Shown: piece by piece, positions 1-64,000 of the stretch | Layout of the letters: the number at the start of each line of letters is the position of its first letter | How positions within the stretch are numbered: the stretch's first letter is position 1 | Assembly: GCA_963805085.1 (NCBI GenBank) | Contig: CAWDTA010000004.1 | Coordinates: 224,001-288,000 of the forward strand | DNA from: an uncultured Veillonellaceae bacterium | GTDB lineage: Bacteria > Bacillota > Negativicutes > JARBTT01 | Reading direction: 5' to 3' | Length of the DNA stretch: 64,000 nt | Made by a program: the position numbers and the translations under genes | Notes under the pieces: generated by a model | What the model was told of the DNA's origin: nothing | The model's database searches: none | The model's input: only the letters and a program-made list of their open reading frames with translations

Positions 1-525
1 ACCTGCTGTTTGTTTTAGCAAGGCTTCTACTTCTTCTAAAAATCCCATGTGAAGCATTTGATCCGCTTCATCGAGCACTACTTTGTTTACGCCAGCAAGA
101 CTTAATCTTTCACGACGCAATAAATCTAAAATACGCCCTGGCGTTCCAATGATAATATGCGGTTTTTGTCCTAACTTTTGCACTTGCCGATCAACGGCTT
201 GCCCACCATAAACAGTTAACGATCGTACACCAATACTAGCACCAATTTTTTGCGCTACCGAAGTTATCTGTAGTGCAAGTTCCCTCGTTGGCGTAACGAT
301 TAGCGCTTGAACTACGGGAGCATTGACTTTGATTTTTTCCATGATCGGTAGTAAAAAAGCAAGTGTCTTTCCTGTACCAGTCTGTGCTTGCACGATAACA
401 TCTTTCCCACTACGAATCACTGGTATTGCTACTTCTTGTACTGGTGTCGCTTCTATAATACCATTTTGTTTTAATACCAAACATAACTCTTCATTGATTT
501 TAAGTTCTACAAACTTTTTCCCCAC
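1..525 (-). CDS. DEAD/DEAH-box RNA helicase, N-terminal part (runs off window)
   Basis: Manual translation from GTG at 525 (RBS GAGGTG): Q-motif TPVQ, AQTGTGKT, PTRELA, GTPGRI, LDEADQML. Confidence 0.93.
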   Translation of the reverse strand, partial: MGKKFVELKINEELCLVLKQNGIIEATPVQEVAIPVIRSGKDVIVQAQTGTGKTLAFLLPIMEKIKVNAPVVQALIVTPTRELALQITSVAQKIGASIGVRSLTVYGGQAVDRQVQKLGQKPHIIIGTPGRILDLLRRERLSLAGVNKVVLDEADQMLHMGFLEEVEALLKQTAG

Positions 526-546
526 TAAATGCACCTCTTATTTTTA

Positions 547-738
547 TTATAATATTTCTTGTACTCTGCCAACAATGCCGCCTACCAAACGAACTTTAAT
601 CCCCCGAGGATGAATTGCACTATTTGTTAAAAGGTCTTTTACAATCCCCTCTGTTAATTGTCCAGTCCGTTGATGCTCTTTCTGGACGATCTTCACTTTT
701 GTCCCAGCCTTTATATTTTTTCTTTCTGTACCGTTCAT
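547..738 (-). CDS. YwbE family protein
   Basis: MNGTERKNIKAG..VKIVQKEHQRTGQLTEGIVKDLLTNS..HPRGIKVRL..G.VGRVQ is typical of YwbE/DUF2196. Confidence 0.85.
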   Translation of the reverse strand: MNGTERKNIKAGTKVKIVQKEHQRTGQLTEGIVKDLLTNSAIHPRGIKVRLVGGIVGRVQEIL

Positions 739-793
739 GATTAACCTCATTTTTTATTCATTCTATTTCTATTTTAGTTTAATTTTGCAAAAA

Positions 794-828
794 AAACAAA
801 TGAACTTCCAATAATACTCTTATATGAT
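794..828 (+). promoter_or_regulatory. Direct-repeat box (ACAAA/TCCAA, 11-bp period) plus -10 TATGAT; putative autoregulatory site of the two-component system
   Basis: CAAATGAACTTC is identical to the site at 36964; -10 lies 16 nt after the start of the last repeat. Confidence 0.6.
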
Positions 829-900
829 ATTATTATAAGTAAAACGATATCATATAAGTAGTCACTTATATAAAATTAAAAATTGAAAGGATTCAATTGT

Positions 901-1563
901 ATGAATTTATTATTGGTAGAAGATGAAGTAAAGCTAAGTGAGTCTCTGACTGTATTAATCAGCCGTGCCGGTTACACCGTTGATACTGCTTTAGATGGCT
1001 TAAAAGCTTTAGAAAAAATTAGAAATAATGAGTATGCTGTAATTATTTTAGATCGAATGTTACCTTGTTTAGATGGACTATCTGTATTACAGCAAATGCG
1101 TAAAGAAAAAAACAATACACCGGTTTTATTCTTAACGGCGAAAGATTCACCTTCGGAGCGTGTTGCTGGTCTAGAAGCTGGGGCTGACGACTACTTAATC
1201 AAACCATTCTTTACCGAAGAATTACTAGCAAGAATCAAAGTATTAATTAAACGTGTAGAAAAGAAAGCACCTGAAGGCGTTATCGAAGTCGCAGGTATCA
1301 CGTTATATACACTGCATGGCGAAGTCATCAATGGCAAAGAAAAATTCCAGCTCACAGTAAAAGAAGCAGCTTTGCTGGCACTTTTAATGAGCAATAAAGG
1401 GCAAGTCATCACCAAAGAACGTATTATGGAAAAAATTTGGGGCTATGATAGTGAAACGAATATTGCGAATGTCGATCTCTACATCTATTATTTACGAAAA
1501 AAATTAAATATATCAAATATCAAAACTATCCGTGGCATTGGTTACTGTTTTGAGGAGGAGTAA
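901..1563 (+). CDS. OmpR/PhoB-family response regulator (CiaR-like)
   Basis: LLVEDE, LDRMLP, LTAKD, GADDYLIKPF receiver; winged-helix end IKTIRGIGY. Confidence 0.95.
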   Translation: MNLLLVEDEVKLSESLTVLISRAGYTVDTALDGLKALEKIRNNEYAVIILDRMLPCLDGLSVLQQMRKEKNNTPVLFLTAKDSPSERVAGLEAGADDYLIKPFFTEELLARIKVLIKRVEKKAPEGVIEVAGITLYTLHGEVINGKEKFQLTVKEAALLALLMSNKGQVITKERIMEKIWGYDSETNIANVDLYIYYLRKKLNISNIKTIRGIGYCFEEE

Positions 1564-1566
1564 CTG

Positions 1567-2829
1567 ATGTTTAAAAAACTTCGCCTAAAATTAACTCTAA
1601 TCAACGTAAGCGTAATCGTAACACTATTTATTATTTTAAGCATCAGTTTATATGCCCTCTTAAGAATGAGTTCTCAACAAGGCACGATTTTTATGCTACA
1701 AAAGATAAGTGATGATGTTAAATATGACGAGAATTTTGAATTTCCTGAACATAAGAAGCCAGAAAAACCACCTAGCGATTTTACTGGCTTCATGCCACCA
1801 CCAAAACCAAATTTCTTCTTTGTAAAAGTTGCAAATAATGGAACTGTCCTTATGCATTCTACTGGTATTACGGTTACCGACTCGCAACTTCCAGAATTAA
1901 TTCATATCACAGCAGCAAAAAAATTAGATATGGACACCATTAATTTTGAAACTATTCCATTTGCTTATTTGCGAACCTATTTACCAGAGGAAAACTGCAC
2001 ACTGCTTGTATTTAACGATAAATCTGAACAAGAAGAACATATGAATCAACTGATAACCCATCTCTTACTGGTAGGTCTAGTTTGTAGCTTACTTTCATTC
2101 TTCGCAAGCTTTTTCTTAGCGAAACACACGATCAAACCAATTCAAGCTTCACTAGAACAACAAAATAATTTTGTTTCTGATGCTTCTCACGAGCTTAGAA
2201 CGCCAATTACGATCATTCAGACGAATTTAGATATCATCAAAGGTGCGCCACCTCACGAAACAATTGCGGATAATGAAAAATGGCTGAACAATATCCAAGA
2301 TGAAACCACCTGCATGACCGAACTTATTAATTCCTTATTATTCTTAGCACGGGCTGATGCCAACCAGCAGCTAATGGAAAAAGAATATTTCCCATTAAAT
2401 CCGACAATCTTGGATGCCATTCACCCTTTTGAAGTTATAGCCAAAAGAAATAATATTACACTTACGACAGATATGAATGGCCAAGTTACGGCTTTAGGAG
2501 ACTCTATTCGCCTTAAGCAGGTTCTTACGATACTGATTGACAATGCCATTCGCCATACACCAAAGCACGGTAGCGTCGTTGCTGGCTGTCATACCAAAGA
2601 TGATGCCATCTATATTACCGTTACCGATACTGGTGAAGGTATCGCGAAAGAACACCAACACAAAATCTTTGATAGATTTTATCAGGTTGACGAATCTCGC
2701 CATAAAGGCGGTTCTGGACTGGGCTTATCGATTGCCCAGTGGATTATTGAACAACATGGTGGAATGATTGGTGTGAAAAGCACCGTAGGTAAAGGTACAA
2801 CTTTTACAATCAAATTACCAACAAAATAA
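1567..2829 (+). CDS. Sensor histidine kinase (2 TM, HisKA, HATPase_c)
   Basis: FVSDASHELRTP, ILIDNAI, DTGEGI, GGSGLGLSIA. Confidence 0.95.
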   Translation: MFKKLRLKLTLINVSVIVTLFIILSISLYALLRMSSQQGTIFMLQKISDDVKYDENFEFPEHKKPEKPPSDFTGFMPPPKPNFFFVKVANNGTVLMHSTGITVTDSQLPELIHITAAKKLDMDTINFETIPFAYLRTYLPEENCTLLVFNDKSEQEEHMNQLITHLLLVGLVCSLLSFFASFFLAKHTIKPIQASLEQQNNFVSDASHELRTPITIIQTNLDIIKGAPPHETIADNEKWLNNIQDETTCMTELINSLLFLARADANQQLMEKEYFPLNPTILDAIHPFEVIAKRNNITLTTDMNGQVTALGDSIRLKQVLTILIDNAIRHTPKHGSVVAGCHTKDDAIYITVTDTGEGIAKEHQHKIFDRFYQVDESRHKGGSGLGLSIAQWIIEQHGGMIGVKSTVGKGTTFTIKLPTK

Positions 2830-2869
2830 AATGAGAATGGACTGTAAAAAAACAGTCCATTCTCATTTT
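2828..2869. terminator. Bidirectional intrinsic terminator
   Basis: aaaatgagaatggactgt / acagtccattctcatttt perfect inverted repeat. Confidence 0.85.
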
Positions 2870-2929
2870 ATTTTCAACTATATAATATAAAATACTGCTT
2901 GATATAAAAAGTAATCATCCATCTGGAAA

Positions 2930-3280
2930 TTAAACATTGGCATCACTTTCTTTTGTTTGACTCGTAAGTTCTACAGAGTATGCATCACCATTTTTTTAGC
3001 TAGCTTACTTGTTTCATTGGTTTTTGCTTTACTGCTAGTCGTCGAACTTGTTGAGCTTGAATTTTGCGCTTCTGCAATTTGTTCATCAATTTTCTCGACC
3101 TGCTTTTCATAATTTTTAATCGCTGCTTTATTCTTTTCTGCATCAGCTTGTTTCAATTGATTAACTTGATTTTGTAATAACATCTTTTTTTTGCTGCAAT
3201 GCAGCAATTGTAGATTGAGCATCTGATGTAGAGCCACTCGTTGCAGAACTACTCGTTGAGGAAATAGTACCAATACTCAT
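2930..3280 (-). pseudogene. FlxA-like Ser-rich/coiled-coil protein broken by two compensating homopolymer frameshifts
   Basis: ATG 3280 with RBS gives MSIGTISSTSS..QQKK; A8 at 3185-3192 shifts frame; A7 at 2991-2997 shifts back to GDAYSVELTSQ, matching the paralog's GPAYSVELSND. Confidence 0.65.
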
Positions 3281-3410
3281 ATAAATTCCTTCTAATACAT
3301 TAATTTGATAAAACACCACAATATCTACTACTAAATAACATTTTCAGCTAAAAGTCATACAATTTCTACCATTATTATCTTCTACATTTCTTTTAAAAGA
3401 GTTTGAACAT

Positions 3411-3462
3411 AAAAAATGTTAGAGATTGTAGCCTTTAAAGGAATACGATCTCTAACATTTTT
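3411..3462 (-). terminator. Intrinsic terminator
   Basis: aaaaaatgttagagat / atctctaacatttttt. Confidence 0.75.
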
Positions 3463-3476
3463 TGATTTTCTAACTA

Positions 3477-3863
3477 TTAACATACCATATATGTAATTTC
3501 ACTATCGGCCGTATACCCAAACGGGCGATAAGTAAGTTGATCATTACTTAATTCAACGCTATAAGCCGGGCCAATCATTGTAACAATTTCACTAGCTGCT
3601 GTTGACTCATAACTTTTTGACTCGGTCGCTGAAGTTACTGATTTTACTTTTGAAATCTGATTGTCGACATCTTCAATTTGCTGTTTTAACGTAGAAATCG
3701 CAGCTGTATTATCTTTATCATCACTCGCTGCTAATTGATTCATGTGCTGTTGCATGGACGCCTTCCGTTTTTTTGAAGACATCAAGAGTACTTCCTTACT
3801 GTCTGTACTATAACTCTGATACGTGCTGTAACTACTAGTAGGTGAAACACTATTAATTTTCAT
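3477..3863 (-). CDS. FlxA-like small Ser/Thr-rich coiled-coil protein
   Basis: MKINSVS start, central heptad region, C-terminal AYSVELS motif; paralog of 2930-3280. Confidence 0.65.
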   Translation of the reverse strand: MKINSVSPTSSYSTYQSYSTDSKEVLLMSSKKRKASMQQHMNQLAASDDKDNTAAISTLKQQIEDVDNQISKVKSVTSATESKSYESTAASEIVTMIGPAYSVELSNDQLTYRPFGYTADSEITYMVC

Positions 3864-3918
3864 GTTATAGCCCGCCTTTCAATCTAAACTATTTTAAAAT
3901 CGAATACTTATAGTACTT

Positions 3919-3973
3919 ATTATGCAACTCTTTTTTTTGAAATGACTTTGATTTTCCTTTGATTATTATTTGA
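3919..3973 (-). promoter_or_regulatory. Four TCAAA direct repeats (11-bp period) plus -10 CATAAT
   Basis: Plus-strand TTTGA at 3936, 3947, 3958, 3969; ATTATG at 3919-3924. Confidence 0.7.
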
Positions 3974-4017
3974 TTTTTAAAATCAGGAATATACTCCTTG
4001 TCTTTGATCTATACACG

Positions 4018-4171
4018 AAAAAATCAGGGCCTATGGATAGCCCTGATTTTTTCAGAATAAGAATAATTTGGGTGTGTGTGTGATGTTGTGAGTCTTTGGA
4101 CAACCGAGGTTGTCCTGTTCTAACTTGTGTGAGTTAGAAGTGTGTGTGTGAAATAAATGAGTCAATCTACA
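4018..4171 (-). ncRNA. Candidate CA-repeat small RNA (~150 nt)
   Basis: Own promoter (4178-4221), two hairpins, four UCACA tracts, terminator 4018-4052, no ORF. Confidence 0.55.
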
Positions 4172-4177
4172 ATTATT

Positions 4178-4221
4178 ATTATGCTATACTTTTCTTTGAA
4201 AATCCTTTGATTTTCCTTTGT
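4178..4221 (-). promoter_or_regulatory. Three TCAAA/ACAAA direct repeats (11-bp period) plus -10 CATAAT
   Basis: TTTGA 4195 and 4206, TTTGT 4217; ATTATG 4178-4183; same geometry as 3919-3973. Confidence 0.7.
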
Positions 4222-4309
4222 CTTTCATTTATTTGTACATTTATTTTTCTTTTTTTACATTTAAAATACTTAATTCACGCACTATGATACCATCTTATTT
4301 AAATAGTTT

Positions 4310-6247
4310 TTATTTTGCCATTAATTGCGCTATTTTGTTGGCAAAGGCAATTGGATCTTCCGGCAAGATCCCTTCGATTAATAATGCTTGTGTATAAAGT
4401 AAATCGCAATAATCCTTGAACGTATCAGAAGTCGCATCTTGATTAAAAATCGCTTGCAAACGGCCAAACAATTCATGATGTGGATTAATTTCTAAAATAC
4501 GGCGCGCTTTAAACATTGGATTGTTTGCTTCAGCAAAAACTTGTTCCATCGATAAACTAATCCCATTGTTGTCACTGACTAGGCACACTGCACTAGCTTT
4601 TAAGCGATTACTAATTTTTACATCGGCAATTTTATTATCTAAGGTTTCTTTAATTGCTTTGATTAAACTTTCATTATCTTTAGCAATCGTTTCAGCTTCT
4701 TTCTTCACTTCTTGTGCTTCTACGTCATCTAATTCTAAATCACCACGACTAACTGAATGAAATTTCTTATCGCCATATTCGCGTAATGCTTCAATCGCAA
4801 ATTCATCGACAGTATCGAATAAGTATAATACTTCAATACCTTTTTCTCGTAACAATTCCATTTGTGGTAGACGATCAATGGTTGCAGGATCTTTCCCTGT
4901 TGCATAGTAGATTGCTTTTTGGCTTTCTGGCATACGTTCTTTATATTCTTTTAAGCTTGTTAAGCTAGAACCTTCTTTCGAAGAAGCAAATAGCAACAAG
5001 TCTTTTAATTTCGCACTATCTTGTGGGTTTGTATAAACACCAATTTTAAAGGATTTACCAAATTCACCCCAGAATTTTTCGTATTTTTCACGGTCTTTAT
5101 TGAGCATTTTTTCTAGTGTTTTTAAGACATTCTTTTCAAGGTTTTTACCAATTAATTTGAGTTCACGACTTTGTTGTAATAACTCACGAGAAATATTTAA
5201 AGAGAAATCTGGTGAATCCACAAGTCCACGAACAAATCTCAAGTAATCTGGTAATAATTCTTGACATTTTTCCATGATGAATACATGACGAGAGTAAAGT
5301 TGAATACCAGCACTGTACTCTGCATGATATAAATTATATGGTGCATGCGTTGGAATGAATAAAATGGTTGTATATTCTACTGTACCTTCTGCTTTTGAAT
5401 GGATAATTTCCATTGGTTCTTCCCATTCATGGAATAGATTTTTGTAAAATTCATTATATTCTTCTGGCTTAATATCGTTTTTATTTTTTGTCCAAAGTGG
5501 CTGCATCGAATTTAATATGCGTATTTCATTGCGTTTTATTTTCTCTGCACCTTCGATTGGTTTGCCTTCTTCATCTTTTTGTTCTTCTTCAACAATAAAA
5601 TTCATTTTGATTGGAAAACGCACATAGTCTGAATACTTTTTAATTAAACTTTCTAAGGTATAAGTTTGCAAGAAGTTTTCTTCGGCCTTTTCGCCAAAGA
5701 ATTCTGGTAATAATGTCAAAATAATTGTCGTTCCACGATCAGCTTTTTCCGTTTCTTCAATGCTATAGCTGCCATCTCCAGTAGATTCCCATTTAACCCC
5801 TTTGCTTTCGCCAGCTTTACGCGTAATCAGCGTTACTTTTTCTGCTACCATGAAAGCAGAATAAAAACCAACACCAAATTGACCGATCAATTCTTTATCA
5901 GAAACCGATTCTTTTTGTTCTTTTAACTTTTCTAAGAATGATTTTGTACCCGATTTTGCAATTGTACCAACATTTTCGATAACTTCATCGTAAGTCATCC
6001 CAATCCCATTATCAGAAATTGTTAACGTATGGCTTTCCTCATCAGGAACTAAGTAAATTTCAAAATCAGATTTACCTTCTAATAATTCTTGATTGGTAAT
6101 TGATTCGAAACGAATTTTATCAATTGCATCCGATGCATTGGATACCAATTCCCGTAAAAAGATCTCACGATTCGTATAAATTGAATGAACCATTAAGTCC
6201 AATAATTGTTTCGTTTCTGCTTGAAACTCGCGCATTTCTTTTGCCAT
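4310..6247 (-). CDS. htpG: Chaperone HtpG (Hsp90)
   Basis: FQAETKQLLDLMVHSIY, FLRELVSNASDA, IGQFGVGFYSAF, LNISRELLQ. Confidence 0.98.
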   Translation of the reverse strand: MAKEMREFQAETKQLLDLMVHSIYTNREIFLRELVSNASDAIDKIRFESITNQELLEGKSDFEIYLVPDEESHTLTISDNGIGMTYDEVIENVGTIAKSGTKSFLEKLKEQKESVSDKELIGQFGVGFYSAFMVAEKVTLITRKAGESKGVKWESTGDGSYSIEETEKADRGTTIILTLLPEFFGEKAEENFLQTYTLESLIKKYSDYVRFPIKMNFIVEEEQKDEEGKPIEGAEKIKRNEIRILNSMQPLWTKNKNDIKPEEYNEFYKNLFHEWEEPMEIIHSKAEGTVEYTTILFIPTHAPYNLYHAEYSAGIQLYSRHVFIMEKCQELLPDYLRFVRGLVDSPDFSLNISRELLQQSRELKLIGKNLEKNVLKTLEKMLNKDREKYEKFWGEFGKSFKIGVYTNPQDSAKLKDLLLFASSKEGSSLTSLKEYKERMPESQKAIYYATGKDPATIDRLPQMELLREKGIEVLYLFDTVDEFAIEALREYGDKKFHSVSRGDLELDDVEAQEVKKEAETIAKDNESLIKAIKETLDNKIADVKISNRLKASAVCLVSDNNGISLSMEQVFAEANNPMFKARRILEINPHHELFGRLQAIFNQDATSDTFKDYCDLLYTQALLIEGILPEDPIAFANKIAQLMAK

Positions 6248-6282
6248 TCTATAAACCCCTTTACCTTAGTTATTTTTCATTG

Positions 6283-6309
6283 TTAGCACTCTGTGTCTGT
6301 GAGTGCTAA
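6283..6309. promoter_or_regulatory. CIRCE element (HrcA operator)
   Basis: Perfect TTAGCACTC-N9-GAGTGCTAA upstream of htpG. Confidence 0.97.
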
Positions 6310-6386
6310 CCCTATTGATAATAATAACTCTATTTGGCATTTAAATCAATATCTACAAGGCTTTTTTGTATAAAATTTTATTAATC

Positions 6387-6632
6387 TTAATGGTCTGGGG
6401 ACGAAAAATTTTTACACGTTACGTTTTTAAGCCAACTCATATGCAATATAACATGAAGAAGTATTGCTATGGTCATGATATACCCAGTCCAAATATGCAT
6501 TTTTTTCACCATCATACCTATTTCCCTTGTGCTCGCAAGATGAAAATCAATGACATAACCCGTACTTAGACATCCCACGCCAGAAATTAACAAGATAATA
6601 TCCACCCAATAATTTTTCATTACTTTTGTCAT
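6387..6632 (-). CDS. DUF4405-like small membrane protein (His-rich, cytochrome b-like)
   Basis: NYWVDIILLIS..STG..; MHIWTGYIM..LLHVILH..W; RBS GGAGG. Confidence 0.7.
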   Translation of the reverse strand: MTKVMKNYWVDIILLISGVGCLSTGYVIDFHLASTREIGMMVKKMHIWTGYIMTIAILLHVILHMSWLKNVTCKNFSSPDH

Positions 6633-6829
6633 ACTATTTCAATCCTCCAATATGTCTTTTAAAATTATAGTTAGAATATACCATTTATGTATGACAATTC
6701 AATGACAATATTTATATTTACGGGACTAAACATAACATTTATTTATGTTTATGCTATAATAGAACATTAATATGATAGTAATATTCTATTGCAAAAATTT
6801 AATCAATCATTTTTAGGAGGATACTTATT

Positions 6830-7069
6830 ATGCTAAAATCTATATCAAATTTTATTATAGGATTTGCCGTTTTTTTTATTATTTATTCCTTCATGAATAT
6901 GAATGCACTATCAACGAGTGAATTTTATATCAATATAGCGCTGGCCATTTCTTTCATTTGCACTAATATTTTTAACGTTATAAACTTTAACCGAGAAGGA
7001 ATGATCATCCTAAACACAATTACAATCATTTGCCTCTTGATTGCAATCATTTTATGGCTTATATCTTAG
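6830..7069 (+). CDS. Hypothetical membrane protein (3 TM)
   Basis: RBS AGGAGG; hydrophobic 79 aa. Confidence 0.65.
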   Translation: MLKSISNFIIGFAVFFIIYSFMNMNALSTSEFYINIALAISFICTNIFNVINFNREGMIILNTITIICLLIAIILWLIS

Positions 7070-7139
7070 CCCCTCCTTCTTCTATTTCAGAACAGTTTCC
7101 CAACTTCTACACAAGCCTTTAGCATTAAAATCTCGAATG

Positions 7140-7189
7140 AAAAAGTGGTATAAAATTAGCTTTCTGTTGCTATTTATACCACTTTTTTC
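7140..7189. terminator. Terminator between convergent genes
   Basis: aaaaagtggtataaa / tttataccacttttt. Confidence 0.7.
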
Positions 7190-7269
7190 GTTTATTTTTT
7201 ATTAATTTAATTCTATAATTTTGATATTTTATAAAACATTCTTAAGACAACTGCTTTGCGAGACAAACA

Positions 7270-9252
7270 TTAAACATTAAATTTATTTACTTCATTTTGT
7301 AAATCTTGTGCTAGTCTTGCCAAGGATTGACTGGCTGTAGTCATCTCATGCACAGAAGCCGACTGTTCTTCAGTTGCCGCCGAAACCGTTTGTGCTTCTT
7401 CTGAGGTTGCTTTACTAACTTGATGAATATTTTTCGTAGAATCATCAATTTGTTTCGCACCATCTGTAATCTTTTCTACTGAAACTTGGGCCAATTTCAC
7501 TCGATCATTAATCAAAATAACCATCTCATCAATTTCTTTAAAAATGTTACCAGCATTATTTACAATTTCGGCCCCATGTTTCACTTCATCGGTTCCATTA
7601 TGCATTGCATCAACTGCATGATCTGTGTCTACTTGAATTTGATGAATAAGTATCGCGATATGTTTTGCCGCTTCTTGTGACTGCTCAGCAAGCTTTCTCA
7701 CTTCTTCCGCTACAACTGCGAAACCTTTACCTTGTTCACCCGCCCGCGCCGCTTCAATTGCTGCATTTAATGCCAATAGATTAGTCTGCCCGGCAAGCCC
7801 AGAAATCGTATCTACAATTGCCCCGATTTCTTTCGAACGATCGCCCAATCCTTCCACTACTTGCGCGGAAACTCCAACGACAGATTCAATACTTTTCATT
7901 TGCTCTACAGCCTCTGCAACTGCTTGATTGCCTAAATTGGCTTTTGCTGCCGCACCAGACGCTTGTTCAACAACACGCTCTGTATTTGTTATCAGTTCTC
8001 TAATATTCTTACCAATACTTTCAACTTCTTGGGTTACTGTATCAATAGCCATCACTTGATTATCTGCCCCACCTGCTACATTCGTAATCGACTCAGCAAC
8101 CTGTAGAGATACTTGTGCCGATTGTTCCGCACTTGCCGTTAATTCCTCACTGGCTGCAGCAACTTGTTCAGCTGAATTGCTCACTTGTCTAATTAATGAT
8201 CCCAAAGATTTACGCATTTGAATCAAAGAATTATCAAGTCTGCCAATTTCATCATTACGATCTTGTATTTTCCGTTCAGTTTCTCTAAAATCACCATTTG
8301 CAAGTCTTTCTGAAAGCTCGGTCATTATTTGCATAGCATTTGTAATCTTCAAAATAGCCCACAAAATAATACCACCAAGCAATAACGCTATGATAAATGT
8401 ACCAATCGCAAAAAAGATTGCCATTTCATGAACCCCTGCAAACATTTCATTATAGTCCATGGATATACCAAGAACCCAACCACTATTGCCAACTGATACA
8501 CCACCGATGATTTTCTCTGTACCTTCAAACTCAATTGTTTGTACTACGTCTTCTCCTTTAGAAACACGGTCAAAAAAATCAGCTAAAATTGCATTATCAA
8601 CATTTTTAATATTGTCTTCACTTTTAAATTTAGGATGGGTAATAAACGAACCGTTTCTTGCTACCAAGAAAGCATACCCTGTGTTACCAACTTTAAACTC
8701 TTGTACTTTCTTTAATAGTTCTGTTAAATTTACATCATCACAAATCGAACCTTTTAAATTACCATCACTATTCATAATACGCTGACCGAGACTTACGACC
8801 ATACTATTATCCGAACCACTTTTATATACTTCTGTATATAATGGTTTATCTTCCTTAATACTGTTTTTATACCAATCTCTTTGCCTTACATCAACACCTG
8901 GCGGATAAGTCGTATTGTTACTAATTGCATATGTACCATCTTCTAAGCCAATCGTAATATTTAATGTCGTTTTACTTGCACCATCTTTAGTTAAATGAGT
9001 TAAAGTTTTAATTTCATCTAGGGTCAAATTTTGTTTACCGATCAGCACTGTTAAATGCTTAATTTGACTTTCTTCTTGTCTTAACTCATTATTTAATTGT
9101 TCACTATATGAATGCAACATATTACGATTTGTTTCTATAATTTGTGCTTCCATTTGATTTTTAGAAGTGTAATATCCGTAAAAACTCAACAAACTTACGA
9201 ATACTAAAACTGGAGCTAAAATCATGATTAACATCTTTGTTTTTAAATTCAT
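7270..9252 (-). CDS. Methyl-accepting chemotaxis protein (dCache, HAMP, MA)
   Basis: [34 protein letters not shown]; RDWY Cache motif. Confidence 0.95.
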
Positions 9253-9495
9253 ATTTACGCCCTTTCTTTTGAATACAATATACATAATTAAAAATACATA
9301 ATTTAATATTATACTATATATCAAAATTTGTCTATAAAGATTAATTTTGTAAATATTTATAATGAACTATTATAGATACCTTATCATACCATCTTCGCAT
9401 TCAAATCAATCAAAAAAAAGCTAGATTGACATTAATGCCAATCTAGCCTTTTACTTACCCTACCAACTAATTTAGAAAACAATCTATGAGTACAT

Positions 9496-10041
9496 TTATT
9501 TTGTTTTAAAACTCATTAAACCTAGTTGATATGGGTTAATTCTATCTCTAAAAATGGCTTTATTTGCAGTTAACGCAACCACATATTTTTTGCCGTTTTT
9601 TCCTCTAATATAGGTTTTCGCCATATCTTCAGTTTGAGCAATTGTATAAACTGCTGGTTGTCCTTCTACTTTAACAATCGCTGCTATTCCATTTTCCGCT
9701 ACGATTGCTTTTAGCACTTGATCCACTTGTTCTTTAGTTAATTTAGTTAAATCCGGAATATTTTCATCTGTAAATGCATCGGTCATGATAATCCAACCGC
9801 AATTCACTTCCATGCCTTCATTTTCAAAAACTAGCATAACTCCTTTATTGCCACCTGGTTGTCTTGATAAATCAATCTCTCCAACTGGTTTTTCTGGGCA
9901 TTCAATGGAAAAGCCATAAGTATCACTTGTATACGTATAAGCTGCTGCTTCTGTAACATTTGGTACAACTATAAGTACGGCTGCCAATACCGTTGCCATA
10001 GCAATTTTACGCACTGCTTTGAAAAGATTTTTTTTCATCAT
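9496..10041 (-). CDS. Exported hypothetical protein
   Basis: Signal peptide ending TEA-A; YTSDTYGFSI.CP start; RBS GGAGG. Confidence 0.7.
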   Translation of the reverse strand: MMKKNLFKAVRKIAMATVLAAVLIVVPNVTEAAAYTYTSDTYGFSIECPEKPVGEIDLSRQPGGNKGVMLVFENEGMEVNCGWIIMTDAFTDENIPDLTKLTKEQVDQVLKAIVAENGIAAIVKVEGQPAVYTIAQTEDMAKTYIRGKNGKKYVVALTANKAIFRDRINPYQLGLMSFKTK

Positions 10042-10106
10042 TTTTATCCTCCAAAAATTCATTATCACATGTATCATTATATAATATTCAAATAGAAATA
10101 ACTAGT

Positions 10107-10144
10107 AAAAATGCCCTTGGCAAGAAGTAGCCAAGAGCATTTTT
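10107..10144 (-). terminator. Terminator after RND operon
   Basis: aaaaatgcccttggc / gccaagagcattttt. Confidence 0.7.
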
Positions 10145-10162
10145 ATCATAAATTATGTTATA

Positions 10163-13100
10163 TTACATTAATTCATTCACATTTTTCGGTTGTTTTTTTA
10201 TTTTTCTAGTACCAAATTTATCTGAAATTTTTTCTACTACCACAAACATAACTGGGATGAGGTAAATCCCCATAACGGTCGCTACAATCATACCACCAAC
10301 CACGGCAGTCCCCATTGCATTACGCGCACCAGCACCAGCACCAGTTGCCACTGCAAGTGGTAAACAACCGATAATAAACGCAAGTGATGTCATGATAATT
10401 GGGCGAAGACGAAGTTTTGCCGCTTCTACAGCTGCTTCTACTACTTCCATGCCTCTATCAACACGAACTTTTGCATACTCTACGATTAGAATTGCATTTT
10501 TCGCTGCCAAACCAATCAACATAACCAGACCGATTTGCATATATACACTATTAGCTAAATCACGTGCATACTCTGACAATAAAGCTCCAAAAACACCTGT
10601 TGGTATACAAAGCAGAACTGCGTAAGGCACTGTCCAACTTTCGTAAAGTGCTGCCAAACATAAGAATACAAATAAAATCGCTAAACCGAAAATAACCATC
10701 GTTCTACTACTAGCTTTTTGTTCTTCACGACTTTGCCCAGACCATTCATATTTAAAGCCCTCTGGCAATGATTCTTTAGCAACTTCTTGCATTGCGGCTA
10801 AAGCCTGCCCTGAACTATAACCATTCGCCGCCGAGCCATTAATTTGAATGCTACGTAAAGCATTGAAACGCGAAATATTTGCTGCAGCCGTTGTTGTTTT
10901 TGGTTTCAGCAAAGTATCAAGAGGGATTAACGCCCCAGTAGAAGATTTTACATATAGGAAACGTATCGTATCAGCTTCATTACGAAAACCACTATCCGCT
11001 TCCAATACTACTTTGTAAGTGCGCCCAAAACGATTAAAATCATTCACTTGCGAGCCACCAAAGTTTACTTGAAGCGCTGTAAATACATCGTCAAGCGCTA
11101 CACCGAGATTTTTAACTTTTTCACGGTCAACTTCAAATTCAACATTTGGTGAATTAATTGCAAATGTCGAATAGGCTTTTGAAATTTCTGGACGTTGATT
11201 CGCTGCAGCTACGAATTTTTTCGTAATTGTATCAAGTTCTTCATCCGTATGCCCCGACACATCTTGAAGCATCATTGTAAAACCACCGATCATACCAAGA
11301 CCAGGAAGCGATGGTGGATTGATTGGTATAATTGTAGCATTGGTAATCGCTGCTGTGTTTTTCATTATCATACCAATTTCTGCATTAATTTGCGTTTCTG
11401 GTGTAGTCCTTTCGCCCCAACTGTCAAGACTAATAAAAATAACCCCAGCATTCGATTTTGTTGCATTAGATAACAAATCTATACCACTAATTTCCATAGT
11501 ATTTTTTACACCAGGTTGTTGATGAATTGCATCAGCTACTTGTTTTATGGTTTCTTTTGTTCTATTTAAACTAGTACCTTCTGGTAAAGAAACCGCCGCA
11601 ATCAAGTAGCCTTGATCTTCATCAGGAACAAATGTTGATGGTACCAATTTGAATAAAGTAACAGTACCAATTACAATAAGCAATAAAAATAAACAAGCAT
11701 ATTTTGCATGGTGAATAATAGTTTTTACAATCTCACCATAAGTATTCGTATTTTTTTCAAACCATGCATTAAATTTATCAAAGAAACGTCCTAACCAGCC
11801 TTGATGTGCATTTGGAACATGCGGTTTTAAGATCATCGCACAAAGTGCCGGTGTTAAAGATAACGCCACAAACGCCGATAATGCCATCGATACAGCAATT
11901 GTTAACGCAAACTGTTTGTATAAAATCCCGGTCATGCCACCAAAGAATGCAACTGGAATAAATACACATGCAAGCACGAATGCAATTGCTACAACCGGAC
12001 CGGATACTTCATCCATCGCAAGTTTCGTTGCTTCTTTTGGATCAAGCCCTCTATAACGCATATTATGCTCTACTGCTTCAATAACAACAATCGCATCATC
12101 CACTACTAACCCGATTGCCAGAACCATCGCAAACAAAGTTAACGTATTAATGGAGAAGCCAAGTACTGAAAATGCGCCAAAAGTTGCAACCAACGATACT
12201 GGAATTGCCAGCATCGGAATCAACGTTGCCCGCCAACTTTGTAAGAATAAAAATACTACGAGTAATACGAGTAACAATGCCTCGGCAAACGTCTGTACTA
12301 CCTCAATGATAGATTCACGAACATATTCCGTATTATCTATAATTGGCTCTAGCTTCATATCTGGTGGAAAGCTTAATGAGGCTTCATCAAGTACTTTCTT
12401 AACTGCATTAACAGTTTGTAAAGCATTCGCATCATTTGTTAATTGAACACCAAAACCAACCGAATTCATACCATTTATTTTACTTCCAACCGTATTTGCT
12501 TTTGGTCCTGTTTCGACACGAGCAATATCTTTTAAGTAAATGAAGGAACCATTAGTTTTAGCACTAATGATAACATTTTCAAAGTCTTCAACTGTAGTAA
12601 GACGTCCTTTTACTTTACCAGTATATTGGAATTCTTGACCAGCAGGTGCTGGCATTTGACCAATCGTTCCAGCTGGCGCTTGAATATTTTGTTCTGTAAG
12701 TGCTGAAGATACATCGGCAACCGTTAAGCCAAGCTCTGCCATTTTATCTGGATTAATCCAGATGCGCATGGAAAAATCAGAACCATAGATATTGACATCC
12801 CCAACACCGTTAACACGTTTGATTGCATCAATGAGATAAACATCCGCATAATTTTTTAAGAATGTATTGTCATATGTCCCATTGGGAGAATATAACGCTA
12901 CCATGTACGCCATATCGGAAGAAGCTTTTTTAGTCGTAACACCAACTGATTGTACGGAAGATGGTAAGCTTGCATTCGCCTGTGCCACGTTGTTTTGCGT
13001 TTTAACAGCAGCCATATCACCATTTGTATCAGCATCGAATGTAACAGATAAGCTATATTTCCCACTATCATCACTGTTACTGCTCATATAATCCATACCC

Positions 13101-13318
13101 TGAACACCATTGACTTGTTGTTCAATAACTTGGGCTACTGTCTGGTTAACAACATCAGCACTCGCACCTGTATAAGAAGTACTAACGCTAACTGTTGCTG
13201 GCTGAATTTGCGGATATTGTGCAATTGGCAAGTTTACCGCGGAGATTGTACCTAAAAGCACCATCATTAACGATACTACAATCGCAAAGATCGGCCTTTC
13301 AATAAAAAATTTTGCCAC
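10163..13318 (-). CDS. RND efflux permease (AcrB/HAE1 family)
   Basis: FFIERPIFA, AIGLVVDDAIVVIE, AKNAILIVE, RLRPIIMTSLA; 1051 aa. Confidence 0.97.
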   Translation of the reverse strand: MAKFFIERPIFAIVVSLMMVLLGTISAVNLPIAQYPQIQPATVSVSTSYTGASADVVNQTVAQVIEQQVNGVQGMDYMSSNSDDSGKYSLSVTFDADTNGDMAAVKTQNNVAQANASLPSSVQSVGVTTKKASSDMAYMVALYSPNGTYDNTFLKNYADVYLIDAIKRVNGVGDVNIYGSDFSMRIWINPDKMAELGLTVADVSSALTEQNIQAPAGTIGQMPAPAGQEFQYTGKVKGRLTTVEDFENVIISAKTNGSFIYLKDIARVETGPKANTVGSKINGMNSVGFGVQLTNDANALQTVNAVKKVLDEASLSFPPDMKLEPIIDNTEYVRESIIEVVQTFAEALLLVLLVVFLFLQSWRATLIPMLAIPVSLVATFGAFSVLGFSINTLTLFAMVLAIGLVVDDAIVVIEAVEHNMRYRGLDPKEATKLAMDEVSGPVVAIAFVLACVFIPVAFFGGMTGILYKQFALTIAVSMALSAFVALSLTPALCAMILKPHVPNAHQGWLGRFFDKFNAWFEKNTNTYGEIVKTIIHHAKYACLFLLLIVIGTVTLFKLVPSTFVPDEDQGYLIAAVSLPEGTSLNRTKETIKQVADAIHQQPGVKNTMEISGIDLLSNATKSNAGVIFISLDSWGERTTPETQINAEIGMIMKNTAAITNATIIPINPPSLPGLGMIGGFTMMLQDVSGHTDEELDTITKKFVAAANQRPEISKAYSTFAINSPNVEFEVDREKVKNLGVALDDVFTALQVNFGGSQVNDFNRFGRTYKVVLEADSGFRNEADTIRFLYVKSSTGALIPLDTLLKPKTTTAAANISRFNALRSIQINGSAANGYSSGQALAAMQEVAKESLPEGFKYEWSGQSREEQKASSRTMVIFGLAILFVFLCLAALYESWTVPYAVLLCIPTGVFGALLSEYARDLANSVYMQIGLVMLIGLAAKNAILIVEYAKVRVDRGMEVVEAAVEAAKLRLRPIIMTSLAFIIGCLPLAVATGAGAGARNAMGTAVVGGMIVATVMGIYLIPVMFVVVEKISDKFGTRKIKKQPKNVNELM

Positions 13319-13333
13319 TTAATTTACGCCCCC

Positions 13334-14506
13334 TTATGAGTTGAAGGACAATTGCAACTCTTCTGGAGTTACCTCTGTCACATCAAGGGCTATACCACTT
13401 TGAATCTTTGTTAACCCCTCAACAACAACCTTATCTGCTGCTGTTACACCAGATTTAACGATATAATAACTACCCACTTTTGAACCAAGTTTTACTTCAC
13501 GTGATTCAGCTTTATTATCTTCACCAACAACAATTACAAATGTTTTTTCCAACAATTGTTGAACTGCACGTTGCGGAATCAAAATCGCTCCCGGAACCGT
13601 TTCACCAGTAATTCTCACACGACCAAACATTCCTGGTATGAGAACACCATCGGGATTACCAAAGGAGGCTTTGAAACTTAATGTACCAGTTACTGTACCG
13701 CTACTATTAGAAAGTGATCTATCTTGCTGCTCAACTTTCCCCAGTACAGAATAGGATGAACCATTACTTAAAGTTAAAGCAACATTGTTCCCCCAGCCAT
13801 TGGCAATTCCGCCTTGATTACTTGCTGCTAATTCCAGATATTCATTTTCACTCATACTAAATTGAACAAACACCGGATCAGCCGAAGACACCGTTGCAAG
13901 AGTTGTAGAACCTGCTGTTACATAAGTACCAACACTAAGATCATTAACATCTAAACGACCATCAACTGGAGAAACAATAACAGTATCAGCTAAATCATCG
14001 GCGGCTTTTTTCACATTCGCACGATTATAGTCTACTGTTGCTGCATTTTCTCTTTCTGTAGCTTGTTGTGCAGTTAACGTTTGTACTGCAAGTGCGTCAT
14101 TGGCAACTAATTGCTCATAACGCTCTCTATCTAGCTGCGCATTGCTTAATGTCGCTTTTGATTGGGCTAAAGTTGCCTGTGCAGAATTTAACGCACTCTC
14201 ATATTGACGTTGATCAATTTTAAAAAGAGGCTGCCCTTTATGTACTACGTCACCACCATTGACTAATTTTTCTACGATATTCCCAGATACTCGTGTTTGA
14301 ATTTTCACTTCATTCTTCGCTTGTACTTGACCTGCGTATTCATAAGACATAGGAGTATCTCTTTGAATTACTGGCATCGCTTTTACTGCAACGGCTCCAC
14401 CGCCCTGCATTGCTTGTTGCTTATTCCCACATCCAACTGTCGTTGCTAACATGCTTATAGCAATCAAGCTAAAGCAACAAGCTTTCATTTTTTTTGCTGA
14501 AAACAC
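13334..14506 (-). CDS. RND periplasmic adaptor (AcrA-like lipoprotein)
   Basis: Lipobox VGC; lipoyl/hairpin motifs; LIPGMFGR; adjacent to permease. Confidence 0.93.
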   Translation of the reverse strand: MFSAKKMKACCFSLIAISMLATTVGCGNKQQAMQGGGAVAVKAMPVIQRDTPMSYEYAGQVQAKNEVKIQTRVSGNIVEKLVNGGDVVHKGQPLFKIDQRQYESALNSAQATLAQSKATLSNAQLDRERYEQLVANDALAVQTLTAQQATERENAATVDYNRANVKKAADDLADTVIVSPVDGRLDVNDLSVGTYVTAGSTTLATVSSADPVFVQFSMSENEYLELAASNQGGIANGWGNNVALTLSNGSSYSVLGKVEQQDRSLSNSSGTVTGTLSFKASFGNPDGVLIPGMFGRVRITGETVPGAILIPQRAVQQLLEKTFVIVVGEDNKAESREVKLGSKVGSYYIVKSGVTAADKVVVEGLTKIQSGIALDVTEVTPEELQLSFNS

Positions 14507-14715
14507 TATTTTCTATTCCTCCTTCATATTTAAAACCCATAAAATCACATACCTCGCTCAAAATATTAAGCAAGACATGTGATTTCTCACAAGTTTTAAT
14601 TAACTCATTTTTAATAGTAAATAGTTATTTACTATTCATGAATATTATAGTATATTATTGTTATATGTTTGTCAATCTATTTTTACCGAAGAAAGGAGAA
14701 TCCATTTTAATCATT

Positions 14716-15147
14716 ATGGATAAGATTATAAGAAGATCTCTAGCAAAAGGTATCGCTGAAAGCTTTACCGTCTTCCATCAGAAGTTTGTCCGGGAACTGC
14801 CTTTTACTGTTCCCGCCAATCATTGCCTTACCTTGGTGATTCTACATGACCATGGAACACAAACTATTTCTGAACTATCAGAAAGATTACTAATTTCAAA
14901 ACAACAAATGTCTCCTATCATTGATAAGTTATGTAAAACAGGCCTTGTCAAACGTGAACAAGATCCTAAGGATAGACGAAATAGTAATATTACCATTTTG
15001 CCAGCTGGCTATGCTATTTTAGAAAAGCATCATCAAACCATGATTGATATATTAGATAGAAAATTAGAATCTCTTGAAGATATTGATATAATAGAATTTC
15101 AAAAAGCGTTAAAAGTTTGTTTTGGAATTTTCCACAAAATTTCCTAA
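14716..15147 (+). CDS. MarR-family regulator, divergent from RND operon
   Basis: TISELSERLLISKQQMSPIIDKL..GLVKR..DPKDRR. Confidence 0.9.
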   Translation: MDKIIRRSLAKGIAESFTVFHQKFVRELPFTVPANHCLTLVILHDHGTQTISELSERLLISKQQMSPIIDKLCKTGLVKREQDPKDRRNSNITILPAGYAILEKHHQTMIDILDRKLESLEDIDIIEFQKALKVCFGIFHKIS

Positions 15148-15242
15148 AGAAAAATCATTTTGTTAATTTTTCTTTCCTTAATTAATGGAATAAATCAACT
15201 ACATATAAATCACACACATTTGTATTACCGCCACAAACATTA

Positions 15243-15350
15243 TTGACATATGAAATGTAATGGTGTAGACTACTTTTTAAGTCATTTATTCGACTTTTAT
15301 GTGTGCCTATCAGCCAAGATAACCACTTGTTATCTTGGCTGTCATTTTTC
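15243..15350 (+). promoter_or_regulatory. Sigma-A promoter followed by leader hairpin/terminator
   Basis: TTGACA 15243, TAGACT; 13-bp stem cagccaagataac/gttatcttggctg then tcattttt before the RBS. Confidence 0.55.
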
Positions 15351-15381
15351 ATTATTAGAATACATAGGAGGTTTTTCTATT

Positions 15382-16341
15382 ATGAGTAAAAACAGATTGG
15401 TTATTGTTGGCGTAGGTAATGTTGGTTCTGCGGTATTAAATCGTGCGATTGCCTTTGAATTGGTTTCTGAAATCGTACTGATTGATAGTAATGAAAAAAA
15501 AGCAATTGGTGAAGCATTAGATGCAGAGCATTCCACCCCATGTAATTACAGTGCAAATATTCGTGTGCGTGCTGGTAGTTATGAAGATTGTAAAGATGCA
15601 CGTCTGATCATCATCGCAGCGGGTACAGGTACAATTAACGGTAAATTAATTCAAGATAGATTATTACTGGCTGAATATAGCCTTGGTATTATCAAGGAAG
15701 TTATGAAAGGGATCACAAGCTATACAAGAGATGTTCCTATTATTATGATTACGAACCCACTTGATGTCACGACTTACTTAGCTGCTAATTTCTTTGACTA
15801 TCCTAAATATAAATTATTTGGCACAGGTACGACACTTGAAACACATCGTTTCAAGAGAATCGTTGCCAACCATTACAATGTCGATGCTAAAGATGTGCAA
15901 GGTTATATGCTAGGTGAACACGGTAACTCCGCTTTCCCTGCTTGGAGTACATTATCCATCGGTGGCATGCGTGCTGATCGCTTAGATGAATACTTTAGCC
16001 CAAGCAATCCACTTGATCGCAGCTTTGTTGAAGAAGAAGTTGTCAAAACAGCATTTGATGTATTACATTTTAAAGGATACACCAACTATGGCATCGCAAT
16101 GGGTGCGTGTCGTCTTGCCAAAGCAGTGTTATGGAATGAACGCAGTGTATTACCAGTTTCCACTACACTCAAAGGCGCTTATGGCTTAAGCGATGTTTCC
16201 CTTAGTCTACCTGCCATCATCACCGAAGAAGGTGTCGAAAGAGTACTGCAAATTCCACTTTCTGATCAAGAGTTAGAAAAATTACAGTTTAGTGCAAACA
16301 GTATTAAAGCAGTGTTAACATCTAATAATCTAATTAAATAG
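15382..16341 (+). CDS. L-lactate/2-hydroxyacid dehydrogenase family
   Basis: GVGNVG Rossmann motif, ITNPLD, GEHGNS, KGYTNYGIA; atypical substrate loop. Confidence 0.88.
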   Translation: MSKNRLVIVGVGNVGSAVLNRAIAFELVSEIVLIDSNEKKAIGEALDAEHSTPCNYSANIRVRAGSYEDCKDARLIIIAAGTGTINGKLIQDRLLLAEYSLGIIKEVMKGITSYTRDVPIIMITNPLDVTTYLAANFFDYPKYKLFGTGTTLETHRFKRIVANHYNVDAKDVQGYMLGEHGNSAFPAWSTLSIGGMRADRLDEYFSPSNPLDRSFVEEEVVKTAFDVLHFKGYTNYGIAMGACRLAKAVLWNERSVLPVSTTLKGAYGLSDVSLSLPAIITEEGVERVLQIPLSDQELEKLQFSANSIKAVLTSNNLIK

Positions 16342-16356
16342 TAAAGGTTGATTCAG

Positions 16357-17529
16357 ATGAGAAATTTTACTTCCTTAAAAGCAGCGCAATTTACCGAATC
16401 GGTTATTCGTGAAATGTCACGCGTCGCAAATGCAAACAAAGCAGTTAACTTAGCACAAGGGTTTCCTGATTTTCCCGCACCAGATGCGCTAAAAATTGCT
16501 GCTGCTAAAGCAATTTTTAATGACCACAACCAATATGCCATCACTTGGGGTACTAAGGAACTTCGTGATGCTCTCGTTGGCAAAATTGAACGCGACTACA
16601 ATACAACCCTTGACCCCGAAAAACAAATCACGGTTTGCTGCGGAGCGACGGAAGGTATGATTGCCACATTACTTGCGACCATTAATCCTGGCGATGAAGT
16701 AATCATCTTTGAACCATTCTATGAAAATTATGGCGCCGATGTCATCCTTTGCGGAGCAACTCCTCGTTACATAACGTTAGAAGCACCAAATTATGTACTT
16801 GATAAAGAAAAACTAGCAAGTCTTTTCAATGAAAAAACTCGGGCAATTATTTTAAATACACCTAACAATCCAACTGGTAAAGTATTTACCTTAGGAGAAA
16901 CACAATTTATCGCTGATCTTTGCCAACAATACGATGCTTTAGCCATCAGCGATGAAATTTACGAACATATTGTATTCGATGGTACGAAACATATTCCGAT
17001 TTGGACGCTACCAAATATGTTTGAACGATCGATTGCCGTCAATAGTGTTTCTAAAACGTATAGTGTAACTGGTTGGCGGATTGGCTTTGTTACAGCTTCA
17101 CCTGAACTTACAGCATCTATCCGCAAGGTACATGATTTCCTAACGGTCGGGGCAGCAGCTCCGCTTCAAATGGCAATTGCCGAAGCTTTTAATTTCGGTC
17201 AAGATTATTATGATCAGCTCAGTGCCTTTTACTTAGAGCGCCGCGACTTTATGCTTAAGGTGTTAAATGATGTTGGCTTTCAATGTATTGTTCCCCATGG
17301 CGCTTATTACATCATGGCCGATATCACGAACTTTGGCTACGAAGATGATGTTGACTTTGCTTTTTACCTAGCTGAAAAAATTGGCGTAGCGGTAGTTCCC
17401 GGCTCGACTTTTTATCGCGCTAATATGCCTGACGGCAAAAAATATGTCCGCTTCTGCTTTTGTAAAGAATATACAACACTCCAAGCAGCTGCTGGTCGTT
17501 TAGCTAAATTAAAAGGTTATAAAAAATAA
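16357..17529 (+). CDS. Class I PLP aminotransferase (YbdL/MtnE/kynurenine-type)
   Basis: NLAQGFPDF, NTPNNPTG, SDEIYE, SVSKTYSVTGWRIG, RFCFCK. Confidence 0.92.
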   Translation: MRNFTSLKAAQFTESVIREMSRVANANKAVNLAQGFPDFPAPDALKIAAAKAIFNDHNQYAITWGTKELRDALVGKIERDYNTTLDPEKQITVCCGATEGMIATLLATINPGDEVIIFEPFYENYGADVILCGATPRYITLEAPNYVLDKEKLASLFNEKTRAIILNTPNNPTGKVFTLGETQFIADLCQQYDALAISDEIYEHIVFDGTKHIPIWTLPNMFERSIAVNSVSKTYSVTGWRIGFVTASPELTASIRKVHDFLTVGAAAPLQMAIAEAFNFGQDYYDQLSAFYLERRDFMLKVLNDVGFQCIVPHGAYYIMADITNFGYEDDVDFAFYLAEKIGVAVVPGSTFYRANMPDGKKYVRFCFCKEYTTLQAAAGRLAKLKGYKK

Positions 17530-17577
17530 AGACAAATGCCTAGCGAGTTTTATCTCTGCTAAGCATTTGTTTTCTTT

Positions 17578-17919
17578 TTATATGCCATCACCGTACAGCC
17601 CTTGTAAATCTTCAAAACGATGTTTTTCTAACTTTTCAATTTGTGCCACTTTATAATCCTTAATATTGATACTGATTTGCCCAAACTTAATATCTTTTAA
17701 ATAGCAATTTAACTTCTTACGTAAATTTTCATGAATCTGCTTGTTTGATAAAGTTCTTTTTTCTTTCTTTTTGCTGATGCTGGCAGCATCCAAACGAAAT
17801 TTTTCTGTTTTTTCAAATTGAATAAGACGTCCATCTTGAACTGTCAAAATTACCGTACCATAGCCTGTATCTATCACTTCATCTTCAATCAAAGTCCAAG
17901 CTTCTCCCGATATGATCAA
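17578..17919 (-). CDS. Tandem DUF2292 (YezD/OscA-like) protein with CysE-like C-terminal tail
   Basis: Two repeats GYGTVILTVQDGRLIQFEKTEKFRL and KFGQISINIKDYKVAQIEKLEKHRF; ends LYGDGI; TTG start after GGTGGTGA (alternative GTG 17940). Confidence 0.8.
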   Translation of the reverse strand: MIISGEAWTLIEDEVIDTGYGTVILTVQDGRLIQFEKTEKFRLDAASISKKKEKRTLSNKQIHENLRKKLNCYLKDIKFGQISINIKDYKVAQIEKLEKHRFEDLQGLYGDGI

Positions 17920-18046
17920 TGCAATCTCACCACCAAACACTTCGTTTTTAAATTACATAGAAAGTTCCCGTAAAATGTTCCTTTTTTACATTTATAGGTA
18001 TACTATCATATAAAGCCATTTTTTTCAATTGGATCTATCAATGATT

Positions 18047-18910
18047 CTATAATGCGGTTTTTAACTTTTCGGTAAACTCCGCCCAACCAATACGCTCAAG
18101 CATCGTATAGAAACGTTCTTTCTTTTTGCCATTGGCTGCAAAATAGTCAAGTGTGATATCGATTACTTTATAAACCTCTTCAACACTAAATACTATTGGT
18201 ATAATTTTCTTACCAATAGCGATGGTATTGCCAAATAAACCGCCAAAATAAATTACAAATCCTTCTCGCCCTGTCCAGGACTTTCTCGGACAAATCTTAA
18301 CGCATTTGCCGCATTGTACACATTTATTTTCATTATAGTTTAATGTTTTTTTATTTTTATTTACGCGAATTGCTTTTCCTGGGCAGACTTTTACACAAGC
18401 GCTACAATAAACACAGTCGTCTTCCGACCACGCTGGCTGTAATCCACCTTTAATACCAATATCATTGATATCAGCTTTCAGGCAATTATTTCTACAGCCA
18501 GTAACACCAATTTTGATCTTATGTGGCAACTCACGACCATAACAACGTTTGTCAATTTCATCGGCAAGTGCTATCGTGTCAACATGCCCATGCTGACAAA
18601 CAGCATTTCCTTGACAGGCCGTTACCGTTCTAACTCTTGACCCACATACGCCAATTTGAACTTCACCATCTGCTAGTGCAGCTTTAAAAGCTTCGATATC
18701 TTCCAATTTGATATAGGGTATTTCCACGCTTTGTCTGGAAGTAATATGCACATAACCTTTGCCATATTTTTCAGCCGCTTCACTGATGGTCTGCAACTGC
18801 TTAGCAGTAATTTGTCCGCCGATCACCCTCAATCTTACCGAAAAATGATCTGCCTGATTTTGTAACATAAATCCATTGCTTTTTAAATTTTTATAATCAA
18901 CTTGTACCAT
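18047..18910 (-). CDS. Siroheme sulfite/nitrite reductase-like protein with 2x[4Fe-4S] (AsrC-like)
   Basis: HITSRQ, TACQGNAVC, GVTGCRNNC, two CxxCxxCxxxCP. Confidence 0.88.
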   Translation of the reverse strand: MVQVDYKNLKSNGFMLQNQADHFSVRLRVIGGQITAKQLQTISEAAEKYGKGYVHITSRQSVEIPYIKLEDIEAFKAALADGEVQIGVCGSRVRTVTACQGNAVCQHGHVDTIALADEIDKRCYGRELPHKIKIGVTGCRNNCLKADINDIGIKGGLQPAWSEDDCVYCSACVKVCPGKAIRVNKNKKTLNYNENKCVQCGKCVKICPRKSWTGREGFVIYFGGLFGNTIAIGKKIIPIVFSVEEVYKVIDITLDYFAANGKKKERFYTMLERIGWAEFTEKLKTAL

Positions 18911-18952
18911 AAAAATTCTCCTTTATCTTATATTTTCAAAAACGCCAACACC

Positions 18953-19012
18953 AAAAAGGCAAAAGAGACAGAATTACACCTGTTATCTTTTGCCTTCAGT
19001 TATCTGATCAGC
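18953..19012 (-). promoter_or_regulatory. Leader attenuator copy 1 (21-nt hairpin plus overlapping terminator)
   Basis: GCTGATCAGATAACTGAAGGC then AAAAGATAACAG..CTGTCTCTTTTGCCTTTTT; promoter TTGACA(19067)-17-TAAATT. Confidence 0.8.
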
Positions 19013-19244
19013 TAAATATTGAATTTACTATTTCATCTAATTTACTAGTTTTTTATTGATTTGTCAATATAAAGATTACATTTCACCTTACTTCTTTATG
19101 AAAAATTCTATTCTATATTGTTTTGACTATATAGTAAAATACATTTGTAGTTAATCCAACAACACTTGCGGTTATATTAAAAGGCAATTGTACAAGCTCG
19201 GTGCTTTCATTAATATTGCTGACAATCATCCAATTTTAGAAATA

Positions 19245-19305
19245 ACAAAAGGCAAAAAATATAAGGTCATTTCTTATATCTTCTGCCTTCAGCTTTCCGA
19301 TCAGC
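19245..19305 (-). promoter_or_regulatory. Leader attenuator copy 2
   Basis: GCTGATCGGAAAGCTGAAGGC then AGAAGATATAAG..CTTATATTTTTTGCCTTTT. Confidence 0.75.
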
Positions 19306-19395
19306 TAAATATTAAATTGGTTATCTTAAATTACGTTAAATATAATTCCGTTCATGAGAGCTAACTATCATTTAGTGATTTCGTTAAAGCAAATT

Positions 19396-19473
19396 TTATT
19401 TAGGTGCAATAGCAGTCACAAAAGTAAGCACCAATAATATTGCCATAATTCCATAATTTGTCTTTTGATTCAT
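19396..19473 (-). CDS. 25-aa hydrophobic peptide (small protein or gene remnant)
   Basis: AAGGAGG RBS, MNQKTNYGIMAILLVLTFVTAIAPK*, directly after attenuator copy 3. Confidence 0.5.
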   Translation of the reverse strand: MNQKTNYGIMAILLVLTFVTAIAPK

Positions 19474-19494
19474 AAGAAATACCCTCCTTGATAA

Positions 19495-19556
19495 TAAAAA
19501 GACAAAAGTAATAGATTCTAAAATCTATTGCCTTTGCCTTTAGATTTCTAATCAGC
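19495..19556 (-). promoter_or_regulatory. Leader attenuator copy 3
   Basis: GCTGATTAGAAATCTAAAGGC plus terminator; consensus promoter TTGACA(19611)-17-TATAAT. Confidence 0.8.
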
Positions 19557-19854
19557 AAACCGCACTGTTTATTGATTTTTATATTATAATCCATTTTCAT
19601 AATTTTGTCAAGTATTTTTATAATTCAAGTGTGTGAATGATATACGATAATGTCCTATTATACAGTTTTTGATTATGTCCCAATCCACATGATATACTGT
19701 AGCCTTATTCAGAAAATATAGAATGTTACAGTTTTTTATTTATCTATTGTTTTTTTCCTTTTTTGTGTTAATATTATTGATTATACAATTAACTATATTT
19801 GGAATAAATATTAGTTAATACGTCATTAACAATATTAATAAGGAGGATTTTCTT

Positions 19855-20708
19855 ATGCAAATTTTAAGCAAAAACTTCCTATATATTCATTTGGTCGTTT
19901 TATTCTTTGCATTTTCTAGTTTATTTGGTGAGCTAATAACGTTACCAGCTCTTGCCATAATATTGGGTAGAGTCTTTTTTTCTTCGGCATTCCTATTTAT
20001 ATTCTCTCAATATAATAAAGAAACATTACGGTTTTCCAAGCGGATTAATCATGCCTATCTTGCTTTAATGGGGATTATCCTAGTGATTCATTGGGCAACA
20101 TTCTTTCAATCAGTGCAGCTGTCTACAGTCGCCATTGGCCTGCTGACGTTTTCCATCTTTCCTTTACTCGTACCTTATATGGAAAACTTCTTTTTAAAGA
20201 AAAGCTCAAACTCTCTGATATTATCATGGCAAACATCATGTTCTGCGGTATTTTATTGATATTACCAAACTTTGAAATACCCAATGCCACCATCCAAGGA
20301 ATACTTTACGGTTCTATCGCTGGTTTTACTTATGCAAATTTATCCTTGATTAACCGTAAATGTGTAAAAGAGTATTGTAGCCTCGTGATCTCGCTCTATG
20401 AGCAGGCAGTGGCAACGACATTTCTACTACCATTTCTTTTTATTGAAACACCTAAATTTACAATAAATGATATTTTATTACTCATGATTTTAGGTACAAT
20501 TTTGACAGGTATTGCACATGCATTATTTATTCATGGCTGGAAAAGTATTTGCGCTAAAACATCAGGTATGGTCACTTATTTTGAACCCATTTACGGAATC
20601 ATCATTGCTACAATGACGATTCAAGCAATTCCTACTGTTAATGAGATGTTTGGTGCCGTTATCATACTAAGCACTGTACTCTATCATTCCTTTAATCAAA
20701 GAGCTTAA
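19855..20708 (+). pseudogene. EamA/DMT transporter, frameshifted
   Basis: Two overlapping ORFs form one DMT; one extra A in the run at 20183-20186 would restore YMEKLLFKEKLK. Confidence 0.8.
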
Positions 20709-20725
20709 GATTCGTTATTAAACGC

Positions 20726-20765
20726 AAAAATTCCGTAGTGTATGTTCGGCACTACGGAATTTTTT
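20726..20765. terminator. Bidirectional terminator
   Basis: aaaaattccgtagtg / cactacggaattttt. Confidence 0.85.
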
Positions 20766-21072
20766 TATTTAAGCATAAGTCACAAACTAAATTAAAATAA
20801 CAAAATTGTACAAAAAGCCAACACATAGTGTAGGCTCACTTGAATCTTGACTTTTTGTATCTTCGTTGGTGTATTTTATCGAATTATTCGAAACAAACAA
20901 AGCATTAGCAATCATTAATTGCAATTATTTTTTATTAATCAATATTTATAGTTTACCTATTAGGAGTGGTTTTGTCAATAAACAAAAGTGTTTTTTTATG
21001 TATTTTTCTTGAACACTTTACCTATGAAATTTCAATAACTCTTTACTAAACATTACAATGGTAAGAAAAGTA

Positions 21073-21245
21073 AAAAAAAGCTAGCAAATCTGCTAGCTTT
21101 TATTTTGGGTTGTTTTTATGGAAACCTGAGCTACAAATTAAAGCGTACAAGGCAAGTACGCTATGTATTTCAGGAATATCAAAAATTTATTTATTGGATA
21201 TTTAGATTATTATTATTTATTAGCGCCTATCTATTAAATAACTTA
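21073..21245 (-). ncRNA. Candidate structured sRNA
   Basis: TTGACA(21281)-17-TAATCT; nested stems cctga/tcagg and agcgtac/gtacgct; terminator gctagca/tgctagc plus U-run. Confidence 0.35.
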
Positions 21246-21396
21246 TATTAATAGATTAATACTTATATGCAAGTTTGTCAACAACTAATTATAATAATAG
21301 TTAATGGTTTTATCTAGTAGTAATTAGTTTTATTAATTGTAATACTTATACTAAATAAGCTATTTAATAAAAATTATACAACATAAAAAACTATTT

Positions 21397-22806
21397 TTAC
21401 CAAAGTCCAAGTACTTTCCACCATGCACCGCCAATACCTAACCAAATTACTACGTTAAGAGTAGTAAGAATGAAACCAAGTTTCCACCATTCACCTTGTG
21501 TTACATAGCCTGCACCGAATATGATCGGACCTGCAGCGCCACCGAAGTGTGTTAACGGAATCATAATGTTAGATAAAAATGCAAATGCTAAAGCTGCAAG
21601 AAGTGGTGGTGCGCCTGCGGCTACCGAAATTGCAAGGAATGCCGCGTACATTGCACTGATATGTGCTGTAACGCTTGCGAAGCCATAATGCGCATATACA
21701 TAGACAATGATTAATATAGAAAATGCAGCAATCCAAGATAAGCCTGCGGCTGCGATTATTACACCTGCTGATTTAGCAATCCAAGCGATAAAACCTGATT
21801 TTTCAAGAGCAGTTGCCAATGCAATCAGTGCCCCCATCCAGAACATTGTATCCCAAGCGCCTTTTTCTTGGAGAATGTCTTGCCATGTGAGTGCATTAAA
21901 AACAACCATAACACAGACAGCCATCATTGCTACAACAGTTGCATTTATATGTGTAATATCAGAAGTTGCCCAGAGAACCAATGCACCAACGAATACACAA
22001 GCAACAATTTTTTCAATGGTTGTCATCGGTCCCATGATTCCAAGCTCTTTTTCCGCCAAACCTTTTGCATCTGGCATCGCTTTGATTTCCGGTGGATACA
22101 GTTTGTAAAGAACATATGGCATAACTAGAAGCGAAATCACCCCTGGAACAAAAGCCGCAACAGCCCAAGAATTCCAAGTTAATTGCACACCGATTGTTTT
22201 TGCTGCAAGCTCTGCAGAAAGTGGATTACCAGCCATTGCAGTTAAGAACATTGCGCAAGTGATTGCATTTGCATGGTATTCAACCTGCATGATATAAGCA
22301 CCAAACTTACGAGCAGTAGGCCCAGGTTCAGAGCCTAATGCAGATGAAAGACTTTTTATAATCGGGAATATAATCCCACCGGCACGCGCTGCACTGGAAG
22401 GTGTTGCTGGAGAAATAACGAAATCACTCAAGGTGATTGCATAGCCAAGTGTTAAGGAAGATCTACCAATTAATTTAATAATAACGAAAGCAATTCTTCT
22501 ACCAAGACCGCTCTTGATAAAGCCACGAGCAAATAAAAAAGCACAAATGATAAGCCAAATCGTACTATTACCAAAGCCAGCAAGTGCTTCATCTAGCTTC
22601 AATGTATTAGAAAATGCCGAGAAGGTAACAGAAATTAATGCAATTGCTCCGATTGGCAATGGTTGTAAAATAAAGCCTAGAATTGTTGCAGCAAAGATTG
22701 CAAATAAATGCCACGCTGTTACTTTTAACCCTTCTGGCACGGGACAGAACCAAAGGATGATACCAAACGCAAGCACTATTGCTGCATTACGAGTGTTTTT
22801 ATTCAT
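21397..22806 (-). CDS. DASS-family di/tricarboxylate transporter (CitT/TtdT-like)
   Basis: AWHLFAIF, SGLGRRIA, TPSSAARAGG, MFLTAMAGNP, WWKLGF. Confidence 0.93.
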   Translation of the reverse strand: MNKNTRNAAIVLAFGIILWFCPVPEGLKVTAWHLFAIFAATILGFILQPLPIGAIALISVTFSAFSNTLKLDEALAGFGNSTIWLIICAFLFARGFIKSGLGRRIAFVIIKLIGRSSLTLGYAITLSDFVISPATPSSAARAGGIIFPIIKSLSSALGSEPGPTARKFGAYIMQVEYHANAITCAMFLTAMAGNPLSAELAAKTIGVQLTWNSWAVAAFVPGVISLLVMPYVLYKLYPPEIKAMPDAKGLAEKELGIMGPMTTIEKIVACVFVGALVLWATSDITHINATVVAMMAVCVMVVFNALTWQDILQEKGAWDTMFWMGALIALATALEKSGFIAWIAKSAGVIIAAAGLSWIAAFSILIIVYVYAHYGFASVTAHISAMYAAFLAISVAAGAPPLLAALAFAFLSNIMIPLTHFGGAAGPIIFGAGYVTQGEWWKLGFILTTLNVVIWLGIGGAWWKVLGLW

Positions 22807-22928
22807 ACTATTCGCACCTTTCATCTCTGACTACTGAAAGGTGTCAATATTATGCAATAAGCGATGGAGCGAACCCCACCGCCTATTGTAATATAACCTA
22901 ACAGTTGTCTTCCACTGTTTCTTCATTG

Positions 22929-24278
22929 TTATTTTGCGTTGTATTTTTCAAGGACACGATCAGCAAATTGTGGAGCATACCCTATATAGTTATGAGGATC
23001 AATCATCGATGCAATTTCTTCGTCAGTGAAAGCTTCACGGACTTTTGGTTCTGCTTTTAACGCCACATCCATAAATTCTTCTTCTTCGTATGCTTTCATA
23101 CAAGTTCTGTAAACAATATCATGCGCAGTCATACGACCTAATTTAGGTGCTAAGTGCATCATTACGCATTCGCTCATCATGATACCTCTTAATTTATTTA
23201 AGTTATTTTCCATGTGTTTAGGGTAAACGATTAAGTTTTCTAATACATCCATAGATTTTTCAAGAGCAGCACCTAATAAGTGACAAGCACGAGGAATCGC
23301 TTCCCATTCACTAATGAAACAGCCCCAATCACGTTCATTTTCACTTACCATTGATTCAACAACAGCAGGAGCAATGCTTCTTACATTACGGCAAAGAGCG
23401 ATAATATTTTCAACAACTTGAGGATTGCGTTTATGAGGCATTGTGGAGGAACCAACTTTCCCCATGAAAAACGGTTCTTCTAATTCAATAATTTCAGTTC
23501 TTTGTAACGAAAGAATCTCACTTGCAATTTTACCGATTGTACCAGCGACGATTGCAAGTGTGCTAGCAAATTCAGCTTGGTTATCACGTGCTACATGCCA
23601 AGAAATAGTTGGAACGTTTAATTCTAGTATTTCCATCATTCTAGCTTGAACTTCAAGACCTTTTTCAGGATGAGATGCTAAAGTGCCAACAGCACCAGAC
23701 ATTTGACCAACAAATACTCTATCTTTCATCGCTTCCATACGTTCGATGTTTCTACCAATTTCATCAGCCCATATAGCAACTTTGTAGCCAAGAGTGATCG
23801 GTAATGCATGGATTACATGCGTACGACCACACATGATTGTATCTCTGTGCTCTTTCACTAATTTAAGCACTGATTTTTGACAAATTTTCAATTGATCAAG
23901 TACTATATAATATGCATCTCTCATTTGAAGAACAAGACCAGTATCTACAATATCTTGGCTAGTTGCGCCCCAGTGAACATATTCACCTGCATTATCATCT
24001 AAGACAACTTTAAAAGCTTTCAATAAAGGAACGATTGTTATTGAACTTTTATAATATTCACCGATTTGTGGTATATCTAGCAATTCAGCGTTTGCTTTTT
24101 TATTGATTTCGTCAGCTTTTGCTTTCGGAATAATCCCTAGTTCTCCTTGCGCTTTTGCAAGTGCTGCTTCTGTATCTAACCATTTTTGAGCGACATTTTT
24201 ATCACTAAAAACCTCTCTCATTTTTTCTGTACTAAATAAACAACCAAAAATTTCACTGTCGATAGCTGTTGATGCCAT
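22929..24278 (-). CDS. Fumarase/aspartase-superfamily lyase (adenylosuccinate-lyase-like)
   Basis: VHWGATSQDIVD, GRTH, GSSTMPHKRNP. Confidence 0.9.
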   Translation of the reverse strand: MASTAIDSEIFGCLFSTEKMREVFSDKNVAQKWLDTEAALAKAQGELGIIPKAKADEINKKANAELLDIPQIGEYYKSSITIVPLLKAFKVVLDDNAGEYVHWGATSQDIVDTGLVLQMRDAYYIVLDQLKICQKSVLKLVKEHRDTIMCGRTHVIHALPITLGYKVAIWADEIGRNIERMEAMKDRVFVGQMSGAVGTLASHPEKGLEVQARMMEILELNVPTISWHVARDNQAEFASTLAIVAGTIGKIASEILSLQRTEIIELEEPFFMGKVGSSTMPHKRNPQVVENIIALCRNVRSIAPAVVESMVSENERDWGCFISEWEAIPRACHLLGAALEKSMDVLENLIVYPKHMENNLNKLRGIMMSECVMMHLAPKLGRMTAHDIVYRTCMKAYEEEEFMDVALKAEPKVREAFTDEEIASMIDPHNYIGYAPQFADRVLEKYNAK

Positions 24279-24653
24279 AAAAAAAAATCCCCTCTCAATG
24301 TGAATATTCTTATTATTTTAACTACTCGGATGTGCGCACATCCGAGTTAAGGATTAACCTTGCCCTTATACTATCATAGGTAAAATTAATAGTTAAATAT
24401 CTATAGGTTATTATTTAATAAGTTAACCTTATTTACATATAAATACAGCTTTTAGTAGTGTTATTAGGCACTTTCAATAAGTTCTATTTATTAATCATCT
24501 ATATTGGTATAGACACTTATGTTATTTATAATTTTAACTTATCTTTTAATAACTTTTCACTATCTACCATTCATATTTGGCATAGTAAACGAATGACTTT
24601 CTATGCTACACTTTGAGTATGGATTATATTATAAACAGTAGGAGTTGCACATA

Positions 24654-25526
24654 ATGGAATTAAGACAACTAGAATACTTTCTTATGGTAAGCAAAGTAAA
24701 CAGTTTTACGCGAGCAGCCGAACGATTATACGTTTCGCAACCAGCCGTTACGAATGCAATTCGCAGTCTCGAAGAAGAACTTGGTATTCAATTATTTGAC
24801 CGTAGCCAAAAGCAAGCATTATTAACTACAGAAGGACAAGTATTTTACAATCACGTTGAGAATGTAATGCATGGTGTCTCCAAAACCATATCGGAGATTA
24901 ATGAACTGAAAAATTTAAATACTGGAATTCTAAAGCTTGGTATTACACCATTAGCAGGCGTTACGCCAATTCCGCAACTACTTGCGAAATTTAGAAGAAC
25001 ATATCCAAATATCCAAATATCTTTTATAGAAGAAAATGTATCTGTTATTCAAAAATCACTGATTGAGGATAAAGTTGATTTAGGCATAATTATAAATGGT
25101 GAAACTAGCAGCCTCCTAGAAACTTCTATATTAGGTACAGACGAATTGGTAGTGTGTTGTTCAAAAAATCATAGATTTAGCAACCTTACATCCATTGATT
25201 TATCTGAATTAGTCGAAGAACCGCTTATCTTACTCAGTCATGGTTGCTTACTTCGAAAGCTAATCATCACTGAATTTGAGCGTATCAATACGTTGCCACA
25301 AATAACATTTGAATCAAATCATATTCAAACAATAAAAAGTTTAGTTGCTTGTGATATCGGGCTATCCGTTATTCCTCGTGACTTATGTGAAAAAGATTCT
25401 AATCTGATTGCTATCCCTTTAAAAGAGCCTATATATATTACAATTTCTATTGCTCAAAAGAAAAATAAATATCTCTCCCATGCAGCTCAAGCAATGTTGC
25501 ATTTAATTTCTAATATCAATCAATAA
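24654..25526 (+). CDS. LysR-family regulator, divergent from lyase
   Basis: SFTRAAERLYVSQPAVT..LEEELGIQLFDR. Confidence 0.95.
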   Translation: MELRQLEYFLMVSKVNSFTRAAERLYVSQPAVTNAIRSLEEELGIQLFDRSQKQALLTTEGQVFYNHVENVMHGVSKTISEINELKNLNTGILKLGITPLAGVTPIPQLLAKFRRTYPNIQISFIEENVSVIQKSLIEDKVDLGIIINGETSSLLETSILGTDELVVCCSKNHRFSNLTSIDLSELVEEPLILLSHGCLLRKLIITEFERINTLPQITFESNHIQTIKSLVACDIGLSVIPRDLCEKDSNLIAIPLKEPIYITISIAQKKNKYLSHAAQAMLHLISNINQ

Positions 25527-25661
25527 ATCACTTGAACAATATATCAGTTATATAATTGATTGCAAAAATTAAACATCAAATTTATTATGATTAGAATGAT
25601 TCAATCGATATGAACTTTACGAATCAATATCGATTTGAAATACGAAAGGAACTTAACAATC

Positions 25662-26573
25662 ATGAATCTAAAAATTGCAGCAGTCGGCAGTAGTCCGCTG
25701 ATCGCAGGAGAAATTCTCGATGCCACTAAGTTCATTATTGGCGATGAAATTAATATCAAGACTTATTCGACCTATGAAATACAAGATGATACCGTAGCAG
25801 ATATCTATATATGCGCAAAATCGCAATTGAACTCATTAAAAAAAGTAATTTCATCTAACAAAATCGTACTTTTAGAATTAATTCCAACCTCAAAGTTTTT
25901 TATAGCCGTTGCTCGGATTCCACAAGGTGAAACAATCTACATATTTAATAATCAATTGGAATACACAACAACACTTGGCAACTATTGCGAAAACCTTGGT
26001 ATTAATGGTGTACATTTCTTACCAATTGCTTATGAAGAGATGCCTAATGAAGAAGTATTTGCTCGATTAAAAGAAGCACACTATATTATTGGTGTTGATA
26101 AATTTGTCGGTAATAAAGTATTAAAATCAGCAAAATACGCCCCTTATCTCCGTGATGATGTAAACATTATAGAAGGTACACGCGTTGCATCCGTTCATTC
26201 TGCTTGTGCACTATTACAATGTCTTGCAACCAACTTCCACAGATCTATTGAAAATAGCGTATCCGCTATTACTACAAAACTAAAAAATCCCCCTACCCAT
26301 TCCAAGCAGGAAATCGACAGGATTCATAATGAAGTTACTAAACTAGTATTTTATAGTAATAAAGTTATGGATATCATTCAAAATGCCGTAATAAAATCTG
26401 TAGTTAATCACATTTCACCAGATATTGCCATTTTTGATAAAACAGCCGAAGAATATCCAACCTTCAACACGCAACACACTACAAATCACCCAATTTGTAA
26501 TTCCTTAGAATCCATAACTAATCTAAATAATACCCTTCTCCTAATTGCAAAAAAATTAGCAAAATTAAATTAA
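25662..26573 (+). CDS. Hypothetical protein
   Basis: Long ORF with RBS AAAGGA; no recognised motif. Confidence 0.7.
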   Translation: MNLKIAAVGSSPLIAGEILDATKFIIGDEINIKTYSTYEIQDDTVADIYICAKSQLNSLKKVISSNKIVLLELIPTSKFFIAVARIPQGETIYIFNNQLEYTTTLGNYCENLGINGVHFLPIAYEEMPNEEVFARLKEAHYIIGVDKFVGNKVLKSAKYAPYLRDDVNIIEGTRVASVHSACALLQCLATNFHRSIENSVSAITTKLKNPPTHSKQEIDRIHNEVTKLVFYSNKVMDIIQNAVIKSVVNHISPDIAIFDKTAEEYPTFNTQHTTNHPICNSLESITNLNNTLLLIAKKLAKLN

Positions 26574-26577
26574 TCTA

Positions 26578-26616
26578 CAAAAAAATCCGCTTTGCAAATT
26601 TACAAAGCGGATTTTT
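26578..26616. terminator. Bidirectional terminator
   Basis: aaaaatccgctttg / caaagcggattttt. Confidence 0.8.
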
Positions 26617-26647
26617 CAACTCTATATTTTTTTATTGGCTTACAATA

Positions 26648-27343
26648 TTAAAGATATACATTCATTAAATTAAAACACAATGTAACGACTTGTGGTGCAA
26701 TAAAGGTCGTTACAATTCCCATGAAAATCATAGCTAGACTGGCAATTACGCCTTCTACATTACCTAATTCATAGGCTTTAGCAGTTCCCGTTCCATGTGC
26801 TGAAACACCATAAAGCATACCTTTGGTTACAGGACTTTTAATTGGTATATATTTCAGCATTATTGTGGTAACAATCGTACCAATCAGTGCTGTGCAAATC
26901 ACAAATACCGCGGTAATCGATGGATTCCCACCGAGAATTTTAGAAACACTCATTGCAAGCGGTGTTGTAATCGAACGCGGTGCAAGACTAGCAACAAGTT
27001 CAGAATTGATTCCTAAAAAGCTTGCAATCACCATGGAAGTAACAATCGCGACAATTGCTCCACCAGTAACGCTAACCGTAAGTTCCATCAGATATTTCTT
27101 TACTGTTTTACGATACTTATACATAGGGACTGCCAATGCAACGGTTGCCGGTTGTAGCATCAGCGTCAGCCAATGACCACCTTGATCATAGGATTCATAA
27201 GGAACATGAAAGCTTAATAATAAAGCTATAATAGCAATTGGACAAACAATCAACGGTGAAAAGAGCATATTATGGCTTTTTTGATATACTTTCTTAGCCA
27301 TAAAATAAATTGTCAAAGTCAATACTAGATAAAAGAGCATCAT
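26648..27343 (-). CDS. lrgB: LrgB/CidB family membrane protein
   Basis: LQPATVALAVPMY, SLAPRSITTPLA, SAHGTGTAKA. Confidence 0.9.
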   Translation of the reverse strand: MMLFYLVLTLTIYFMAKKVYQKSHNMLFSPLIVCPIAIIALLLSFHVPYESYDQGGHWLTLMLQPATVALAVPMYKYRKTVKKYLMELTVSVTGGAIVAIVTSMVIASFLGINSELVASLAPRSITTPLAMSVSKILGGNPSITAVFVICTALIGTIVTTIMLKYIPIKSPVTKGMLYGVSAHGTGTAKAYELGNVEGVIASLAMIFMGIVTTFIAPQVVTLCFNLMNVYL

Positions 27344-27711
27344 GATGCATTCCTGCTTTCGCGAAACCGAACGATAAATTCGGTAACAATACCGACAAAT
27401 ACTACAACCAAACAAATGCTAGCACCAATGACAAATAACAGTTGTGCCCAATCATTCTTTAATGCATCTTGGAATTGAATAACACCAATGGCTGATGGAA
27501 TGAAAAATAAAAGCATTTCGGCAATCAAAAAGTTTGCCCCTAATTCAATTTTTTCCAATGGCAGCCACTTTTGTTTAATAACAACAAATAACAATAATAT
27601 CCCTAAAATACTGCCCGGAATCCCAATATTTAAAGCACTAGATAGCACATTACCAGCAAAACTAATTGCACATAGACCTAAAATTTGAATTAAAATACTT
27701 ACGATTTTCAT
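27340..27711 (-). CDS. cidA: CidA/LrgA family protein
   Basis: IPGSILGILLLF, GANFLIAEMLLFFIPSAIG. Confidence 0.88.
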   Translation of the reverse strand: MKIVSILIQILGLCAISFAGNVLSSALNIGIPGSILGILLLFVVIKQKWLPLEKIELGANFLIAEMLLFFIPSAIGVIQFQDALKNDWAQLLFVIGASICLVVVFVGIVTEFIVRFRESRNAS

Positions 27712-27953
27712 TTTTATCATCCTTCGCTCTGCTCACATTTACAAGTTAACACTTTTTAAAGTTATATTTCATGTAGTTATCGTCGAACATCAATTATTTT
27801 TATTAATAATATCATTGCTTTTGATATTAATAATTTATTTATCATCTTTATGTTTCATAGTTTACTACAATTAGCAGGAATAATAAAATACTTGTTATAT
27901 ATATATAGTATGCGTTTAAGTTATATCAAATTTTAAAATGAGGTGTTCAAAAA

Positions 27954-28853
27954 ATGGATATTTTACATTTAACCTATTTTATCGAAGTGGCTAGGCGAAA
28001 AAGTTTTACGAAGGCCTCACAATTATTGCACGTCAGTCAACCTTCTATTAGCAAAGTAATTAAAACACTTGAAAACGAATTGGGTGTAACATTATTTGAA
28101 CGCCTTGGCCGTGAAATAGAACTTACCGATATTGGTCATGCTGTATTTAAACGTGCCCAAAGTGTCGTTAGTGAATTCCATGATTTATCTAACGAAATTC
28201 ACGATGTTGTTAGCATTAAACATGGTGAAATTACTATTGGACTACCACCAATGGTAGGTTCACGTTTTTTTCCTAGCATTATTGGTAAGTTTAAAAAAAC
28301 ATATCCGCAAGTAATGCTAAAGTTGATTGAAGTGGGGTCCAAGCAAGTGGAGCTAGATGTGAAAAATGGTCTACTTGATATTGGTGTAATCGCACTACCA
28401 CTGACAGAAAGTGATATTGAAAGTTTTACTTTTGTAAAGGAAGAATTAAAAGTTGTGCTACGCCGAGATCATCCGCTGGCAAATTCTGAGAAGTTAAGCT
28501 TAGATAAATTGCGTGATGAAGATTTCATTCTTTATAGTAATGATTTTTCCCTTAATGGTCTTATCTATAAAGAATGCCAAAAAAACAACTTTTCTCCGAC
28601 TATTGTCTGCCAAAGTTCTCAGTGGGATTTTATCGCGGAAACTGTCGATGCCGGCTTGGGTATCGCCTTACTTCCTGAAACTATTTGTAAAGAACTTGAC
28701 CCGAAACGGTTACTTAGTATCCCACTTTACAATGCTTTAATTCCTTGGAATTTGGCCATTATCTGGAAAAAAAATAAATACCAATCATTTGCTACCCGCG
28801 AGTGGCTAAAACTCTGCAAAAAGAATTTTAAACCTCAATACACAGAACTATAA
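27954..28853 (+). CDS. LysR-family regulator (CidR-like)
   Basis: LysR HTH; SSQWDFI; divergent from cidA-lrgB. Confidence 0.9.
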   Translation: MDILHLTYFIEVARRKSFTKASQLLHVSQPSISKVIKTLENELGVTLFERLGREIELTDIGHAVFKRAQSVVSEFHDLSNEIHDVVSIKHGEITIGLPPMVGSRFFPSIIGKFKKTYPQVMLKLIEVGSKQVELDVKNGLLDIGVIALPLTESDIESFTFVKEELKVVLRRDHPLANSEKLSLDKLRDEDFILYSNDFSLNGLIYKECQKNNFSPTIVCQSSQWDFIAETVDAGLGIALLPETICKELDPKRLLSIPLYNALIPWNLAIIWKKNKYQSFATREWLKLCKKNFKPQYTEL

Positions 28854-28854
28854 A

Positions 28855-28896
28855 AAAAAATGTCTGTTGTAAATCATTCTTACAACAGACATTTTT
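28855..28896. terminator. Terminator
   Basis: aaaaatgtctgttgtaa / ttacaacagacattttt. Confidence 0.8.
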
Positions 28897-29025
28897 AATC
28901 GGAATAAAGAAAAAAAGCATTTTTATTTTTATGCTTTACCTCATTATAAATAAAGTTTAAGCTAAAAAACTCTAACCGAAAGAGCTACCCTAACCTTGAT
29001 ATGTAGTCCTTTTGATTTGATGAAA

Positions 29026-29928
29026 CTATTGATGTATAAATTCTTGAAATGCCGGTGATTTTGTATACTCTTTAATAAAACTTACAAAATTTTGTCCAGC
29101 CTGGGATAAGCATTTATTACTACTCCATATAAGTAAAATACTCACAATCATTGCTGGCACAATTGGCACTACAGAAAAACTAGTTTCACCATGCGTTACC
29201 AAATTAGGCAATACAGAAATTCCTGACTTATTAGCTACCAGTTGCTTAATCGTTTTCAGTTGTGCCGTACAAAGCACTGTATCTGGGTAGAAGCCATTTT
29301 CCGCACAACGTGCATAAATTTCTTTATACTGATGCGTATTGGGATGTTGTAAAACAAATTTTTCATTTTTGAGCTCGCTAAAATGAACTGACGTTTTATT
29401 TCTAAGTGAATGCTCATTATTAACACACAAACACATGTGATCTTGCATGATGAGTTGACTATTTTTCATGCTCTTATCGTCACCTAAGATAATTCCCAAA
29501 TCAAGCTCGCCCTCTTCTAGCTTCGTTTGTACTTTTATTGATGAAACGTATTCCATAATACGTAATTCAATATTAGGATATAGCATTTTGAACTTAGCAA
29601 AAATGTCTGGAAATAGATACCCTTCAATCATCGGTGGAATTCCAAGTTTTAGCTCACCTTGTTCATTCTTTTGAAACTTGCGCATATGATGAATAGCATC
29701 TTCTACTGCACAAACAATTTTTTCTGCATGCACTAAAAATGCCTGACCTTCCGGTGTTAGTACGATATGTTTTTGACTACGATCGATTAGTATTACCTTA
29801 AGTTCCGCTTCCAATGTTTTAATCGCCTTGGTTACTGATGGCTGCGACACATGTAACAACTCTGCAGCCCGTGTAAAATTTTCAAGTTTACTAATCATAC
29901 AAAAATATTCAAGTTGTCGAAATTCCAT
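29026..29928 (-). CDS. LysR-family regulator, divergent from malic enzyme
   Basis: NFTRAAELLHVSQPSVT..LEAEL. Confidence 0.93.
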   Translation of the reverse strand: MEFRQLEYFCMISKLENFTRAAELLHVSQPSVTKAIKTLEAELKVILIDRSQKHIVLTPEGQAFLVHAEKIVCAVEDAIHHMRKFQKNEQGELKLGIPPMIEGYLFPDIFAKFKMLYPNIELRIMEYVSSIKVQTKLEEGELDLGIILGDDKSMKNSQLIMQDHMCLCVNNEHSLRNKTSVHFSELKNEKFVLQHPNTHQYKEIYARCAENGFYPDTVLCTAQLKTIKQLVANKSGISVLPNLVTHGETSFSVVPIVPAMIVSILLIWSSNKCLSQAGQNFVSFIKEYTKSPAFQEFIHQ

Positions 29929-30304
29929 TGTTCCACCTTCTCATGAATCCAGAAATATATAACCTTAGTAATCGTTTTTTATACTAAAAGACGATTACTA
30001 ATAATCATTGATTTTATTGTAACATTATTGGATATACTCTACTACTAAAATTTACAAACGATTCAATATTTGCTTCTACTATATGATAGGTATAAGAGCT
30101 AGTATAAAAATTACCAAAATCATTTAGTGACTCATCATTATTTTTTCATTTTTGGGAAACATAAAAACTGTCATCATCAAAAAAATATTCAAAAACTATA
30201 ACATATATTTGATGCACTGTATAAATATATGTTATAGTTCATGTAATGAATCATAATTATCAGAAGATTCATTAAAGTATTTTTTATATAAGGAGATAAC
30301 AATT

Positions 30305-31522
30305 ATGACAAACATAAACAAAGAACGAGTAGACTTATTTAAAAGCAAATTATCTATACGTTGTACTATTCCATTGGAAAACAACTACGACCTAAGTCGT
30401 GCGTATACTCCAGGTGTTGCGGAGCCCTGCAAAAAAATAAAATTAGATAAAGATTTATCTTTTGAATATACCAATCGAGGTAATATGATTGCCGTTGTTT
30501 CCGATGGAACACGGGTACTCGGGCTTGGCGATATTGGGCCTGAAGCAGCCATGCCTGTTATGGAAGGAAAATCTGTATTATTTAAAGCTTTTGCTGATGT
30601 TGATGCCATTCCAATCTGCTTAGATACCAAAGATCCTGGCGAAATCATTAAAATTGTAAGAGCATTGCAACCTTCTTTTGCTGGTATCAACTTAGAAGAT
30701 TTTTCATCACCAAAATGTTATGAAATCGAAAACAGCTTAAAGGAACAAATGGATATTCCCGTATTTCATGATGATCAGCATGGTACGGCAATTGCCTGTT
30801 GTTCTGCACTTATCGGGGCTCTACGTCTTGTCAAAAAAGAAATTAAAGATGTCAAAATAGTAGTCAATGGAGCCGGTGCCGCTGGTACTGCAATTGCACA
30901 ATTAATCTTGCATATCGGTGCAAAAAATATGATTGTTTGTAATAGTAAAGGCTCTATTTATGCTGGGCAACCTGGACTAAATAGAGTACAAGAAAAATTA
31001 GCACAACTTACAGGTGTGGCAAGACAAATTCCATTCAAAGATGCTGTAAGTAATGCTGATGTATTACTTGGAGTTTCTGCACCAGGTGTATTTACAGCAG
31101 AAATCATTAAAAGTATGAATAAAGATGCTATTGTTTTTGCTATGGCTAATCCTGTTCCCGAGTGTGATTATAGTGAAGCAAAAGCTGCTGGAGCTAAAGT
31201 CGTTGGCACTGGACGCTCTGACTTTCCTAATCAAGTGAACAATGTAAAAGTCTTTCCCGGCGTATTCCGTGGAGCAATTGATGTTCGTGCTAAAGCAATT
31301 AATGAAGAAATGAAAGTGGCTGCTGTTTATGCACTTGCAAATTTAATTCATGATGATGAGTTAACGGAAGAATACATTACACCTGATGCTTTTGACCCTA
31401 GAGTAGCACCAGCTGTTGCCGCTGCCGTTGCAAAAGCCGCAATGGATACTAGGGTTGCAAGAATCTATATAGATTCTGAGGAGATTCGTAAAAATACTGA
31501 AGAACGTGTAGCGAAAAATTAA
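30305..31522 (+). CDS. NAD(P)-dependent malic enzyme
   Basis: AYTPGVA, LGLGDIG, MPVMEGK, FHDDQHGTA, GAGAAG, GRSDFPNQVNN. Confidence 0.95.
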   Translation: MTNINKERVDLFKSKLSIRCTIPLENNYDLSRAYTPGVAEPCKKIKLDKDLSFEYTNRGNMIAVVSDGTRVLGLGDIGPEAAMPVMEGKSVLFKAFADVDAIPICLDTKDPGEIIKIVRALQPSFAGINLEDFSSPKCYEIENSLKEQMDIPVFHDDQHGTAIACCSALIGALRLVKKEIKDVKIVVNGAGAAGTAIAQLILHIGAKNMIVCNSKGSIYAGQPGLNRVQEKLAQLTGVARQIPFKDAVSNADVLLGVSAPGVFTAEIIKSMNKDAIVFAMANPVPECDYSEAKAAGAKVVGTGRSDFPNQVNNVKVFPGVFRGAIDVRAKAINEEMKVAAVYALANLIHDDELTEEYITPDAFDPRVAPAVAAAVAKAAMDTRVARIYIDSEEIRKNTEERVAKN

Positions 31523-31622
31523 AACAAAAAGGATTGACTGCAACACGCATATCAATCCTTTTTAGTTTTAACGAGATTATTAATATATAAATGCCTGAAA
31601 TGACGACGATTTTGTATACTTT

Positions 31623-32819
31623 TTATAACTCTTTTCTATATTTAGATTTAGAATTTTTATTATGTATTCGTACTAGGCAATAATACAGCAAAGTGGTCAA
31701 GACTATTACACCTGCGGATGCCAAGTACATAAACCGATACCCTAGCTGTCCAGCTGCCAAACTTAAGATGAAAGATCCTATTCCGACACTGACATCCAAT
31801 GCTAAAAAATAAGTAGCTGTAGCAACCCCGGCTCGTACACTTGGAGAATGTTGAATTGCTAATGTTTGAAAAGCAGGACTGAGTGCACCAAAACCAATTC
31901 CGACGATTGCGGCTGAGATTAATAAACCTTGTAAATCTTGTATATAGCTTAGAAAAATCAGACCTAGTATAAATAAAAAAAATCCTGGATATATAACGTA
32001 ATCGGCTCCGGCTCGGTCAAAAAGTTTACCAACAATCGGTCGAGTCAATACGATACTACAGGCAAATACGGCGAAAAATATGCTGGTATAGGTTGATAGA
32101 CCTAATGCTTTAGTATATAAGGGAATAAACACCAACACTCCAGCATAAGCAAAGAACACAAAACCTCCGATTAGTGCCATTGGCAAAGCTTTTGGTTCGA
32201 TGAAATTTACTATTTTAAAAGAAGAAGTCGTTTTAGTAACTGGCTGAATGATGGAATCTGGAAGAGGTTTTCGATTGCTACACCAAAAAGATAAGATAGC
32301 TAAGGTGATACATCCTAAAAACAAGGGGCTGAATTCATTTTGTGAAATGATAAATAAGCCAAAAAACGGTCCAACTACCATGGCTAAATTAGAAAACACA
32401 GCAAAATAGCCAATGCCTTCTCCTTTTCGCTCCATAGGCAGAATCAAGGCAGCTAAAGTGGCTACTGTAGTTGTTCCCACAGCAAATACCGCTCCATGAA
32501 GCAAGCGAATAGCTAGTAAAAAAGATAAACTGTCCGCAACTAAATATAAGATGCTGATCAGAAGAAATATTAAAGAAGAAATAAAAAGCATTCTTTTCTT
32601 ATTATATGTATCGTTCCATTTTCCAGCAAATGGGCGACAGCTAACTGCACCAATTTGGAAAAACGTCATAGCTAGTCCCGCTTGCCATTCATTACCATAA
32701 AGATTTTCCATAACAAAAATTGGGAGCGTAGTAACAAGTGCATAATGCGTCATATATTGAAAAAAATTACTGAAACTCATTCCTAAAAATTCTGGTGTCC
32801 ATAAAGATGGTTTTGTCAT
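31623..32819 (-). CDS. MFS transporter
   Basis: 12 hydrophobic segments; RKGEGIGYF. Confidence 0.9.
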   Translation of the reverse strand: MTKPSLWTPEFLGMSFSNFFQYMTHYALVTTLPIFVMENLYGNEWQAGLAMTFFQIGAVSCRPFAGKWNDTYNKKRMLFISSLIFLLISILYLVADSLSFLLAIRLLHGAVFAVGTTTVATLAALILPMERKGEGIGYFAVFSNLAMVVGPFFGLFIISQNEFSPLFLGCITLAILSFWCSNRKPLPDSIIQPVTKTTSSFKIVNFIEPKALPMALIGGFVFFAYAGVLVFIPLYTKALGLSTYTSIFFAVFACSIVLTRPIVGKLFDRAGADYVIYPGFFLFILGLIFLSYIQDLQGLLISAAIVGIGFGALSPAFQTLAIQHSPSVRAGVATATYFLALDVSVGIGSFILSLAAGQLGYRFMYLASAGVIVLTTLLYYCLVRIHNKNSKSKYRKEL

Positions 32820-33022
32820 AAAGATCCCTTCGATTCTATAAAAGCTAAGTTGATTTTACGTAATAAAGAAGTCAATGCATCAAAATTTTGCACACGCTAT
32901 TCTTAAGGAATGTAGAGTCCTTTATCAAATGCAAGCAAAGACCATAGCATGATATAAATAGGTAAAGGGGTCTGTTTATTACTACAGCCCCCTCATCTAT
33001 AAAATATATTATATATTATATT

Positions 33023-34774
33023 TTATTTTTTATCTAAATAAGAAAAGTCATATTGCTTTTTAATCTTTTTATAACTGGTATGAAGTAATTTATGCGCTTT
33101 ATGGCTAAGTGGCGCTTCAAGATAATTTTTATATAGCGCGGTTACATCTGGATTTTCATGTGATTTTCTAATGATATGTGTTTGGTCGATATCATAAAGG
33201 GCATCCATACGTAATTTTTTAATGTCTGTTGTCGATTGAATCGGTTGTCCACCACCACCAATGCAGCCACCTGGGCAAGCCATAATTTCTACGAAAGTAT
33301 AATCACACTCGCCAGCTTTAATTGCTTCCATGATTTTCTGAGCATTTCTAAGACCATGCGCAATGGCAACTTTTACACTGGTATTACCAAGGCTAATTTC
33401 TGCTTCTTTTATGCCTTCCCAGCCACGAACTTCTTTGAAATCAAGGTCTTTTAATTCTGTACCTGTATACACTTCTGCTACAGTTCTTAGCGCAGCTTCC
33501 ATAACACCACCGCTGGTACCAAAAATAGCACCAGCACCACTGCCAAGACCAAGTGGGCTATCAAAAGAACCTTCATCAAGATTAACAAAATCAAGGCCAA
33601 CATATTTAATTAATTTACTTAATTCACGAGTCGTAAGAACAATATCCACATCTTTGATACCATCACGTCCCATTTCTGGACGGTCAGCTTCAAATTTTTT
33701 CGCAACACATGGCATAATAGAAACCGTCACGATATCCTTGATATCAATACCAGAAACTTCCGGATAATACGATTTTGAAATTGCACCAAAGATTTGTTGT
33801 GGTGATTTTGCACTAGAAAGATGATCAATATAATCGCCATAATGTTTTTCCATATAGTTTACCCACCCAGAACTACACGACGTAATCATTGGCAATTTAC
33901 CATTATTTTTAATACGATCCAATAACTCACTGCCTTCTTCCATAATGGTAACATCAGCAGCAAAGTTTGTATCAAACACTTTATCGAAGCCAAGCATTTT
34001 AAGAGCCGTCACCATTTTTCCAGTAACGATTGCGCCTTTTGGTAAACCAAATTCATCACCAATCGCCACGCGAACAGATGGCGCCACTTGTACGATAACA
34101 TGCTTACTTGGATTCTGCAGTACGTTTAAGACTTTTTGCGTATTATCACGTTCAACGATTGCCCCTACTGGGCACACCGAACTACATTGCCCACAAAGAA
34201 TACAGTCTGTTTCTAGTAGTGGTTTATTATAAGCAGTCGTTACTGCAAAATCTTCCGAACGCCCAGAGTAAGTCAAGGCATTAACGCCTTGCACCTCATT
34301 ACAGACTTTTACGCAACGACCGCATTTTACACATTTGGCCAAATCACGCACAATGCTTGGATTTTTATCATTTATAACACATGGTTCGCTAACTCTTTCT
34401 AGTTGAGGTTTTAACACATTAAAGCGACTACATAAATTTTGTAAATCACAATTCTGATTTCTCGCACAAGACAAACAGTTTTGCTCGTGGTTTGCTAAGA
34501 TAAGTTCTAAAATCCCCACTTGCGTATCACGAACCAGTTTGGTATCGGTATGAATTTCCATGCCTTCCCACACTTCGGTAGAACAGGCTGCGAGGAGTCG
34601 TCTACTACCAACAACTTCAACAGTACAAATTCTACAATGAGCTTTGATTGTTTGATCAGGATGATAACAAAGATGAGGAATATCGATATGTATTTTTTTA
34701 GCCGCTTCTAGTATTTTTGTACCTTGCTCTACTTGAAGGGGAATATTATTGATTTTTATATTAACTGTACTCAA
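33023..34774 (-). CDS. hydA: [FeFe]-hydrogenase catalytic subunit (group A, M3 architecture)
   Basis: IPHLCYH 2Fe-2S, His-ligated cluster, 2x[4Fe-4S], TSCSSGW, MPCVAKKFE, EIMACPGGCIGGGGQP. Confidence 0.95.
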   Translation of the reverse strand: MSTVNIKINNIPLQVEQGTKILEAAKKIHIDIPHLCYHPDQTIKAHCRICTVEVVGSRRLLAACSTEVWEGMEIHTDTKLVRDTQVGILELILANHEQNCLSCARNQNCDLQNLCSRFNVLKPQLERVSEPCVINDKNPSIVRDLAKCVKCGRCVKVCNEVQGVNALTYSGRSEDFAVTTAYNKPLLETDCILCGQCSSVCPVGAIVERDNTQKVLNVLQNPSKHVIVQVAPSVRVAIGDEFGLPKGAIVTGKMVTALKMLGFDKVFDTNFAADVTIMEEGSELLDRIKNNGKLPMITSCSSGWVNYMEKHYGDYIDHLSSAKSPQQIFGAISKSYYPEVSGIDIKDIVTVSIMPCVAKKFEADRPEMGRDGIKDVDIVLTTRELSKLIKYVGLDFVNLDEGSFDSPLGLGSGAGAIFGTSGGVMEAALRTVAEVYTGTELKDLDFKEVRGWEGIKEAEISLGNTSVKVAIAHGLRNAQKIMEAIKAGECDYTFVEIMACPGGCIGGGGQPIQSTTDIKKLRMDALYDIDQTHIIRKSHENPDVTALYKNYLEAPLSHKAHKLLHTSYKKIKKQYDFSYLDKK

Positions 34775-34789
34775 AATCTACACCTCATT

Positions 34790-36031
34790 TTATTTAATTT
34801 GAAAATCTTCTTCAAAATTTTTCATAGCGGAAACCAATGCACTTTGGGCAGTTTCACCTAAACCACATAAAGAAGACATCGCCATAATTTTCGCAATTTT
34901 ATGCATAGAACCTAAATCAGCTGTCGTATGCGTACCTTCTGCGACTTTTTTTAGTAACAATTTTATATGACGATTTCCCTCTCTACAAGGAGTACATTGT
35001 CCACAACTTTCATGAGAGAAAAATTCCTGTGTAGTTTTTAAGAAATCAATCACACTCGTGCGGTCATCTACTACTAGAATCGCACCTGAGCCTACACCTA
35101 CACCAGCTTTTCGTAAATCTTCATACGTGTAAGGCGTATCTAAAATGCTTTTTGGTGCTATTTTACCAGACGCACCACCGAATTGAATCAATTTGATTTC
35201 ATTATCGTCCACGATACCACCAGCTAAACCATAAACAATATCACGAACCGTAACCCCAAATGGAATTTCAAAAACACCTGGATTTTTTACATTACCACCA
35301 ACGCTAACTAATTTCGTTCCTACCGAGCCTTCTGTGCCATATGTTAAATATTTTTTTTCATCATCTAATAAAATGCTGCTTACTAGTGATAGACTTTCCA
35401 CATTATTTACACAAGTAGGCAAATTAAACAAACCACATTGTTTGATAAATGGCGGTTTCATCCTAGGACGACCACTTTTTCCTTCTATGGATTCCACGAG
35501 TGCAGTACCTTCACCACATACATAAGCACCAGCACCAGAATAAAGATGAATATTATAGTTAAAGCCTTTACCTAAGATGTTCTCACCTAAGAAGCCATAG
35601 GTTTTTGCTTGTTTTATTGCATCTAAAATAAGTGGTCTAAGATGGCTATATTCTTCGCGTAAATAGATGTAACCGTTTTGCGCATCAACTGTATAACCAG
35701 CAATAATCATCCCTTCGATTAGATTAAAAGGATCGTTTTCAATTAAGGTACGATCTTTAAATGTACAAGGCTCTCCTTCGTCGGCATTACAAACTACCAC
35801 TTTATTATCGGCAATAACCGATTTTGCCTGTGCCCATTTTCTTCCCATATCATAGCCTGCACCACCACGACCTTTGATTTGTGCCATTGCAAGCATCGAT
35901 GCTATTTCTTCCCCTGTCATATTAACCGCTTTTTTCAAAGCGTTAAATCCGCCAATTGCCATATAAGAACCAATGGATTTGACGTCATATTTACCAAAGT
36001 TTTTTGTCATAAAACACACAGCTTTACTCAT
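34790..36031 (-). CDS. hydB: NuoF-like diaphorase subunit (short form)
   Basis: GRGGAG, NADEGEP, GAGAYVCGEGTAL, ESCGQCTPCREG, SLCGLG. Confidence 0.92.
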   Translation of the reverse strand: MSKAVCFMTKNFGKYDVKSIGSYMAIGGFNALKKAVNMTGEEIASMLAMAQIKGRGGAGYDMGRKWAQAKSVIADNKVVVCNADEGEPCTFKDRTLIENDPFNLIEGMIIAGYTVDAQNGYIYLREEYSHLRPLILDAIKQAKTYGFLGENILGKGFNYNIHLYSGAGAYVCGEGTALVESIEGKSGRPRMKPPFIKQCGLFNLPTCVNNVESLSLVSSILLDDEKKYLTYGTEGSVGTKLVSVGGNVKNPGVFEIPFGVTVRDIVYGLAGGIVDDNEIKLIQFGGASGKIAPKSILDTPYTYEDLRKAGVGVGSGAILVVDDRTSVIDFLKTTQEFFSHESCGQCTPCREGNRHIKLLLKKVAEGTHTTADLGSMHKIAKIMAMSSLCGLGETAQSALVSAMKNFEEDFQIK

Positions 36032-36047
36032 TGGGCTCTTCTCTCCT

Positions 36048-36545
36048 TTAAATCAATTCATTTAACATATCAGCAATTTTTTCTTTTGTGGTCAGATGGC
36101 CATACACTTTGCCATTTACCCTTACCGCTGGTGCGACATCACATGCACCAAAGCATGCTACACTCTCTAATGTAAACCGACCATCATAAGTAACCTCGTT
36201 TAATTCAATGTTTAACAGTTCTTTTAACGTTTCAAATAAATTATCATTATGATTAATTTTACAAACAATACTATTGCAAACTTGAATCGGATATTTTGCT
36301 CTAGGCTTATCTGATATAGATGAATAAAATGTAATACAATCATAAATTGTCGTAATTTTAACATCTAATTTATCTGCCAAATAATAAGCTACTTCTGTTG
36401 GAATGTAGTGATTAGGAACCACTTCTTGAATATCGAGTAAGATACCAACCAGTTTAGAACCGTCAGTGTCATGCGCAAATAAGATAAGATCAATTTGCTT
36501 TGCAAGTTCTTTTGTTAAAACTTTGTCATTTGTAGCGAATGCCAT
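36048..36545 (-). CDS. hydC: NuoE-like [2Fe-2S] subunit
   Basis: TFYS, VCNSIVC, ACFGACDVAP. Confidence 0.9.
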   Translation of the reverse strand: MAFATNDKVLTKELAKQIDLILFAHDTDGSKLVGILLDIQEVVPNHYIPTEVAYYLADKLDVKITTIYDCITFYSSISDKPRAKYPIQVCNSIVCKINHNDNLFETLKELLNIELNEVTYDGRFTLESVACFGACDVAPAVRVNGKVYGHLTTKEKIADMLNELI

Positions 36546-36884
36546 AATAAAAAAATACCCCCTCATTATAATGAAATTAACTATAACCGATAAATCAACG
36601 GATACTGTATACGTATTTACCTAAAAAAAAATTTTTTCTAAATTGTCACACAATGAAGATACACATCAATCAATTATAAAATTCTTAGCTCTATGATAGA
36701 TAATTAAAGTAATTAATTTACAATATTCGTCAATTAAATTGTGACATTGATACTTATTCTATATGATAGGTACTAAATCCTTTTCAGAATATCTATAAAT
36801 AAAAAGTTGTAATTTTATGAAAATTTAAAACCGCAATTTTCTTGGAAACACAAGAAATACGTGGTTTTTTTCACATTATTCTTC

Positions 36885-36902
36885 ATGTATAAAAATTCAC
36901 AA
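36885..36902. promoter_or_regulatory. Possible Rex operator
   Basis: ATGTATAAAAATTCACAA vs consensus TTGTGAA-N4-TTCACAA; one half perfect; upstream of hydrogenase. Confidence 0.3.
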
Positions 36903-36960
36903 AAACAAGTATTTATCCAAATATACTTCCCCTAGGAAACATTCACGGAATAAATTACCA

Positions 36961-36995
36961 ATTCAAATGAACTTCAAAAAATTAGTGTTTATGAT
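36961..36995 (+). promoter_or_regulatory. TCAAA direct repeats (11-bp) plus -10 TATGAT
   Basis: TCAAA at 36963 and 36974; TATGAT at 36990. Confidence 0.65.
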
Positions 36996-37084
36996 TGAAC
37001 TTATAACAAAGCAAGAACAGCATACTTGTCATACATACTTTAAAGTACGATTTATATTTATCAATTGAAGGGATATGATCTTCC

Positions 37085-38740
37085 ATGAAAAAAAAAATTT
37101 TAACCAACTGCATCGTTACTGTTTTGGCCTGTAGTTTTTCAGCAACTGCATTTGCCAGCACTCTGAACTTTGTTCCACAGATGCCACCAGAAGGCTTTGC
37201 TCAGCCGCCACAAATGACCGGACAAAATCAACCACAAAATCCTGAACAAGAAATCAAAAACATTCTTACTAACTTAGTTAACGAGGGTACTATCACGCAA
37301 GAGCAATCAGATAGTATCTCTAAAACCTTTAAAAATAAAATGGAACCACATCAACCAGCTGGTCAACCGCCTCAAATGGACGGTCAACATCAGCCACCGA
37401 ATCCTGAACAAGATGTCAAAAATATTCTCGCTGATCTTGTCAAAGATGACACCATCACACAAGATCAAGCAGAAACAATCGCTAAAGCCTTTAAAAATAA
37501 AATGGGTCCACATCAATCAATTGATCACCAACAACAATCAGATAAAATAGCGACCCTTGGTGCTTATACACAAAAAAATAAAAATATTACACAAAAAAAT
37601 AAAATCTATGCTGCAGCAAAACAAAATCAATCGGCAATCAAAGTAACCGATGGTGGTAAATTGACAATAGTGCAAGCAACCATCAATAAAACAGGTAATA
37701 GCACCTCTGAAGAAGATAGTAATTTCTATGGGTTAAATGCCGGAGTCCTTGCCGAATCTGCTGCTACAATTTATATTACCGATGCAAAAATAACAACCAA
37801 CGCTGAAGGTTCAAATGCAATTTTTGCAACTGGCAAAAACTCTGTCATTAACCTATCTAATGTTAAAATTAATACCGATGCAAGTTCTTCGCGGGGTCTT
37901 GATGCTACGTTAACAGGTACAGTAAATGCAACGAATGTTGATATCACAACGCAAGGTGCTCATTGTGCTGCACTTGCAACTGACCGAGGCAACGGTACAA
38001 TCAATGTAATCGGTGGTACTATGCATACTGCTGGTGATGGCTCCCCTGGTATCTATTCCACTGGTGACATCAATGTATCGGATGCGACACTTACTGCTAC
38101 AGGGTCAGAAGCCGCAGTCGTTGAAGGAAAAAATACGATTACATTAAATAACACCACATTGTCTGGGACAAAGAATCAAGGCGTTATGCTTTATCAAAGT
38201 TTCTCCGGTGATGCTGAGTTAGGAACAAGTAAATTCACGATGAATGGCGGCTCACTTACAGCTGAAGAAGGTCCTCTATTCTACGTGACAAATACTGAAT
38301 CCATCATTAAATTAAACAACGCGAATTTACAGCAAAACTCTGGCATTCTCTTAAATGTCGGTGCTGGTAAATGGGGTAATCAAGGATCAAATGGTGCAAC
38401 CGTTGAATTTAACGCGCAAAATCAACTCTTAGATGGTGATATCATCTGCGATACTATCAGTACTGTACAATTAAACTTACAGGAAAATTCTAAATTAAAT
38501 GGTTCTATAAACAAAGAAAACACAGCAAAATCGTTATCCTTAACATTGGATAAAACAAGTTCTTGGAATGTAACTGCCAACAGTTATCTAAACACCTTAA
38601 CCACTGCTGATTCTACGTTATCCAATATAGCTGATAATGGCTTCACGATTTACTACGACGCAAACAATCTAGCCAACCAATGGTTAGGTAGTAATACTTA
38701 TATACTAAAAGATGGTGGTAAATTAACCCCAAAGAGCTAA
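37085..38740 (+). CDS. Secreted protein: duplicated 54-aa Pro/Gln-rich helical repeat plus predicted beta-helix domain
   Basis: Signal peptide AFA; Gly/Asn/Thr-rich coils (NFYGLNAGVLA, GAHCAALATDRG, GVMLYQSFSGDA). Confidence 0.8.
   Translation: MKKKILTNCIVTVLACSFSATAFASTLNFVPQMPPEGFAQPPQMTGQNQPQNPEQEIKNILTNLVNEGTITQEQSDSISKTFKNKMEPHQPAGQPPQMDGQHQPPNPEQDVKNILADLVKDDTITQDQAETIAKAFKNKMGPHQSIDHQQQSDKIATLGAYTQKNKNITQKNKIYAAAKQNQSAIKVTDGGKLTIVQATINKTGNSTSEEDSNFYGLNAGVLAESAATIYITDAKITTNAEGSNAIFATGKNSVINLSNVKINTDASSSRGLDATLTGTVNATNVDITTQGAHCAALATDRGNGTINVIGGTMHTAGDGSPGIYSTGDINVSDATLTATGSEAAVVEGKNTITLNNTTLSGTKNQGVMLYQSFSGDAELGTSKFTMNGGSLTAEEGPLFYVTNTESIIKLNNANLQQNSGILLNVGAGKWGNQGSNGATVEFNAQNQLLDGDIICDTISTVQLNLQENSKLNGSINKENTAKSLSLTLDKTSSWNVTANSYLNTLTTADSTLSNIADNGFTIYYDANNLANQWLGSNTYILKDGGKLTPKS
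37202..37516 (+). repeat. Intragenic tandem repeat, 162-bp unit x2
   Basis: QPPQM.GQ.QP.NPEQ..KNIL..LV...TITQ.Q...I.K.FKNKM.PHQ at 37202 and 37364. Confidence 0.85.
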
Positions 38741-38749
38741 ATAATCAGC

Positions 38750-38795
38750 AAAATACCGTATTGATCGATTTAATTTTGATCAATACGGTATTTTT
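38750..38795. terminator. Bidirectional terminator
   Basis: aaaataccgtattgatc / gatcaatacggtatttt. Confidence 0.85.
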
Positions 38796-38860
38796 AATGA
38801 AAGATGATGTTAAAAACATACTTGAACAATTTTTGCAATCTGGTAAATCAATTGTTTACT

Positions 38861-39300
38861 TTAAAACAAAGGTGGAATGAGTCGATAAATAATATCATGC
38901 AGCAAATTATCATCATTACTTACACCGATGATATCTGCGACTTTTTTCACCTCTGGCTCTGCATTGGCTGGAGCGACACCTAAATACGCTAGTTTTATCA
39001 TTTCGATATCATTTTGAAAATCACCAGTCGCAACAACGACTTTATTTTTATATTCTTCCATTTTTAAAATTTTTCACCAAGCATACTGCCTTTTGATATC
39101 GCTTTACCAACAAGTTCTAGATAAATTGGAGCAGAAAAGAAGTAGTTCATCGCCTCATCCAGCTGGAATTTTACTAATACTTCACGAACGGTAAGTAAAT
39201 TCTCATTTGTATCACACAAAAGAATATTGATCCATTCTTCACCTAAAATTTCATCTAGCTTTGCATAAACAAATGCTTCTTTTTCACGTTCCATATGCTC
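38861..39300 (-). pseudogene. Cof-type HAD phosphatase, C-terminal fragment, frameshifted
   Basis: YLEL..SKG and GDFQNDIEMI..GVAPANA motifs split over two ORFs; N-terminal DxD motif missing. Confidence 0.8.
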
Positions 39301-39301
39301 A

Positions 39302-39400
39302 TCAACATTTTAGGCTCGGTAACTTATCGCCACCACCGCAACCAGCTAATAGCGTAGTAGCTAAGACTAGCATCATCAATAACGACATCATCTTTTTCAT
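39302..39400 (-). pseudogene. Lipoprotein 5' remnant (signal peptide only)
   Basis: GGAGG RBS; MKKMMSLLMMLVLATTLLAGCGGGDKLPSLKC*. Confidence 0.65.
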
Positions 39401-39690
39401 AAGACTTTCCTCCATTTCTATAATTTCTATTTGTATTCATTGTATATAATGAATATTCTAAACAATCACAAAATTAATTTAAATGCCCCAAATACTGAAC
39501 TTCGTGATTTTTTTATTTAAAACTTCCAATTTGTTTTATTCTCTCACTTGCTAAAGAACAGAATAAGGCGTATTTAACAATTCTCTCTTGTCAAATACAC
39601 CTTATTCTCATCATTTATTTTCTTTTTAAAATATCTTAGCAATTCTCAATATAAAACTCCTATAATCCGCCTTGCGCAATGTTTTATAGA

Positions 39691-41418
39691 TTAAATATAG
39701 TATTCCAGATTCTCTGCCGTAAGTTTTTCTAAATAGCGCACTGCTTTAAATTGCCCGAATTGAAACCATTGATTGCTAAACTTTGCATTCACAGAATCTG
39801 TTTCTAACGAATCAACCGCCTGCATAAAATTCTGAAATTCTTTTTCTGAATGTACCTTGATTCCTGCACCGCCGATTTCAACCAAAGTTTCTCCCAAATA
39901 GCGATATGCAGCTAGATCGACAATACTGCGTAGTTTAGCATTTCTTACTTGTGCAATTCTTTTATGCTGTAGATCAACGAGTGAGAAATCAACCGGGTAT
40001 TCGTAGGTTTGCCCCGTTACCGGCAAAACATCACCAGTTTTAAAATCACGTAGCTTACCAGAAATCTTTTTCACTGTATTTTCTGCTAACACATAATAGA
40101 ATTCATCAAAACAACTGATCTCTATGTGTTTTTCTTGATCACTGAGCGTGCTTTTACTGGTAACTTTTTCGGCAAGCCCGGAAACAATGCCACCACCACA
40201 GACATCATAGCCATCCACAATGACAAACCGCCCCGTATGCTGATTGTTTTTAAATGCATCCAGACAGATTTTTATCTTGGTTTTGATAATAACTTCCGCA
40301 ACATCATTGAGTTTTACCTGTTTTGCTTGCTCAACACTGTCCAAAGTTGTCGCATCAATTACTTGGGTAATATCAACGATTTCACAGCTCACCTCTTGCG
40401 TAGCTAGCTTCAATATATATTCTTTATGCTTCACAAGCTCTTTTTTACCTAACCAAAAAAGATTGACCTTAAACGTATCCGTCACCAAAGGCTGATCCTC
40501 TAAATGACTGATAAATTCACCCCGTTGGTTGAAAAATTCATCAGCCACCGTAATGCCAACCGACATCCCTGCTGTTACCTTGTCTTGCTCATCTTTATCT
40601 ACCCAATGTTCAATACTTTTTACCGTCGTCACTTTCTGACTTGGCGAAATTAAAATTTTATCACCCACCCGCAACGTACCGGCTTCGATCCGCCCCGCAA
40701 TAATCCGACGATGATCAAATTTATATACATCTTGTATCGGAAACCGCAATGGCTTTCCTTCTAAACTATTATCTTTTTCAAAAAGGTCAATCGCCTTAAG
40801 CAGTGGTTCCCCTTGATACCATGGCATCTTATCGGAAGTCGCTGTAATATTTTCACCATAAAAGCCTGAAATAGGGATATATTTAAGTGGATATACCTGT
40901 AAATCATGCAGAAAAACATTCATCTCTTGACGAATCTGGTTAAACTGCTCTTCTGAATAATCGATTAAATCCATCTTGTTCATGAGTACATAGACTTTTT
41001 GAATGCCTAGTAATGACAATATATAACCATGACGACGCGACTGCTCTTGAATCCCTTCATTGGCATCAATAATAAGCAATGCCGCTTCCGCATTTGCCGC
41101 TCCTGAAATCATGTTTTTCAAGAATTCTTTATGACCAGGGGCATCAATAATAACATAGTCGCGCGCCTCGGTGCAAAATTGCAGCTGCGTTGTATCAATG
41201 GTAATCCCTTGCTTTTGCTCTTCTTCAAACGCATCTAATAAATAGGCATATTCAAAAGGTTTCCCCTTTTCCTTTGCAATTCTTTTTACTTTTTCCACTG
41301 CACCTTCCGTTAAGGAATGGGTATCATATAATAAACGGCCAATTACCGTTGATTTTCCATGATCTACATGACCTACGACGACAATATTTAATACTTCTCT
41401 ATCTACATTTGTACTCAC
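39691..41418 (-). CDS. cysN: Sulfate adenylyltransferase GTPase subunit with C-terminal extension
   Basis: [32 protein letters not shown]; follows cysD. Confidence 0.92.
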
Positions 41419-41481
41419 AGGATTACCTCCATCTTCTCTTTAATCTTTAACATGGCATTATTACTCTTTAACTTTCTCTTT

Positions 41482-42282
41482 TTACATGTAACCATCTTTG
41501 CGAAGTTTTTGCATAGCATAAGAATCTTCCTGATCCTGCGCACGACCAGCGCGTTCGCTCACCTTGGTATTTTTCAATTCTTCAATAATCTCAGGAATCG
41601 TAATTGCCTCTGAATCAATTTGTCCTGTACAAGGCGCACAACCTAAACTGCGATAACGTTTCCCATTTTTCGCAAAATATAAATCGACAACTGGAATTTG
41701 TTCACGTTCGATATATGCCCAGATATCAAGTTCATTCCAATGTAAAATTGGATGTACCCGAATATGATTTCCTTTCGGAAAATCTGTTTTGAATTGATCC
41801 CATAATTCTGGTGGTTGATTGGTATAGTCCCATTCTGAATCTTTGTTGCGTTCACTAAATACTCTTTCTTTAGAACGCGAGCCTTCTTCATCACGCCGAA
41901 TCCCCAAAATTAATCCTTCAAATTCATATTGTGTTACCACCTGCTGCAACCCGTCAGTTTTCAAAGCTTTACAGCAGACCAAGCGTCCCTTTTCCGGGCC
42001 CATCCCAGCTTTTAACGCTGCTTCATTTGAATGCACGATTAAATCCAATCCATATTCTTTCGCCATCTGATCGCGAAAAGCAATCATTTCAGGAATTTTA
42101 TACTTTGTATCCACATGAATAAACGGAAACGGACAGTGACCAAAAAAAGCCTTTTTTGCTAGCCACAATAATACCGTAGAATCTTTGCCTATTGACCACA
42201 ACATGCCTAGCTTACCAAATTTTTTATAAGCTTCGCGTAATATATAAATACTTTGTGCTTCTAATCTATCTAAATGATCCAT
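41482..42282 (-). CDS. cysD: Sulfate adenylyltransferase subunit 2
   Basis: [39 protein letters not shown]. Confidence 0.96.
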
Positions 42283-42315
42283 TTTACCTACTCCTTTACT
42301 CTCTATAACTTTTAA

Positions 42316-42630
42316 TTAATAGGCATTGGCCTTTTGCTGATCAATGGTAATCACCGTTTCTTTTCCTTCAGGAGAAATGACGTGCCAATGCAAAAAACCA
42401 TTTTCTTTCTTCGTAAATAACAAACTACCCCGACCGCCAATATCAGCACCTAAATAATAATAAATGGCCTGATATGCACATTCTTTTACACAGGAAGTGC
42501 AGCCCCAGCAATCTTTGGGCTGCTGGATACAAGCTTTACCTTTATCATTTTGGGTTAATAGATTGCCAGGACACACCTGCTGACATTTTCCACACCCACG
42601 ACATTTTTTCTGATCAATTGTTATGCTCAT
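42316..42630 (-). CDS. aprB: Adenylylsulfate reductase beta subunit (ferredoxin)
   Basis: CRGCGKCQQVCP, DCWGCTSCVKEC; overlaps aprA. Confidence 0.85.
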   Translation of the reverse strand: MSITIDQKKCRGCGKCQQVCPGNLLTQNDKGKACIQQPKDCWGCTSCVKECAYQAIYYYLGADIGGRGSLLFTKKENGFLHWHVISPEGKETVITIDQQKANAY

Positions 42631-44305
42631 AAACCTCACCCTTTTTCACCAGATCACGCAAGATAATTTTTACTTGGCCTTCTTGCATCACTGAATTTAC
42701 AAATTTCAGCCAATGTTCATCATCTTTTTCTGGATAGTCGGCATTTTCTTGAAACGAATGCCACCTAGTTTCTTTTCTTGCTTCCAGGTGGTAAATTAGC
42801 ACTTTGCATACTTCTAGGCGATCAATTACTTCATAAATTTTTAACAACTCCATCATACTATCGGCTTTTAACGCTAAACTAAGTTTACGCAACTCATCAA
42901 TATGGATTTTTGCCTGCTGTAATTTTGCCGTGTTAAACATGTATCCTGAAGAAATTCCCCCAGCATAATCATCCATTATTTTTTGCATAGCCTCTTCGAT
43001 ATCTTCACTATAATAGATACTTGGTTTATCTCTCAAAAAGGATTCCACAGATTCTACTGCCAATTGGATTTGCTCAGCATCGACTTCACTAGCTACAAAC
43101 GGTTGGTTTAGATACTCCATCGCTGCCTGCCCAGCGATTTTTCCTTCAACAAAGCAACCAGTTACATACTTTTGCGGACTACCACCCGCTACATCACCAG
43201 CAGCATACAAACCTTGAATGGTAGTCGCTCTATTGGTATCCACCCAATACCCACTTCCAGTATGCCCGCCTACGATATAGGGCTCCGTTCCTTCGATTTC
43301 AACGTTTTCGTTAGCAGGGCCCACTCCATTCTCTAGCCAACGCAGCGCTTGGGCTGGCGCCATATTTAAATAGGCTTTATAGAGATCATCTTCCTGCTTT
43401 TCTGTAATGCCAGCGGTATTTAAATAACAGGGTCCAGCACCGCGCTGGTTTTCCTGCACCGTCGAATATAACCTAATCGAGGTTTTAGGCTTACCATATT
43501 TTCTCTCGTACAGTTCACCACAGCTATTGATTTGCTCTGCACCGATTCCCTGCGCAATCGTTCCCGTAGGCGCAATCGTATCTTTACACCGCAAAGCAAT
43601 GAACCGCATTTCAAAGGTTGTCATTTCTGCCCCAGCACGGATGCCCATTGCATACCCAGCACCAGTGTTAAACGGACTATACCACATTTTATGGCGTGAA
43701 AAGCCTGGATTATTGGGTCGATATAGACCAGAAGCTCCGCCGGTAGCACAGATCACAGCTTTTGCTAAGATGACATAAAAAATCGGCTGATCTAAAGAAA
43801 AACCGTAAGCGCCAACGACTCGCCCATCGCTCACAATATAATCGGTAATATTCACACGATTCAAAACGGTAACATGATCAGCCTTCTCTACAGCACTTGC
43901 CAATAATGGTTTGATATTTTCGCCATTGATTTTAATGTTGCGATTGCCGCGCGTTACATACTCACCCTGACTGTCTTTTTGAATCACCAGACCTAAATCT
44001 TCCATCGTCTTTGTCACCTGATTTAGCTCCGCTGCCATGCTAGCTACCAAGTCTTCTCTGATAATAGCTTCAGCATCACTCCTGACATAATCGACATAAT
44101 CTTCAGGTGTCTGACCTTGAACAATATAAGCATTTAATGCATTCACGCCCGCCGCTAAACAACCGCTTCGTTTGATATTGGCCTTTTCAACAATGAGCAC
44201 CTTCGTCGCTTTCTGCTCCGCCACCGTAAGAGCGGCAAAACATCCGGCTGTACCGCCACCGATAATTAAAATATCTGTTTCTAATTTCACCGTTTCTAAA
44301 TTCAT
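42614..44305 (-). CDS. aprA: Adenylylsulfate reductase alpha subunit (flavoprotein)
   Basis: GGGTAGC, EKANIKRSG, INGE, RKETRW; clostridial assimilatory-operon context. Confidence 0.9.
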   Translation of the reverse strand: MNLETVKLETDILIIGGGTAGCFAALTVAEQKATKVLIVEKANIKRSGCLAAGVNALNAYIVQGQTPEDYVDYVRSDAEAIIREDLVASMAAELNQVTKTMEDLGLVIQKDSQGEYVTRGNRNIKINGENIKPLLASAVEKADHVTVLNRVNITDYIVSDGRVVGAYGFSLDQPIFYVILAKAVICATGGASGLYRPNNPGFSRHKMWYSPFNTGAGYAMGIRAGAEMTTFEMRFIALRCKDTIAPTGTIAQGIGAEQINSCGELYERKYGKPKTSIRLYSTVQENQRGAGPCYLNTAGITEKQEDDLYKAYLNMAPAQALRWLENGVGPANENVEIEGTEPYIVGGHTGSGYWVDTNRATTIQGLYAAGDVAGGSPQKYVTGCFVEGKIAGQAAMEYLNQPFVASEVDAEQIQLAVESVESFLRDKPSIYYSEDIEEAMQKIMDDYAGGISSGYMFNTAKLQQAKIHIDELRKLSLALKADSMMELLKIYEVIDRLEVCKVLIYHLEARKETRWHSFQENADYPEKDDEHWLKFVNSVMQEGQVKIILRDLVKKGEVYEHNN

Positions 44306-44339
44306 CTATCTAATTCCTTTCTTCCAGCATTGAACTACC

Positions 44340-45113
44340 TCACGCGCGATCTAGTCCCCAACGTTGTCGAATATTTTGTTCTATTTGCCCAAAAATTAAC
44401 TTATCTACCACCACGCCCAATACGATAATCACAATCATCACTGCCATAACCTGACTGATATCGGCTAAATCGCGACCGACCATTAAGACTTGCCCGAGGC
44501 CTTTTGTCGCCGACATCATTTCACCAGCCATAAGAGCCCGCCAAGCAAAAGACCAGCCTTGTTTTAAACCCGATACAATCGCAGGCAAACTCGCTGGAAG
44601 AATTACATTCCAATAAATTTTAAAACCACTAGCGCCCATCGTCCTTGCCGCTCTAATATAAAGTGGATTGATATTTTTTATTCCAGCTTCGAGGGCAATG
44701 GCTACAGCAAACGTCGAGCCAATGGCAATTACAAACATAATGGCACTTTCATTTAGTCCATACCACAAAATCGCAAAAGGGAGCCAGCAAATACTAGGTA
44801 ATGTTTGCAAGCCTAAAATCAAAGGACTGGCATTTTCATCCAACCACTTAAATTTGACGATAATAAGTCCAATGATCAAGCCCAATATCACCGATACGAA
44901 ATATCCCAAAATGATTCGCTTTGCACTTGACAATATGGCAATAACAAGCGTTTGATCAGCAAATAAACTATATAAAGTTTTAAAGACATCAATGGGGGAA
45001 GGAAAAACATACGCCTTCCAAAGCCTTAAATAATCTACGCCAAGTTCATACGCCACTTCCCAAATTATCATTAATACTAGGTAAAACAGGATTTTTTTGA
45101 ATATTCCAGTCAT
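44340..45113 (-). CDS. NitT/TauT/SsuC-type ABC permease
   Basis: LQTLPSICWLP, EAA-like RAARTMGAS, GWSFAWRALMAGE. Confidence 0.92.
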   Translation of the reverse strand: MTGIFKKILFYLVLMIIWEVAYELGVDYLRLWKAYVFPSPIDVFKTLYSLFADQTLVIAILSSAKRIILGYFVSVILGLIIGLIIVKFKWLDENASPLILGLQTLPSICWLPFAILWYGLNESAIMFVIAIGSTFAVAIALEAGIKNINPLYIRAARTMGASGFKIYWNVILPASLPAIVSGLKQGWSFAWRALMAGEMMSATKGLGQVLMVGRDLADISQVMAVMIVIIVLGVVVDKLIFGQIEQNIRQRWGLDRA

Positions 45114-45885
45114 TATCGTATTCAGCTTTTGCAACCTTCTCAACCTCCGTCTTCAATTCTTGCATAATATTATTCATTAAATAAGCCAAATCAACATTAC
45201 CTGGTTGACGTGGTCTTGCGACTTGAATCTGAAATTCTTTTTTGATTCCACCAGGATTCGCTGACATAACCACAACACGATCTGCTAATATGGTTGCTTC
45301 TTCTACATTATGGGTAACAAATAAAATCGTTTTTTTCGTTTCTAGCCAAATCTGCTGCAATTCAATTTGTAGTAGCATCTTGGTCTGACTATCTAGTGCG
45401 GCAAATGGTTCATCCATAAGAAGCACTTCTGAATCAAAGGTTAGCGCTCGCGCGAGTGCTACGCGCTGGCGCATCCCTCCTGATAATTCATGAATAAAGG
45501 CATGTTGGAACTTCGTTAAATGCACCATTTTTAAGTATTTCAACGCGCGCTCACGCCGCTGTGCTGGCGCTACCCCCGCCATTTTCATACCAAATTCTAC
45601 ATTGTCGATCACATTGAGCCAAGGAAACAATGCTGCTTCTTGAAACATCACGACTCTGTCCGGTCCAGGCCCCGTTACTTGCTTGCCATTCAGAGTCACC
45701 CTACCGGACGTCGCTTCTTCAAGCCCAGCGATGATATTAAGCAACGTAGATTTACCACAACCAGACGGGCCTAGGATACAAATAAATTCGCCCGGCTTAA
45801 ATTCAATATTTACCTTTGATAATGTTTCGGTATCACTGTGCTTGGTGATAAACCGCTTACTAACATCTTCAACTTTAATACTCAT
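45046..45885 (-). CDS. NitT/TauT/SsuB-type ABC ATPase
   Basis: GPSGCGKST, LSGGMRQR, LLMDEPF. Confidence 0.95.
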   Translation of the reverse strand: MSIKVEDVSKRFITKHSDTETLSKVNIEFKPGEFICILGPSGCGKSTLLNIIAGLEEATSGRVTLNGKQVTGPGPDRVVMFQEAALFPWLNVIDNVEFGMKMAGVAPAQRRERALKYLKMVHLTKFQHAFIHELSGGMRQRVALARALTFDSEVLLMDEPFAALDSQTKMLLQIELQQIWLETKKTILFVTHNVEEATILADRVVVMSANPGGIKKEFQIQVARPRQPGNVDLAYLMNNIMQELKTEVEKVAKAEYDNDWNIQKNPVLPSINDNLGSGV

Positions 45886-45898
45886 CTTCAACTCCACC

Positions 45899-46933
45899 TT
45901 ACTCTATTTCTGGCAAGCCCTTATCTTTTAACACTTTATTTAAGATTTTTAGATTAAACAAAGTTTTTGTATCAGGTTTTTCTTTTAAGAAACCTGCTTT
46001 TTGTGATAAATCGACAAAATCAAGCACTGCTTCTTTTTCTGGGTCATTTGTTACGGTTACGCGAGCAAAAGCTGATGTCAATACATCTTCTGCCAATGGC
46101 TTCCCCGTAAGCTCCTTAATTTGTGCATTGATAATGCTACTAGCCTCGTTTTGATTTTTTTGGATATACGCAGTTAACTCCACATGTTTCTTTAAAAATT
46201 TCTCTACTAAATCTGGATGTTCTTCAATGAATTTTGTTCTAGCAACGACTACTGCGGTACTATATTTGCCTTCGCGCCAAACTTTATCATAATCTAATAC
46301 CACTTTTGCATTAACTTCTTTTATCAATCTTGCTCCCCAAGGTTCTGGTACCAAAGCTGCATCTATTTCACCTTTATCTAAGAGTGTCTTAATATCTGGG
46401 TTATTCGCTTGCACAATCTCTACTGTACCGCCCTTAGTCGTATCCTTTAACCCTTGCGCTGATAAAAGATAACGCAAGGATAAATCTTGTGTATTACCAA
46501 ATTGCGGTATGGCAATTTTCTTCCCACTTAATTCTGCTAAATTGTTGATTGTCACATCTTTTCGCGAAACTAAGATTGCCCCAGCATCGGTAGCGCCAGC
46601 AATAATCTGAATATCACCCTTTGATTTTGCATAACCACTAATCGCTGGTCCTGGTCCAATATATCCAATATCAACTTCACCAGCAAACAATGCTTCAATT
46701 TCGGATGGCCCCGCATTAAAAGCTTCCCATTCTACAGGATTACTTTCGCCTAGTGCTTGTTGGAATTCTCCTTTTGCTTTGCCGACCAAAGCTTGCGAAT
46801 GCGTAATATTCGGGAAAAATCCAATACGGACTTTGGTATTATCACTACTGGCTTTTTCAGTGCCACAACCGGCTAACACCGCTCCTAACGTAGTAAAGAT
46901 AAATAATATCACTGCCATTTTTTTTATATTCAT
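45899..46933 (-). CDS. Sulfonate/sulfate ABC substrate-binding lipoprotein (SsuA-like)
   Basis: LAGC lipobox, GFFPNITHSQA, FNAGP, PQFGNTQD, PEPW. Confidence 0.9.
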   Translation of the reverse strand: MNIKKMAVILFIFTTLGAVLAGCGTEKASSDNTKVRIGFFPNITHSQALVGKAKGEFQQALGESNPVEWEAFNAGPSEIEALFAGEVDIGYIGPGPAISGYAKSKGDIQIIAGATDAGAILVSRKDVTINNLAELSGKKIAIPQFGNTQDLSLRYLLSAQGLKDTTKGGTVEIVQANNPDIKTLLDKGEIDAALVPEPWGARLIKEVNAKVVLDYDKVWREGKYSTAVVVARTKFIEEHPDLVEKFLKKHVELTAYIQKNQNEASSIINAQIKELTGKPLAEDVLTSAFARVTVTNDPEKEAVLDFVDLSQKAGFLKEKPDTKTLFNLKILNKVLKDKGLPEIE

Positions 46934-46983
46934 GTAAGCCATCTCCTTTATCATTTCCCTCATTTCAGCCTTTTCGGCAATAG

Positions 46984-47058
46984 AAAAAGACCAAGAAGCA
47001 CTCTTCTTTAGAAATTTTCTAAGAAAAGTACTTCTTGGCCTTCGGTTTTCCGATCAGC
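46984..47058 (-). promoter_or_regulatory. Leader attenuator copy 4, heading the sulfate-assimilation operon
   Basis: GCTGATCGGAAAACCGAAGGC then CAAGAAGTAC..GTGCTTCTTGGTCTTTTT; promoter TTGACA(47105)-17-TATCAT. Confidence 0.85.
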
Positions 47059-47122
47059 CTTATATGATTTTGTTATATGATACCACCAAAAAAAGGTAGT
47101 GTCAATACAAACCTCTCACGGT

Positions 47123-49144
47123 TTAAATTTTAAACTTTTTCACTTCTTGTTGTAATTGCTCTGCCATTTTCGCTAAGTTTTGGCTTGAAAAGGCAATTTC
47201 CTGCATAGATGCTGATTGCTCTTCAGTCGCTGCCGATACATTTTGCGCTTCATCGGCACCTTTTATGCTTAAGTCATCCATTTTCTTCACAATTGTTACG
47301 ATATGCTGACTGTTATCCGCCATATGTTGAATAGCACTCGAAATATCTTTTACCTGTGCTGATACTTCCATGACAAATTGCATGATTTGTTTAAAGGAAT
47401 CGCCGGTAGCGCCTACAACTTCAGCACCAATTTTTACTTGTTCGCTGCCCGCATGCATGGTTACAACTGCAGTATTGGTATCCTTTTGAATTTCAGAAAT
47501 CAAATCTGAAATTTGCTTCGCAGCTCCTTGCGATTGCTCTGCCAATTTACGTACTTCCTCGGCGACAACAGCGAAACCTCTACCAGTTTCCCCAGCCCTA
47601 GCCGCTTCGATTGCGGCATTCAGTGCCAAAAGATTCGTTTGTCCTGCTATTCCCGAAATCGTATCAACAATTTGGCCGATCTCTTTTGACCGTTCTCCCA
47701 GTACCGTTACGACTTCCACGGAAGCGTTCGTCGTTTCTTCTATTTTATTCATTTGCGTGATCGCCTGTGCCACTGAATCACTACCAGTTTTCGCCGTATT
47801 AGCAGCATCCACACTCTTATTAGCAGCCAAGCTAGCATTTGCTGCAACCTCTTCAATACCTGCCGACAGCTGTTCTACCACATTTGTCGTATCTTTTACC
47901 GCCGCTAACTGCTCAGCCATTCCGCCAGCCACTGTAGTAATCGAATTTGCAACCTGACTAGAAGCCTGCGCAGATTGCTCAGAAGTTGCAGTCAATTCTT
48001 CCGAAGAAGCTGCCAGTGTTTCTGACGATTCCGTAACCTTTTGCATCAACTTTCGGATATTATCTCTCATTTGACGCAGTGCATCCGCCAACCGACCAAA
48101 TTCATCATTGGTGTTTATTTGCGCTGCTTTATCTCTAAAGTCACCTTGTGCCATCTCATCAACGGTTGCTACCATAATGCCAAGCGGCTTAACCAGACGA
48201 CTAGCTGCCCAAATGATAATAACGGATAATAGGCAAATAACCACAAATGAAATAGCCGTAAGAATCCATAAAATTTGTTTTGCTGGTGCTAGCAATTCAT
48301 CTTCATCAATCACTGCAACAATGCTCCAACCAGCAGTTTTTATAGGATCATAAAAAGCAATTTTATTACTGCCTTGATCCTTAAAACGATAAATTCCTTT
48401 TTGTCCTTCTAACATCAATTTACCAAGTGCCTGTATTTGAGGATTTTCCGCTTCTGTAATTTTTTTCTTCATTACATAGTCGTTATCAGGATGCACCACG
48501 AATGTACCATCTTGCGCAACTAACATCCCATACCCTTTTTCCCCAACATTTAATTCTTTTACTTTTGCCTCTACAGCCTGTACATAAACCGCTGCCAAAA
48601 CCATACCAATATTTTCATTGTTATCATCTTGAATTAAAGAGATACAATTGACAATTGTTTTCCCCGTTGCTTGTGAAATAACTGGCGAAGACATAAACGA
48701 TTTTTTCTTTCCGGTCATCGTTTCGGCATACCAAGCCTTTGTTTTTACTTCCATCATCTTAGGGCCAGTAACCGCCATTCCCGATAATACACCCGAATTA
48801 TCAAAATAACCCCAGCTTACACTATCATATGTATTTGGTACTTTCTCAGACATAAATTTCAAACGATATTCATTCGCCTTATTCGCGGTTGCAGGATCAT
48901 TTTTTATATTTTTTGCAGTTGGATTGATCGCTACCATTTGTGTTTCTAGTAACCGCGCATCCAACCACCCATCTATATTTTCTGAAACTTCGGTAACATT
49001 TTTATCCGTTTGATTTACCAATTCTTTATCTAATACAGACTGGAAAAAATAATACGAAACCAAAGATAATGTCACCAATCCCAAAATAGTAATCGGTAAA
49101 ATAAATATTAACATCTTGCCCTTGAATGATAAGTTTTTTAACAT
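47123..49144 (-). CDS. Methyl-accepting chemotaxis protein (dCache)
   Basis: [34 protein letters not shown]. Confidence 0.95.
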
Positions 49145-49300
49145 CGCTATCCTCCTACCTTCTGAAACTGCAACTACAAAAACACAAAAATTTCTTTTGT
49201 TTGACAAGAACATGCACGTTTCATTTTATTACCATTATAGCATGATTCATCAAAAATAAGAATAATTGAAAATCATTCTTAATACAAAATTAATAATCAT

Positions 49301-49340
49301 AAAAAATACCTATTTACTTTTTATCGTAAATAGGTATTTT
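49301..49340 (-). terminator. Terminator
   Basis: aaaatacctatttac / gtaaataggtatttt. Confidence 0.75.
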
Positions 49341-49368
49341 GATTTGCTATTATAATTGTTTTGAGTGA

Positions 49369-50265
49369 TTACTTTGTATTTTTTGTTTTGCCATCATCAA
49401 CCGCTACGAAATAATCTTCATTTAAGCCGAAATCTTTTAAGATTTTTAATAAAGTTCCATCTGCTTTCATCTCATTTAACGTCTTGTTTACTTCGCCTAA
49501 GAATTCTTTATCCTCAAAACGTAAACCAGCGCCAATTTTCCCTGCGGCTTCAGCTTCATATGGAGTTAAAACTCTTAAGCTTAAACTAGAATCTTGTTTT
49601 AAGGTATAAGATGCTACGATACCATCGGTAACACATGCATCAATCTTCCCTGTATTCACTGCCATCATAAGTTCGGACTGGCTGTTAAATATTTTTAAAT
49701 CTTTTGCCTTTCCTTCATTCAACCATTTTTGTGCTACTTCAAGGAAAGCGGTACCCTTTTGTCCACCAAGGACTTTATCTTTTAAGTCCTCTTTGGTTTG
49801 AATCGTAGAATCTTTTTTCACAACAACAGCTTCGCCTTCTTTGTACCAAACATCAGTAAATAAAGCTTTATCAAGGCGTTCTTGTTTGATATACATTGCA
49901 TCAGTTACCATATCAATACTATTTTTGTTTAATTCAATTAGAAGATTTTCAAAAGGTATTTGTTTCATTTCTACTTTATTAATGCCCAAGCGTTTACAAA
50001 CTTCATTAATAATCGCCGCATCTACACCGGAAAATTTATTACTCGAAGCATCCATATAAGCAAATGGAGCATCATTCGAGGAACCTACTACCAAAACACC
50101 TTTTTCTCTTAAAGCATTTAATTTTGCACTAGCATTTGGATCTTTTTTTGTTGTTTCGCTACTAGTTTTCGCTGGTTGATCAGTAGAACCACAACCTGTT
50201 AAGATCATTGAAAATACAAACATAACAATTGCTAAAAATGTAAACTTTTTAAATACGCTTTTCAT
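49369..50265 (-). CDS. Polar amino-acid ABC substrate-binding lipoprotein
   Basis: LTGC lipobox; SBP family 3 motifs (APFAY, GVDA, GQKGT). Confidence 0.9.
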   Translation of the reverse strand: MKSVFKKFTFLAIVMFVFSMILTGCGSTDQPAKTSSETTKKDPNASAKLNALREKGVLVVGSSNDAPFAYMDASSNKFSGVDAAIINEVCKRLGINKVEMKQIPFENLLIELNKNSIDMVTDAMYIKQERLDKALFTDVWYKEGEAVVVKKDSTIQTKEDLKDKVLGGQKGTAFLEVAQKWLNEGKAKDLKIFNSQSELMMAVNTGKIDACVTDGIVASYTLKQDSSLSLRVLTPYEAEAAGKIGAGLRFEDKEFLGEVNKTLNEMKADGTLLKILKDFGLNEDYFVAVDDGKTKNTK

Positions 50266-50396
50266 AATGAACATCCCCTCTTTTTATTAAAATAACTTTA
50301 TAAAAACGATGGAAGCTTCTAAATAAATCTCCATTAAACTTTTGTTATCAGACATCCTTTCCTATATTCCATATATAGAATCTTAAATAATAAGAT

Positions 50397-51101
50397 TTAT
50401 TTATTATTTAATTTATATTCAATAAATTTGACAAGATGGGATAGCGGTATACTAATCACTAGATATGCTATCGCTAAATACGTATAGGACTCAATTGTCA
50501 AAAAAGTCTGTGATGCAAAATTTTGGGTACGGAGTAACAATTCGCTTACTGCAACATAGGCAAGCAATGAAGTATCTTTGACCATCATGACCAAATAATT
50601 ACCAAGTGATGGTACAATACTGCGCAACGCCTGCGGAATAACAATCCGAAATAACGCCTGATATTTACCAAACCCCAGAACCAACGCTGCCTCTGTCTGC
50701 CCTTTATCAACAGAAAGTATAGAAGCGCGAATTACCTCTGACATATAACAACCATAATTGATACCTAACCCGAAAATACCAGCGGTCAAAGACGCTATTT
50801 GCACGTCAGTTTTCACTCCAAACATACTGGCAATTAGATTAAATAACAACGGAACTACATAATAAATATATACTAGCTGCACCAATAATGGTGTGCCACG
50901 AATCAATTCTAAAAAAACGTAGAGAAAACCTCTGATGATTTTGATATTAGAAAGCCTGCCTATCGCAATAACCATCCCTAGAATCGTTGCCAACAGAAAG
51001 CCAAAGATCGTTGCTTGAATAACGACACTAAATCCCTGAATAAGAGAAGGAACTAAAAATTCCGCTGCTTTGGCAAACTGTAGTTGACTGAAAGCATTCA
51101 T
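50397..51101 (-). CDS. Polar amino-acid ABC permease
   Basis: IRGTPLLVQL, SVDKGQTEAA, KDTSL. Confidence 0.93.
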   Translation of the reverse strand: MNAFSQLQFAKAAEFLVPSLIQGFSVVIQATIFGFLLATILGMVIAIGRLSNIKIIRGFLYVFLELIRGTPLLVQLVYIYYVVPLLFNLIASMFGVKTDVQIASLTAGIFGLGINYGCYMSEVIRASILSVDKGQTEAALVLGFGKYQALFRIVIPQALRSIVPSLGNYLVMMVKDTSLLAYVAVSELLLRTQNFASQTFLTIESYTYLAIAYLVISIPLSHLVKFIEYKLNNK

Positions 51102-51115
51102 TGTATACCCCTCCC

Positions 51116-51835
51116 TTATAAAACTCTTGCAAGAAATTCTTTAGTTCTTTGATTTCTGGGCTGATTAAATATCTCTCCCGGCGTGCCTTCTTCTACAACA
51201 TACCCTTTATCCATAAAAACAACGCGATCGGCAACATCTCTTGCAAAGCCCATTTCATGCGTTACTACAACCATTGTCATCCCGTCAGCGGCCAATTGCT
51301 TCATAACCTCTAAGACATCGCCAACCAACTCCGGATCAAGTGCTGAAGTCGGCTCATCAAACAGTAGCATTTTCGGCTGCATTGCTAAAGCCCGTGCAAT
51401 GGCAACACGTTGCTGCTGCCCACCTGAAAGAGTTGAAGGATAAACATTTGCTTTGTCGGCTAAGCCAACCTTTCTTAGCAAATCCATTGCTAATTCCTCA
51501 GCATCTTCTTTTTTCATCTTTTTGATATTGATTGGTGCATACGTTATATTTTTTAGCACGGTAAACATTGGAAACAAGTTGAACTTTTGAAATACCATGC
51601 CAACTTCTTGCCTAAGCTTTTTACTATCTAGATCAGCATCCAGAATAGTTCCGTTATAATACATTTTCCCACTGGTCGGAACTTCAAGAAGATTTAAACA
51701 ACGAAGAAATGTACTTTTCCCTGAACCGGATGGACCAATAATACAAACAACCTCTCCGTCCTCGATATACATACTGATGCTTTTTAGCACTTCCAAATCG
51801 CCGAACTTTTTCTCCAACTCAAATATGTTAAACAT
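51116..51835 (-). CDS. Polar amino-acid ABC ATPase (GlnQ-like)
   Basis: [38 protein letters not shown]. Confidence 0.95.
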
Positions 51836-51884
51836 TGTTTACGCCTCCTGTCTTCCGTTTAAAATTGGTATTTATAGAAGTATG

Positions 51885-52110
51885 GAACAAAAAGCAAAGA
51901 ACCTTAACCAGCATCTTTGCTTTCATCATAAAAAAGATGCTAAACGACATAAGATATTTCTATCCTATCCATTTAGCATCTTTGCTCAGCCTATTTTTTT
52001 AACAGTTTATCTGCTTTCTTTGCTTATTGGTTATAGCTTTATGATAACAGAGTCCACGCACACTGTCTATAGGTATATTTAACAGTAAGGAGCCCAGACC
52101 TTTGTGCAAA
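51885..52110 (-). promoter_or_regulatory. Long structured leader with two AGC-AAAGAT-GCT hairpins, each overlapping a terminator-like stem
   Basis: agcatctttgct at 51975-51986 and 51910-51921; promoter TTGAAA..TACAAT near 52110-52138. Confidence 0.5.
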
Positions 52111-52167
52111 TTGTATAATCAAAATCTGATATTTCAACTATTTCCTACTAACTATGAAGAAATCTAA

Positions 52168-52923
52168 CTATTTATATTGCCAATGGCAAATTTTCTTCTC
52201 CAAAATATCGATGATACCAAACAAGATCATTCCAATCATACTGAGTACAACGATTCCCGAATACATCTCTAAGTAATTGACCCGTAGCCATGCATCCATA
52301 ATGAAATACCCCATGCCATATTGGGTACCAAAAGTTTCCGTGAAAAATAGCACGGAAATCGAAGTAGCCATCGCTACGCGAATAGAACTAAGAAACTTCG
52401 GCATCGAAGCCGCTAACAGGATCTCACAAAAAACATCCCAAAAGCTAGCCCCCAATGAATATAAAGGATAATAAGTTTCCTTTGGTATACTTTTCACGCC
52501 ATCCCGTACTGACACAATCACTTGAAATACAATAATCAAGAAAATCATCAACACTTTTGCCAGTTCACCGAGTCCACAAAGTAGCATAAGTATCGGCAAT
52601 AAAGCAATTTTAGGAATTGGATAGGTTAAGTATACGAGTGGCGCTAAGATCCGGTCACATTTCGGAAAATACCCCATACACATGCCAATCGGTACCCCAA
52701 CGATAATCGCAAATGTAAGTCCAGCAACCATCCGCCCTAAACTATAGAAGCCATGAATTGCGATATATTTCATGAAAATATCAACTAAATTTTCAAGCAC
52801 AAGGAATGGCGAAGGAACAATTGGTAAATGAATGATTCTTGCCATGACATACCACCCTGCAAAAAAAAGAAAAAGTCCTAAAATATACCACAGGAAAGTT
52901 CGTTTTTCTAACAATTTGACCAA
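52168..52923 (-). CDS. NitT/TauT-type ABC permease
   Basis: YPIPKIALLP, LFFTETF. Confidence 0.9.
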   Translation of the reverse strand: MVKLLEKRTFLWYILGLFLFFAGWYVMARIIHLPIVPSPFLVLENLVDIFMKYIAIHGFYSLGRMVAGLTFAIIVGVPIGMCMGYFPKCDRILAPLVYLTYPIPKIALLPILMLLCGLGELAKVLMIFLIIVFQVIVSVRDGVKSIPKETYYPLYSLGASFWDVFCEILLAASMPKFLSSIRVAMATSISVLFFTETFGTQYGMGYFIMDAWLRVNYLEMYSGIVVLSMIGMILFGIIDILEKKICHWQYK

Positions 52924-53663
52924 TCCTCTTTAATAAAATTTCGTAGCTGTAAACTCAACTCAAAAAATTCTCGTTTATTGCGAATATCGACTACACCAAA
53001 CAGTGGATTATCAATAATCTTACTGATTCTCCCCGGCTCTGTAGATAAAATAACAATTTTCTGACCTAAGTAAACCGCTTCCTCTACATAGTGGGTCACT
53101 AAAACGGTAGAAACTGCATTATTTTTCCAGACCTCTAAAAATAAATCTTGAATTTCTTCCCTTGTAATCGCATCCAAAGCGGAAAATGGTTCGTCCATAA
53201 GTAGTAAATCTGGCTTGAGCAAAAATGCGCGCGCTAAACTCACACGTTGTTGCTGACCACCACTCAGTTCGCCTGGATAGCGCTGCCCTAAGCCATCAAT
53301 TCCCAGTTGTTTCATAATAAAATCAACAGGATTCTTATCTATTTTTTCTTGTTTATTTTTTATCTTTAGCCCTAAACAAATATTTTCGTAAACGTTTTTC
53401 CAAGGTAGTAAGCCATAATTCTGCGGAATAAAACCAATTTTCTGCCGTGTTGGCGAAACTGCCTGACCATCAATTTCTACGGTTCCCGTAAAATTGGTAA
53501 TAATGCCAGCCATGACCTTTAATAAAGTTGATTTTCCCGAACCCGATGGACCAATAATCGCACAGGTTCCCCCCATCGGAATCGATAACTGAATATCTTT
53601 TAGTGCCGTATAAGTTTCCTGAGAAGATTGATATACAACGGATAAATCTTTTATTTCAATCAT
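52908..53663 (-). CDS. NitT/TauT-type ABC ATPase
   Basis: [28 protein letters not shown]. Confidence 0.93.
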   Translation of the reverse strand: MIEIKDLSVVYQSSQETYTALKDIQLSIPMGGTCAIIGPSGSGKSTLLKVMAGIITNFTGTVEIDGQAVSPTRQKIGFIPQNYGLLPWKNVYENICLGLKIKNKQEKIDKNPVDFIMKQLGIDGLGQRYPGELSGGQQQRVSLARAFLLKPDLLLMDEPFSALDAITREEIQDLFLEVWKNNAVSTVLVTHYVEEAVYLGQKIVILSTEPGRISKIIDNPLFGVVDIRNKREFFELSLQLRNFIKEDWSNC

Positions 53664-53669
53664 AGTGCA

Positions 53670-54611
53670 TCACTTAACAAACCGATCTAAGACTAGATCT
53701 TGATATGAATAAATCTTTTTGATTAGGTTTTTCTCTTTTAACCAACTGATGCAATCATTTACATCTTTCTCAGTTGGAATTGCAGCCTTGTTATATTTTG
53801 GTAATACCAAAGAACCTTTGACCGAAGGAGGAAAGCCACCCTTTTCAATCAATAAATCAATATAATTTTCTTGTGGTTCTTTTTCTAAATAAGCAATTGC
53901 CTTATTATATGCCCGATACATGGCTTGCAATTCTTTTTCTTTTTCTGTTGTCGCTTGATTCGTAAACATCATTACGCCAGGATTGATTCCTAATTTATCA
54001 GAGCTATTTATGAGTTTAGCACCATTGCTAATCGCGATACTCGCCATTGGTTCAGGTAAAGTCACCGCCGCAATTTTACCGTTTTGTAACATTTCTAAAC
54101 GAGTTGGAATTTGAGGAATAACCACTTTGTTCAGATCCGTATCACTCATACTCGCTTCGGTTAAAATTTTATCGGTCACATACTCAATAATTGTATTCTT
54201 AGAAATGGCAACATCTTTACCCTTTAAGTCAGCGACACTCATTGCTGACTCATCCTTACCAGCGACCAATTTATAACTGCCACTTGTCAAAGAAGTAATT
54301 TTTACATCAAAACCACCTTCTTTGGCAAATGCCACCGCTAGCATATCTGAAATTGCACCATCTAGATTACCACTCTGCAATGCACTATCCCGATCCATTG
54401 CGCTTTTAAATGACTTTAAGGTAACATTCACTTTTTCTTCTTTAAAATACCCCTTTTCCTGGGCAATAATAAATGGAATCGAATCAACATCTGGCATCAC
54501 ACCAATCGTTAATTCTTGCATTTTTTCTGCTTTTGGTGCGTTTTTTTCCCCGCATCCACTTAACGTAAACAGCATAACTCCCATAAGTATGACTACTAGA
54601 AATTTTTTCAT
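53670..54611 (-). CDS. NMT1/NlpA-like ABC substrate-binding lipoprotein
   Basis: LSGC lipobox; PFIIAQEKGYF; LPEP. Confidence 0.88.
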   Translation of the reverse strand: MKKFLVVILMGVMLFTLSGCGEKNAPKAEKMQELTIGVMPDVDSIPFIIAQEKGYFKEEKVNVTLKSFKSAMDRDSALQSGNLDGAISDMLAVAFAKEGGFDVKITSLTSGSYKLVAGKDESAMSVADLKGKDVAISKNTIIEYVTDKILTEASMSDTDLNKVVIPQIPTRLEMLQNGKIAAVTLPEPMASIAISNGAKLINSSDKLGINPGVMMFTNQATTEKEKELQAMYRAYNKAIAYLEKEPQENYIDLLIEKGGFPPSVKGSLVLPKYNKAAIPTEKDVNDCISWLKEKNLIKKIYSYQDLVLDRFVK

Positions 54612-54717
54612 ATGATGTATCCTCCGTTTTTCATTAAATTATCTCTAAAAATTTTTCACTCTAATTATTTATCATACACCAAAATTATGCACTTGCCAAT
54701 TCTCCTTGCTATACGAG

Positions 54718-54883
54718 AAACTATAGACAGATAGGCCGCAGGCCGGCGATAAGCACTCATCTGCAGCGTTGAAATAAGGGACTGTTCGTCGACGTACACA
54801 AGTACGACTCCTTCACAGCCCCTTATTTCGCCTTGCATCTAAGCACTTCTCACCAACCGGCGACCTATCTTCGTACTAGTTTA
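54718..54883. repeat. GC-rich long imperfect hairpin element (REP/MITE-like)
   Basis: Nested pairs agatagg/cctatct, gaaataaggg/cccttatttc, cgtac-acaa-gtacg. Confidence 0.55.
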
Positions 54884-54937
54884 CAAGTGGAACGATTTTT
54901 TTATTTTTTCGTTTTTTAATTCATTCGAGCCGCAGGA

Positions 54938-55585
54938 TTACGCGCGTGCATTTATTATTGCTTCGATAAAGGTTGCAGCTGCCTTGCTTACCTTGCCATA
55001 GTCTCCATCTTTTTTATGCGCTTTCGTGATATAACTACCAACGCCAACAGCAACACAACCAGCCGCTAACCACTCACCAACATTCTCCGGCGTTACTCCG
55101 CCAAAAGGCACGATTGGTGCGGTCGGCATCGGAGCCTTTAAGGTTTTTACATATTTCGGTCCATAAAACTCTGCTGGGAATAATTTTATAATGTCAGCTC
55201 CCGCAGCCATGGAATCTGCGATTTCTGTAGGCGACATTGCTCCCGATACCGTAATTGCCTGATAGCGGTTCGCCATACGAATCATATCGACATTAAAACT
55301 CGAACTTACCAGCATTTCCGCTCCAGCCAAAAGCGCTGCACTGGCATTTTCGGCATCTAAAACTGTACCAACACCAATCACAATCCCTTGACTGCTGTAT
55401 TTACTTGTTAATTTTCTAATGATATTAAGCACATCTGGAACTGCAAAAGGAACTTCCAAAGCTCTTGCCCCGCCAGCAATCGCCGCTTCAGCAATCTTAT
55501 AGGCATCTTGTGCATCATCAGACCGAATAATCGCGATCATCCCACATTCATGAATTGCTTTTAAATTTTCTAATTTTTTCCACAC
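54938..55585 (-). CDS. eda: KDPG/KHG aldolase family
   Basis: IAIIR, GVGTVLD, SPTEI, KLFPA, PFGGV. Confidence 0.85.
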   Translation of the reverse strand: MWKKLENLKAIHECGMIAIIRSDDAQDAYKIAEAAIAGGARALEVPFAVPDVLNIIRKLTSKYSSQGIVIGVGTVLDAENASAALLAGAEMLVSSSFNVDMIRMANRYQAITVSGAMSPTEIADSMAAGADIIKLFPAEFYGPKYVKTLKAPMPTAPIVPFGGVTPENVGEWLAAGCVAVGVGSYITKAHKKDGDYGKVSKAAATFIEAIINARA

Positions 55586-55835
55586 GATACATCTCTCCTT
55601 GTAACTTTCATAAAATTTATTGTAACCTTCCCCACTAACCCACGTTTAATCATCCACGAAAAAATGCAGGTAGAAATGTTTAAATCGTTTCCACCTGCAT
55701 TTTGCAGCGATACTGCATGAACTTCTTCTCGCTGTCTAATCTTAACGAATTAAACTACAACTTATTTCAAAAAAACAATCACCGATACAAAATTTTGAAA
55801 AAGAGACACTGCTTACTGCTTATAGAAAGCGCATT

Positions 55836-56714
55836 TTATAGACCGTAATATTCGAGCATTTCTTTTATTTTGGGTATTGCTTCTGCCTTTGGTTCTGTAA
55901 CTGGAAGTCTACAAGGACCAACAGGCATATTGGATAATACCAAAGATTTTTTTAATATTGATGGAACAGTTGCCAATTTTAAAACACTACGCAGCATTTC
56001 GATCTTTTGTTGCGCTGCCTCAGCTTCTTCCACCCGGTTGTTGATAAAGTTCTCATAGATGGCAACATCATTTCTGGTCAAAAGGTTTGCCGTTGCGGCA
56101 ATGGCTCCTTTTGCGCCGACTTTAAGCGCTTTTAAAATCAAAGAATCTGAGCCAGAAAGTACCGCAAACTTTTGATCTTTTGACGCATTGATATAACCTT
56201 CTATATTGTCAATATTACCGCTGCTATCTTTAATACCAATAATATTCTTTACCTTTGCTAATTCAGCAACCGTTTCGATAGCAATGTTAATTCCCGTGTT
56301 TTTAGGAATATTGTATAAAACAATCGGAATCTTTACTGCTGCCGCAACAGCTTTATAATGACAAATCAATTCTTCTTGAGATGGTACTAAGAAATATGGG
56401 GTGATAACCGACAATGCATCAGCACCAAGTGCTTCCATTTGTTTAGATAATTCAATGACTTCTGTTGTGCTATTTCCACCGGTACCAACATAAACTGGAA
56501 CTCTTTTACGAGTTTCATCGATCACACATTTCGCGAATTCTACTTTTTCTTGATTGTTTAACAGATGAAATTCACCGTTTGTCCCAAGAATAAAAATTCC
56601 ATAAACGCCATCCGCAATTAATTTGTTAACCAATTGTTTTGTCGCCTGAAAATCAATTTTCTGATTTTCATCAAAAGGAGTGACCATCGCCACGATAATC
56701 CCTTTTACGTCCAT
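55836..56714 (-). CDS. DapA/NanA-family pyruvate aldolase
   Basis: LGTNGEF, LYNIP, GIKDSSG; GTNGE rather than DapA GTTGE; catabolic operon. Confidence 0.88.
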   Translation of the reverse strand: MDVKGIIVAMVTPFDENQKIDFQATKQLVNKLIADGVYGIFILGTNGEFHLLNNQEKVEFAKCVIDETRKRVPVYVGTGGNSTTEVIELSKQMEALGADALSVITPYFLVPSQEELICHYKAVAAAVKIPIVLYNIPKNTGINIAIETVAELAKVKNIIGIKDSSGNIDNIEGYINASKDQKFAVLSGSDSLILKALKVGAKGAIAATANLLTRNDVAIYENFINNRVEEAEAAQQKIEMLRSVLKLATVPSILKKSLVLSNMPVGPCRLPVTEPKAEAIPKIKEMLEYYGL

Positions 56715-56740
56715 TTTAAGCCCTCCCTTTTTAACAAATC

Positions 56741-57367
56741 TCAAGATACGACTTGTTTTAATTCCTCTTTAATCCCTTGACCTAGCGATCCCCCCGGGTG
56801 CCACTTTACATACTGCTCTTTCGTCAAACCTTTTTCTGTTTGCAGTGCAATACTCAAGGCTTGTAAAATTATCATTTCTGCTAATATAGATACACGAGGT
56901 GCTTTATCTAGCACATCGCCTTCCGCATGCACACCAGCAAAAAGAGATACATCACTTATATTTGCTAACCAAGAATCTGCATTACCACTCACGGCAATAA
57001 TCTTTGCACCATTTCTTCTTAACGTTTCTACGGTAGCTTTTAATTCATTTGTTTCACCACTATTTGATATAGCAATCACAACATCGCCTGGTAAAACTTG
57101 ACCGGCTGAGCCATGCACCGCTTCAGTACCATGTAATTCATAAGTCGGTGTTCCTGTAGATGAAAATAGCGATGCAACATATCCAGCAACATGACCCGGT
57201 TTACCAATCCCTGTTACATGAACTCTGTTCTTATTTCTTTCTGCATCTAAAATTAGATCTTTTGCTTCTTCAATACTTTTTAGCTCCAGTTGTTCAACAA
57301 AATTATCAATTTCTGCAATAAAAGTTACAACATAATTTTGCAAAGCTTCTTTATTGCGTAAACTCAT
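56741..57367 (-). CDS. SIS-domain sugar-phosphate isomerase (KpsF/GutQ-like, no CBS)
   Basis: TGIGKPGHVA, EAVHGS.G, ISNSGET, WHPGGSLG. Confidence 0.9.
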   Translation of the reverse strand: MSLRNKEALQNYVVTFIAEIDNFVEQLELKSIEEAKDLILDAERNKNRVHVTGIGKPGHVAGYVASLFSSTGTPTYELHGTEAVHGSAGQVLPGDVVIAISNSGETNELKATVETLRRNGAKIIAVSGNADSWLANISDVSLFAGVHAEGDVLDKAPRVSILAEMIILQALSIALQTEKGLTKEQYVKWHPGGSLGQGIKEELKQVVS

Positions 57368-57440
57368 TATAAATTCTCCTTACCTATTCTTAAATTATTC
57401 TTAGCAGTTTTTTCACTTTATTTTAATGTAACCTGTACTA

Positions 57441-58703
57441 TCATTTGAAAATACTTAACAGGCTATTAACTATCATACCAACAACATTATAGTCGACATT
57501 TGGGAATGTTGATCCAAGTACACCCATTTCGCCATACAATGGATATAATACCACTGGCAAGAAGGCTAATAGTAATCCAACCGTAAAGGAACCTACTACA
57601 GCACCTCTCCAACCACCAAATGCATTTCCAAATACCCCTGCAGTACCGCCAGAGAAGAAGCAGATATGTGCTGCTGGAATAATTACGACTGGGGATTTTA
57701 AAAGAACCATTGTGATAATCCCAAATAAACCTGCTGCATAAGAACAAAGGAAACCGACGATAACAGCCGTTGGTGCGTATGGGAATACGGTTGGTACGTC
57801 TAATGCAGGACGAGATCCAGGAATAAATCTTTCAGAAATCGCAACGAACGCTTCTGTAATTTCTCCTAAGAACATACGTACACCAGTCATTAATACGGAC
57901 ATACCAGCTGTAAACATGAATGCTTGTAAACCAGGGAATACCAACCAATGTGCTGAACCAGCTAATGTTTTAACAAAATCTGGGCCTGATGCCAAAGCTG
58001 AAACATACATTAATAACATCATAACGAATGCACAACCCATTAAGAAATCACGGAAGAAAGACAACCATTTAGGAAAACTGATATCTTCTGTTGTTTTGTC
58101 GCCCCACTTTGAAAAAAACAATTTTCCGATATAACCAGATAATGCATAACCAAGCATGTTAAAATGGCCAATCGCTTGGTCATCACTACCAGTCATTTTA
58201 CGCATGAAAGGTTGGCAAATCTGTGGCAAAAATGCCGAACAGAAGCCTAGGATCGTACCCCCTGTAAAAATTGCTACAGCATCGCTAAATCCGTGAAACT
58301 TTAAAATCAAGCCTAGTACACAAGCAAAAAACAAGCTATGTCCACCTGTGAAGAATACATTTTTAAACGGTGTAATCCGTGCAAAAACGAGGTTCATAAT
58401 AAATCCTAAAATCAAAATAGAAGAGGTTACAAAGCCATACTTACTTTGCGCTAAAGCTGTTGCAGCCTCTGGCGATGTAATTACCCCTGAAATATGGAAC
58501 CCAGCTTGGAACATCTTATTAAAATTCTGTAATGCTCCTGTCATTGTTCCTGCTCCGATACCAAATATCAAAAAGCCGATCGCTGTCTTAGAAGCTCCAG
58601 TAATGATTTCTGTTCCTGATTTCTTCTGTGCCAAAAGTCCAATAAAGGCAACTAAGCCTAACAGGATCGCAGGATTACTCAATAAACTAACTATAAAATC
58701 CAT
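57441..58703 (-). CDS. PTS EIIC, ascorbate (UlaA/SgaT) family
   Basis: VFFTGGH, AIGHF, GVRMFLGEI, PALDVP.VFPYAPTA, GVFGNAFGGWRG. Confidence 0.92.
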   Translation of the reverse strand: MDFIVSLLSNPAILLGLVAFIGLLAQKKSGTEIITGASKTAIGFLIFGIGAGTMTGALQNFNKMFQAGFHISGVITSPEAATALAQSKYGFVTSSILILGFIMNLVFARITPFKNVFFTGGHSLFFACVLGLILKFHGFSDAVAIFTGGTILGFCSAFLPQICQPFMRKMTGSDDQAIGHFNMLGYALSGYIGKLFFSKWGDKTTEDISFPKWLSFFRDFLMGCAFVMMLLMYVSALASGPDFVKTLAGSAHWLVFPGLQAFMFTAGMSVLMTGVRMFLGEITEAFVAISERFIPGSRPALDVPTVFPYAPTAVIVGFLCSYAAGLFGIITMVLLKSPVVIIPAAHICFFSGGTAGVFGNAFGGWRGAVVGSFTVGLLLAFLPVVLYPLYGEMGVLGSTFPNVDYNVVGMIVNSLLSIFK

Positions 58704-58734
58704 GATTTCTGCCTCCAATATATATAATATTTTT

Positions 58735-59060
58735 GCCAAACCACCACTTTACATGGTGGTTTATCTTATCTTTATAAGTTCTTGATTGCTTGCTACGCCC
58801 CAAAACTCGTATTACAAGTAAGGGACCTTTAGCTTAAAAATTATTCAATAAATTCTGATATTTTTAATTTTGACAAAATACGCATACATTTTCATCTGCC
58901 CACACAATATTTCTTCTATATTTTGGAGTATAAATTGTATGTTACTGGCATTTTTATCTTGTATATGCTAGACTTAATTTGTGTATTTTACACGCCTTCT
59001 ATAATGATATTGGTTTGCGACACCAATACCGCTTGATTATAGGAGGTTTTTTTTACCTAT
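58735..59060 (-). mobile_element. Degenerate, internally deleted IS200/IS605-family element
   Basis: Decayed TnpA N-terminus SLAYTR*KCQ*HTIYTPKYRR (cf. SLAHTKWNCKYHIVFAPKYRR); left hairpin cctcctataat..attatagaagg; right hairpin aaaccacca/tggtggttt. Confidence 0.75.
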
Positions 59061-59103
59061 TAGCACTATCGTCGCAATGCTTTTGAAAGTTTTGTTTTTT
59101 TTA

Positions 59104-59388
59104 TTAAGCTTCAGCTATGAAAGCGTTTAACTTCGTCAGAATTTCAGTCTTATCCATGATATTGTCAATACCAATGATCTTCTGCGATAATTTTTTTGCT
59201 TCTAATTCTTTTGCAACATCACTCAATGTAATAATTAAAGCGCCATTGTACCCAGCAATCGAATCTAGTGAACCATGTTCAATTTTGATTGGCAGCTTAT
59301 TTTCATTAATTACTTGATTTAATTTGATTTTCAACATCAAACTCGATCCTACACCTGCGCGGCAGGCAACTAATCCTTTAAATTCCAT
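59104..59388 (-). CDS. PTS EIIB (UlaB-like)
   Basis: ACRAGVGSSLML. Confidence 0.9.
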   Translation of the reverse strand: MEFKGLVACRAGVGSSLMLKIKLNQVINENKLPIKIEHGSLDSIAGYNGALIITLSDVAKELEAKKLSQKIIGIDNIMDKTEILTKLNAFIAEA

Positions 59389-59404
59389 TTTAATCATCCC
59401 TCTT

Positions 59405-59848
59405 TTATAAATTTTTTATATATTGTATTACTTCAGACGCATCTTTAGCTTGATCCAAAAGCTTGTAGAAATCTTCACATTCTAACAGCCCCGTCAAATC
59501 TGATAGAGCATTGATATGACTTTCACTATCCTTGGCACTTAAGCAGAACAAGTATTTGACTGGATCATTTTCTTTATTTCCAAATACAACCGGCTGCTTC
59601 AATGTTGCAATACCGATAGCACTTTCAATTGCCCCAGCCTCAGACCGAGCATGTGGTAAGGCAACGTGCTTCGTAATGACGATATATGGACCAACTTCTT
59701 TCACGGTACTTATAATTGCCTCGATATAGGATGGCTTTATCTTTCCATTTTGCAATAGCGCATCTGCTGCTTGGCGGATTGCATCTTCCCAATCTTTCGC
59801 ATCGATATTTAAGCGAACAAGCGCTTCACTAGTTAAATCCTTTAACAT
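59405..59848 (-). CDS. PTS EIIA (UlaC-like)
   Basis: DWEDAI, GPYIVI, ALPHAR, NDPVK. Confidence 0.92.
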   Translation of the reverse strand: MLKDLTSEALVRLNIDAKDWEDAIRQAADALLQNGKIKPSYIEAIISTVKEVGPYIVITKHVALPHARSEAGAIESAIGIATLKQPVVFGNKENDPVKYLFCLSAKDSESHINALSDLTGLLECEDFYKLLDQAKDASEVIQYIKNL

Positions 59849-59870
59849 TCTCCCCTAGCCCCTCTTTCTA

Positions 59871-61817
59871 CTACTCTTCAAGTTTTTCTATTAAAACTTC
59901 AAATTTGGCATTTTTAATCAATGTATTTACGCCAAAATCACTAATAAAGTAACGATACAATCTTTCAAAAACAGGCTCCCATACCCGGCATTTGCTTCTC
60001 GGGATACTGAGCAAAAATACAACTTGTACCTTCTCTTTATCCCAAAGAATCGGCTTGTCTAAAACTGCTACAGCAATCGCCGCTTCTTTGCCTTGATTTT
60101 CTAAAGCATGCGGAATCGCAATTAAACTGCCTAATTCCGTTGATGCCATCTCTTCTCTGGCAAATACCGATTTTTTTCCCGCTTGATCAATATATCCTTT
60201 TTTTAACATGAGATCTGTCATTTTCTCTAAAACATCCATTTTAGAATTTGCTTTTAACCCTGCAAAAAACAAATCTTCTCTAAAAAAGTGCTCCTTTGAT
60301 TCTGCTTCATCCCCATGAATAATCATTTCTATTCTGCCTAAATCTTCTTCGGTCAGAATTGGCTCTACCTGAATAATTTTTTCCGAATGAATGCCTCGAA
60401 TCGGCACGGTTGTAAATACAAAATCAACACTTTTTATCGTTTCTTCTGTGATCTCATAAAGCGGGCTTACTTTTAAAATCTGTAGCTGCTTGCCAAACTT
60501 TCTTTGCAGCTTACTTTTTACAAACATTGCAGTTGAAAGACCTGTTCCACAGACAATCAAGGCTGTCAACGCCGTCTTCGTATTGCATTTTCGCCTTTCT
60601 AAGGCCGCTCCGAAATGAATGGCTAAAAACCCCATTTCATTTTCATTGGTTCGCAATTTTTCCTGATTTGTTAACACTTTACTAGAAATAACTGCCATTT
60701 CAAATGCCAACGGATAATTTTTTTTAATCGGAGCTAAAATTTCATTACGAATGTTCATATTAAATTTTAACCGGTTGATGGCTGCTCCTAAATGAATCAT
60801 TAACCCAGAAATCAATTCTTCATCGCCAGATAAATCAATCCCAATATCCATTTGAATTTTTGATAGAATGCTATCAACCAAACTCCGACATTCCTCTTTA
60901 ACCTGAGTGTTTTCTTCATTCCCCATCAACTTCTTGCTAGAGACGAAATGTTGTGTTAAATAATAAACTTCATTCGTGATGTCAACATGCAACTGAGTTA
61001 AGATGATGTCGATAATTTCTTGCGCTACCGAAAAATATATAGATTCTTCTAAAATTATTATTTCTTCTTTACTATATTCAGTCGTATTTTTCCCATCGGC
61101 TCGTTTCAGTGTAATAATCACATGCACCAATAAATTCTTAAAAGCAATATCTGTTAGATGTAGATCATAATTTAAAATAACCTTCAATATGATTTGTTTT
61201 ACTTTTTCAATTTCTTCAAGTGAAAAAAGCTGTTGATAAAATTCATTTTGAGCCAAATCCACCAAATCATTGCTATTAAAAATATATTCTGAAATACAAT
61301 AGCGAATTTGTGCTTCATCGCCTTTAATGCCGATGCCATTCATTCGGTCAGCTGTAATTTCAACACCGAAGCGGTTCAAACTTTTTTTGATGTCTTTCAT
61401 GTATTTTTTCAAGGTCGAAAGACTAATAAAAAGTTCATCCGCCAACTCCGACTCTGTAACGACTTTTTTGTGTAAAGAATTTAGCAGAAGCTCAGCAATA
61501 ATAAAGGAAATTCTATCATTGTGGTCTGAAGGAATAATATGTTTTTTTAACCAATCCTTCCGCCCTTCATTGCTCTGTGCGTCTTTAAATACCCCATAGC
61601 GATTCTCATCATAAATTTTTAGCATATACCCGACACCAGTTTCTGCCTGAAGCTCTGCCCCATGTTCCTGAAGTAAGGCATTACATTCCTTGACGTCATT
61701 ACGAATCGTTCTGGAACTTACCCCAATTAAAGCAGCCATACTAGCACTATCAAGTACTTTTTTTTCACTATCAAACAGTTCCAGTATTTTTAGAATTCTT
61801 TTGCTTTGAATCTCCAA
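59871..61817 (-). CDS. MtlR/LicR-type PRD transcriptional activator
   Basis: HTH VSSRTIRND, two PRDs, EIIB-like VCGTGLSTA, EIIA-like IAIPH. Confidence 0.92.
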   Translation of the reverse strand: MEIQSKRILKILELFDSEKKVLDSASMAALIGVSSRTIRNDVKECNALLQEHGAELQAETGVGYMLKIYDENRYGVFKDAQSNEGRKDWLKKHIIPSDHNDRISFIIAELLLNSLHKKVVTESELADELFISLSTLKKYMKDIKKSLNRFGVEITADRMNGIGIKGDEAQIRYCISEYIFNSNDLVDLAQNEFYQQLFSLEEIEKVKQIILKVILNYDLHLTDIAFKNLLVHVIITLKRADGKNTTEYSKEEIIILEESIYFSVAQEIIDIILTQLHVDITNEVYYLTQHFVSSKKLMGNEENTQVKEECRSLVDSILSKIQMDIGIDLSGDEELISGLMIHLGAAINRLKFNMNIRNEILAPIKKNYPLAFEMAVISSKVLTNQEKLRTNENEMGFLAIHFGAALERRKCNTKTALTALIVCGTGLSTAMFVKSKLQRKFGKQLQILKVSPLYEITEETIKSVDFVFTTVPIRGIHSEKIIQVEPILTEEDLGRIEMIIHGDEAESKEHFFREDLFFAGLKANSKMDVLEKMTDLMLKKGYIDQAGKKSVFAREEMASTELGSLIAIPHALENQGKEAAIAVAVLDKPILWDKEKVQVVFLLSIPRSKCRVWEPVFERLYRYFISDFGVNTLIKNAKFEVLIEKLEE

Positions 61818-61975
61818 TACCTTACACCTCGCTTGCTACAATTTCATTATAACCGCCCCTTGCGGCTTCACCTAGACATTTAACTTCCACAGCCTGTGGA
61901 AGTTTCCCCAAAAAACCGCATATTTCCTCAATTTAAGACATTTTACGCATCATAAAATGAAATGTAATAGATAAA

Positions 61976-62053
61976 AATATACAGCCATAAAAAGAACTGT
62001 GTATGATTCAAAAAAAAAACCTCACACAGAGGTTTCAATTTATGGCTGTATTA
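61976..62053 (-). terminator. Large hairpin/terminator
   Basis: atacagccataaa / tttatggctgtat. Confidence 0.5.
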
Positions 62054-62187
62054 CCACAGGATATCATATGTGTGAGAAAATTCAAACATTTATTAATATA
62101 ACAAAGCCTCCTATTATAGTTATCCTACGTACACTAATGTACCCTCACTCACAAATTCCCCATACAAAAAAGCACAACTGGCAGGTA

Positions 62188-62520
62188 TCAGCTGCTAGTT
62201 GTGCCTTCTGGATCGAAATATCTTCGATCGAATCTTAGAAAATCCCGCCTCTTTGGTTTGATTCCCATCTCTAATAGTTCCTTGTCTAATCTTGCATAGG
62301 TAATGTCTCTATACTCTTCAAAAGAAAAACCGTTAATTATTCCGGTGACATAACCAACCAGTGAAAGATCATATATCGCAATTTTCTCTTGTCGTCTGAC
62401 CAGCGCATATTCTTTGCTATTCAAATCTGTAATCAATTCAACTGTAATTTTAGCATTCTCTAGTTCCGTAGCCGGAGCAGCTATAATTGTGTCTTTCGTT
62501 GTTCTGTAGGTTCTATACAT
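62188..62520 (-). CDS. Hypothetical protein
   Basis: RBS GAGG, 110 aa, coupled to upstream ORF. Confidence 0.6.
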   Translation of the reverse strand: MYRTYRTTKDTIIAAPATELENAKITVELITDLNSKEYALVRRQEKIAIYDLSLVGYVTGIINGFSFEEYRDITYARLDKELLEMGIKPKRRDFLRFDRRYFDPEGTTSS

Positions 62521-62668
62521 TAATGAAACCTCTATTTCCCAAGAAAACAAATCTTGTCCCTTGTAAATAGAACGAACCTCTCCCCTTGGTCGTGGCGAAG
62601 ATGGCTCCCCGCCACATGCTCATGCGCTGCCTTGACCACAACTTTTTACTAGCTTGTACTGTTACCAA
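62513..62668 (-). CDS. Small basic hypothetical protein (51 aa)
   Basis: AAGGGGG RBS plus TTG; stop overlaps the next ATG. Confidence 0.45.
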   Translation of the reverse strand: MVTVQASKKLWSRQRMSMWRGAIFATTKGRGSFYLQGTRFVFLGNRGFINV

Positions 62669-62759
62669 TTTATATCCCCCTTCATCATTCTGCATGTGGT
62701 TTCTTCTATCTGCTGATGCAGATAGAAGAAACCAACATACAGTTTGTTTCAGGGGAAAT

Positions 62760-63025
62760 CAAAAAAGCGCATGCGAGGGTTTATCCAACCTACACATGCG
62801 CTATGCTTCATCTTGATTGCATGCAGACGCTAAGCCTTCTGCTAAAACTTCAATCGTATTATACCAAGCGAACGGACTTATCTCCCTTGTAATCAAGGGA
62901 AAAGCACGGTATAATAAATTGTCGTCGTAGACAGCTAGCTGTTACGTGTAGGTGCTGACTCACCTGCTCGTGCCTGAGGGTGCTGGAACACTCTTAGGAC
63001 ACGGCGACTTTTTTAATTTCCACCT
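62760..63025 (-). ncRNA. Candidate structured ncRNA/leader
   Basis: TTGCAA..TATACT promoter; GC-rich hairpins; terminator agcgcatg..catgcgct plus U-run. Confidence 0.35.
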
Positions 63026-63173
63026 ATTATTAGTATATTACATTTCTTGGGGATTGCAAGCAAAAATAGGCCAAAACATGATTTTTTATGATGAAAATCA
63101 TGTTTTTTTATTGTGGTTTTTTAAATTATTGTAAGCGTGATAGGCTTTTTTTTGTTTGACCGCAAGAAATTTT

Positions 63174-63239
63174 AAAACAGGGGACAGGGATGGTGTTTTC
63201 TAAAAAAGAAATGAAACGCTATCCCTGTCCCCCTGTTTT
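63174..63239. repeat. REP-like GGGGACAGGG palindrome
   Basis: aaaacaggggacagggat..atccctgtccccctgtttt. Confidence 0.65.
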
Positions 63240-63423
63240 CAGAAGCTTGGTTTTGTGCCAAAACCACTTGATTACCATAACCAGCGGCTTTAAAAGAGGC
63301 TAACGTTGCACAAACTGCAAACAATAAGGTACTAGCAGCAACCAATACATTTATCTTCTCTGTCCATTGCCTTACACGCTTATCAGCTTTTGTTTCTGTA
63401 GATAATTCAGTTTCTTTCTCCAT
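63240..63423 (-). pseudogene. DUF4337-like membrane protein, truncated at the palindrome
   Basis: LFAVCATLASFKAAGY..VLAQNQAS then abrupt switch into repeat sequence. Confidence 0.6.
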
Positions 63424-63567
63424 GAAAAGATCCTCCATAAATAATATAAATATCATTTTACTATCGAAGCTGAATTTGTCAATCAATCTTACTTATTTTT
63501 TCTATTATAAGTATTTACTTAGGTATTTTCATGCTACACAAATGCCAATAGAATAAACTATAAAATG

Positions 63568-63617
63568 AAAAGCCTCTTATCATTAAACAAAAATAGTCTA
63601 ATGATAAGAGGCTTTTC
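63568..63617 (-). terminator. Terminator
   Basis: aaaagcctcttatcatta / taatgataagaggctttt. Confidence 0.8.
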
Positions 63618-63659
63618 TAGTATATAGGATACAGTCTCAACTATGGTTATTTTTTATGA

Positions 63660-64000
63660 TTAGAATTTTACAGTAGCACCAACACCGAAGCCATTTTCGT
63701 TATGACCATGGTCTGGACTAAAGGAATGATAGTTTAAATTTAATTCAACATTGGATACTAAACCAACATTTGCACCAATTTGCGTTTCATTAAAATCACT
63801 GCCAGTAACAAAAGAAGCATAACCAGTTGCACTTGGTGTTAATGGTACATTTGCGGCAAGTCCTGCATAATAATTGGATTTGTAATTTAAATCTCTGTGA
63901 CCAACAATTGCACGTACATGATCTACTAGACGAATTTGTCCATAGATATCATCTTGGTTACCATACTCATCACGATCAGCCTTTTGATATCCTATAGTAA
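63660..64000 (-). CDS. Outer-membrane beta-barrel protein, C-terminal part
   Basis: Manual translation ends ..VELNLNYHSF..NGFGVGATVKF*; alternating pattern and terminal Phe. Confidence 0.75.
   Translation of the reverse strand, partial: TIGYQKADRDEYGNQDDIYGQIRLVDHVRAIVGHRDLNYKSNYYAGLAANVPLTPSATGYASFVTGSDFNETQIGANVGLVSNVELNLNYHSFSPDHGHNENGFGVGATVKF

Follow-up and report, generated by a model that had tools for sequence, protein, structure and literature searches.

A predicted two-component-system-driven small RNA downstream of htpG in a Negativicute

Small RNAs (sRNAs) driven by two-component systems (TCSs) are already known as such. In the Firmicutes, the TCS-linked sRNAs LhrC (LisRK, Listeria) and RsaE/RoxS (Bacillales) carry redundant pyrimidine-rich UCCC or CCCC motifs directed against Shine-Dalgarno sequences. 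RNAs that act as protein decoys and are driven by TCSs are likewise a known kind. A further group, represented by DapZ and MicL, consists of sRNAs at the 3' end of a gene that have their own promoter and the terminator of the upstream gene, CpxQ being of the processed type. The csRNAs of the streptococcal CiaRH system are 50-200 nt long and lie behind a CiaR repeat, (N)TTAAG-N5-TTTAAG, that is placed 10 nt from the -10 hexamer, with a terminator at the end of the transcript (PMC3091779).

Here we describe a locus of related design in an uncultured Veillonellaceae bacterium. The window is the whole stretch of DNA analyzed, 64,000 nt of contig CAWDTA010000004.1, and its coordinates are used throughout. 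That an RNA gene exists here, conserved and with a regulator box in its promoter, is in our view highly likely. On balance, we also favor the fuller reading that it encodes a TCS-driven, trans-acting, base-pairing sRNA that is analogous to the csRNAs without being one of them. The analysis supports an unannotated, non-coding, structured unit that ends in a terminator, and its parts and promoter are as follows.

4018..4171, minus strand: predicted sRNA of ~154 nt, from its likely start at 4171-4168 to the end of the U tract (sequence reading and fold).
4140..4171, minus strand: 5' single-stranded region that includes the first CA repeat, TCACACACACAC, at 4151-4140 (alignment and folds).
4118..4139, minus strand: hairpin 1, an 8-bp stem with a C/A-rich loop, TTCTAACT / loop CACACA / AGTTAGAA (reading and fold).
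4098..4115, minus strand: hairpin 2, a 7-bp stem GGACAAC / tetraloop CTCG / GTTGTCC (reading and fold).
4054..4097, minus strand: 3' single-stranded, G-poor stretch with CUCACAACA, the second CA repeat and an A/U-rich run up to the terminator.
4017..4053, minus strand: Rho-independent terminator, its 14-nt arms (4053-4040 and 4030-4017) 100% complementary, then six U.
4178..4183, minus strand: CATAAT as the -10 hexamer, separated by 10 nt from the last CAAAG.
4188..4220, minus strand: response-regulator box of three 11-bp direct repeats beginning CAAAG (4220-4216, 4209-4205 and 4198-4194).

The CA repeats, hairpins and terminator named in a preliminary description of this DNA are all present at their minus-strand positions, the second copy of TCACACACACAC, at 4083-4072 on the minus strand, being preceded by CTCACAACA. 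When 4171-4014 was folded, three helices were common to the MFE and centroid structures. The fold energy was -43.3 kcal/mol versus -19.6 +/- 3.5 kcal/mol in 200 dinucleotide shuffles (z = -6.8), and none of the 200 shuffles was as good. The unpaired bases of the RNA comprise 31 A, 30 C, 4 G and 19 U. The 4.21-Mb genome has (CA) runs of at least 9 nt at about 10 places, of which this stretch accounts for two, 68 nt apart; by a rough estimate the chance expectation for such a pair is ~0.002. The RNA is single-copy, as BLAST against its own genome returned only the RNA itself, a copy of its promoter and its own terminator.

The same description had claimed that the stretch holds no open reading frame, which is right in substance. 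The only frame of note has 37 codons, begins with TTG (4165-4052) and is without a Shine-Dalgarno sequence. That this frame is a small protein gene is extremely unlikely: it does exist, but it is interrupted by a stop at codon 10 in the homologue from a genome of the same genus (G001), lacks its start codon in a more distant homologue (G004), and insertions or deletions of 1-2 nt are common among the RNA homologues.

The promoter gives the RNA its predicted 5' end, since the repeats, the 10-nt spacing and the CATAAT at 4183-4178 place the start at about 4171-4168. The TCS-type promoter that had been proposed for the RNA is real insofar as CAAAG direct repeats and CATAAT form a promoter of the response-regulator type, adjoining genes for an OmpR-family TCS. 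The neighboring features are as follows.

883..1563, plus strand: OmpR-family response regulator, likely start ATG at 901 (Pfam Response_reg and Trans_reg_C).
1567..2829, plus strand: sensor histidine kinase, convergent with the sRNA (Pfam HisKA and HATPase_c).
3477..3863, minus strand: P0001, a 128-aa open reading frame behind the second promoter, matching no known family.
3917..3972, minus strand: second promoter copy, 80% identical over 55 nt, 259 bp downstream (repeat family and pattern matches).
4310..6247, minus strand: htpG, encoding an Hsp90-family protein, immediately upstream in the same orientation (Pfam HSP90, E = 6e-131).
6283..6309, minus strand: inverted repeat TTAGCACTC-N9-GAGTGCTAA between the htpG promoter and start codon (sequence reading).

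No NCBIfam equivalog fits the regulator or the kinase, and the regulator falls below every equivalog cut-off. The pattern of three repeats plus CATAAT has two matches in the 4.2-Mb genome, at the sRNA and P0001 promoters, versus one for a reversed-pattern control. The second promoter copy is also present in G001 and at two metagenome loci (L057 and L061), while a homologue of P0001 was found only in G001 among the five genomes searched. Judged from the co-occurrence of the box and the TCS genes, the neighboring OmpR-family regulator may act at the CAAAG box and so control the RNA.

The RNA has a limited distribution. With a 219-nt query of promoter plus RNA, BLAST against 401 sampled Negativicutes genomes found homologues in four: the genome of the window (G000), G001 (86%), G004 (79%) and G019 (promoter and 5' end, 81%). 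In the remaining 25 of the 29 BLAST-positive genomes the matches were only short (22-70 nt, E >= 7.7e-5), and none of the 16 such places that were read has an RNA body. A few of these places, in G006, G057 and G124, resemble related regulator boxes, and G057 and G124 also have more distant paralogues of the regulator next to CAAAG-repeat sites. A promoter-pattern scan of the genome collection had a contig of G001 as its sole match. Scanning metagenomes with the promoter-to-start pattern yielded nine loci, four of which carry the RNA (L057, L061, L064 and L065) and five of which are unrelated; the RNA of L064 is cut off, and that of L065 is identical to the G019 RNA over a 107-nt stretch.

A covariance model built from six distinct sequences matched at full length in 4 of 150 genomes, again G000, G001, G004 and G019, and at L057, L061 and L065. 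A partial match in G068 (E = 4.7e-5) was rejected, as it follows a tRNA gene and is without the box; a match in G107 had an E value of 0.007. The model had no match in five genomes with regulators 59-75% identical, nor in the neighborhoods of those regulators, and no such RNA was seen when the regulator neighborhood of one genome, G318, was read by eye. The narrow distribution, four of the 401 sampled genomes, limits the reach of the finding.

Where the RNA occurs, its setting is constant. All eight RNA loci lie directly after an htpG stop codon. The distance from this stop to the sRNA start is 58-138 nt in G000, G004 and G019, and on L057, L061, L064 and L065 the stop is likewise seen just upstream. 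Orthologues of the regulator that are 96, 89 and 73% identical are encoded 1.4-2 kb from the sRNA in G001, G004 and G019, respectively. In G004 and G019 the gene order is htpG, the RNA and then the convergent kinase and regulator genes, with the kinase gene ending 96-117 nt from the sRNA terminator and nothing else between. As no gene follows the RNA on its own strand in these two genomes, a role as a leader or attenuator, for P0001 in particular, is ruled out. Conservation of the hairpins in relatives had been set as a test of the RNA, and the RNA passes it, the element and its arrangement next to the TCS genes both being kept.

The position of the RNA behind htpG raises the possibility that the stretch is no independent RNA and consists only of the htpG 3' UTR and terminator. 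Under this scenario, the C-rich, G-poor sequence would contribute to the stability of the mRNA or to termination, and the CAAAG box, still a regulator site, would have another role, for example as a roadblock or in the control of read-through. No terminator-like site was found between the htpG stop (4310) and 4171, and htpG is without its own terminator at every locus of the RNA. Evidence from transcript libraries also bears on this possibility. A run search returned eight RNA-type libraries, each containing a small share of the query words, and in all four of the RNA-type libraries examined, from at least four studies, contigs cover 4018-4239 with roughly 95-97% likeness. These runs were selected with this very stretch as query, the contigs are assembled from close relatives, and one run may be DNA. 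The contigs span 4031-4239 (X1), 4080-4234 (X2), 4081-4234 (X3), and 4018-4188 and 4075-4221 (X4), and each differs from the window at 4-11 places. They extend past the predicted start by ~65 nt on the upstream side, to 4234-4239, and in one X4 contig 4204-4234 is fused to 4301-4365, within htpG; read-through from htpG is therefore likely. The contigs leave 3300-4010 and most of htpG uncovered, and these gaps, like differences in depth, carry no information. The contigs fit htpG read-through or DNA carry-over as well as they fit transcription from the RNA's own promoter, and a discrete transcript of ~150 nt, which the preliminary description had expected, is not what these libraries display.

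Against the 3'-UTR explanation stand the promoter and its history. The box is at a fixed distance of 10 nt from a good -10 hexamer, the same spacing as at the second promoter and at the promoter of an efflux operon described below, so that the same module fronts P0001 and the efflux operon, both of them ordinary transcription units. Conservation across three GTDB families covers the box, the -10 hexamer and the first 15 nt of the transcript, and the promoter-proximal pair of repeats shows little or no change in G001, G004, G019, L057 and L061, whereas the htpG-proximal spacer is variable (58-138 nt). The retention of box and -10 hexamer while the spacer to htpG varies suggests that the promoter is under selection. 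Moreover, the htpG genes of the other sampled Negativicutes are without the element. Given the above, we consider it unlikely that the stretch is nothing but an htpG 3' UTR, and the RNA probably accumulates from its own promoter as well.

The two origins need not be exclusive. The inverted repeat before htpG matches what we take to be the consensus of the CIRCE/HrcA operator. Together with the absence of a terminator of its own behind htpG, this suggests that the htpG transcript probably has the RNA as its 3' end too, and the sRNA terminator probably also ends htpG transcripts.

In an alignment of the six distinct sequences, 94.7% of the cells are paired, versus 34-55% with the partners slid, and six pairs are changed on both sides, a number reached in none of 500 shuffles. 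Five of these compensatory pairs belong to the terminator; the sixth, in hairpin 1, has UA replaced by CG in G004 and by UG in L061. The covariation is thus thin, coming from six sequences and with a single compensatory pair in the internal hairpins. In all five homologues with hairpin 2 its stem is invariant, while the loop comes in four versions (CUCG, UUCG, UUUA and CUUA). Hairpin 2 is absent in G019, where both internal hairpins are replaced, at the same place, by one unrelated hairpin, GUACUUA/UAAGUAC with loop CCUCAC. Common to all homologues is a plan of ~30 unpaired nt, one or two hairpins, ~20-45 unpaired G-poor nt and the terminator. Conservation within the transcript is greatest in the first 15-18 nt and in a core before the terminator, ACAC..CCA..UU..UCUUAUUC, that all six homologues keep. 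The invariant 5' columns in alignment A2 are T1, G2, T3, A4, G5, A10, C11, C13, A14, T15 and A18, and this 5' region is unpaired in all six homologue folds, save for a weak local hairpin.

The CA repeats had been read as the design of the RNA, but they are not strictly conserved among the homologues: the 5' repeat is lost in G001, of the same genus, both repeats are reduced in G019, and the number of UCAC motifs varies (4, 4, 4, 3, 2 and 2 in the six homologues). These features bear on a different mode of action, in which the RNA would be a protein decoy by the logic of CsrB, RsmZ or CrcZ. Its C/A-rich UCAC and (CA)n motifs would titrate an RNA-binding protein, for example a KH-domain protein or a face of Hfq, and the TCS would thereby control the availability of that protein. 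In every homologue UCAC motifs, two to four of them, are unpaired or lie in loops, the loop at the place of hairpin 1 remains C/A-rich even where the stem is replaced, in G019, the unpaired regions are almost free of G, and target searches (see below) gave no convincing mRNA, all of which would suit a decoy. However, the number of UCAC motifs is low as well as variable and in G004 and G019 is not above that of composition shuffles (P = 0.21 and 0.10), and within the transcript conservation is highest at the 5' end, which is no repeat. The many GGA motifs in loops and single strands that characterize decoys of the CsrB/RsmZ type are absent, the single GGA of the RNA being buried within the stem of hairpin 2. 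We know of no bacterial protein with a preference for CA repeats, and the analysis identified none. A protein decoy is accordingly a possible but doubtful explanation.

In our preferred reading, the RNA most likely acts in trans: its G-poor, C/A-rich single strands, one at the conserved 5' end and the other ahead of the terminator, would base-pair with U/G-rich parts of mRNAs. Target prediction, which had been suggested as a check, found nothing above the shuffled background. With RNAduplex against 4,705 crude start regions, the top energies were no better than those of shuffled seeds, and ungapped matches of at least 10 nt at start regions numbered 152 and 149, versus 61-180 and 54-153 for shuffles, which is no enrichment. 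None of the three individual candidates examined was conserved or strong. A LacI-type gene (C3:124294) gave the best and longest duplex, of 22 bp, which weakens in G004 (-13.4 versus -25.9 kcal/mol), and G019 is without an orthologue of the gene. The leader of the efflux operon has a 10-nt match to nt 3-12 of the RNA in G000 and G001, not in G004 or G019, and ranks 80 of 4,705. The start region of htpG pairs weakly (-9.6 and -11.2 kcal/mol). Ribosome sites of the GGAGUGUG type are found at 11 of the 4,705 starts, the efflux operon among them, an observation that is suggestive only.

Base pairing could also be directed at another RNA. In enterobacteria, C/A-rich targets and the sponge SroC are reported to interact with GcvB (PMC4474525, PMC3879156), and the C/A-rich stretches of the present RNA might similarly absorb a G/U-rich regulatory RNA. 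C/A-rich, G-free single strands would suit such a role, but no G/U-rich sRNA was identified, the other GUGUGUGUG sites of the genome are few and scattered, and those inspected are without an extended match. We therefore regard an RNA sponge as very unlikely.

Pairing of the RNA with mRNAs would probably be assisted by Hfq, binding at the A/U-rich run and the U tail. The RNA carries an A/U-rich run and a terminator with a U tail, an arrangement which we take to resemble the Hfq-binding modules of other sRNAs. The hfq gene is present in G001, G004, G019 and G318, all four of the relatives searched; it was not found in the window genome's own assembly, which is 83% complete.

The box would connect the RNA to other genes. 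The two-repeat pattern with at most one mismatch has 1-3 matches per genome, versus one for the reversed control, and the perfect match is always the RNA promoter. When G000 was scanned for the geometry of the promoter (two half-sites 11 bp apart, with a -10 hexamer 9-11 nt further), there were 27 matches: nine copies of an unrelated repeat, nine inside genes, one antisense in a gene and eight intergenic. The intergenic matches include those of the RNA, of P0001 and of C3:148587, which is 78 nt before a gene for a TolC-like outer-membrane efflux protein (OEP). Downstream of the OEP gene are HlyD-type, ABC ATPase and MacB-type permease genes, which together form a tripartite efflux operon. A box with the 10-nt spacing precedes the OEP gene in all four sRNA-bearing genomes, G001, G004 and G019 having orthologues. 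It also precedes the best OEP orthologue in G318, which has a regulator 75% identical and no detectable RNA, so the link between regulator and efflux genes looks older than the RNA. The sRNA would thus have its own promoter with a putative regulator site that it shares with other predicted regulon members, P0001 and the efflux operon, and that is kept in relatives. The presence of the box before the efflux operon and a small open reading frame suggests that the RNA belongs to an envelope/efflux-type regulon of a diderm Firmicute.

Taken together, these data suggest how the locus may work. A non-coding regulatory RNA of ~154 nt would be transcribed from its own promoter, activated by the neighboring OmpR-family regulator upon binding to the CAAAG direct repeats 10 nt ahead of the -10 hexamer, and transcription would stop at the strong intrinsic terminator. 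A second input may come from htpG, the transcripts of which would, for want of a terminator, end in the RNA sequence. As htpG appears to be controlled by HrcA through CIRCE, the RNA would be made from two inputs, a kinase signal and heat shock. It is tempting to extend this scenario to an RNA on which two stress pathways converge, the tail of an HrcA-controlled htpG and a kinase-controlled promoter. Its nearly G-free (CA)n and UCAC strands would then be no anti-Shine-Dalgarno elements and would serve either as a decoy for an RNA-binding protein (a KH protein, for example, or a Firmicute-type Hfq with a face that reads dinucleotide repeats) or as the seeds by which U/G-rich sites in outer-membrane or efflux mRNAs are recognized. 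We offer this extended version tentatively and think it improbable as a whole; if true, it would be the first riboregulator described for the Negativicutes, with a recognition code unlike the C-rich seeds of other Firmicutes. In any case, the locus presents a compact module in which one kinase-regulator pair and one DNA box have three predicted outputs, the sRNA, the MacAB/TolC-like efflux operon and a small protein, with a physical link to htpG. If confirmed, the RNA would open up riboregulation in the Negativicutes, Firmicutes with an outer membrane, and would show how an efflux/envelope regulon gained an sRNA arm in one sub-lineage.

The RNA appears to be absent from existing classifications, as the description of it as unannotated had implied. 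Rfam 15 at gathering thresholds gave no match in the whole window, and a permissive search of 3850-4350 gave eight matches, all with E >= 0.32, the best being rli36 (18.7 bits versus a threshold of 50, E = 1.4). At the level of abstracts, the literature reached by full-text search describes no such RNA in Negativicutes, though it may figure as an unnamed entry in a large ncRNA catalogue.

Among described systems, the csRNAs are the closest in promoter geometry. In both cases, two hexamers 5 nt apart lie 10 nt upstream of the -10 hexamer, the transcript ends in a terminator and stem-loops flank unpaired stretches. This part of the proposed analogy with CiaRH stands, whereas membership in the csRNAs does not. 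The hexamers here are TCAAAG/TCAAAG rather than TTTAAG; the G reported to be essential is present and the TT is absent. The csRNAs have an unpaired region that is complementary to the Shine-Dalgarno sequence as well as to AUG; no CCUCC- or UCCC-type anti-Shine-Dalgarno run is unpaired here, only CAU being conserved at nt 13-15. The host is a Negativicute with a regulator that has no equivalog match, while the csRNA regulator is the CiaR orthologue of Streptococcus, and the gene is single-copy, compared with two to six csRNA genes in streptococcal genomes. With LhrC and RsaE/RoxS the RNA has in common a putative multi-seed design, with motifs repeated in loops and single strands. Unlike theirs, its CA and UCAC motifs cannot pair with GGAGG, and it has no Rfam match at the thresholds used. 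Like DapZ and MicL, it lies at the 3' end of a gene, htpG, with a terminator in common and a predicted second, independently regulated promoter; that promoter, however, is after the stop codon and not inside the coding sequence. Similarly to OmrA/B with OmpR and MgrR with PhoP, an OmpR-family system appears, judged from the promoters, to be joined to an sRNA and to outer-membrane or efflux genes, here the TolC-like/MacAB-like operon, and the conserved 5' end, the A/U-rich run with a U tail and the presence of Hfq in relatives are further likenesses. There is no sequence relation to these sRNAs, and the host here is a Firmicute with an outer membrane. Set beside all of these systems, the RNA is best read as a new family of TCS-driven sRNA.

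The regulator box that precedes the sRNA, with its CAAAG direct repeats, also stands in front of an operon of four genes elsewhere in the window's own genome (G000).

C3:148587-153000 of G000 (locus L094, 4587-8971): four-gene operon with the regulator box in front

Its genes encode a TolC-like outer-membrane efflux protein, an HlyD-type adaptor, an ABC ATPase and a MacB-type permease. The box is the same as that of the sRNA, and it is kept before the orthologous efflux gene in a genome of the same genus (G001), in two other sRNA-bearing genomes (G004 and G019) and in one without a detectable sRNA (G318).

CAAAG-repeat sites also adjoin paralogous regulators, 52-55% identical, in two further genomes.

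L054, about 7950-8900 (G124): paralogous regulator and CAAAG-repeat site
L053, about 5800-6700 (G057): paralogous regulator and CAAAG-repeat site

The G124 site lies upstream of a gene for a signal-peptide protein that ends C-terminally in ...ITLTF and looks like a small outer-membrane beta-barrel, and the G057 site lies upstream of a protein with internal repeats.

The geometry-constrained scan of G000 for the box turned up, by chance, an intergenic repeat of about 60 nt with at least nine copies on contigs C2 and C3.

C2:1350114, 1357115, 1806718, 1809495, 1934937, 806038, 803582 and 269111; C3:110080: example copies of the repeat

A gene start follows 235-364 nt downstream in six of these nine copies, namely those with a start within 500 nt in a crude gene list.

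Around the sRNA itself, three further features were recorded.

Window 2971-3863, minus strand: two small ORFs, P0001 and P0002, serine- and glutamine-rich, of coiled-coil appearance
L043 7800-7885 (G004): long palindrome of about 80 nt between the end of the kinase gene and the sRNA terminator
Window 6283-6309, minus strand: perfect inverted repeat TTAGCACTC-N9-GAGTGCTAA between the htpG start codon and promoter

Of these ORFs, P0001 has 128 aa and P0002, as listed, 100 aa; both matched no family. The second copy of the sRNA promoter drives P0001, whose homologue was found only in the same genus. The palindrome may be the terminator of the kinase operon.

One single perfect 11-nt match to the second CA repeat of the sRNA, GUGUGUGUGAU, lies immediately 3' of the start codon in the mRNA of a POTRA-domain gene of G000.

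C1:1101-1850 of G000 (locus L076): gene with POTRA_2 and POTRA_3 domains

In two-partner secretion systems, the partner in the outer membrane has domains of this type. As for the inverted repeat before htpG, it is a putative CIRCE/HrcA operator, and htpG would then be a class I heat-shock gene here.

Follow-up and report, generated by a model that had tools for sequence, protein, structure and literature searches.

A leader hairpin merged with intrinsic terminators of sulfur genes in Negativicutes, and a tandem DUF2292 protein as its candidate partner

Hairpins, terminators and genes of the window

The window, by which the whole analysed stretch of 64,000 nucleotides from an uncultured Veillonellaceae bacterium is meant, carries on its minus strand four copies of a 21-nt repeat ahead of sulfur genes. 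The features are as follows.

17578..17940, minus strand: tandem DUF2292 (YezD family) protein, 120-aa ORF ending in YGDGI (PF10055 search)
18047..18910, minus strand: small sulfite/nitrite-reductase-like protein, 287 aa, with NIR_SIR, NIR_SIR_ferr and two 4Fe-4S motifs
18955..18997, minus strand: predicted terminator hairpin after copy 1, -21.2 kcal/mol
18988..19015 (core 18992-19012), minus strand: leader hairpin, copy 1; covariance model R1, 43.6 bits
19039..19067, minus strand: promoter-like TTGACA-17-TAAATT ahead of copy 1, 10/12 matches
19250..19288, minus strand: predicted terminator hairpin after copy 2, -25.5 kcal/mol
19281..19308 (core 19285-19305), minus strand: leader hairpin, copy 2; 36.8 bits, without the last four model columns
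19396..19473, minus strand: 25-codon ORF behind copy 3, with a ribosome-binding site; the product reads as hydrophobic
19498..19541, minus strand: predicted terminator hairpin after copy 3, -19.2 kcal/mol; its 5' arm begins in the motif's AAGGC and a U-run follows
19532..19559 (core 19536-19556), minus strand: leader hairpin, copy 3; R1, 42.3 bits
19583..19611, minus strand: promoter-like TTGACA-17-TATAAT ahead of copy 3, 12/12 matches
39691..46963, minus strand: operon led by copy 4 (domain scans; a 107-aa ORF assigned by position)
46988..47041, minus strand: predicted terminator hairpin after copy 4, -37 kcal/mol
47034..47061 (core 47038-47058), minus strand: leader hairpin, copy 4; R1, 41.3 bits
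47077..47105, minus strand: promoter-like TTGACA-17-TATCAT ahead of copy 4, 11/12 matches

The pattern GCTGATNNGANNNCNNAAGGC, searched with at most one mismatch allowed, matches the window exactly four times, always on the minus strand and without mismatch, and it matches none of 100 dinucleotide-preserving shuffles of the window (0 expected). Coordinates and sequences of the copies are those given in an earlier note on this DNA. The R1 model covers 28 nt of the hairpin, and the ortholog of copy 2 in genome G001 scores 39.0 bits with it. Beyond the window, the same genome has two extra copies, one exact (C2:1174533) and one degenerate (C2:1022370). The inner stems of the window copies are UCAG/CUGA, UCGG/CUGA (with one G-U pair), UUAG/CUAA and UCGG/CCGA, so that the covariation noticed earlier keeps the stem paired in all four. 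The internal loop, described earlier as an invariant UGA/AG, is reduced to G4 A5 opposite A18, since U3 faces G19 and a relative (L078) has C3-G19 in its place. In ViennaRNA, the isolated 29-nt hairpins take the proposed structure (-6.5 and -11.3 kcal/mol).

Each window copy is followed by a strong hairpin (-19.2 to -37 kcal/mol, ViennaRNA) with (A)AGGC at its 5' base and a U-run behind it, and the minimum-energy fold of the window leaders is this terminator, not the leader hairpin. At all four copies, folding places the final AAGGC of the repeat at the 5' base of the terminator, as had been claimed. Copies 1, 3 and 4 stand behind the TTGACA-17 promoters that the claim of three such promoters referred to, and no promoter of its own was seen for copy 2 when promoter-like sites were sought at the window leaders. 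Behind the equivalent of copy 3, G001 and G004 have the same start of the 25-codon ORF. Copy 1 leads the gene of the 287-aa NIR_SIR and ferredoxin protein, downstream of which the earlier note placed a DUF2292 gene; the 120-aa ORF found there contains two PF10055 stretches, and translation more probably begins with a TTG at 17919 (113 aa), in agreement with the closest named relative. The operon behind copy 4 encodes, in order, an NMT1-type binding protein, an ABC ATPase, a permease, an AprA-like flavoprotein, the 107-aa ORF in the aprB position (placement only), CysD (PAPS_reduct) and CysN (GTP_EFTU). Domain scans thus agree with the sulfite-reductase-like gene and the ABC-aprAB-cysDN operon read there before, aprB by position only.

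A class-wide leader RNA of sulfur genes

At gathering scores, Rfam 15 has no match in the window, and E-value scans of both leader regions return only generic hairpin matches, all far under gathering; the hairpin belongs to no known family of Rfam 15. A strict pattern has 59 matches in 18 of 41 related genomes, against one for its reversed control, and both stem positions that the pattern leaves free pair in 57 of the 59. In the class, 94 of 251 genomes are matched by the strict pattern (control matches, four in total), and with the covariance model 69 of 150 Negativicutes genomes are positive, with a maximum of 28 copies in one genome. The element is a class-wide leader RNA that is absent from Rfam 15. 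Copies are often many per genome, and some motif matches lie at contig ends.

Both stems of the hairpin covary. The pair -1/+22, which the pattern does not constrain, is AU in 10, GU in seven, GC in five, UA in five and other in six of 33 distinct rows. At pair 2-20, C-G is replaced by U-A in family f5 and by G-C in family f12, and in f5 the 3' arm of the terminator is altered to match. Of 93 instances, 91 are followed by an AGGC-based hairpin with a U-rich tract directly against it, compared with 46 of 400 random AAGGC sites; under a strict U4 rule the count is 74 of 93. The overlap and competition of leader hairpin and terminator, proposed from the window, are seen in its folds and across genomes alike. 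The hairpin lies 12-20 nt past the predicted transcript start, has a variable, A-rich loop of 4-5 nt and keeps a fixed orientation relative to the genes, and the leader ahead of the terminator is shorter than about 45 nt overall.

The genes downstream serve cysteine, methionine and sulfur uptake. Among 56 first genes are PALP (seven; the family that holds CysK), class I/II aminotransferase (six), Cys_Met_Meta_PP (five), URO-D (three), AprA-like (three) and DUF2292 (three) members as well as transport components, and 108 later genes include ABC transporters, NMT1 and Fe-S proteins. The view that the motif leads sulfur genes, taken from the operons of the window, extends in this way to its relatives. 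The source genome's own cysK has no motif copy; it adjoins a CymR-like Rrf2 gene, whose product ends in MYFI. The element is very probably a regulated antiterminator RNA of a sulfur regulon.

The tandem DUF2292 protein

The window protein meets Pfam PF10055 in two stretches (71.4 bits against a cut-off of 22; E 4.6e-20). Its predicted model consists of two helix and beta-hairpin units (mean pLDDT 72). A PDB sequence search with the tandem protein gives no match at E <= 10, and Foldseek with the model gives nothing at E <= 0.001, the best VIA Z being 5.0; by these two comparisons, the predicted fold has no clear likeness to known RNA-binding folds. The description of the protein as Lys/Arg-rich holds for the window copy but not for the family, in which isoelectric points range from 5.4 to 9.5 (18 relatives) and are near neutral or acidic (5.4-6.74) in five of the 18.

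The co-occurrence with DUF2292 genes that the earlier note put forward as a check is strongly positive: in the same 150 Negativicutes genomes, DUF2292 is present in 67 of 69 motif-positive and 14 of 81 motif-negative genomes (both, 67; motif only, two; DUF2292 only, 14; neither, 67), counts on which any statistic is inflated by the kinship of the genomes. NIR_SIR, taken as a control family, occurs in 66 of the 69 and in 57 of the 81. Within genera g3, g8, g14 and g43, the presence or absence of the motif varies together with that of DUF2292. In 3-kb loci searched with filters off, a motif of at least 19 bits lies within 1.5 kb of DUF2292 in 24 of 30 loci, and six have no match of that score (L060, L063, L064, L069, L085 and L074, the last at a contig edge). 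Two layouts recur, one in which the motif is followed by a cysK or NIR_SIR gene and then DUF2292, and one in which DUF2292 is followed after about 100-150 nt by a promoter, the motif with its terminator, and then cysK, metY or sbp. Of the 30 DUF2292 loci, 16 have a neighbouring cysK gene.

Exceptions are found on both sides. Two motif-positive genomes, G043 and G088, have no DUF2292 even by profile at E <= 1; their assemblies are fragmented, and several of their motif matches lie at contig ends. Conversely, 14 of the 81 DUF2292-positive genomes have no confident motif. A second model applied to five motif-lacking genomes of family f12 gives a clear match in G012 only, and in G033 the tandem gene, whose product has the GEGI tail, is isolated between a promoter and a terminator of its own. 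The tandem gene kept without the motif indicates that the protein has some role independent of this RNA, or that in these genomes its target has diverged.

Tandem proteins end in Gly-x-Gly-Ile. In an alignment of 18 tandem proteins the last Gly never varies, and the other Gly and the terminal Ile hardly do. Among the homologues listed, 71 of 81 with at least 95 aa have a GxG[IVL] end, compared with 13 of 75 shorter ones, and 61 of the 75 shorter homologues have no such tail. Only two of 5058 frames of at least 100 aa in the source genome end in GxGI, and its CysE ends in KDNVKSL, without the Ile tail. E. coli CysE is reported to end in INHTFEYGDGI and a CdiA-CT toxin in KGYGI, and the YGDGI-type tail is described as anchoring E. 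coli CysE in the CysK active site (PMC6829319). This complex is described as dissociated by O-acetylserine (PMC5562914), and the repressor CymR as docking its C-terminal tail on CysK likewise, by which O-acetylserine reports sulfur status (bioRxiv 10.1101/2024.09.19.614015).

A complex of CysK with the tandem protein is weakly supported by prediction (predict_complex), with a score of 0.56 (runs 0.55, 0.56 and 0.62) against 0.00 for the best of three controls, a score that may reflect no more than likeness to solved CysK-tail complexes. Contacts are at least 96% the same between runs, and the partner has a pLDDT of at least 74. Of 80 solved complexes, 58 pass the score mark applied, as do two of 110 mismatched pairs; only seven of the 80 solved complexes, but both passing mismatches, do so with scores of at most 0.60. 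These counts hold only roughly for predictions from our own alignments. The tandem protein probably binds CysK.

Candidate mechanism and alternatives

The 21-nt repeat is the core of a leader hairpin of about 28 nt. Its outer helix P1 takes in the start of the terminator's 5' arm, and above P1 come the invariant G-A/A internal loop, helix P2 of 4 bp and the A-rich loop of 4-5 nt. From here we infer the following chain. By default, the RNA would take the far stronger terminator fold and transcription would stop; a trans factor on the hairpin would sequester the terminator base and allow readthrough by RNA polymerase. The likeliest factor would be the tandem DUF2292 protein, with two single-domain genes in its place in some genomes. 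With sulfur plentiful, the tandem protein would be held by CysK; when sulfide is short, O-acetylserine would build up and release it, and the freed protein would bind the hairpin. A DUF2292 gene behind a copy, as in the window, would raise its own level. We give this whole chain, a DUF2292-dependent antiterminator gated by CysK and O-acetylserine, a probability of roughly 0.45, slightly under even odds, and the earlier interpretation, in which DUF2292 is the RNA-binding antiterminator with positive feedback through copy 1, is partly supported.

Located just downstream of -10 boxes in a genome that has a CymR-like gene, the copies might instead be DNA operators for a repressor such as the Rrf2 protein encoded beside cysK. 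However, G-U pairs work on the transcribed strand only, changes are compensatory in both helices rather than conserved as half-sites, orientation relative to the genes is fixed, pairing is common to hairpin and terminator, and the very cysK beside the CymR-like gene has no copy. The earlier reading as RNA structure is borne out by these features, which are not the strand-independent half-sites of an Rrf2/CymR operator, and an operator is extremely improbable. Repeated hairpins without conditional control, serving RNA stability, processing or constitutive attenuation, would suit the many copies per genome and those at contig ends, but the copies are restricted to promoter-proximal leaders of one functional gene class, a three-way compensatory change preserves both alternative pairings, and by default the RNA forms a complete terminator in front of genes needing expression under some condition; this explanation is very improbable.

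A conserved internal loop between covarying helices that compete with a terminator, upstream of biosynthesis and transport genes, is also the architecture of a riboswitch, and small terminator-embedded aptamers such as the HMP-PP class are described (PMC6478431). A very small ON riboswitch could bind directly, without protein, a metabolite raised under sulfur limitation, for example O-acetylserine, for which no riboswitch was found in a literature search. Its pocket, however, would be limited to about three unpaired invariant bases (G4, A5 and A18) and the variable loop in a leader of less than about 45 nt, and it would leave the near-strict DUF2292 dependence without reason, so that we regard it as improbable. 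Rather unlikely is a factor-dependent antiterminator on which another protein or RNA acts, DUF2292 being a constant regulon member such as a CysK-binding modulator. In its favour, the motif frequently precedes DUF2292 genes, as it would any gene under its control; relatives without the tail are induced by sulfur starvation elsewhere; f12 genomes with no recognisable motif retain the tandem protein, whose fold has no clear match to a known RNA binder; two motif-positive assemblies are without DUF2292; and the source genome encodes three CAT_RBD and two ANTAR antiterminator-type proteins. Yet a mere target would not be expected at 67/69 versus 14/81 when the motif stands ahead of as many as 28 different operons, and NIR_SIR, the control from the regulon, occurs in 57 of the 81 genomes that lack the motif. 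In the loci read, the motif has no other recurrent neighbour that could be the factor, and the CAT_RBD and ANTAR genes are far from all six copies.

The DUF2292-dependent antiterminator would resemble several known systems in part. In the BglG/SacY/LicT family, the protein holds a RAT hairpin to allow readthrough, and the regulator gene often lies beside or behind its own target; other known RNA-binding attenuation proteins are TRAP, PyrR, HutP, CsrA and Hfq. The present element shares with BglG/SacY-RAT a short hairpin, interrupted by an internal loop, that uses part of the terminator's 5' arm and excludes the terminator. In contrast, the DUF2292 protein contains neither a CAT_RBD nor a PRD domain, no Rfam family is related to the RNA sequence, and the signal would be sulfur status via CysK instead of PTS phosphorylation. 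The CAT_RBD (PF03123) genes of the source genome (C2:277420, 774329 and 1626083) are not near any of the six copies. ANTAR antitermination uses two tandem hexaloop hairpins, whereas a single hairpin with a 4-5-nt loop is found here, and the two ANTAR genes are on contigs C1 and C5, away from the copies. The HMP-PP (thiS) riboswitch is likewise described (PMC6478431) as a conserved RNA of very small size that is fused to an intrinsic terminator, but its RNA binds the ligand directly and turns genes off, whereas the present hairpin, which excludes the terminator, would be an ON element with a phyletic dependence on a protein.

Single-domain YezD/OscA proteins share the PF10055 domain, present twice in the window protein, and the tie to sulfate and cysteine genes; a relative (L081) lies directly upstream of a sulfate-binding-protein-like gene (named by eye), similar to the oscA-sbp arrangement in Pseudomonas. 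Unlike the window protein, most of them have no Gly-x-Gly-Ile tail. The short, tail-less members of other phyla are described as sulfur-starvation-induced genes, and they are known only as such. Induction by sulfur starvation fits a target equally with a regulator. Literature searches found no RNA element for the single-domain proteins.

A parallel to the proposed sensing is CymR-CysK of Bacillus and Staphylococcus, in which a cysteine regulator also has an Ile-ending tail for the CysK active site. CymR, however, is an Rrf2 DNA-binding repressor active in the complex, whereas DUF2292 would be active when free, on an RNA hairpin. The tail of the window protein, YGDGI, is identical in sequence to that of E. 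coli CysE, and the Gly-x-Gly-Ile form is shared with CdiA-CT(536); of these bacterial CysK partners, CysE is an enzyme and CdiA-CT a tRNase toxin, and compared with their complexes DUF2292-CysK binding is weakly supported by in silico prediction. The CysE-like Gly-x-Gly-Ile tail and the cysK neighbour, which the earlier note did not include, offer a plausible route by which sulfur status may be sensed.

Leader hairpin and overlapping terminator

The 21-nt element that the earlier note had read four times recurs as read: the pattern GCTGATNNGANNNCNNAAGGC matches at four sites in the window, all on the minus strand and with the same sequences, and none of 100 dinucleotide-preserving shuffles matches. 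The copies are as follows.

18992, minus strand: motif copy 1, leading the gene of a NIR_SIR and ferredoxin protein and then that of a protein with two PF10055 stretches
19285, minus strand: motif copy 2, without a promoter
19536, minus strand: motif copy 3, leading an ORF of 25 codons with a good ribosome-binding site
47038, minus strand: motif copy 4, leading genes for an NMT1-type binding protein, an ABC ATPase, a permease, an AprA-like flavoprotein, a 107-aa ORF, CysD and CysN

Three copies had been placed behind TTGACA-17 promoters, which is confirmed, the -10 boxes ending 12–20 nt ahead of the hairpin. Outside the window, the genome of origin carries an exact copy at C2:1174533, heading a URO-D-like gene and genes for an ABC transporter of the amino-acid type, and a degenerate sixth copy (C2:1022370, L028) with promoter and terminator between two dCache chemoreceptor genes. 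Another dCache chemoreceptor gene (47123-49213) directly precedes copy 4 in the window, and chemotaxis receptors may be connected with the sulfur regulon. The sole gene between copies 3 and 2 is the 25-codon ORF (19396-19473, minus strand; MNQKTNYGIMAILLVLTFVTAIAPK), which has a strong ribosome-binding site and whose start recurs behind the equivalent copy in two compared genomes (G001 and G004); it may encode a small membrane peptide that belongs to the sulfur regulon. Copies also stand in tandem on one leader: three lie inside 565 nt in the window (18992-19556) and two lie 100 nt apart in genome G021 (C28:13875, 13976). In both cases each copy has a separate terminator, an arrangement that would sharpen the response.

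The repeat had been taken for an RNA structure rather than a DNA operator, and this is borne out by compensatory pairs and by G-U pairs, which are functional on this strand only. The two stem positions that the pattern does not fix are both paired in 57 of the 59 raw matches of a 41-genome survey. The pair -1/+22, which lies outside the pattern, is AU in 10, GU in 7, GC in 5, UA in 5 and other in 6 of 33 distinct rows, and its measures drop once the 3′ partner is shifted by 1–3 columns; therefore the outer helix, P1, extends into the 5′ arm of the terminator. Statistics for the inner helix, P2, are biased because the alignment of pattern matches omits rows without a 4-bp inner stem (2 of 39 distinct matches excluded), by which the flank pair is unaffected. 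Among variants found with the search filters off, pair 2-20 changes from C-G to U-A in family f5, where the 3′ arm of the terminator is altered in step, and to G-C in family f12. A UGA/AG internal loop had been described as invariant. In one variant copy U3-G19 is replaced by C3-G19, so these positions are paired and the invariant unpaired core is reduced to G4 A5 opposite A18. The hairpin loop has 4 or 5 nt, mostly with A first, and is variable beyond. Readings of the internal loop as a K-turn (the GA/AG register does not fit), as loop E or as a T-box (the UGGN bulge does not fit) were set aside by eye.

The proposed overlap with an intrinsic terminator is also found, a strong hairpin and a U-run lying behind each copy with the (A)AGGC of the motif as the 5′ base. 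For the four copies of the window, the terminator hairpin is the minimum-energy fold (-19.2 to -37 kcal/mol), and isolated 29-nt leader hairpins fold as proposed (-6.5 and -11.3 kcal/mol). In 91 of 93 distinct instances whose inner stem is paired, a hairpin with AGGC as its 5′ base comes next and abuts a U-rich tract; random AAGGC sites of the genome of origin show this in 46 of 400 cases. Under a strict U4 rule for the tract, 74 of the 93 remain. Judged from these alignments, both alternative pairings are under selection. Since the terminator is the default fold and readthrough requires the leader hairpin to be stabilized, the element would be an ON device.

Distribution and regulon

Named relatives nearest to the window proteins are Anaerosinus/Massilibacillus and Propionispora, all Negativicutes, and the motif surveys covered genomes of this class. 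The strict pattern gave 59 matches in 18 of 41 related genomes (reversed control, 1) and, class-wide, occurred in 94 of 251 genomes (control, 4 matches). A covariance model built on 37 instances found the motif at E ≤ 0.01 in 69 of 150 genomes, with up to 28 matches per genome. Searches for homologous proteins returned 3 and 10 matches, from close relatives only, and a search of genome contigs for related loci returned one, L089, in a Massilibacillus MAG. In the fragmented assemblies G088 and G043 (L161-L171), many motif matches lie within 50 bases of a contig end. Short-read assembly apparently fails at the repeated leader-terminator, and the resulting breaks could conceal small flanked genes such as DUF2292.

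The regulon was tallied on 60 of about 250 strict-pattern matches, hand-picked from 14 genomes, 56 of them with a first gene on the same strand. These first genes include PALP (7), class I/II aminotransferase (6), ABC permease (6), Cys_Met_Meta_PP (5), Cons_hypoth698 (4), SBP_bac_3 (4), URO-D (3), AprA-like FAD_binding_2 (3) and DUF2292 (3). Of 125 later genes, 108 were scanned, 17 short or contig-end ORFs being omitted by hand, and these comprise ABC components, NMT1-type binding proteins, ferredoxins, URO-D, Oxidored_nitro (5) and NifH-like proteins (4). The motif thus leads sulfur genes, as had been proposed, and the regulon is one of sulfur acquisition and of cysteine and methionine synthesis. 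Across the loci L090-L149, the motif is repeatedly followed by nitrogenase-like genes (Oxidored_nitro, 5 ORFs; NifH-like, 4) and by genes of URO-D-like methyltransferases and of B12-binding proteins, which suggests salvage of organosulfur compounds when sulfur is limiting. A probability of about 0.9 is given to a genuine RNA element that controls a sulfur regulon.

No Rfam 15 family matched the window or the leader regions at gathering scores, and permissive E-values gave only generic hairpins. Literature searches on sulfur antitermination in Negativicutes, on CysK with antitermination and on an O-acetylserine riboswitch, as well as a search within PMC11109978, found no description of the motif, although supplements of riboswitch-discovery studies could hold it.

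Association with DUF2292 genes

A co-occurrence check, which the earlier note had called for, found DUF2292 in 67 of 69 motif-positive and 14 of 81 motif-negative genomes (odds ratio 160), whereas the control family NIR_SIR was present in 66 of 69 and 57 of 81 of the same genomes (odds ratio 9); since the genomes are related, these figures overstate independence. Neither motif nor DUF2292 is present in 67 of the 150 genomes, and the two are present or absent together within four genera (g3, g8, g14 and g43). The link between motif and DUF2292 is strong and specific.

The association is also positional. With filters off, 24 of 30 DUF2292 loci (3 kb) have a motif match of at least 19 bits, several of them from genomes missed by the strict pattern. 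No match at this level was found in the other six (L060, L063, L064, L069, L074, which is at a contig edge, and L085); in L064, a loose regular expression finds a variant copy 5 nt past the DUF2292 stop codon. Two layouts recur. In one, the motif is followed by cysK or a NIR_SIR gene and then by DUF2292, and in two genomes DUF2292 stands directly behind the motif. In the other, DUF2292 is followed by about 100–150 nt holding promoter, motif and terminator, and then by cysK or a MetY-like or sulfate-binding-protein-like gene, the same order of regulator and target as in sugar antiterminator systems. A PP-loop ATPase-like ORF (SGGVDST, named by eye) adjoins the tandem DUF2292 gene in two families (L068 and L080), its stop overlapping the DUF2292 start in L080.

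The exceptions are of several kinds. Three of the 14 DUF2292-positive genomes without a confident motif (G005, G012 and G026) have weak variant matches beside the gene; among five f12 genomes, a second covariance model gave a clear match in G012 and none in the other four. In G033 the DUF2292 gene stands alone. The two motif-positive assemblies in which no DUF2292 was found even by profile consist of 230 and 710 contigs, with several motif matches at contig ends.

A candidate CysK-controlled antiterminator

Among 18 aligned tandem proteins, the C-terminus is Gly-x-Gly-Ile (YGDGI in the window protein, 17578-17940, minus strand), in which the last Gly never varies and the first Gly and the Ile scarcely do. 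At E ≤ 0.001, a full HMMER scan with a split 'B-type' domain returned 274 clusters, of which roughly 70 combine the tandem arrangement with the tail and extend to taxa beyond Bacillota; among the matches listed, a GxG[IVL] tail is present in 71 of 81 proteins of at least 95 aa versus 13 of 75 shorter ones, and 61 of those 75 are without a tail of this type. Only 2 of 5058 long frames of the genome of origin end in GxGI. Classical CysE binds CysK by its C-terminal Ile tail; the CysE of this genome (C4:125563-126045, L159; 248 aa, 252 bits to TIGR01172) ends in KDNVKSL, without such a tail. Excerpts of published work give the tail of E. coli CysE as INHTFEYGDGI and that of the CysK-activated toxin CdiA-CT as KGYGI (PMC6829319), and describe the terminal Ile as critical and the CysK complex as dissociated by micromolar O-acetylserine (PMC5562914), and the same tail device in the cysteine repressor CymR (bioRxiv 10.1101/2024.09.19.614015). 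A neighbouring cysK is present at 16 of the 30 DUF2292 loci. In the genome of origin, cysK (C2:241500-245500, L150) has no leader hairpin and is divergent from a CymR-like Rrf2 gene, whose product ends in MYFI, a CymR-type CysK-docking tail, with a NifH-like gene on the opposite side.

Prediction of a complex between CysK and the tandem protein scored 0.56 (runs 0.55, 0.56 and 0.62), graded 'weak support', against 0.00 for the best of three controls, with at least 96% contact agreement between runs and a partner pLDDT of at least 74. Of 80 solved complexes, 58 reached the mark, as did 2 of 110 mismatched pairs; at scores of 0.60 or below, only 7 of the 80 passed and both passing mismatches fall there. 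Custom alignments went into the prediction, tail complexes are already among the solved structures, and the pass may reflect only likeness to these. The tandem protein itself is modelled as two units of helix and beta-hairpin (mean pLDDT 72, pTM 0.62). A family-profile sequence search of the PDB gave no match at E ≤ 10, Foldseek and VIA fold searches with the model no clear structural relative, and the ESM Atlas no usable match. Isoelectric points range from 5.4 to 9.5 among 18 relatives, with a median of 9.0 among 64 tailed representatives.

What is observed is an RNA with switch architecture, the regulon it leads, a link to DUF2292 in both phyletic distribution and gene position, the C-terminal tail and the presence of cysK nearby; a chain of putative steps would join these. 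The tandem protein would bind the hairpin with the G-A/A loop, and CysK would grip this protein via its tail while O-acetylserine is low. Upon sulfur limitation, O-acetylserine would release it, and the free protein would block termination. Positive feedback would follow in the window, where the tandem gene lies behind copy 1; a weak promoter-like site (18028-18000), of a kind no commoner there than in shuffles, could give basal expression. The chain from CysK through DUF2292 to the hairpin, with its putative RNA binding, is judged slightly less probable than an even chance. The broader proposal of a three-part sensor, in which CysK would read O-acetylserine and sulfide and hold or free the protein by its CysE-mimicking tail, for antitermination of up to 28 operons per genome throughout Negativicutes, is more tentative still. 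The lack of a clear structural relative, the 14 DUF2292-positive genomes without a confident motif, the two motif-positive ones without DUF2292 and the spread of isoelectric points speak against the chain. Should the RNA instead sense a metabolite directly, it would rank with the smallest riboswitches and be the first one for the O-acetylserine branch.

The CysK-controlled chain would share the logic of factor-dependent antitermination by BglG/RAT and the sensing principle of CymR-CysK, but the hairpin RNA and tandem protein are outside the BglG/RAT families, and the protein is outside the CymR family. Partners of the CysK 'moonlighting' hub include CysE, CymR, a bacterial toxin and a nematode oxygen sensor; the Gly-x-Gly-Ile tail ties the leader system to this hub, and the chain, if true, would show CysK moonlighting in RNA-level gene control for the first time. 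Sulfur starvation induces the DUF2292 domain in other phyla. No functional study was found in the literature on DUF2292, YezD and OscA, and the chain would offer the domain a testable function, which, if true, would be the first molecular function of this family. For Negativicutes, which include gut, oral and environmental anaerobes, the literature searched describes no mechanism of sulfur or cysteine regulation. The leader element is apparently the chief cis-regulatory signal in their sulfur/cysteine regulon. With it, sulfur-responsive genes, including those for transporters and URO-D-like methyltransferases and the nitrogenase-like ones, could be annotated across many genomes.

Follow-up and report, generated by a model that had tools for sequence, protein, structure and literature searches.

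The window, a 64,000-nucleotide stretch of DNA, carries a tandem DUF2292/YezD gene behind a small sulfite-reductase-like gene, and three leaders of a common design lie ahead of the pair, with a fourth ahead of a transporter operon (Table 1). The C-terminal end of the 120-residue open reading frame (ORF listing, 17578..17940, minus strand) is EKHRFEDLQGLYGDGI. Translation probably starts at the TTG at 17919, giving a protein of 113 residues; we favoured this start because it is preceded by GGTGGTGAG and because the resulting length equals that of the 113-residue relatives P0003-P0005. The TAA stop codon occupies 17578-17580, and the final residues DLQGLYGDGI are encoded by 17581-17610 (minus strand).

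Table 1 Features of the DUF2292 locus and of the leader elements in the window
Feature	Position	Strand	Remarks
Tandem DUF2292/YezD gene	17578..17940	-	Longest ORF, GTG at 17940, 120 aa
Tail EDLQGLYGDGI, predicted to be flexible	17581..17613	-	Residues 103-113 of the 113-aa form
C-terminal DUF2292 repeat and preceding basic helix	17614..17748	-	pI 10.1 for residues 46-102
N-terminal DUF2292 repeat	17800..17907	-	Acidic, pI 4.2 for residues 1-45
Small sulfite-reductase-like gene, 287 aa	18047..18910	-	NIR_SIR and two 4Fe-4S motifs; directly upstream of DUF2292 gene
Terminator of leader C	18957..18995	-	Base of 5' arm is the AGGC of the element; MFE -20.5 kcal/mol, z -3.4
Element copy C, GCUGA-UCAG-AUAA-CUGA-AGGCA	18991..19012	-	Leader of sulfite reductase and DUF2292 genes
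Second promoter (10/12)	19039-19067		Ahead of leader C
Element copy B	19284..19305	-	Terminator 19250-19288; MFE -25.5, z -7.0
Element copy A	19535..19556	-	Terminator 19498-19541, followed by an ORF of 25 codons that has a strong ribosome-binding site
Consensus sigma-70-type promoter (12/12)	19583..19611	-	Ahead of leader A
Operon behind copy D: NMT1-type ABC transporter and AprA-like flavoprotein	46963..42614	-	
Element copy D	47037..47058	-	Terminator 46988-47041; MFE -37, z -7.4

A Pfam search of the protein returned DUF2292 and nothing else, with no toxin domain. The match to this family (PF10055) reached 71.4 bits against a cut-off of 22 over two stretches, which places the protein in the family, and both repeats were recovered in a search of the genome. 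The NCBIfam equivalog model for OscA (NF033785) aligned with the C-terminal repeat only, over profile positions 19-53 of 60; since its score of 45.2 bits lies below the curated cut-off of 85, the protein is not an OscA equivalog. The neighbouring sulfite-reductase-like gene scored 165.7 bits with the AsrC model, under the cut-off of 324. The AF2 model (pLDDT 84) contains two helix and beta-hairpin repeats, and the protein is a two-repeat pseudo-dimer; some relatives make two separate subunits, of which one alone bears a tail. The N-terminal repeat is the counterpart of the tail-less ‘N-type’ subunit of these split forms, and the C-terminal repeat that of the tailed ‘C-type’ subunit. No Cys or His is conserved across the DUF2292 family alignment. 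Foldseek against the PDB gave zero matches at E ≤ 0.001 (best E-value 0.13), the ESM Atlas returned DUF2292 clusters only, and neither sequence nor fold homology to a known RNA-binding protein, the antiterminator families CAT/PRD, ANTAR, HutP, TRAP and PyrR included, was found by Pfam, Foldseek PDB or PDB sequence search. The PDB sequence matches to staphylococcal superantigen-like proteins (best E 0.0033, in a low-complexity stretch) were at chance level and were discarded.

The protein ends in a free C-terminal isoleucine, with ...YGDGI followed directly by the stop. A first-pass annotation of this DNA had likened this ending to that of CysE, and the likeness is exact over the last five residues, E. 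coli K-12 CysE ending in ...NHTFEYGDGI. It had also named conservation among orthologs as a check, and the ending proved to be widely kept. Among 85 divergent representatives from an exhaustive search, 69 end in G[DE]GI (45 GDGI, 24 GEGI), 2 end in GAGI and 14 end otherwise. In a class sample of 41 genomes not selected by tail (29 with DUF2292, 12 without), G[DE]GI was found in 26 of the 29 DUF2292-bearing genomes (20 fused, 6 split), with the best locus alone read in each genome, except for G222, where a second one was read as well; the exceptions are G233, without a tail, G204, ending in GEGL, and G223, ending in SEGI. Outside this class two tandem forms were examined (G055, G088), and both have the tail. 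The exhaustive search was used instead of word-based homologue searches, which yielded just 3 near-length matches and none shorter.

The tail follows the consensus G-hydrophobic-[Y/D/F]-G-[D/E]-G-I-COOH, with conserved Gly at -7, -4 and -2 and a terminal Ile, and it is the best conserved part of the DUF2292 family. The structure and complex predictions were based on alignment A1, whose 65 sequences are those of the window protein, of P0003 and of 63 among the 85 representatives. This alignment leaves out tail-less representatives, so that its ‘invariant’ tail columns overstate conservation and the fair counts are 69/85 and 26/29. A G.GI ending occurs in 1 of 8206 ATG-started ORFs of at least 50 aa in the source genome. 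Across 26 distinct loci the Gly, Ile and stop codons of the tail vary synonymously, which argues for selection on the tail peptide; conservation through an overlapping RNA or terminator signal was ruled out by this variation and the differing stop codons. In the AF2 model the last two 10-residue blocks have pLDDT values of 62 and 53, compared with 87-94 in the repeats, and the tail shows no intramolecular docking; it is predicted to be flexible and exposed. Tail-less single-domain YezD proteins occur in Bacillaceae, Lachnospiraceae, Ruminococcus and others, and since they show equal linkage to the RNA element described below, the tail is dispensable for the core job of the family.

Published work reports that CysK partners usually bear a conserved C-terminal Ile. 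For CysE, GDGI is reported to be conserved in three species, the terminal Ile to be essential and O-acetylserine to take the complex with CysK apart. The first-pass annotation had stated that CymR docks in the same way, and this is borne out by a paper on S. aureus, in which the CymR decapeptide EDLDGYMFYI binds CysK with a KD of 25 nM. CymR is an Rrf2 DNA-binding repressor, which CysK is reported to help in binding DNA.

Prediction of the complex between the DUF2292 protein and CysK, another of the checks named at the outset, placed the terminal Ile in the predicted substrate-carboxylate pocket, with ipSAE values of 0.72, 0.77 and 0.77 against 0.00 for the best control, agreement between the runs in at least 79% of contacts and a partner pLDDT of at least 76. 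Of 80 solved complexes 58 attain the mark set for this tool, as do 2 of 110 mismatched pairs. The predicted contacts come from protein residues 102-113 only and involve CysK residues 74-78 (TSGNT loop), 124-126, 129, 147-148 (Q, F), 181-182 and 224-230, Ile113 lying beside 74-78, 147-148 and 181-182. They correspond to S. aureus CysK T73, N76, T77, Q145, M124, I128 and F146, the residues reported to hold the CymR and CysE peptides. The predicted pose suggests that the tail docks in the CysK active site. Neither outcome that the first-pass annotation had named as refuting its reading, a tail not kept among orthologs or a lack of CysK binding, was seen in these in silico tests. Because CysK-peptide complexes have already been solved, however, the score may mirror mere likeness, the pass may reflect memory of those complexes, and a passing score might be had by any protein whose tail is of this kind.

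The genomic setting of cysK provides independent evidence in support of CysK docking. As noted in the first-pass annotation, cysK is absent from the window; it was found on another contig of the source genome (G000:C2:242706-243608), where the product scored 463.9 bits with TIGR01139 against a cut-off of 350.95. Elsewhere, 15 of 30 tailed loci and 2 of 4 split ones have a cysK gene on the same strand less than 8 kb away, an adjacency (17/34) far above the 1% or so estimated for a random gene; the other 15 of the 30 tailed loci have no cysK inside 8 kb. It is directly downstream in 10 loci, starting 122-243 nt away, and stands beside the tailed gene in several genera. Other neighbours include Cys/Met PLP enzymes (14 of 27 loci), MetQ/MetN-type ABC systems and the small sulfite reductase. 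A CymR-like Rrf2 gene adjoins cysK in the source genome, and its product, which ends in ...LMYFI, would be a rival of the DUF2292 tail for the site on CysK. The CysE of the source genome has no terminal Ile, its end being ...KSL, and among the 29 CysE proteins of the class sample just 4 have one, so CysK may lack its usual partner here.

The leaders share a CUGA-hairpin-AGG element, hitherto undescribed, which is widespread as a leader of sulfur genes in Bacillota. It consists of CUGA, a covarying hairpin with a 4-bp stem and a variable loop of 4-7 nt, and AGG, which doubles as the base of an intrinsic terminator; in 4/4 window copies it is AGG(C) that makes up this stem base. The source genome contains 5 copies, each with 4/4 stem pairs and a terminator, among 22 matches to the flanks only. 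All four stem pairs have changed on both sides. Fully paired (4/4) hairpins accounted for 52 of 362 flank-only matches on the gene strand of 80 DUF2292 loci, compared with 4 of 192 on the other strand. Searches of the leaders against Rfam 15 gave no family at E ≤ 0.1 over 12 kb, and nothing but spurious matches when 751 bases were searched at E ≤ 10. A DNA operator for a repressor was ruled out by the covarying stem, the strand-specific matches and the fusion to terminators. Cysteine T-boxes, which are reported from Clostridium perfringens, were also considered and rejected, being a different and much larger element.

A flank-only match lies between -12 and +150 nt of the DUF2292 stop in 21 of the 80 loci, 16 of them with a fully paired hairpin, and in L018 and L029 the element directly precedes the DUF2292 gene. 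A covariance model built from the DUF2292 loci gave matches at E ≤ 1e-3 in 26 of the 29 genomes with DUF2292 and in 0 of the 12 without it, the E-values being rough and related genomes not independent. Matches to this model number up to 33 per genome, and one genome (G076) has the tail and no match. A phylum-wide IUPAC pattern, which is noisy, gave at least 72 matches against at least 15 for the reversed control among the matches listed for 31 DUF2292-bearing genomes; we relied on the covariance model instead. The 40 genes found behind the element are sulfur genes. Two marks of an attenuation protein are present here: linkage of the regulator gene to the RNA site, together with their co-occurrence (21/80 loci; 26/29 versus 0/12 genomes), and an RNA site in cis with which an intrinsic terminator overlaps, as in the four window copies. 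An RNA element that overlaps terminators and both adjoins and co-occurs with DUF2292 genes lends substance to the label of putative antiterminator, under which the protein had initially been annotated.

Since a CysE-like tail and an RNA switch beside sulfur genes come together here, the 113-residue protein may link the state of CysK to control at the RNA level. We lean, with modest confidence, towards the reading that the DUF2292 protein is an RNA-binding attenuation factor gated by CysK through its tail. The protein would be the trans-acting factor of the CUGA-hairpin-AGG leader element; once it sits on the element, the terminator base could not pair, and transcription would read through into the sulfur-acquisition genes, namely sulfite reductase, the sulfonate, methionine and cystine ABC transporters, cysK and others. 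The tail G-L-Y-G-D-G-I-COOH would dock in the CysK active site as the CysE and CymR tails do. With sulfide plentiful and O-acetylserine low, the free site of CysK would hold the tail, keeping the protein off the RNA and the genes off; with sulfide short, O-acetylserine would fill the site, and the released protein would turn the genes on. RNA binding, release by O-acetylserine and the sign of regulation are inferences drawn from the parallel with CysE and CymR. The basic C-terminal half of the protein (pI 10.1) supports an RNA-binding role, whereas the acidic N-terminal repeat counts against it. No paper on the function, CysK binding or RNA binding of DUF2292/YezD/OscA was found in the literature searched, which covered few subscription journals.

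The proposed system recalls several known ones. The cysteine synthase complex of CysE and CysK offers the same YGDGI end in E. coli CysE and the same pocket for the Ile carboxylate, as far as the prediction goes, whereas the carrier here is a 113-residue DUF2292 protein without an acetyltransferase domain. In the CymR-CysK system of Bacillus and Staphylococcus a regulator likewise docks in CysK by a C-terminal Ile tail, with the enzyme as sensor; unlike CymR, the DUF2292 protein is proposed to act on RNA, and CysK is proposed to keep it off its target. The CysK-dependent CdiA-CT toxin of uropathogenic E. coli 536, which ends in GYGI, is also an unrelated protein mimicking the CysE tail, but it acts as a secreted tRNase that CysK activates and not as a regulator, whereas the window protein has no toxin domain. 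HutP, PyrR, BglG/SacY and TRAP are protein-dependent transcription attenuation systems, and in the hutP, pyrR and bglG layouts the regulator gene is followed by the RNA site with its terminator and then by the structural genes. The present system resembles them in having a regulator gene directly upstream of a terminator-overlapping RNA site and many sites per genome, but it has no sequence or fold likeness to them and its element matches no Rfam 15 family. OscA of Pseudomonas belongs to the same Pfam family, but has a single domain in place of the two repeats seen here; a source citing Viti et al. 2009 describes it as a small protein of unknown function, co-transcribed with the sulfate-binding protein gene and induced by sulfur starvation and chromate stress.

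Among the alternatives, the most credible, although unlikely, is a purely metabolic role, in which the protein would mimic CysE as a small inhibitor or modulator of CysK under sulfur stress without binding RNA, and the element would work apart from it, as a riboswitch or as a site for some other factor. The predicted pose would block the active site in the manner of the CysE and CymR peptides, which are reported to inhibit CysK in this way; the scarcity of Ile-ending CysE in the class sample, together with the KSL end in the source genome, points the same way, as does the absence of a recognised RNA-binding fold in the Foldseek PDB search. What this role leaves unexplained is the placement of the element after DUF2292 genes in 21/80 loci, its co-occurrence with them (26/29 versus 0/12) and the element linkage retained by tail-less relatives. 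We consider it somewhat less probable that the element is a metabolite riboswitch, for example for a sulfur compound, with DUF2292 as a regulon member that carries or chaperones a sulfur intermediate and is tethered to CysK by its tail for hand-over. The element is small, structured and placed ahead of many sulfur genes, with up to 33 model matches per genome; it directly precedes the DUF2292 gene in L018 and L029, and in the window that gene follows sulfite reductase. However, a 4-bp stem with a variable loop of 4-7 nt leaves little room for a ligand pocket, and a riboswitch needs neither a particular upstream gene nor strict co-occurrence with it. The lack of a conserved Cys or His in the family speaks against a carrier or chaperone, and a tail in the active site would block catalysis instead of feeding it.

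The protein might also be an RNA-binding regulator whose tail serves another partner, turnover or self-association, its likeness to CysE being convergent or coincidental; we rate this lower again. Docking rests on one prediction that may draw on memory of solved complexes, and cysK is unlinked in half of the tailed loci. Against this stand the identity of the last five residues with E. coli CysE, the fit of the conserved Gly at -7, -4 and -2 and the final Ile to the known requirement for a terminal Ile, the 17/34 adjacency of cysK where about 1% was estimated for a random gene and the undocked tail of the AF2 model. That an ordinary small protein should bear this ending by chance, with no function in the tail, is scarcely credible: the shortness of the motif, and nothing else, favours it, and it is countered by retention of the tail in 69/85 representatives and 26/29 genomes with synonymous codon variation, and by the single G.GI ending among 8206 ORFs of the source genome.

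Extended to the whole family, CysK-gated attenuation becomes a more tentative proposal, to which we give slightly less than even weight: DUF2292/YezD proteins, including OscA, would form a new RNA-binding attenuation family that controls entire sulfur regulons through the element of about 20 nt, with up to about 30 sites per genome, and in Negativicutes and some other Bacillota a CysE-mimicking tail would have been acquired, making CysK an O-acetylserine/sulfide sensor in parallel with its CymR role. DUF2292/OscA/YezD proteins have been tied to sulfur starvation since 2009 without a mechanism, and the CysK-gated reading supplies a concrete and testable one. If true, it would explain why attenuators stand in tandem ahead of the operons for sulfite reductase and transporters, bring the kinds of client known for the CysK docking site to four, after CysE, CymR and CdiA-CT, and provide the first case of a metabolic ‘trigger enzyme’ gating an RNA-binding factor through its active site. 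The element itself would improve prediction of cysteine and methionine regulons in anaerobes such as Pelosinus, Selenomonas, Ruminococcus and Lachnospiraceae.

The tail that the first-pass annotation had read at the C-terminus of the DUF2292/YezD protein, and likened to that of CysE, is real: bases 17581-17610 encode the ten residues DLQGLYGDGI, followed directly by the stop codon, and the final five residues are identical to those of E. coli K-12 CysE, which ends NHTFEYGDGI (read from NC_000913). Of the genome's 8206 ORFs that start with ATG and reach 50 aa or more, one has a G.GI ending. The longest form of the ORF starts with GTG and contains no internal Met, while a TTG at 17919, with GGTGGTGAG ahead of it, yields a 113-aa form, also the length of the relatives P0003, P0004 and P0005. 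The first of these, a YezD family protein from Anaerosinus/Massilibacillus massiliensis, is the closest named relative (84% identity). Pfam recognizes two DUF2292 stretches in the protein (71.4 bits, cut-off 22); against the NCBIfam model for OscA it reaches 45.2 bits, under the cut-off of 85. A genome search returned this gene as the sole DUF2292 gene; in the window it is preceded by a 287-aa sulfite-reductase-like gene. According to PMC2996968, citing Viti et al. 2009, OscA of Pseudomonas is small and of unknown function; its gene is transcribed together with sbp, sulfur starvation induces it, and it is required for chromate resistance. Our search of the accessible literature turned up no paper on how any DUF2292 protein works or on its CysK binding.

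Features of the window and of the same genome (contigs C2 and C4)
Feature	Coordinates	Strand	Remarks
DUF2292/YezD ORF	17578..17940	-	ends EKHRFEDLQGLYGDGI, then TAA
RNA element, leader C	18991-19012	-	with terminator
RNA element, leader B	19284-19305	-	with terminator
RNA element, leader A	19535-19556	-	with terminator
RNA element, fourth copy (leader D)	47037-47058	-	ahead of NMT1-type ABC transporter and AprA-like flavoprotein
RNA element, fifth copy	G000:C2:1174532	+	ahead of URO-D-like gene and amino-acid ABC transporter
25-codon ORF after leader A	19396-19473	-	MNQKTNYGIMAILLVLTFVTAIAPK; strong ribosome-binding site; may be a small membrane peptide
Overlapping membrane-protein ORFs	19855-20259 and 20091-20708	+	two frames; may be a single, frameshifted transporter gene
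Yersinia sRNA Ysr283, sub-threshold Rfam match	22110-22293	+	36.9 bits, gathering score 58, E 2.3e-7; antisense inside Na/sulfate symporter family gene 21397-22824 (-)
cysE	L007 1252-1998 = G000:C4:125563-126045	-	long charged C-terminal extension, terminal residue not Ile
CymR-like Rrf2 gene	L003 2653-3099 = G000:C2	+	divergent from cysK; ends KDNLMYFI

Conservation of the tail in orthologs, on which the docking reading leaned, was borne out. When 1.84 billion cluster representatives were searched exhaustively with HMMER, 85 matched at E ≤ 0.001, of which 69 end in G[DE]GI (45 GDGI, 24 GEGI) and two in GAGI; the other 14 comprise three giants, five tail-less or cut single repeats, and a remainder ending in GDGL, GEVV or otherwise. 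Gly stands at position -7 in 62 of the 69, and the residue at -5 is Tyr in 27, Asp in 22 and Phe in 9. The giant representatives P0017 (3464 aa), P0048 (1569 aa) and P0070 (2974 aa) each hold several DUF2292-like stretches. A fairer sample was provided by 41 genomes of the window's class, drawn without regard to the tail, 29 of them with DUF2292, read at the best locus per genome. The G[DE]GI end was present in 26 of the 29, as 20 fused two-repeat proteins and six split pairs, with one SEGI, one GEGL and one tail-less single repeat remaining. In the split form the first gene is tail-less (EKIRL-x end) and the second ends in G[DE]GI, which suggests a heterodimer carrying one tail per unit. Separate adjacent repeat genes were seen at L041, L044, L045 and L048, and in genomes G202, G214, G222, G211, G209 and G228 (loci L130-L133, L136, L138, L158).

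In other classes of the phylum, two tandem forms end in GDGI or GEGI and four single-repeat forms do not, and the tail is missing from the single-repeat YezD of Bacillaceae, Lachnospiraceae, Ruminococcus, Planctomycetota and Kuenenia MAGs. The tail is a trait of one subfamily and not of DUF2292 as a whole. Over 26 distinct loci its Gly and Ile codons, like the stop codon, show synonymous variation. Selection therefore acts on the peptide, and conservation through an overlapping DNA or RNA signal was ruled out.

Scanning a single genome for each species gave 80 loci, 30 with a tailed gene and four with a split pair, each fetched over 8 kb. Within this distance a same-strand cysK was found at 15 of the 30 tailed and two of the four split loci. 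It starts 122-243 nt past the tailed gene in ten loci (nine Pelosinus, one Veillonellaceae MAG) and lies 0.8-1.3 kb away in Propionispira, Propionispora and another Veillonellaceae MAG; five tail-less genes (Ruminococcus, an Alistipes-labelled MAG and a Lachnospiraceae MAG) begin 34-40 nt 3' of cysK. Pelosinus baikalensis carries two tailed-DUF2292 and cysK pairs on one contig, about 12 kb apart on opposite strands (L021, L023). Genes that recur nearby encode Cys/Met PLP enzymes (14 of 27 loci), ABC transporters together with MetQ-type lipoproteins, a PP-loop ATPase, and proteins of the NifH-like and radical-SAM/NifB-like types. The last two, which may belong to a nitrogenase-like sulfur-acquisition system, recur beside cysK and DUF2292 (L003 354-1229, minus strand, next to cysK; L029; L038; L039).

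The genome encodes a true CysK (463.9 bits; 310 aa counted from ATG). AlphaFold2 models the DUF2292 protein (65-row alignment; pLDDT 84, pTM 0.72) as two helix plus beta-hairpin repeats with a tail of low confidence (the final two blocks of ten residues have pLDDT 62 and 53), and nothing resembling this model was found in the PDB (Foldseek best E 0.13; sequence search likewise). Docking into CysK, as the first-pass annotation had proposed, was predicted from two CysK copies (26-row alignment), two PLP and one 113-aa DUF2292 protein (65-sequence alignment, tail-less representatives left out). The tail was placed in the CysK active-site region, with ipSAE of 0.72, 0.77 and 0.77 against 0.00 in all three controls, contact agreement of at least 79% between runs and partner pLDDT of at least 76. 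This passes the mark applied, which 58 of 80 solved complexes attain and 2 of 110 mismatched pairs do; with custom alignments and a riding ligand these counts hold only approximately. Predicted contacts are confined to residues 102-113, with Ile113 adjoining CysK 74-78, 147-148, 181-182 and 224-228. In the S. aureus study (10.1101/2024.09.19.614015), CysK T73, N76, T77 and Q145 bond the terminal Ile carboxylate of CymR and CysE peptides, which line M124, I128 and F146; the positions are the same as those predicted here, offset by one or two. Because such CysK-peptide complexes are solved, the prediction shows that the tail resembles known docking peptides and is not proof of binding by the DUF2292 protein, which would be a new client of a known mechanism.

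CysE of this genome ends in KSL. Across 29 class relatives (L101-L129) its last residue is Ile in four, Leu in seven, Val in five and another in 13, often as K-S-[LVI]. The only clear Rrf2-family gene in the genome adjoins cysK, and its LMYFI end is similar to GYMFYI, the end with which S. aureus CymR docks into CysK. CysK may therefore serve two regulators in this organism, one for DNA and one for RNA.

Upstream of the DUF2292 gene lie three repeats of the form GCUGA-N4-N4-N4-AGGCA, with no convincing gene between leaders B and C. The element consists of CUGA, a covarying 4-bp hairpin with an A-rich 4-7 nt loop, and AGG(C), which is the base of an intrinsic terminator; on folding, the hairpin abuts the terminator, whose first pairs are this AGG(C) (z -3.4 to -7.4). 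The genome has 22 flank-only matches; only the five copies in the table have all four stem pairs, and each of the five has a terminator. The element recurs in DUF2292 loci of many genera with differing stems (UCAG/CUGA, CCGG/CCGG, UCGG/CCGA, UUAG/CUAA, CUGG/CCAG, UUGC/GCAA and others). Flank-only matches, which do not require pairing, are fully paired in 52 of 362 cases on the DUF2292 strand versus 4 of 192 on the opposite strand. At 21 of 80 loci a flank match falls in the stretch that runs from 12 nt ahead of the DUF2292 stop to 150 nt past it, 16 fully paired and three with three of four pairs; in four loci the stop TGA forms part of CUGA. An alignment of 44 sequences, picked for pairing, has two-sided changes in all four pairs (11, 7, 19 and 4 sequences). 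The first gene behind 40 distinct copies encodes an ABC ATPase (8, four with a NIL domain), radical SAM protein (5), CysK, DUF2325 or PP-loop protein (3 each), NlpA, TauE, sulfate-type SBP or DUF2292 itself (2 each), with single cases of Cys/Met PLP enzyme, NifH-like protein, Rrf2 and sulfite reductase. The element is undescribed as far as Rfam 15, in which no family matches it, and our search of the accessible literature, which gave no paper on it, extend.

A covariance model of the element (R1, built from DUF2292 loci), searched on the 41-genome class sample at E ≤ 0.001 (E-values rough), matched 26 of the 29 DUF2292-bearing genomes and none of the 12 without, related genomes not being independent, with up to 33 matches per genome. 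The match nearest the DUF2292 gene is mostly on the same strand, 90-400 nt downstream. In a sample of 201 genomes of the phylum, the pattern lies 8-170 nt past the gene in at least 9 of 31 DUF2292 genomes, among the matches listed. The layout is a regulator gene, an RNA site joined to a terminator and, behind these, the structural genes; other sites are spread over the regulon. Such a layout, with regulon-wide sites and co-occurrence, is that of protein-dependent attenuation, as for hutP, pyrR and bglG. Because of this match, together with the strict co-occurrence, DUF2292 is taken to be the putative factor binding the element. The C-terminal half, including the preceding helix, has a pI of 10.1, and the N-terminal repeat is acidic.

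We propose that the DUF2292 protein would sequester AGG(C), removing the terminator closing pairs next to the U-tract; binding to the element should therefore give read-through. The tail begins about ten residues past the last strand of the basic repeat, and a docked 70-kDa CysK dimer would lie against the face of that repeat. O-acetylserine is reported to dissociate the CysE and CymR complexes with CysK. By analogy, the factor would stay on CysK as long as O-acetylserine is low and be released when it is high. The opposite sign of control would be senseless, since sulfur genes would come on when sulfur is plentiful, and we infer that the genes are off at low O-acetylserine. Tail-less relatives must sense otherwise, or only through their own expression. 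The docking interpretation survives every computational test run and, if true together with the RNA element, would represent a new variant of enzyme-gated attenuation.
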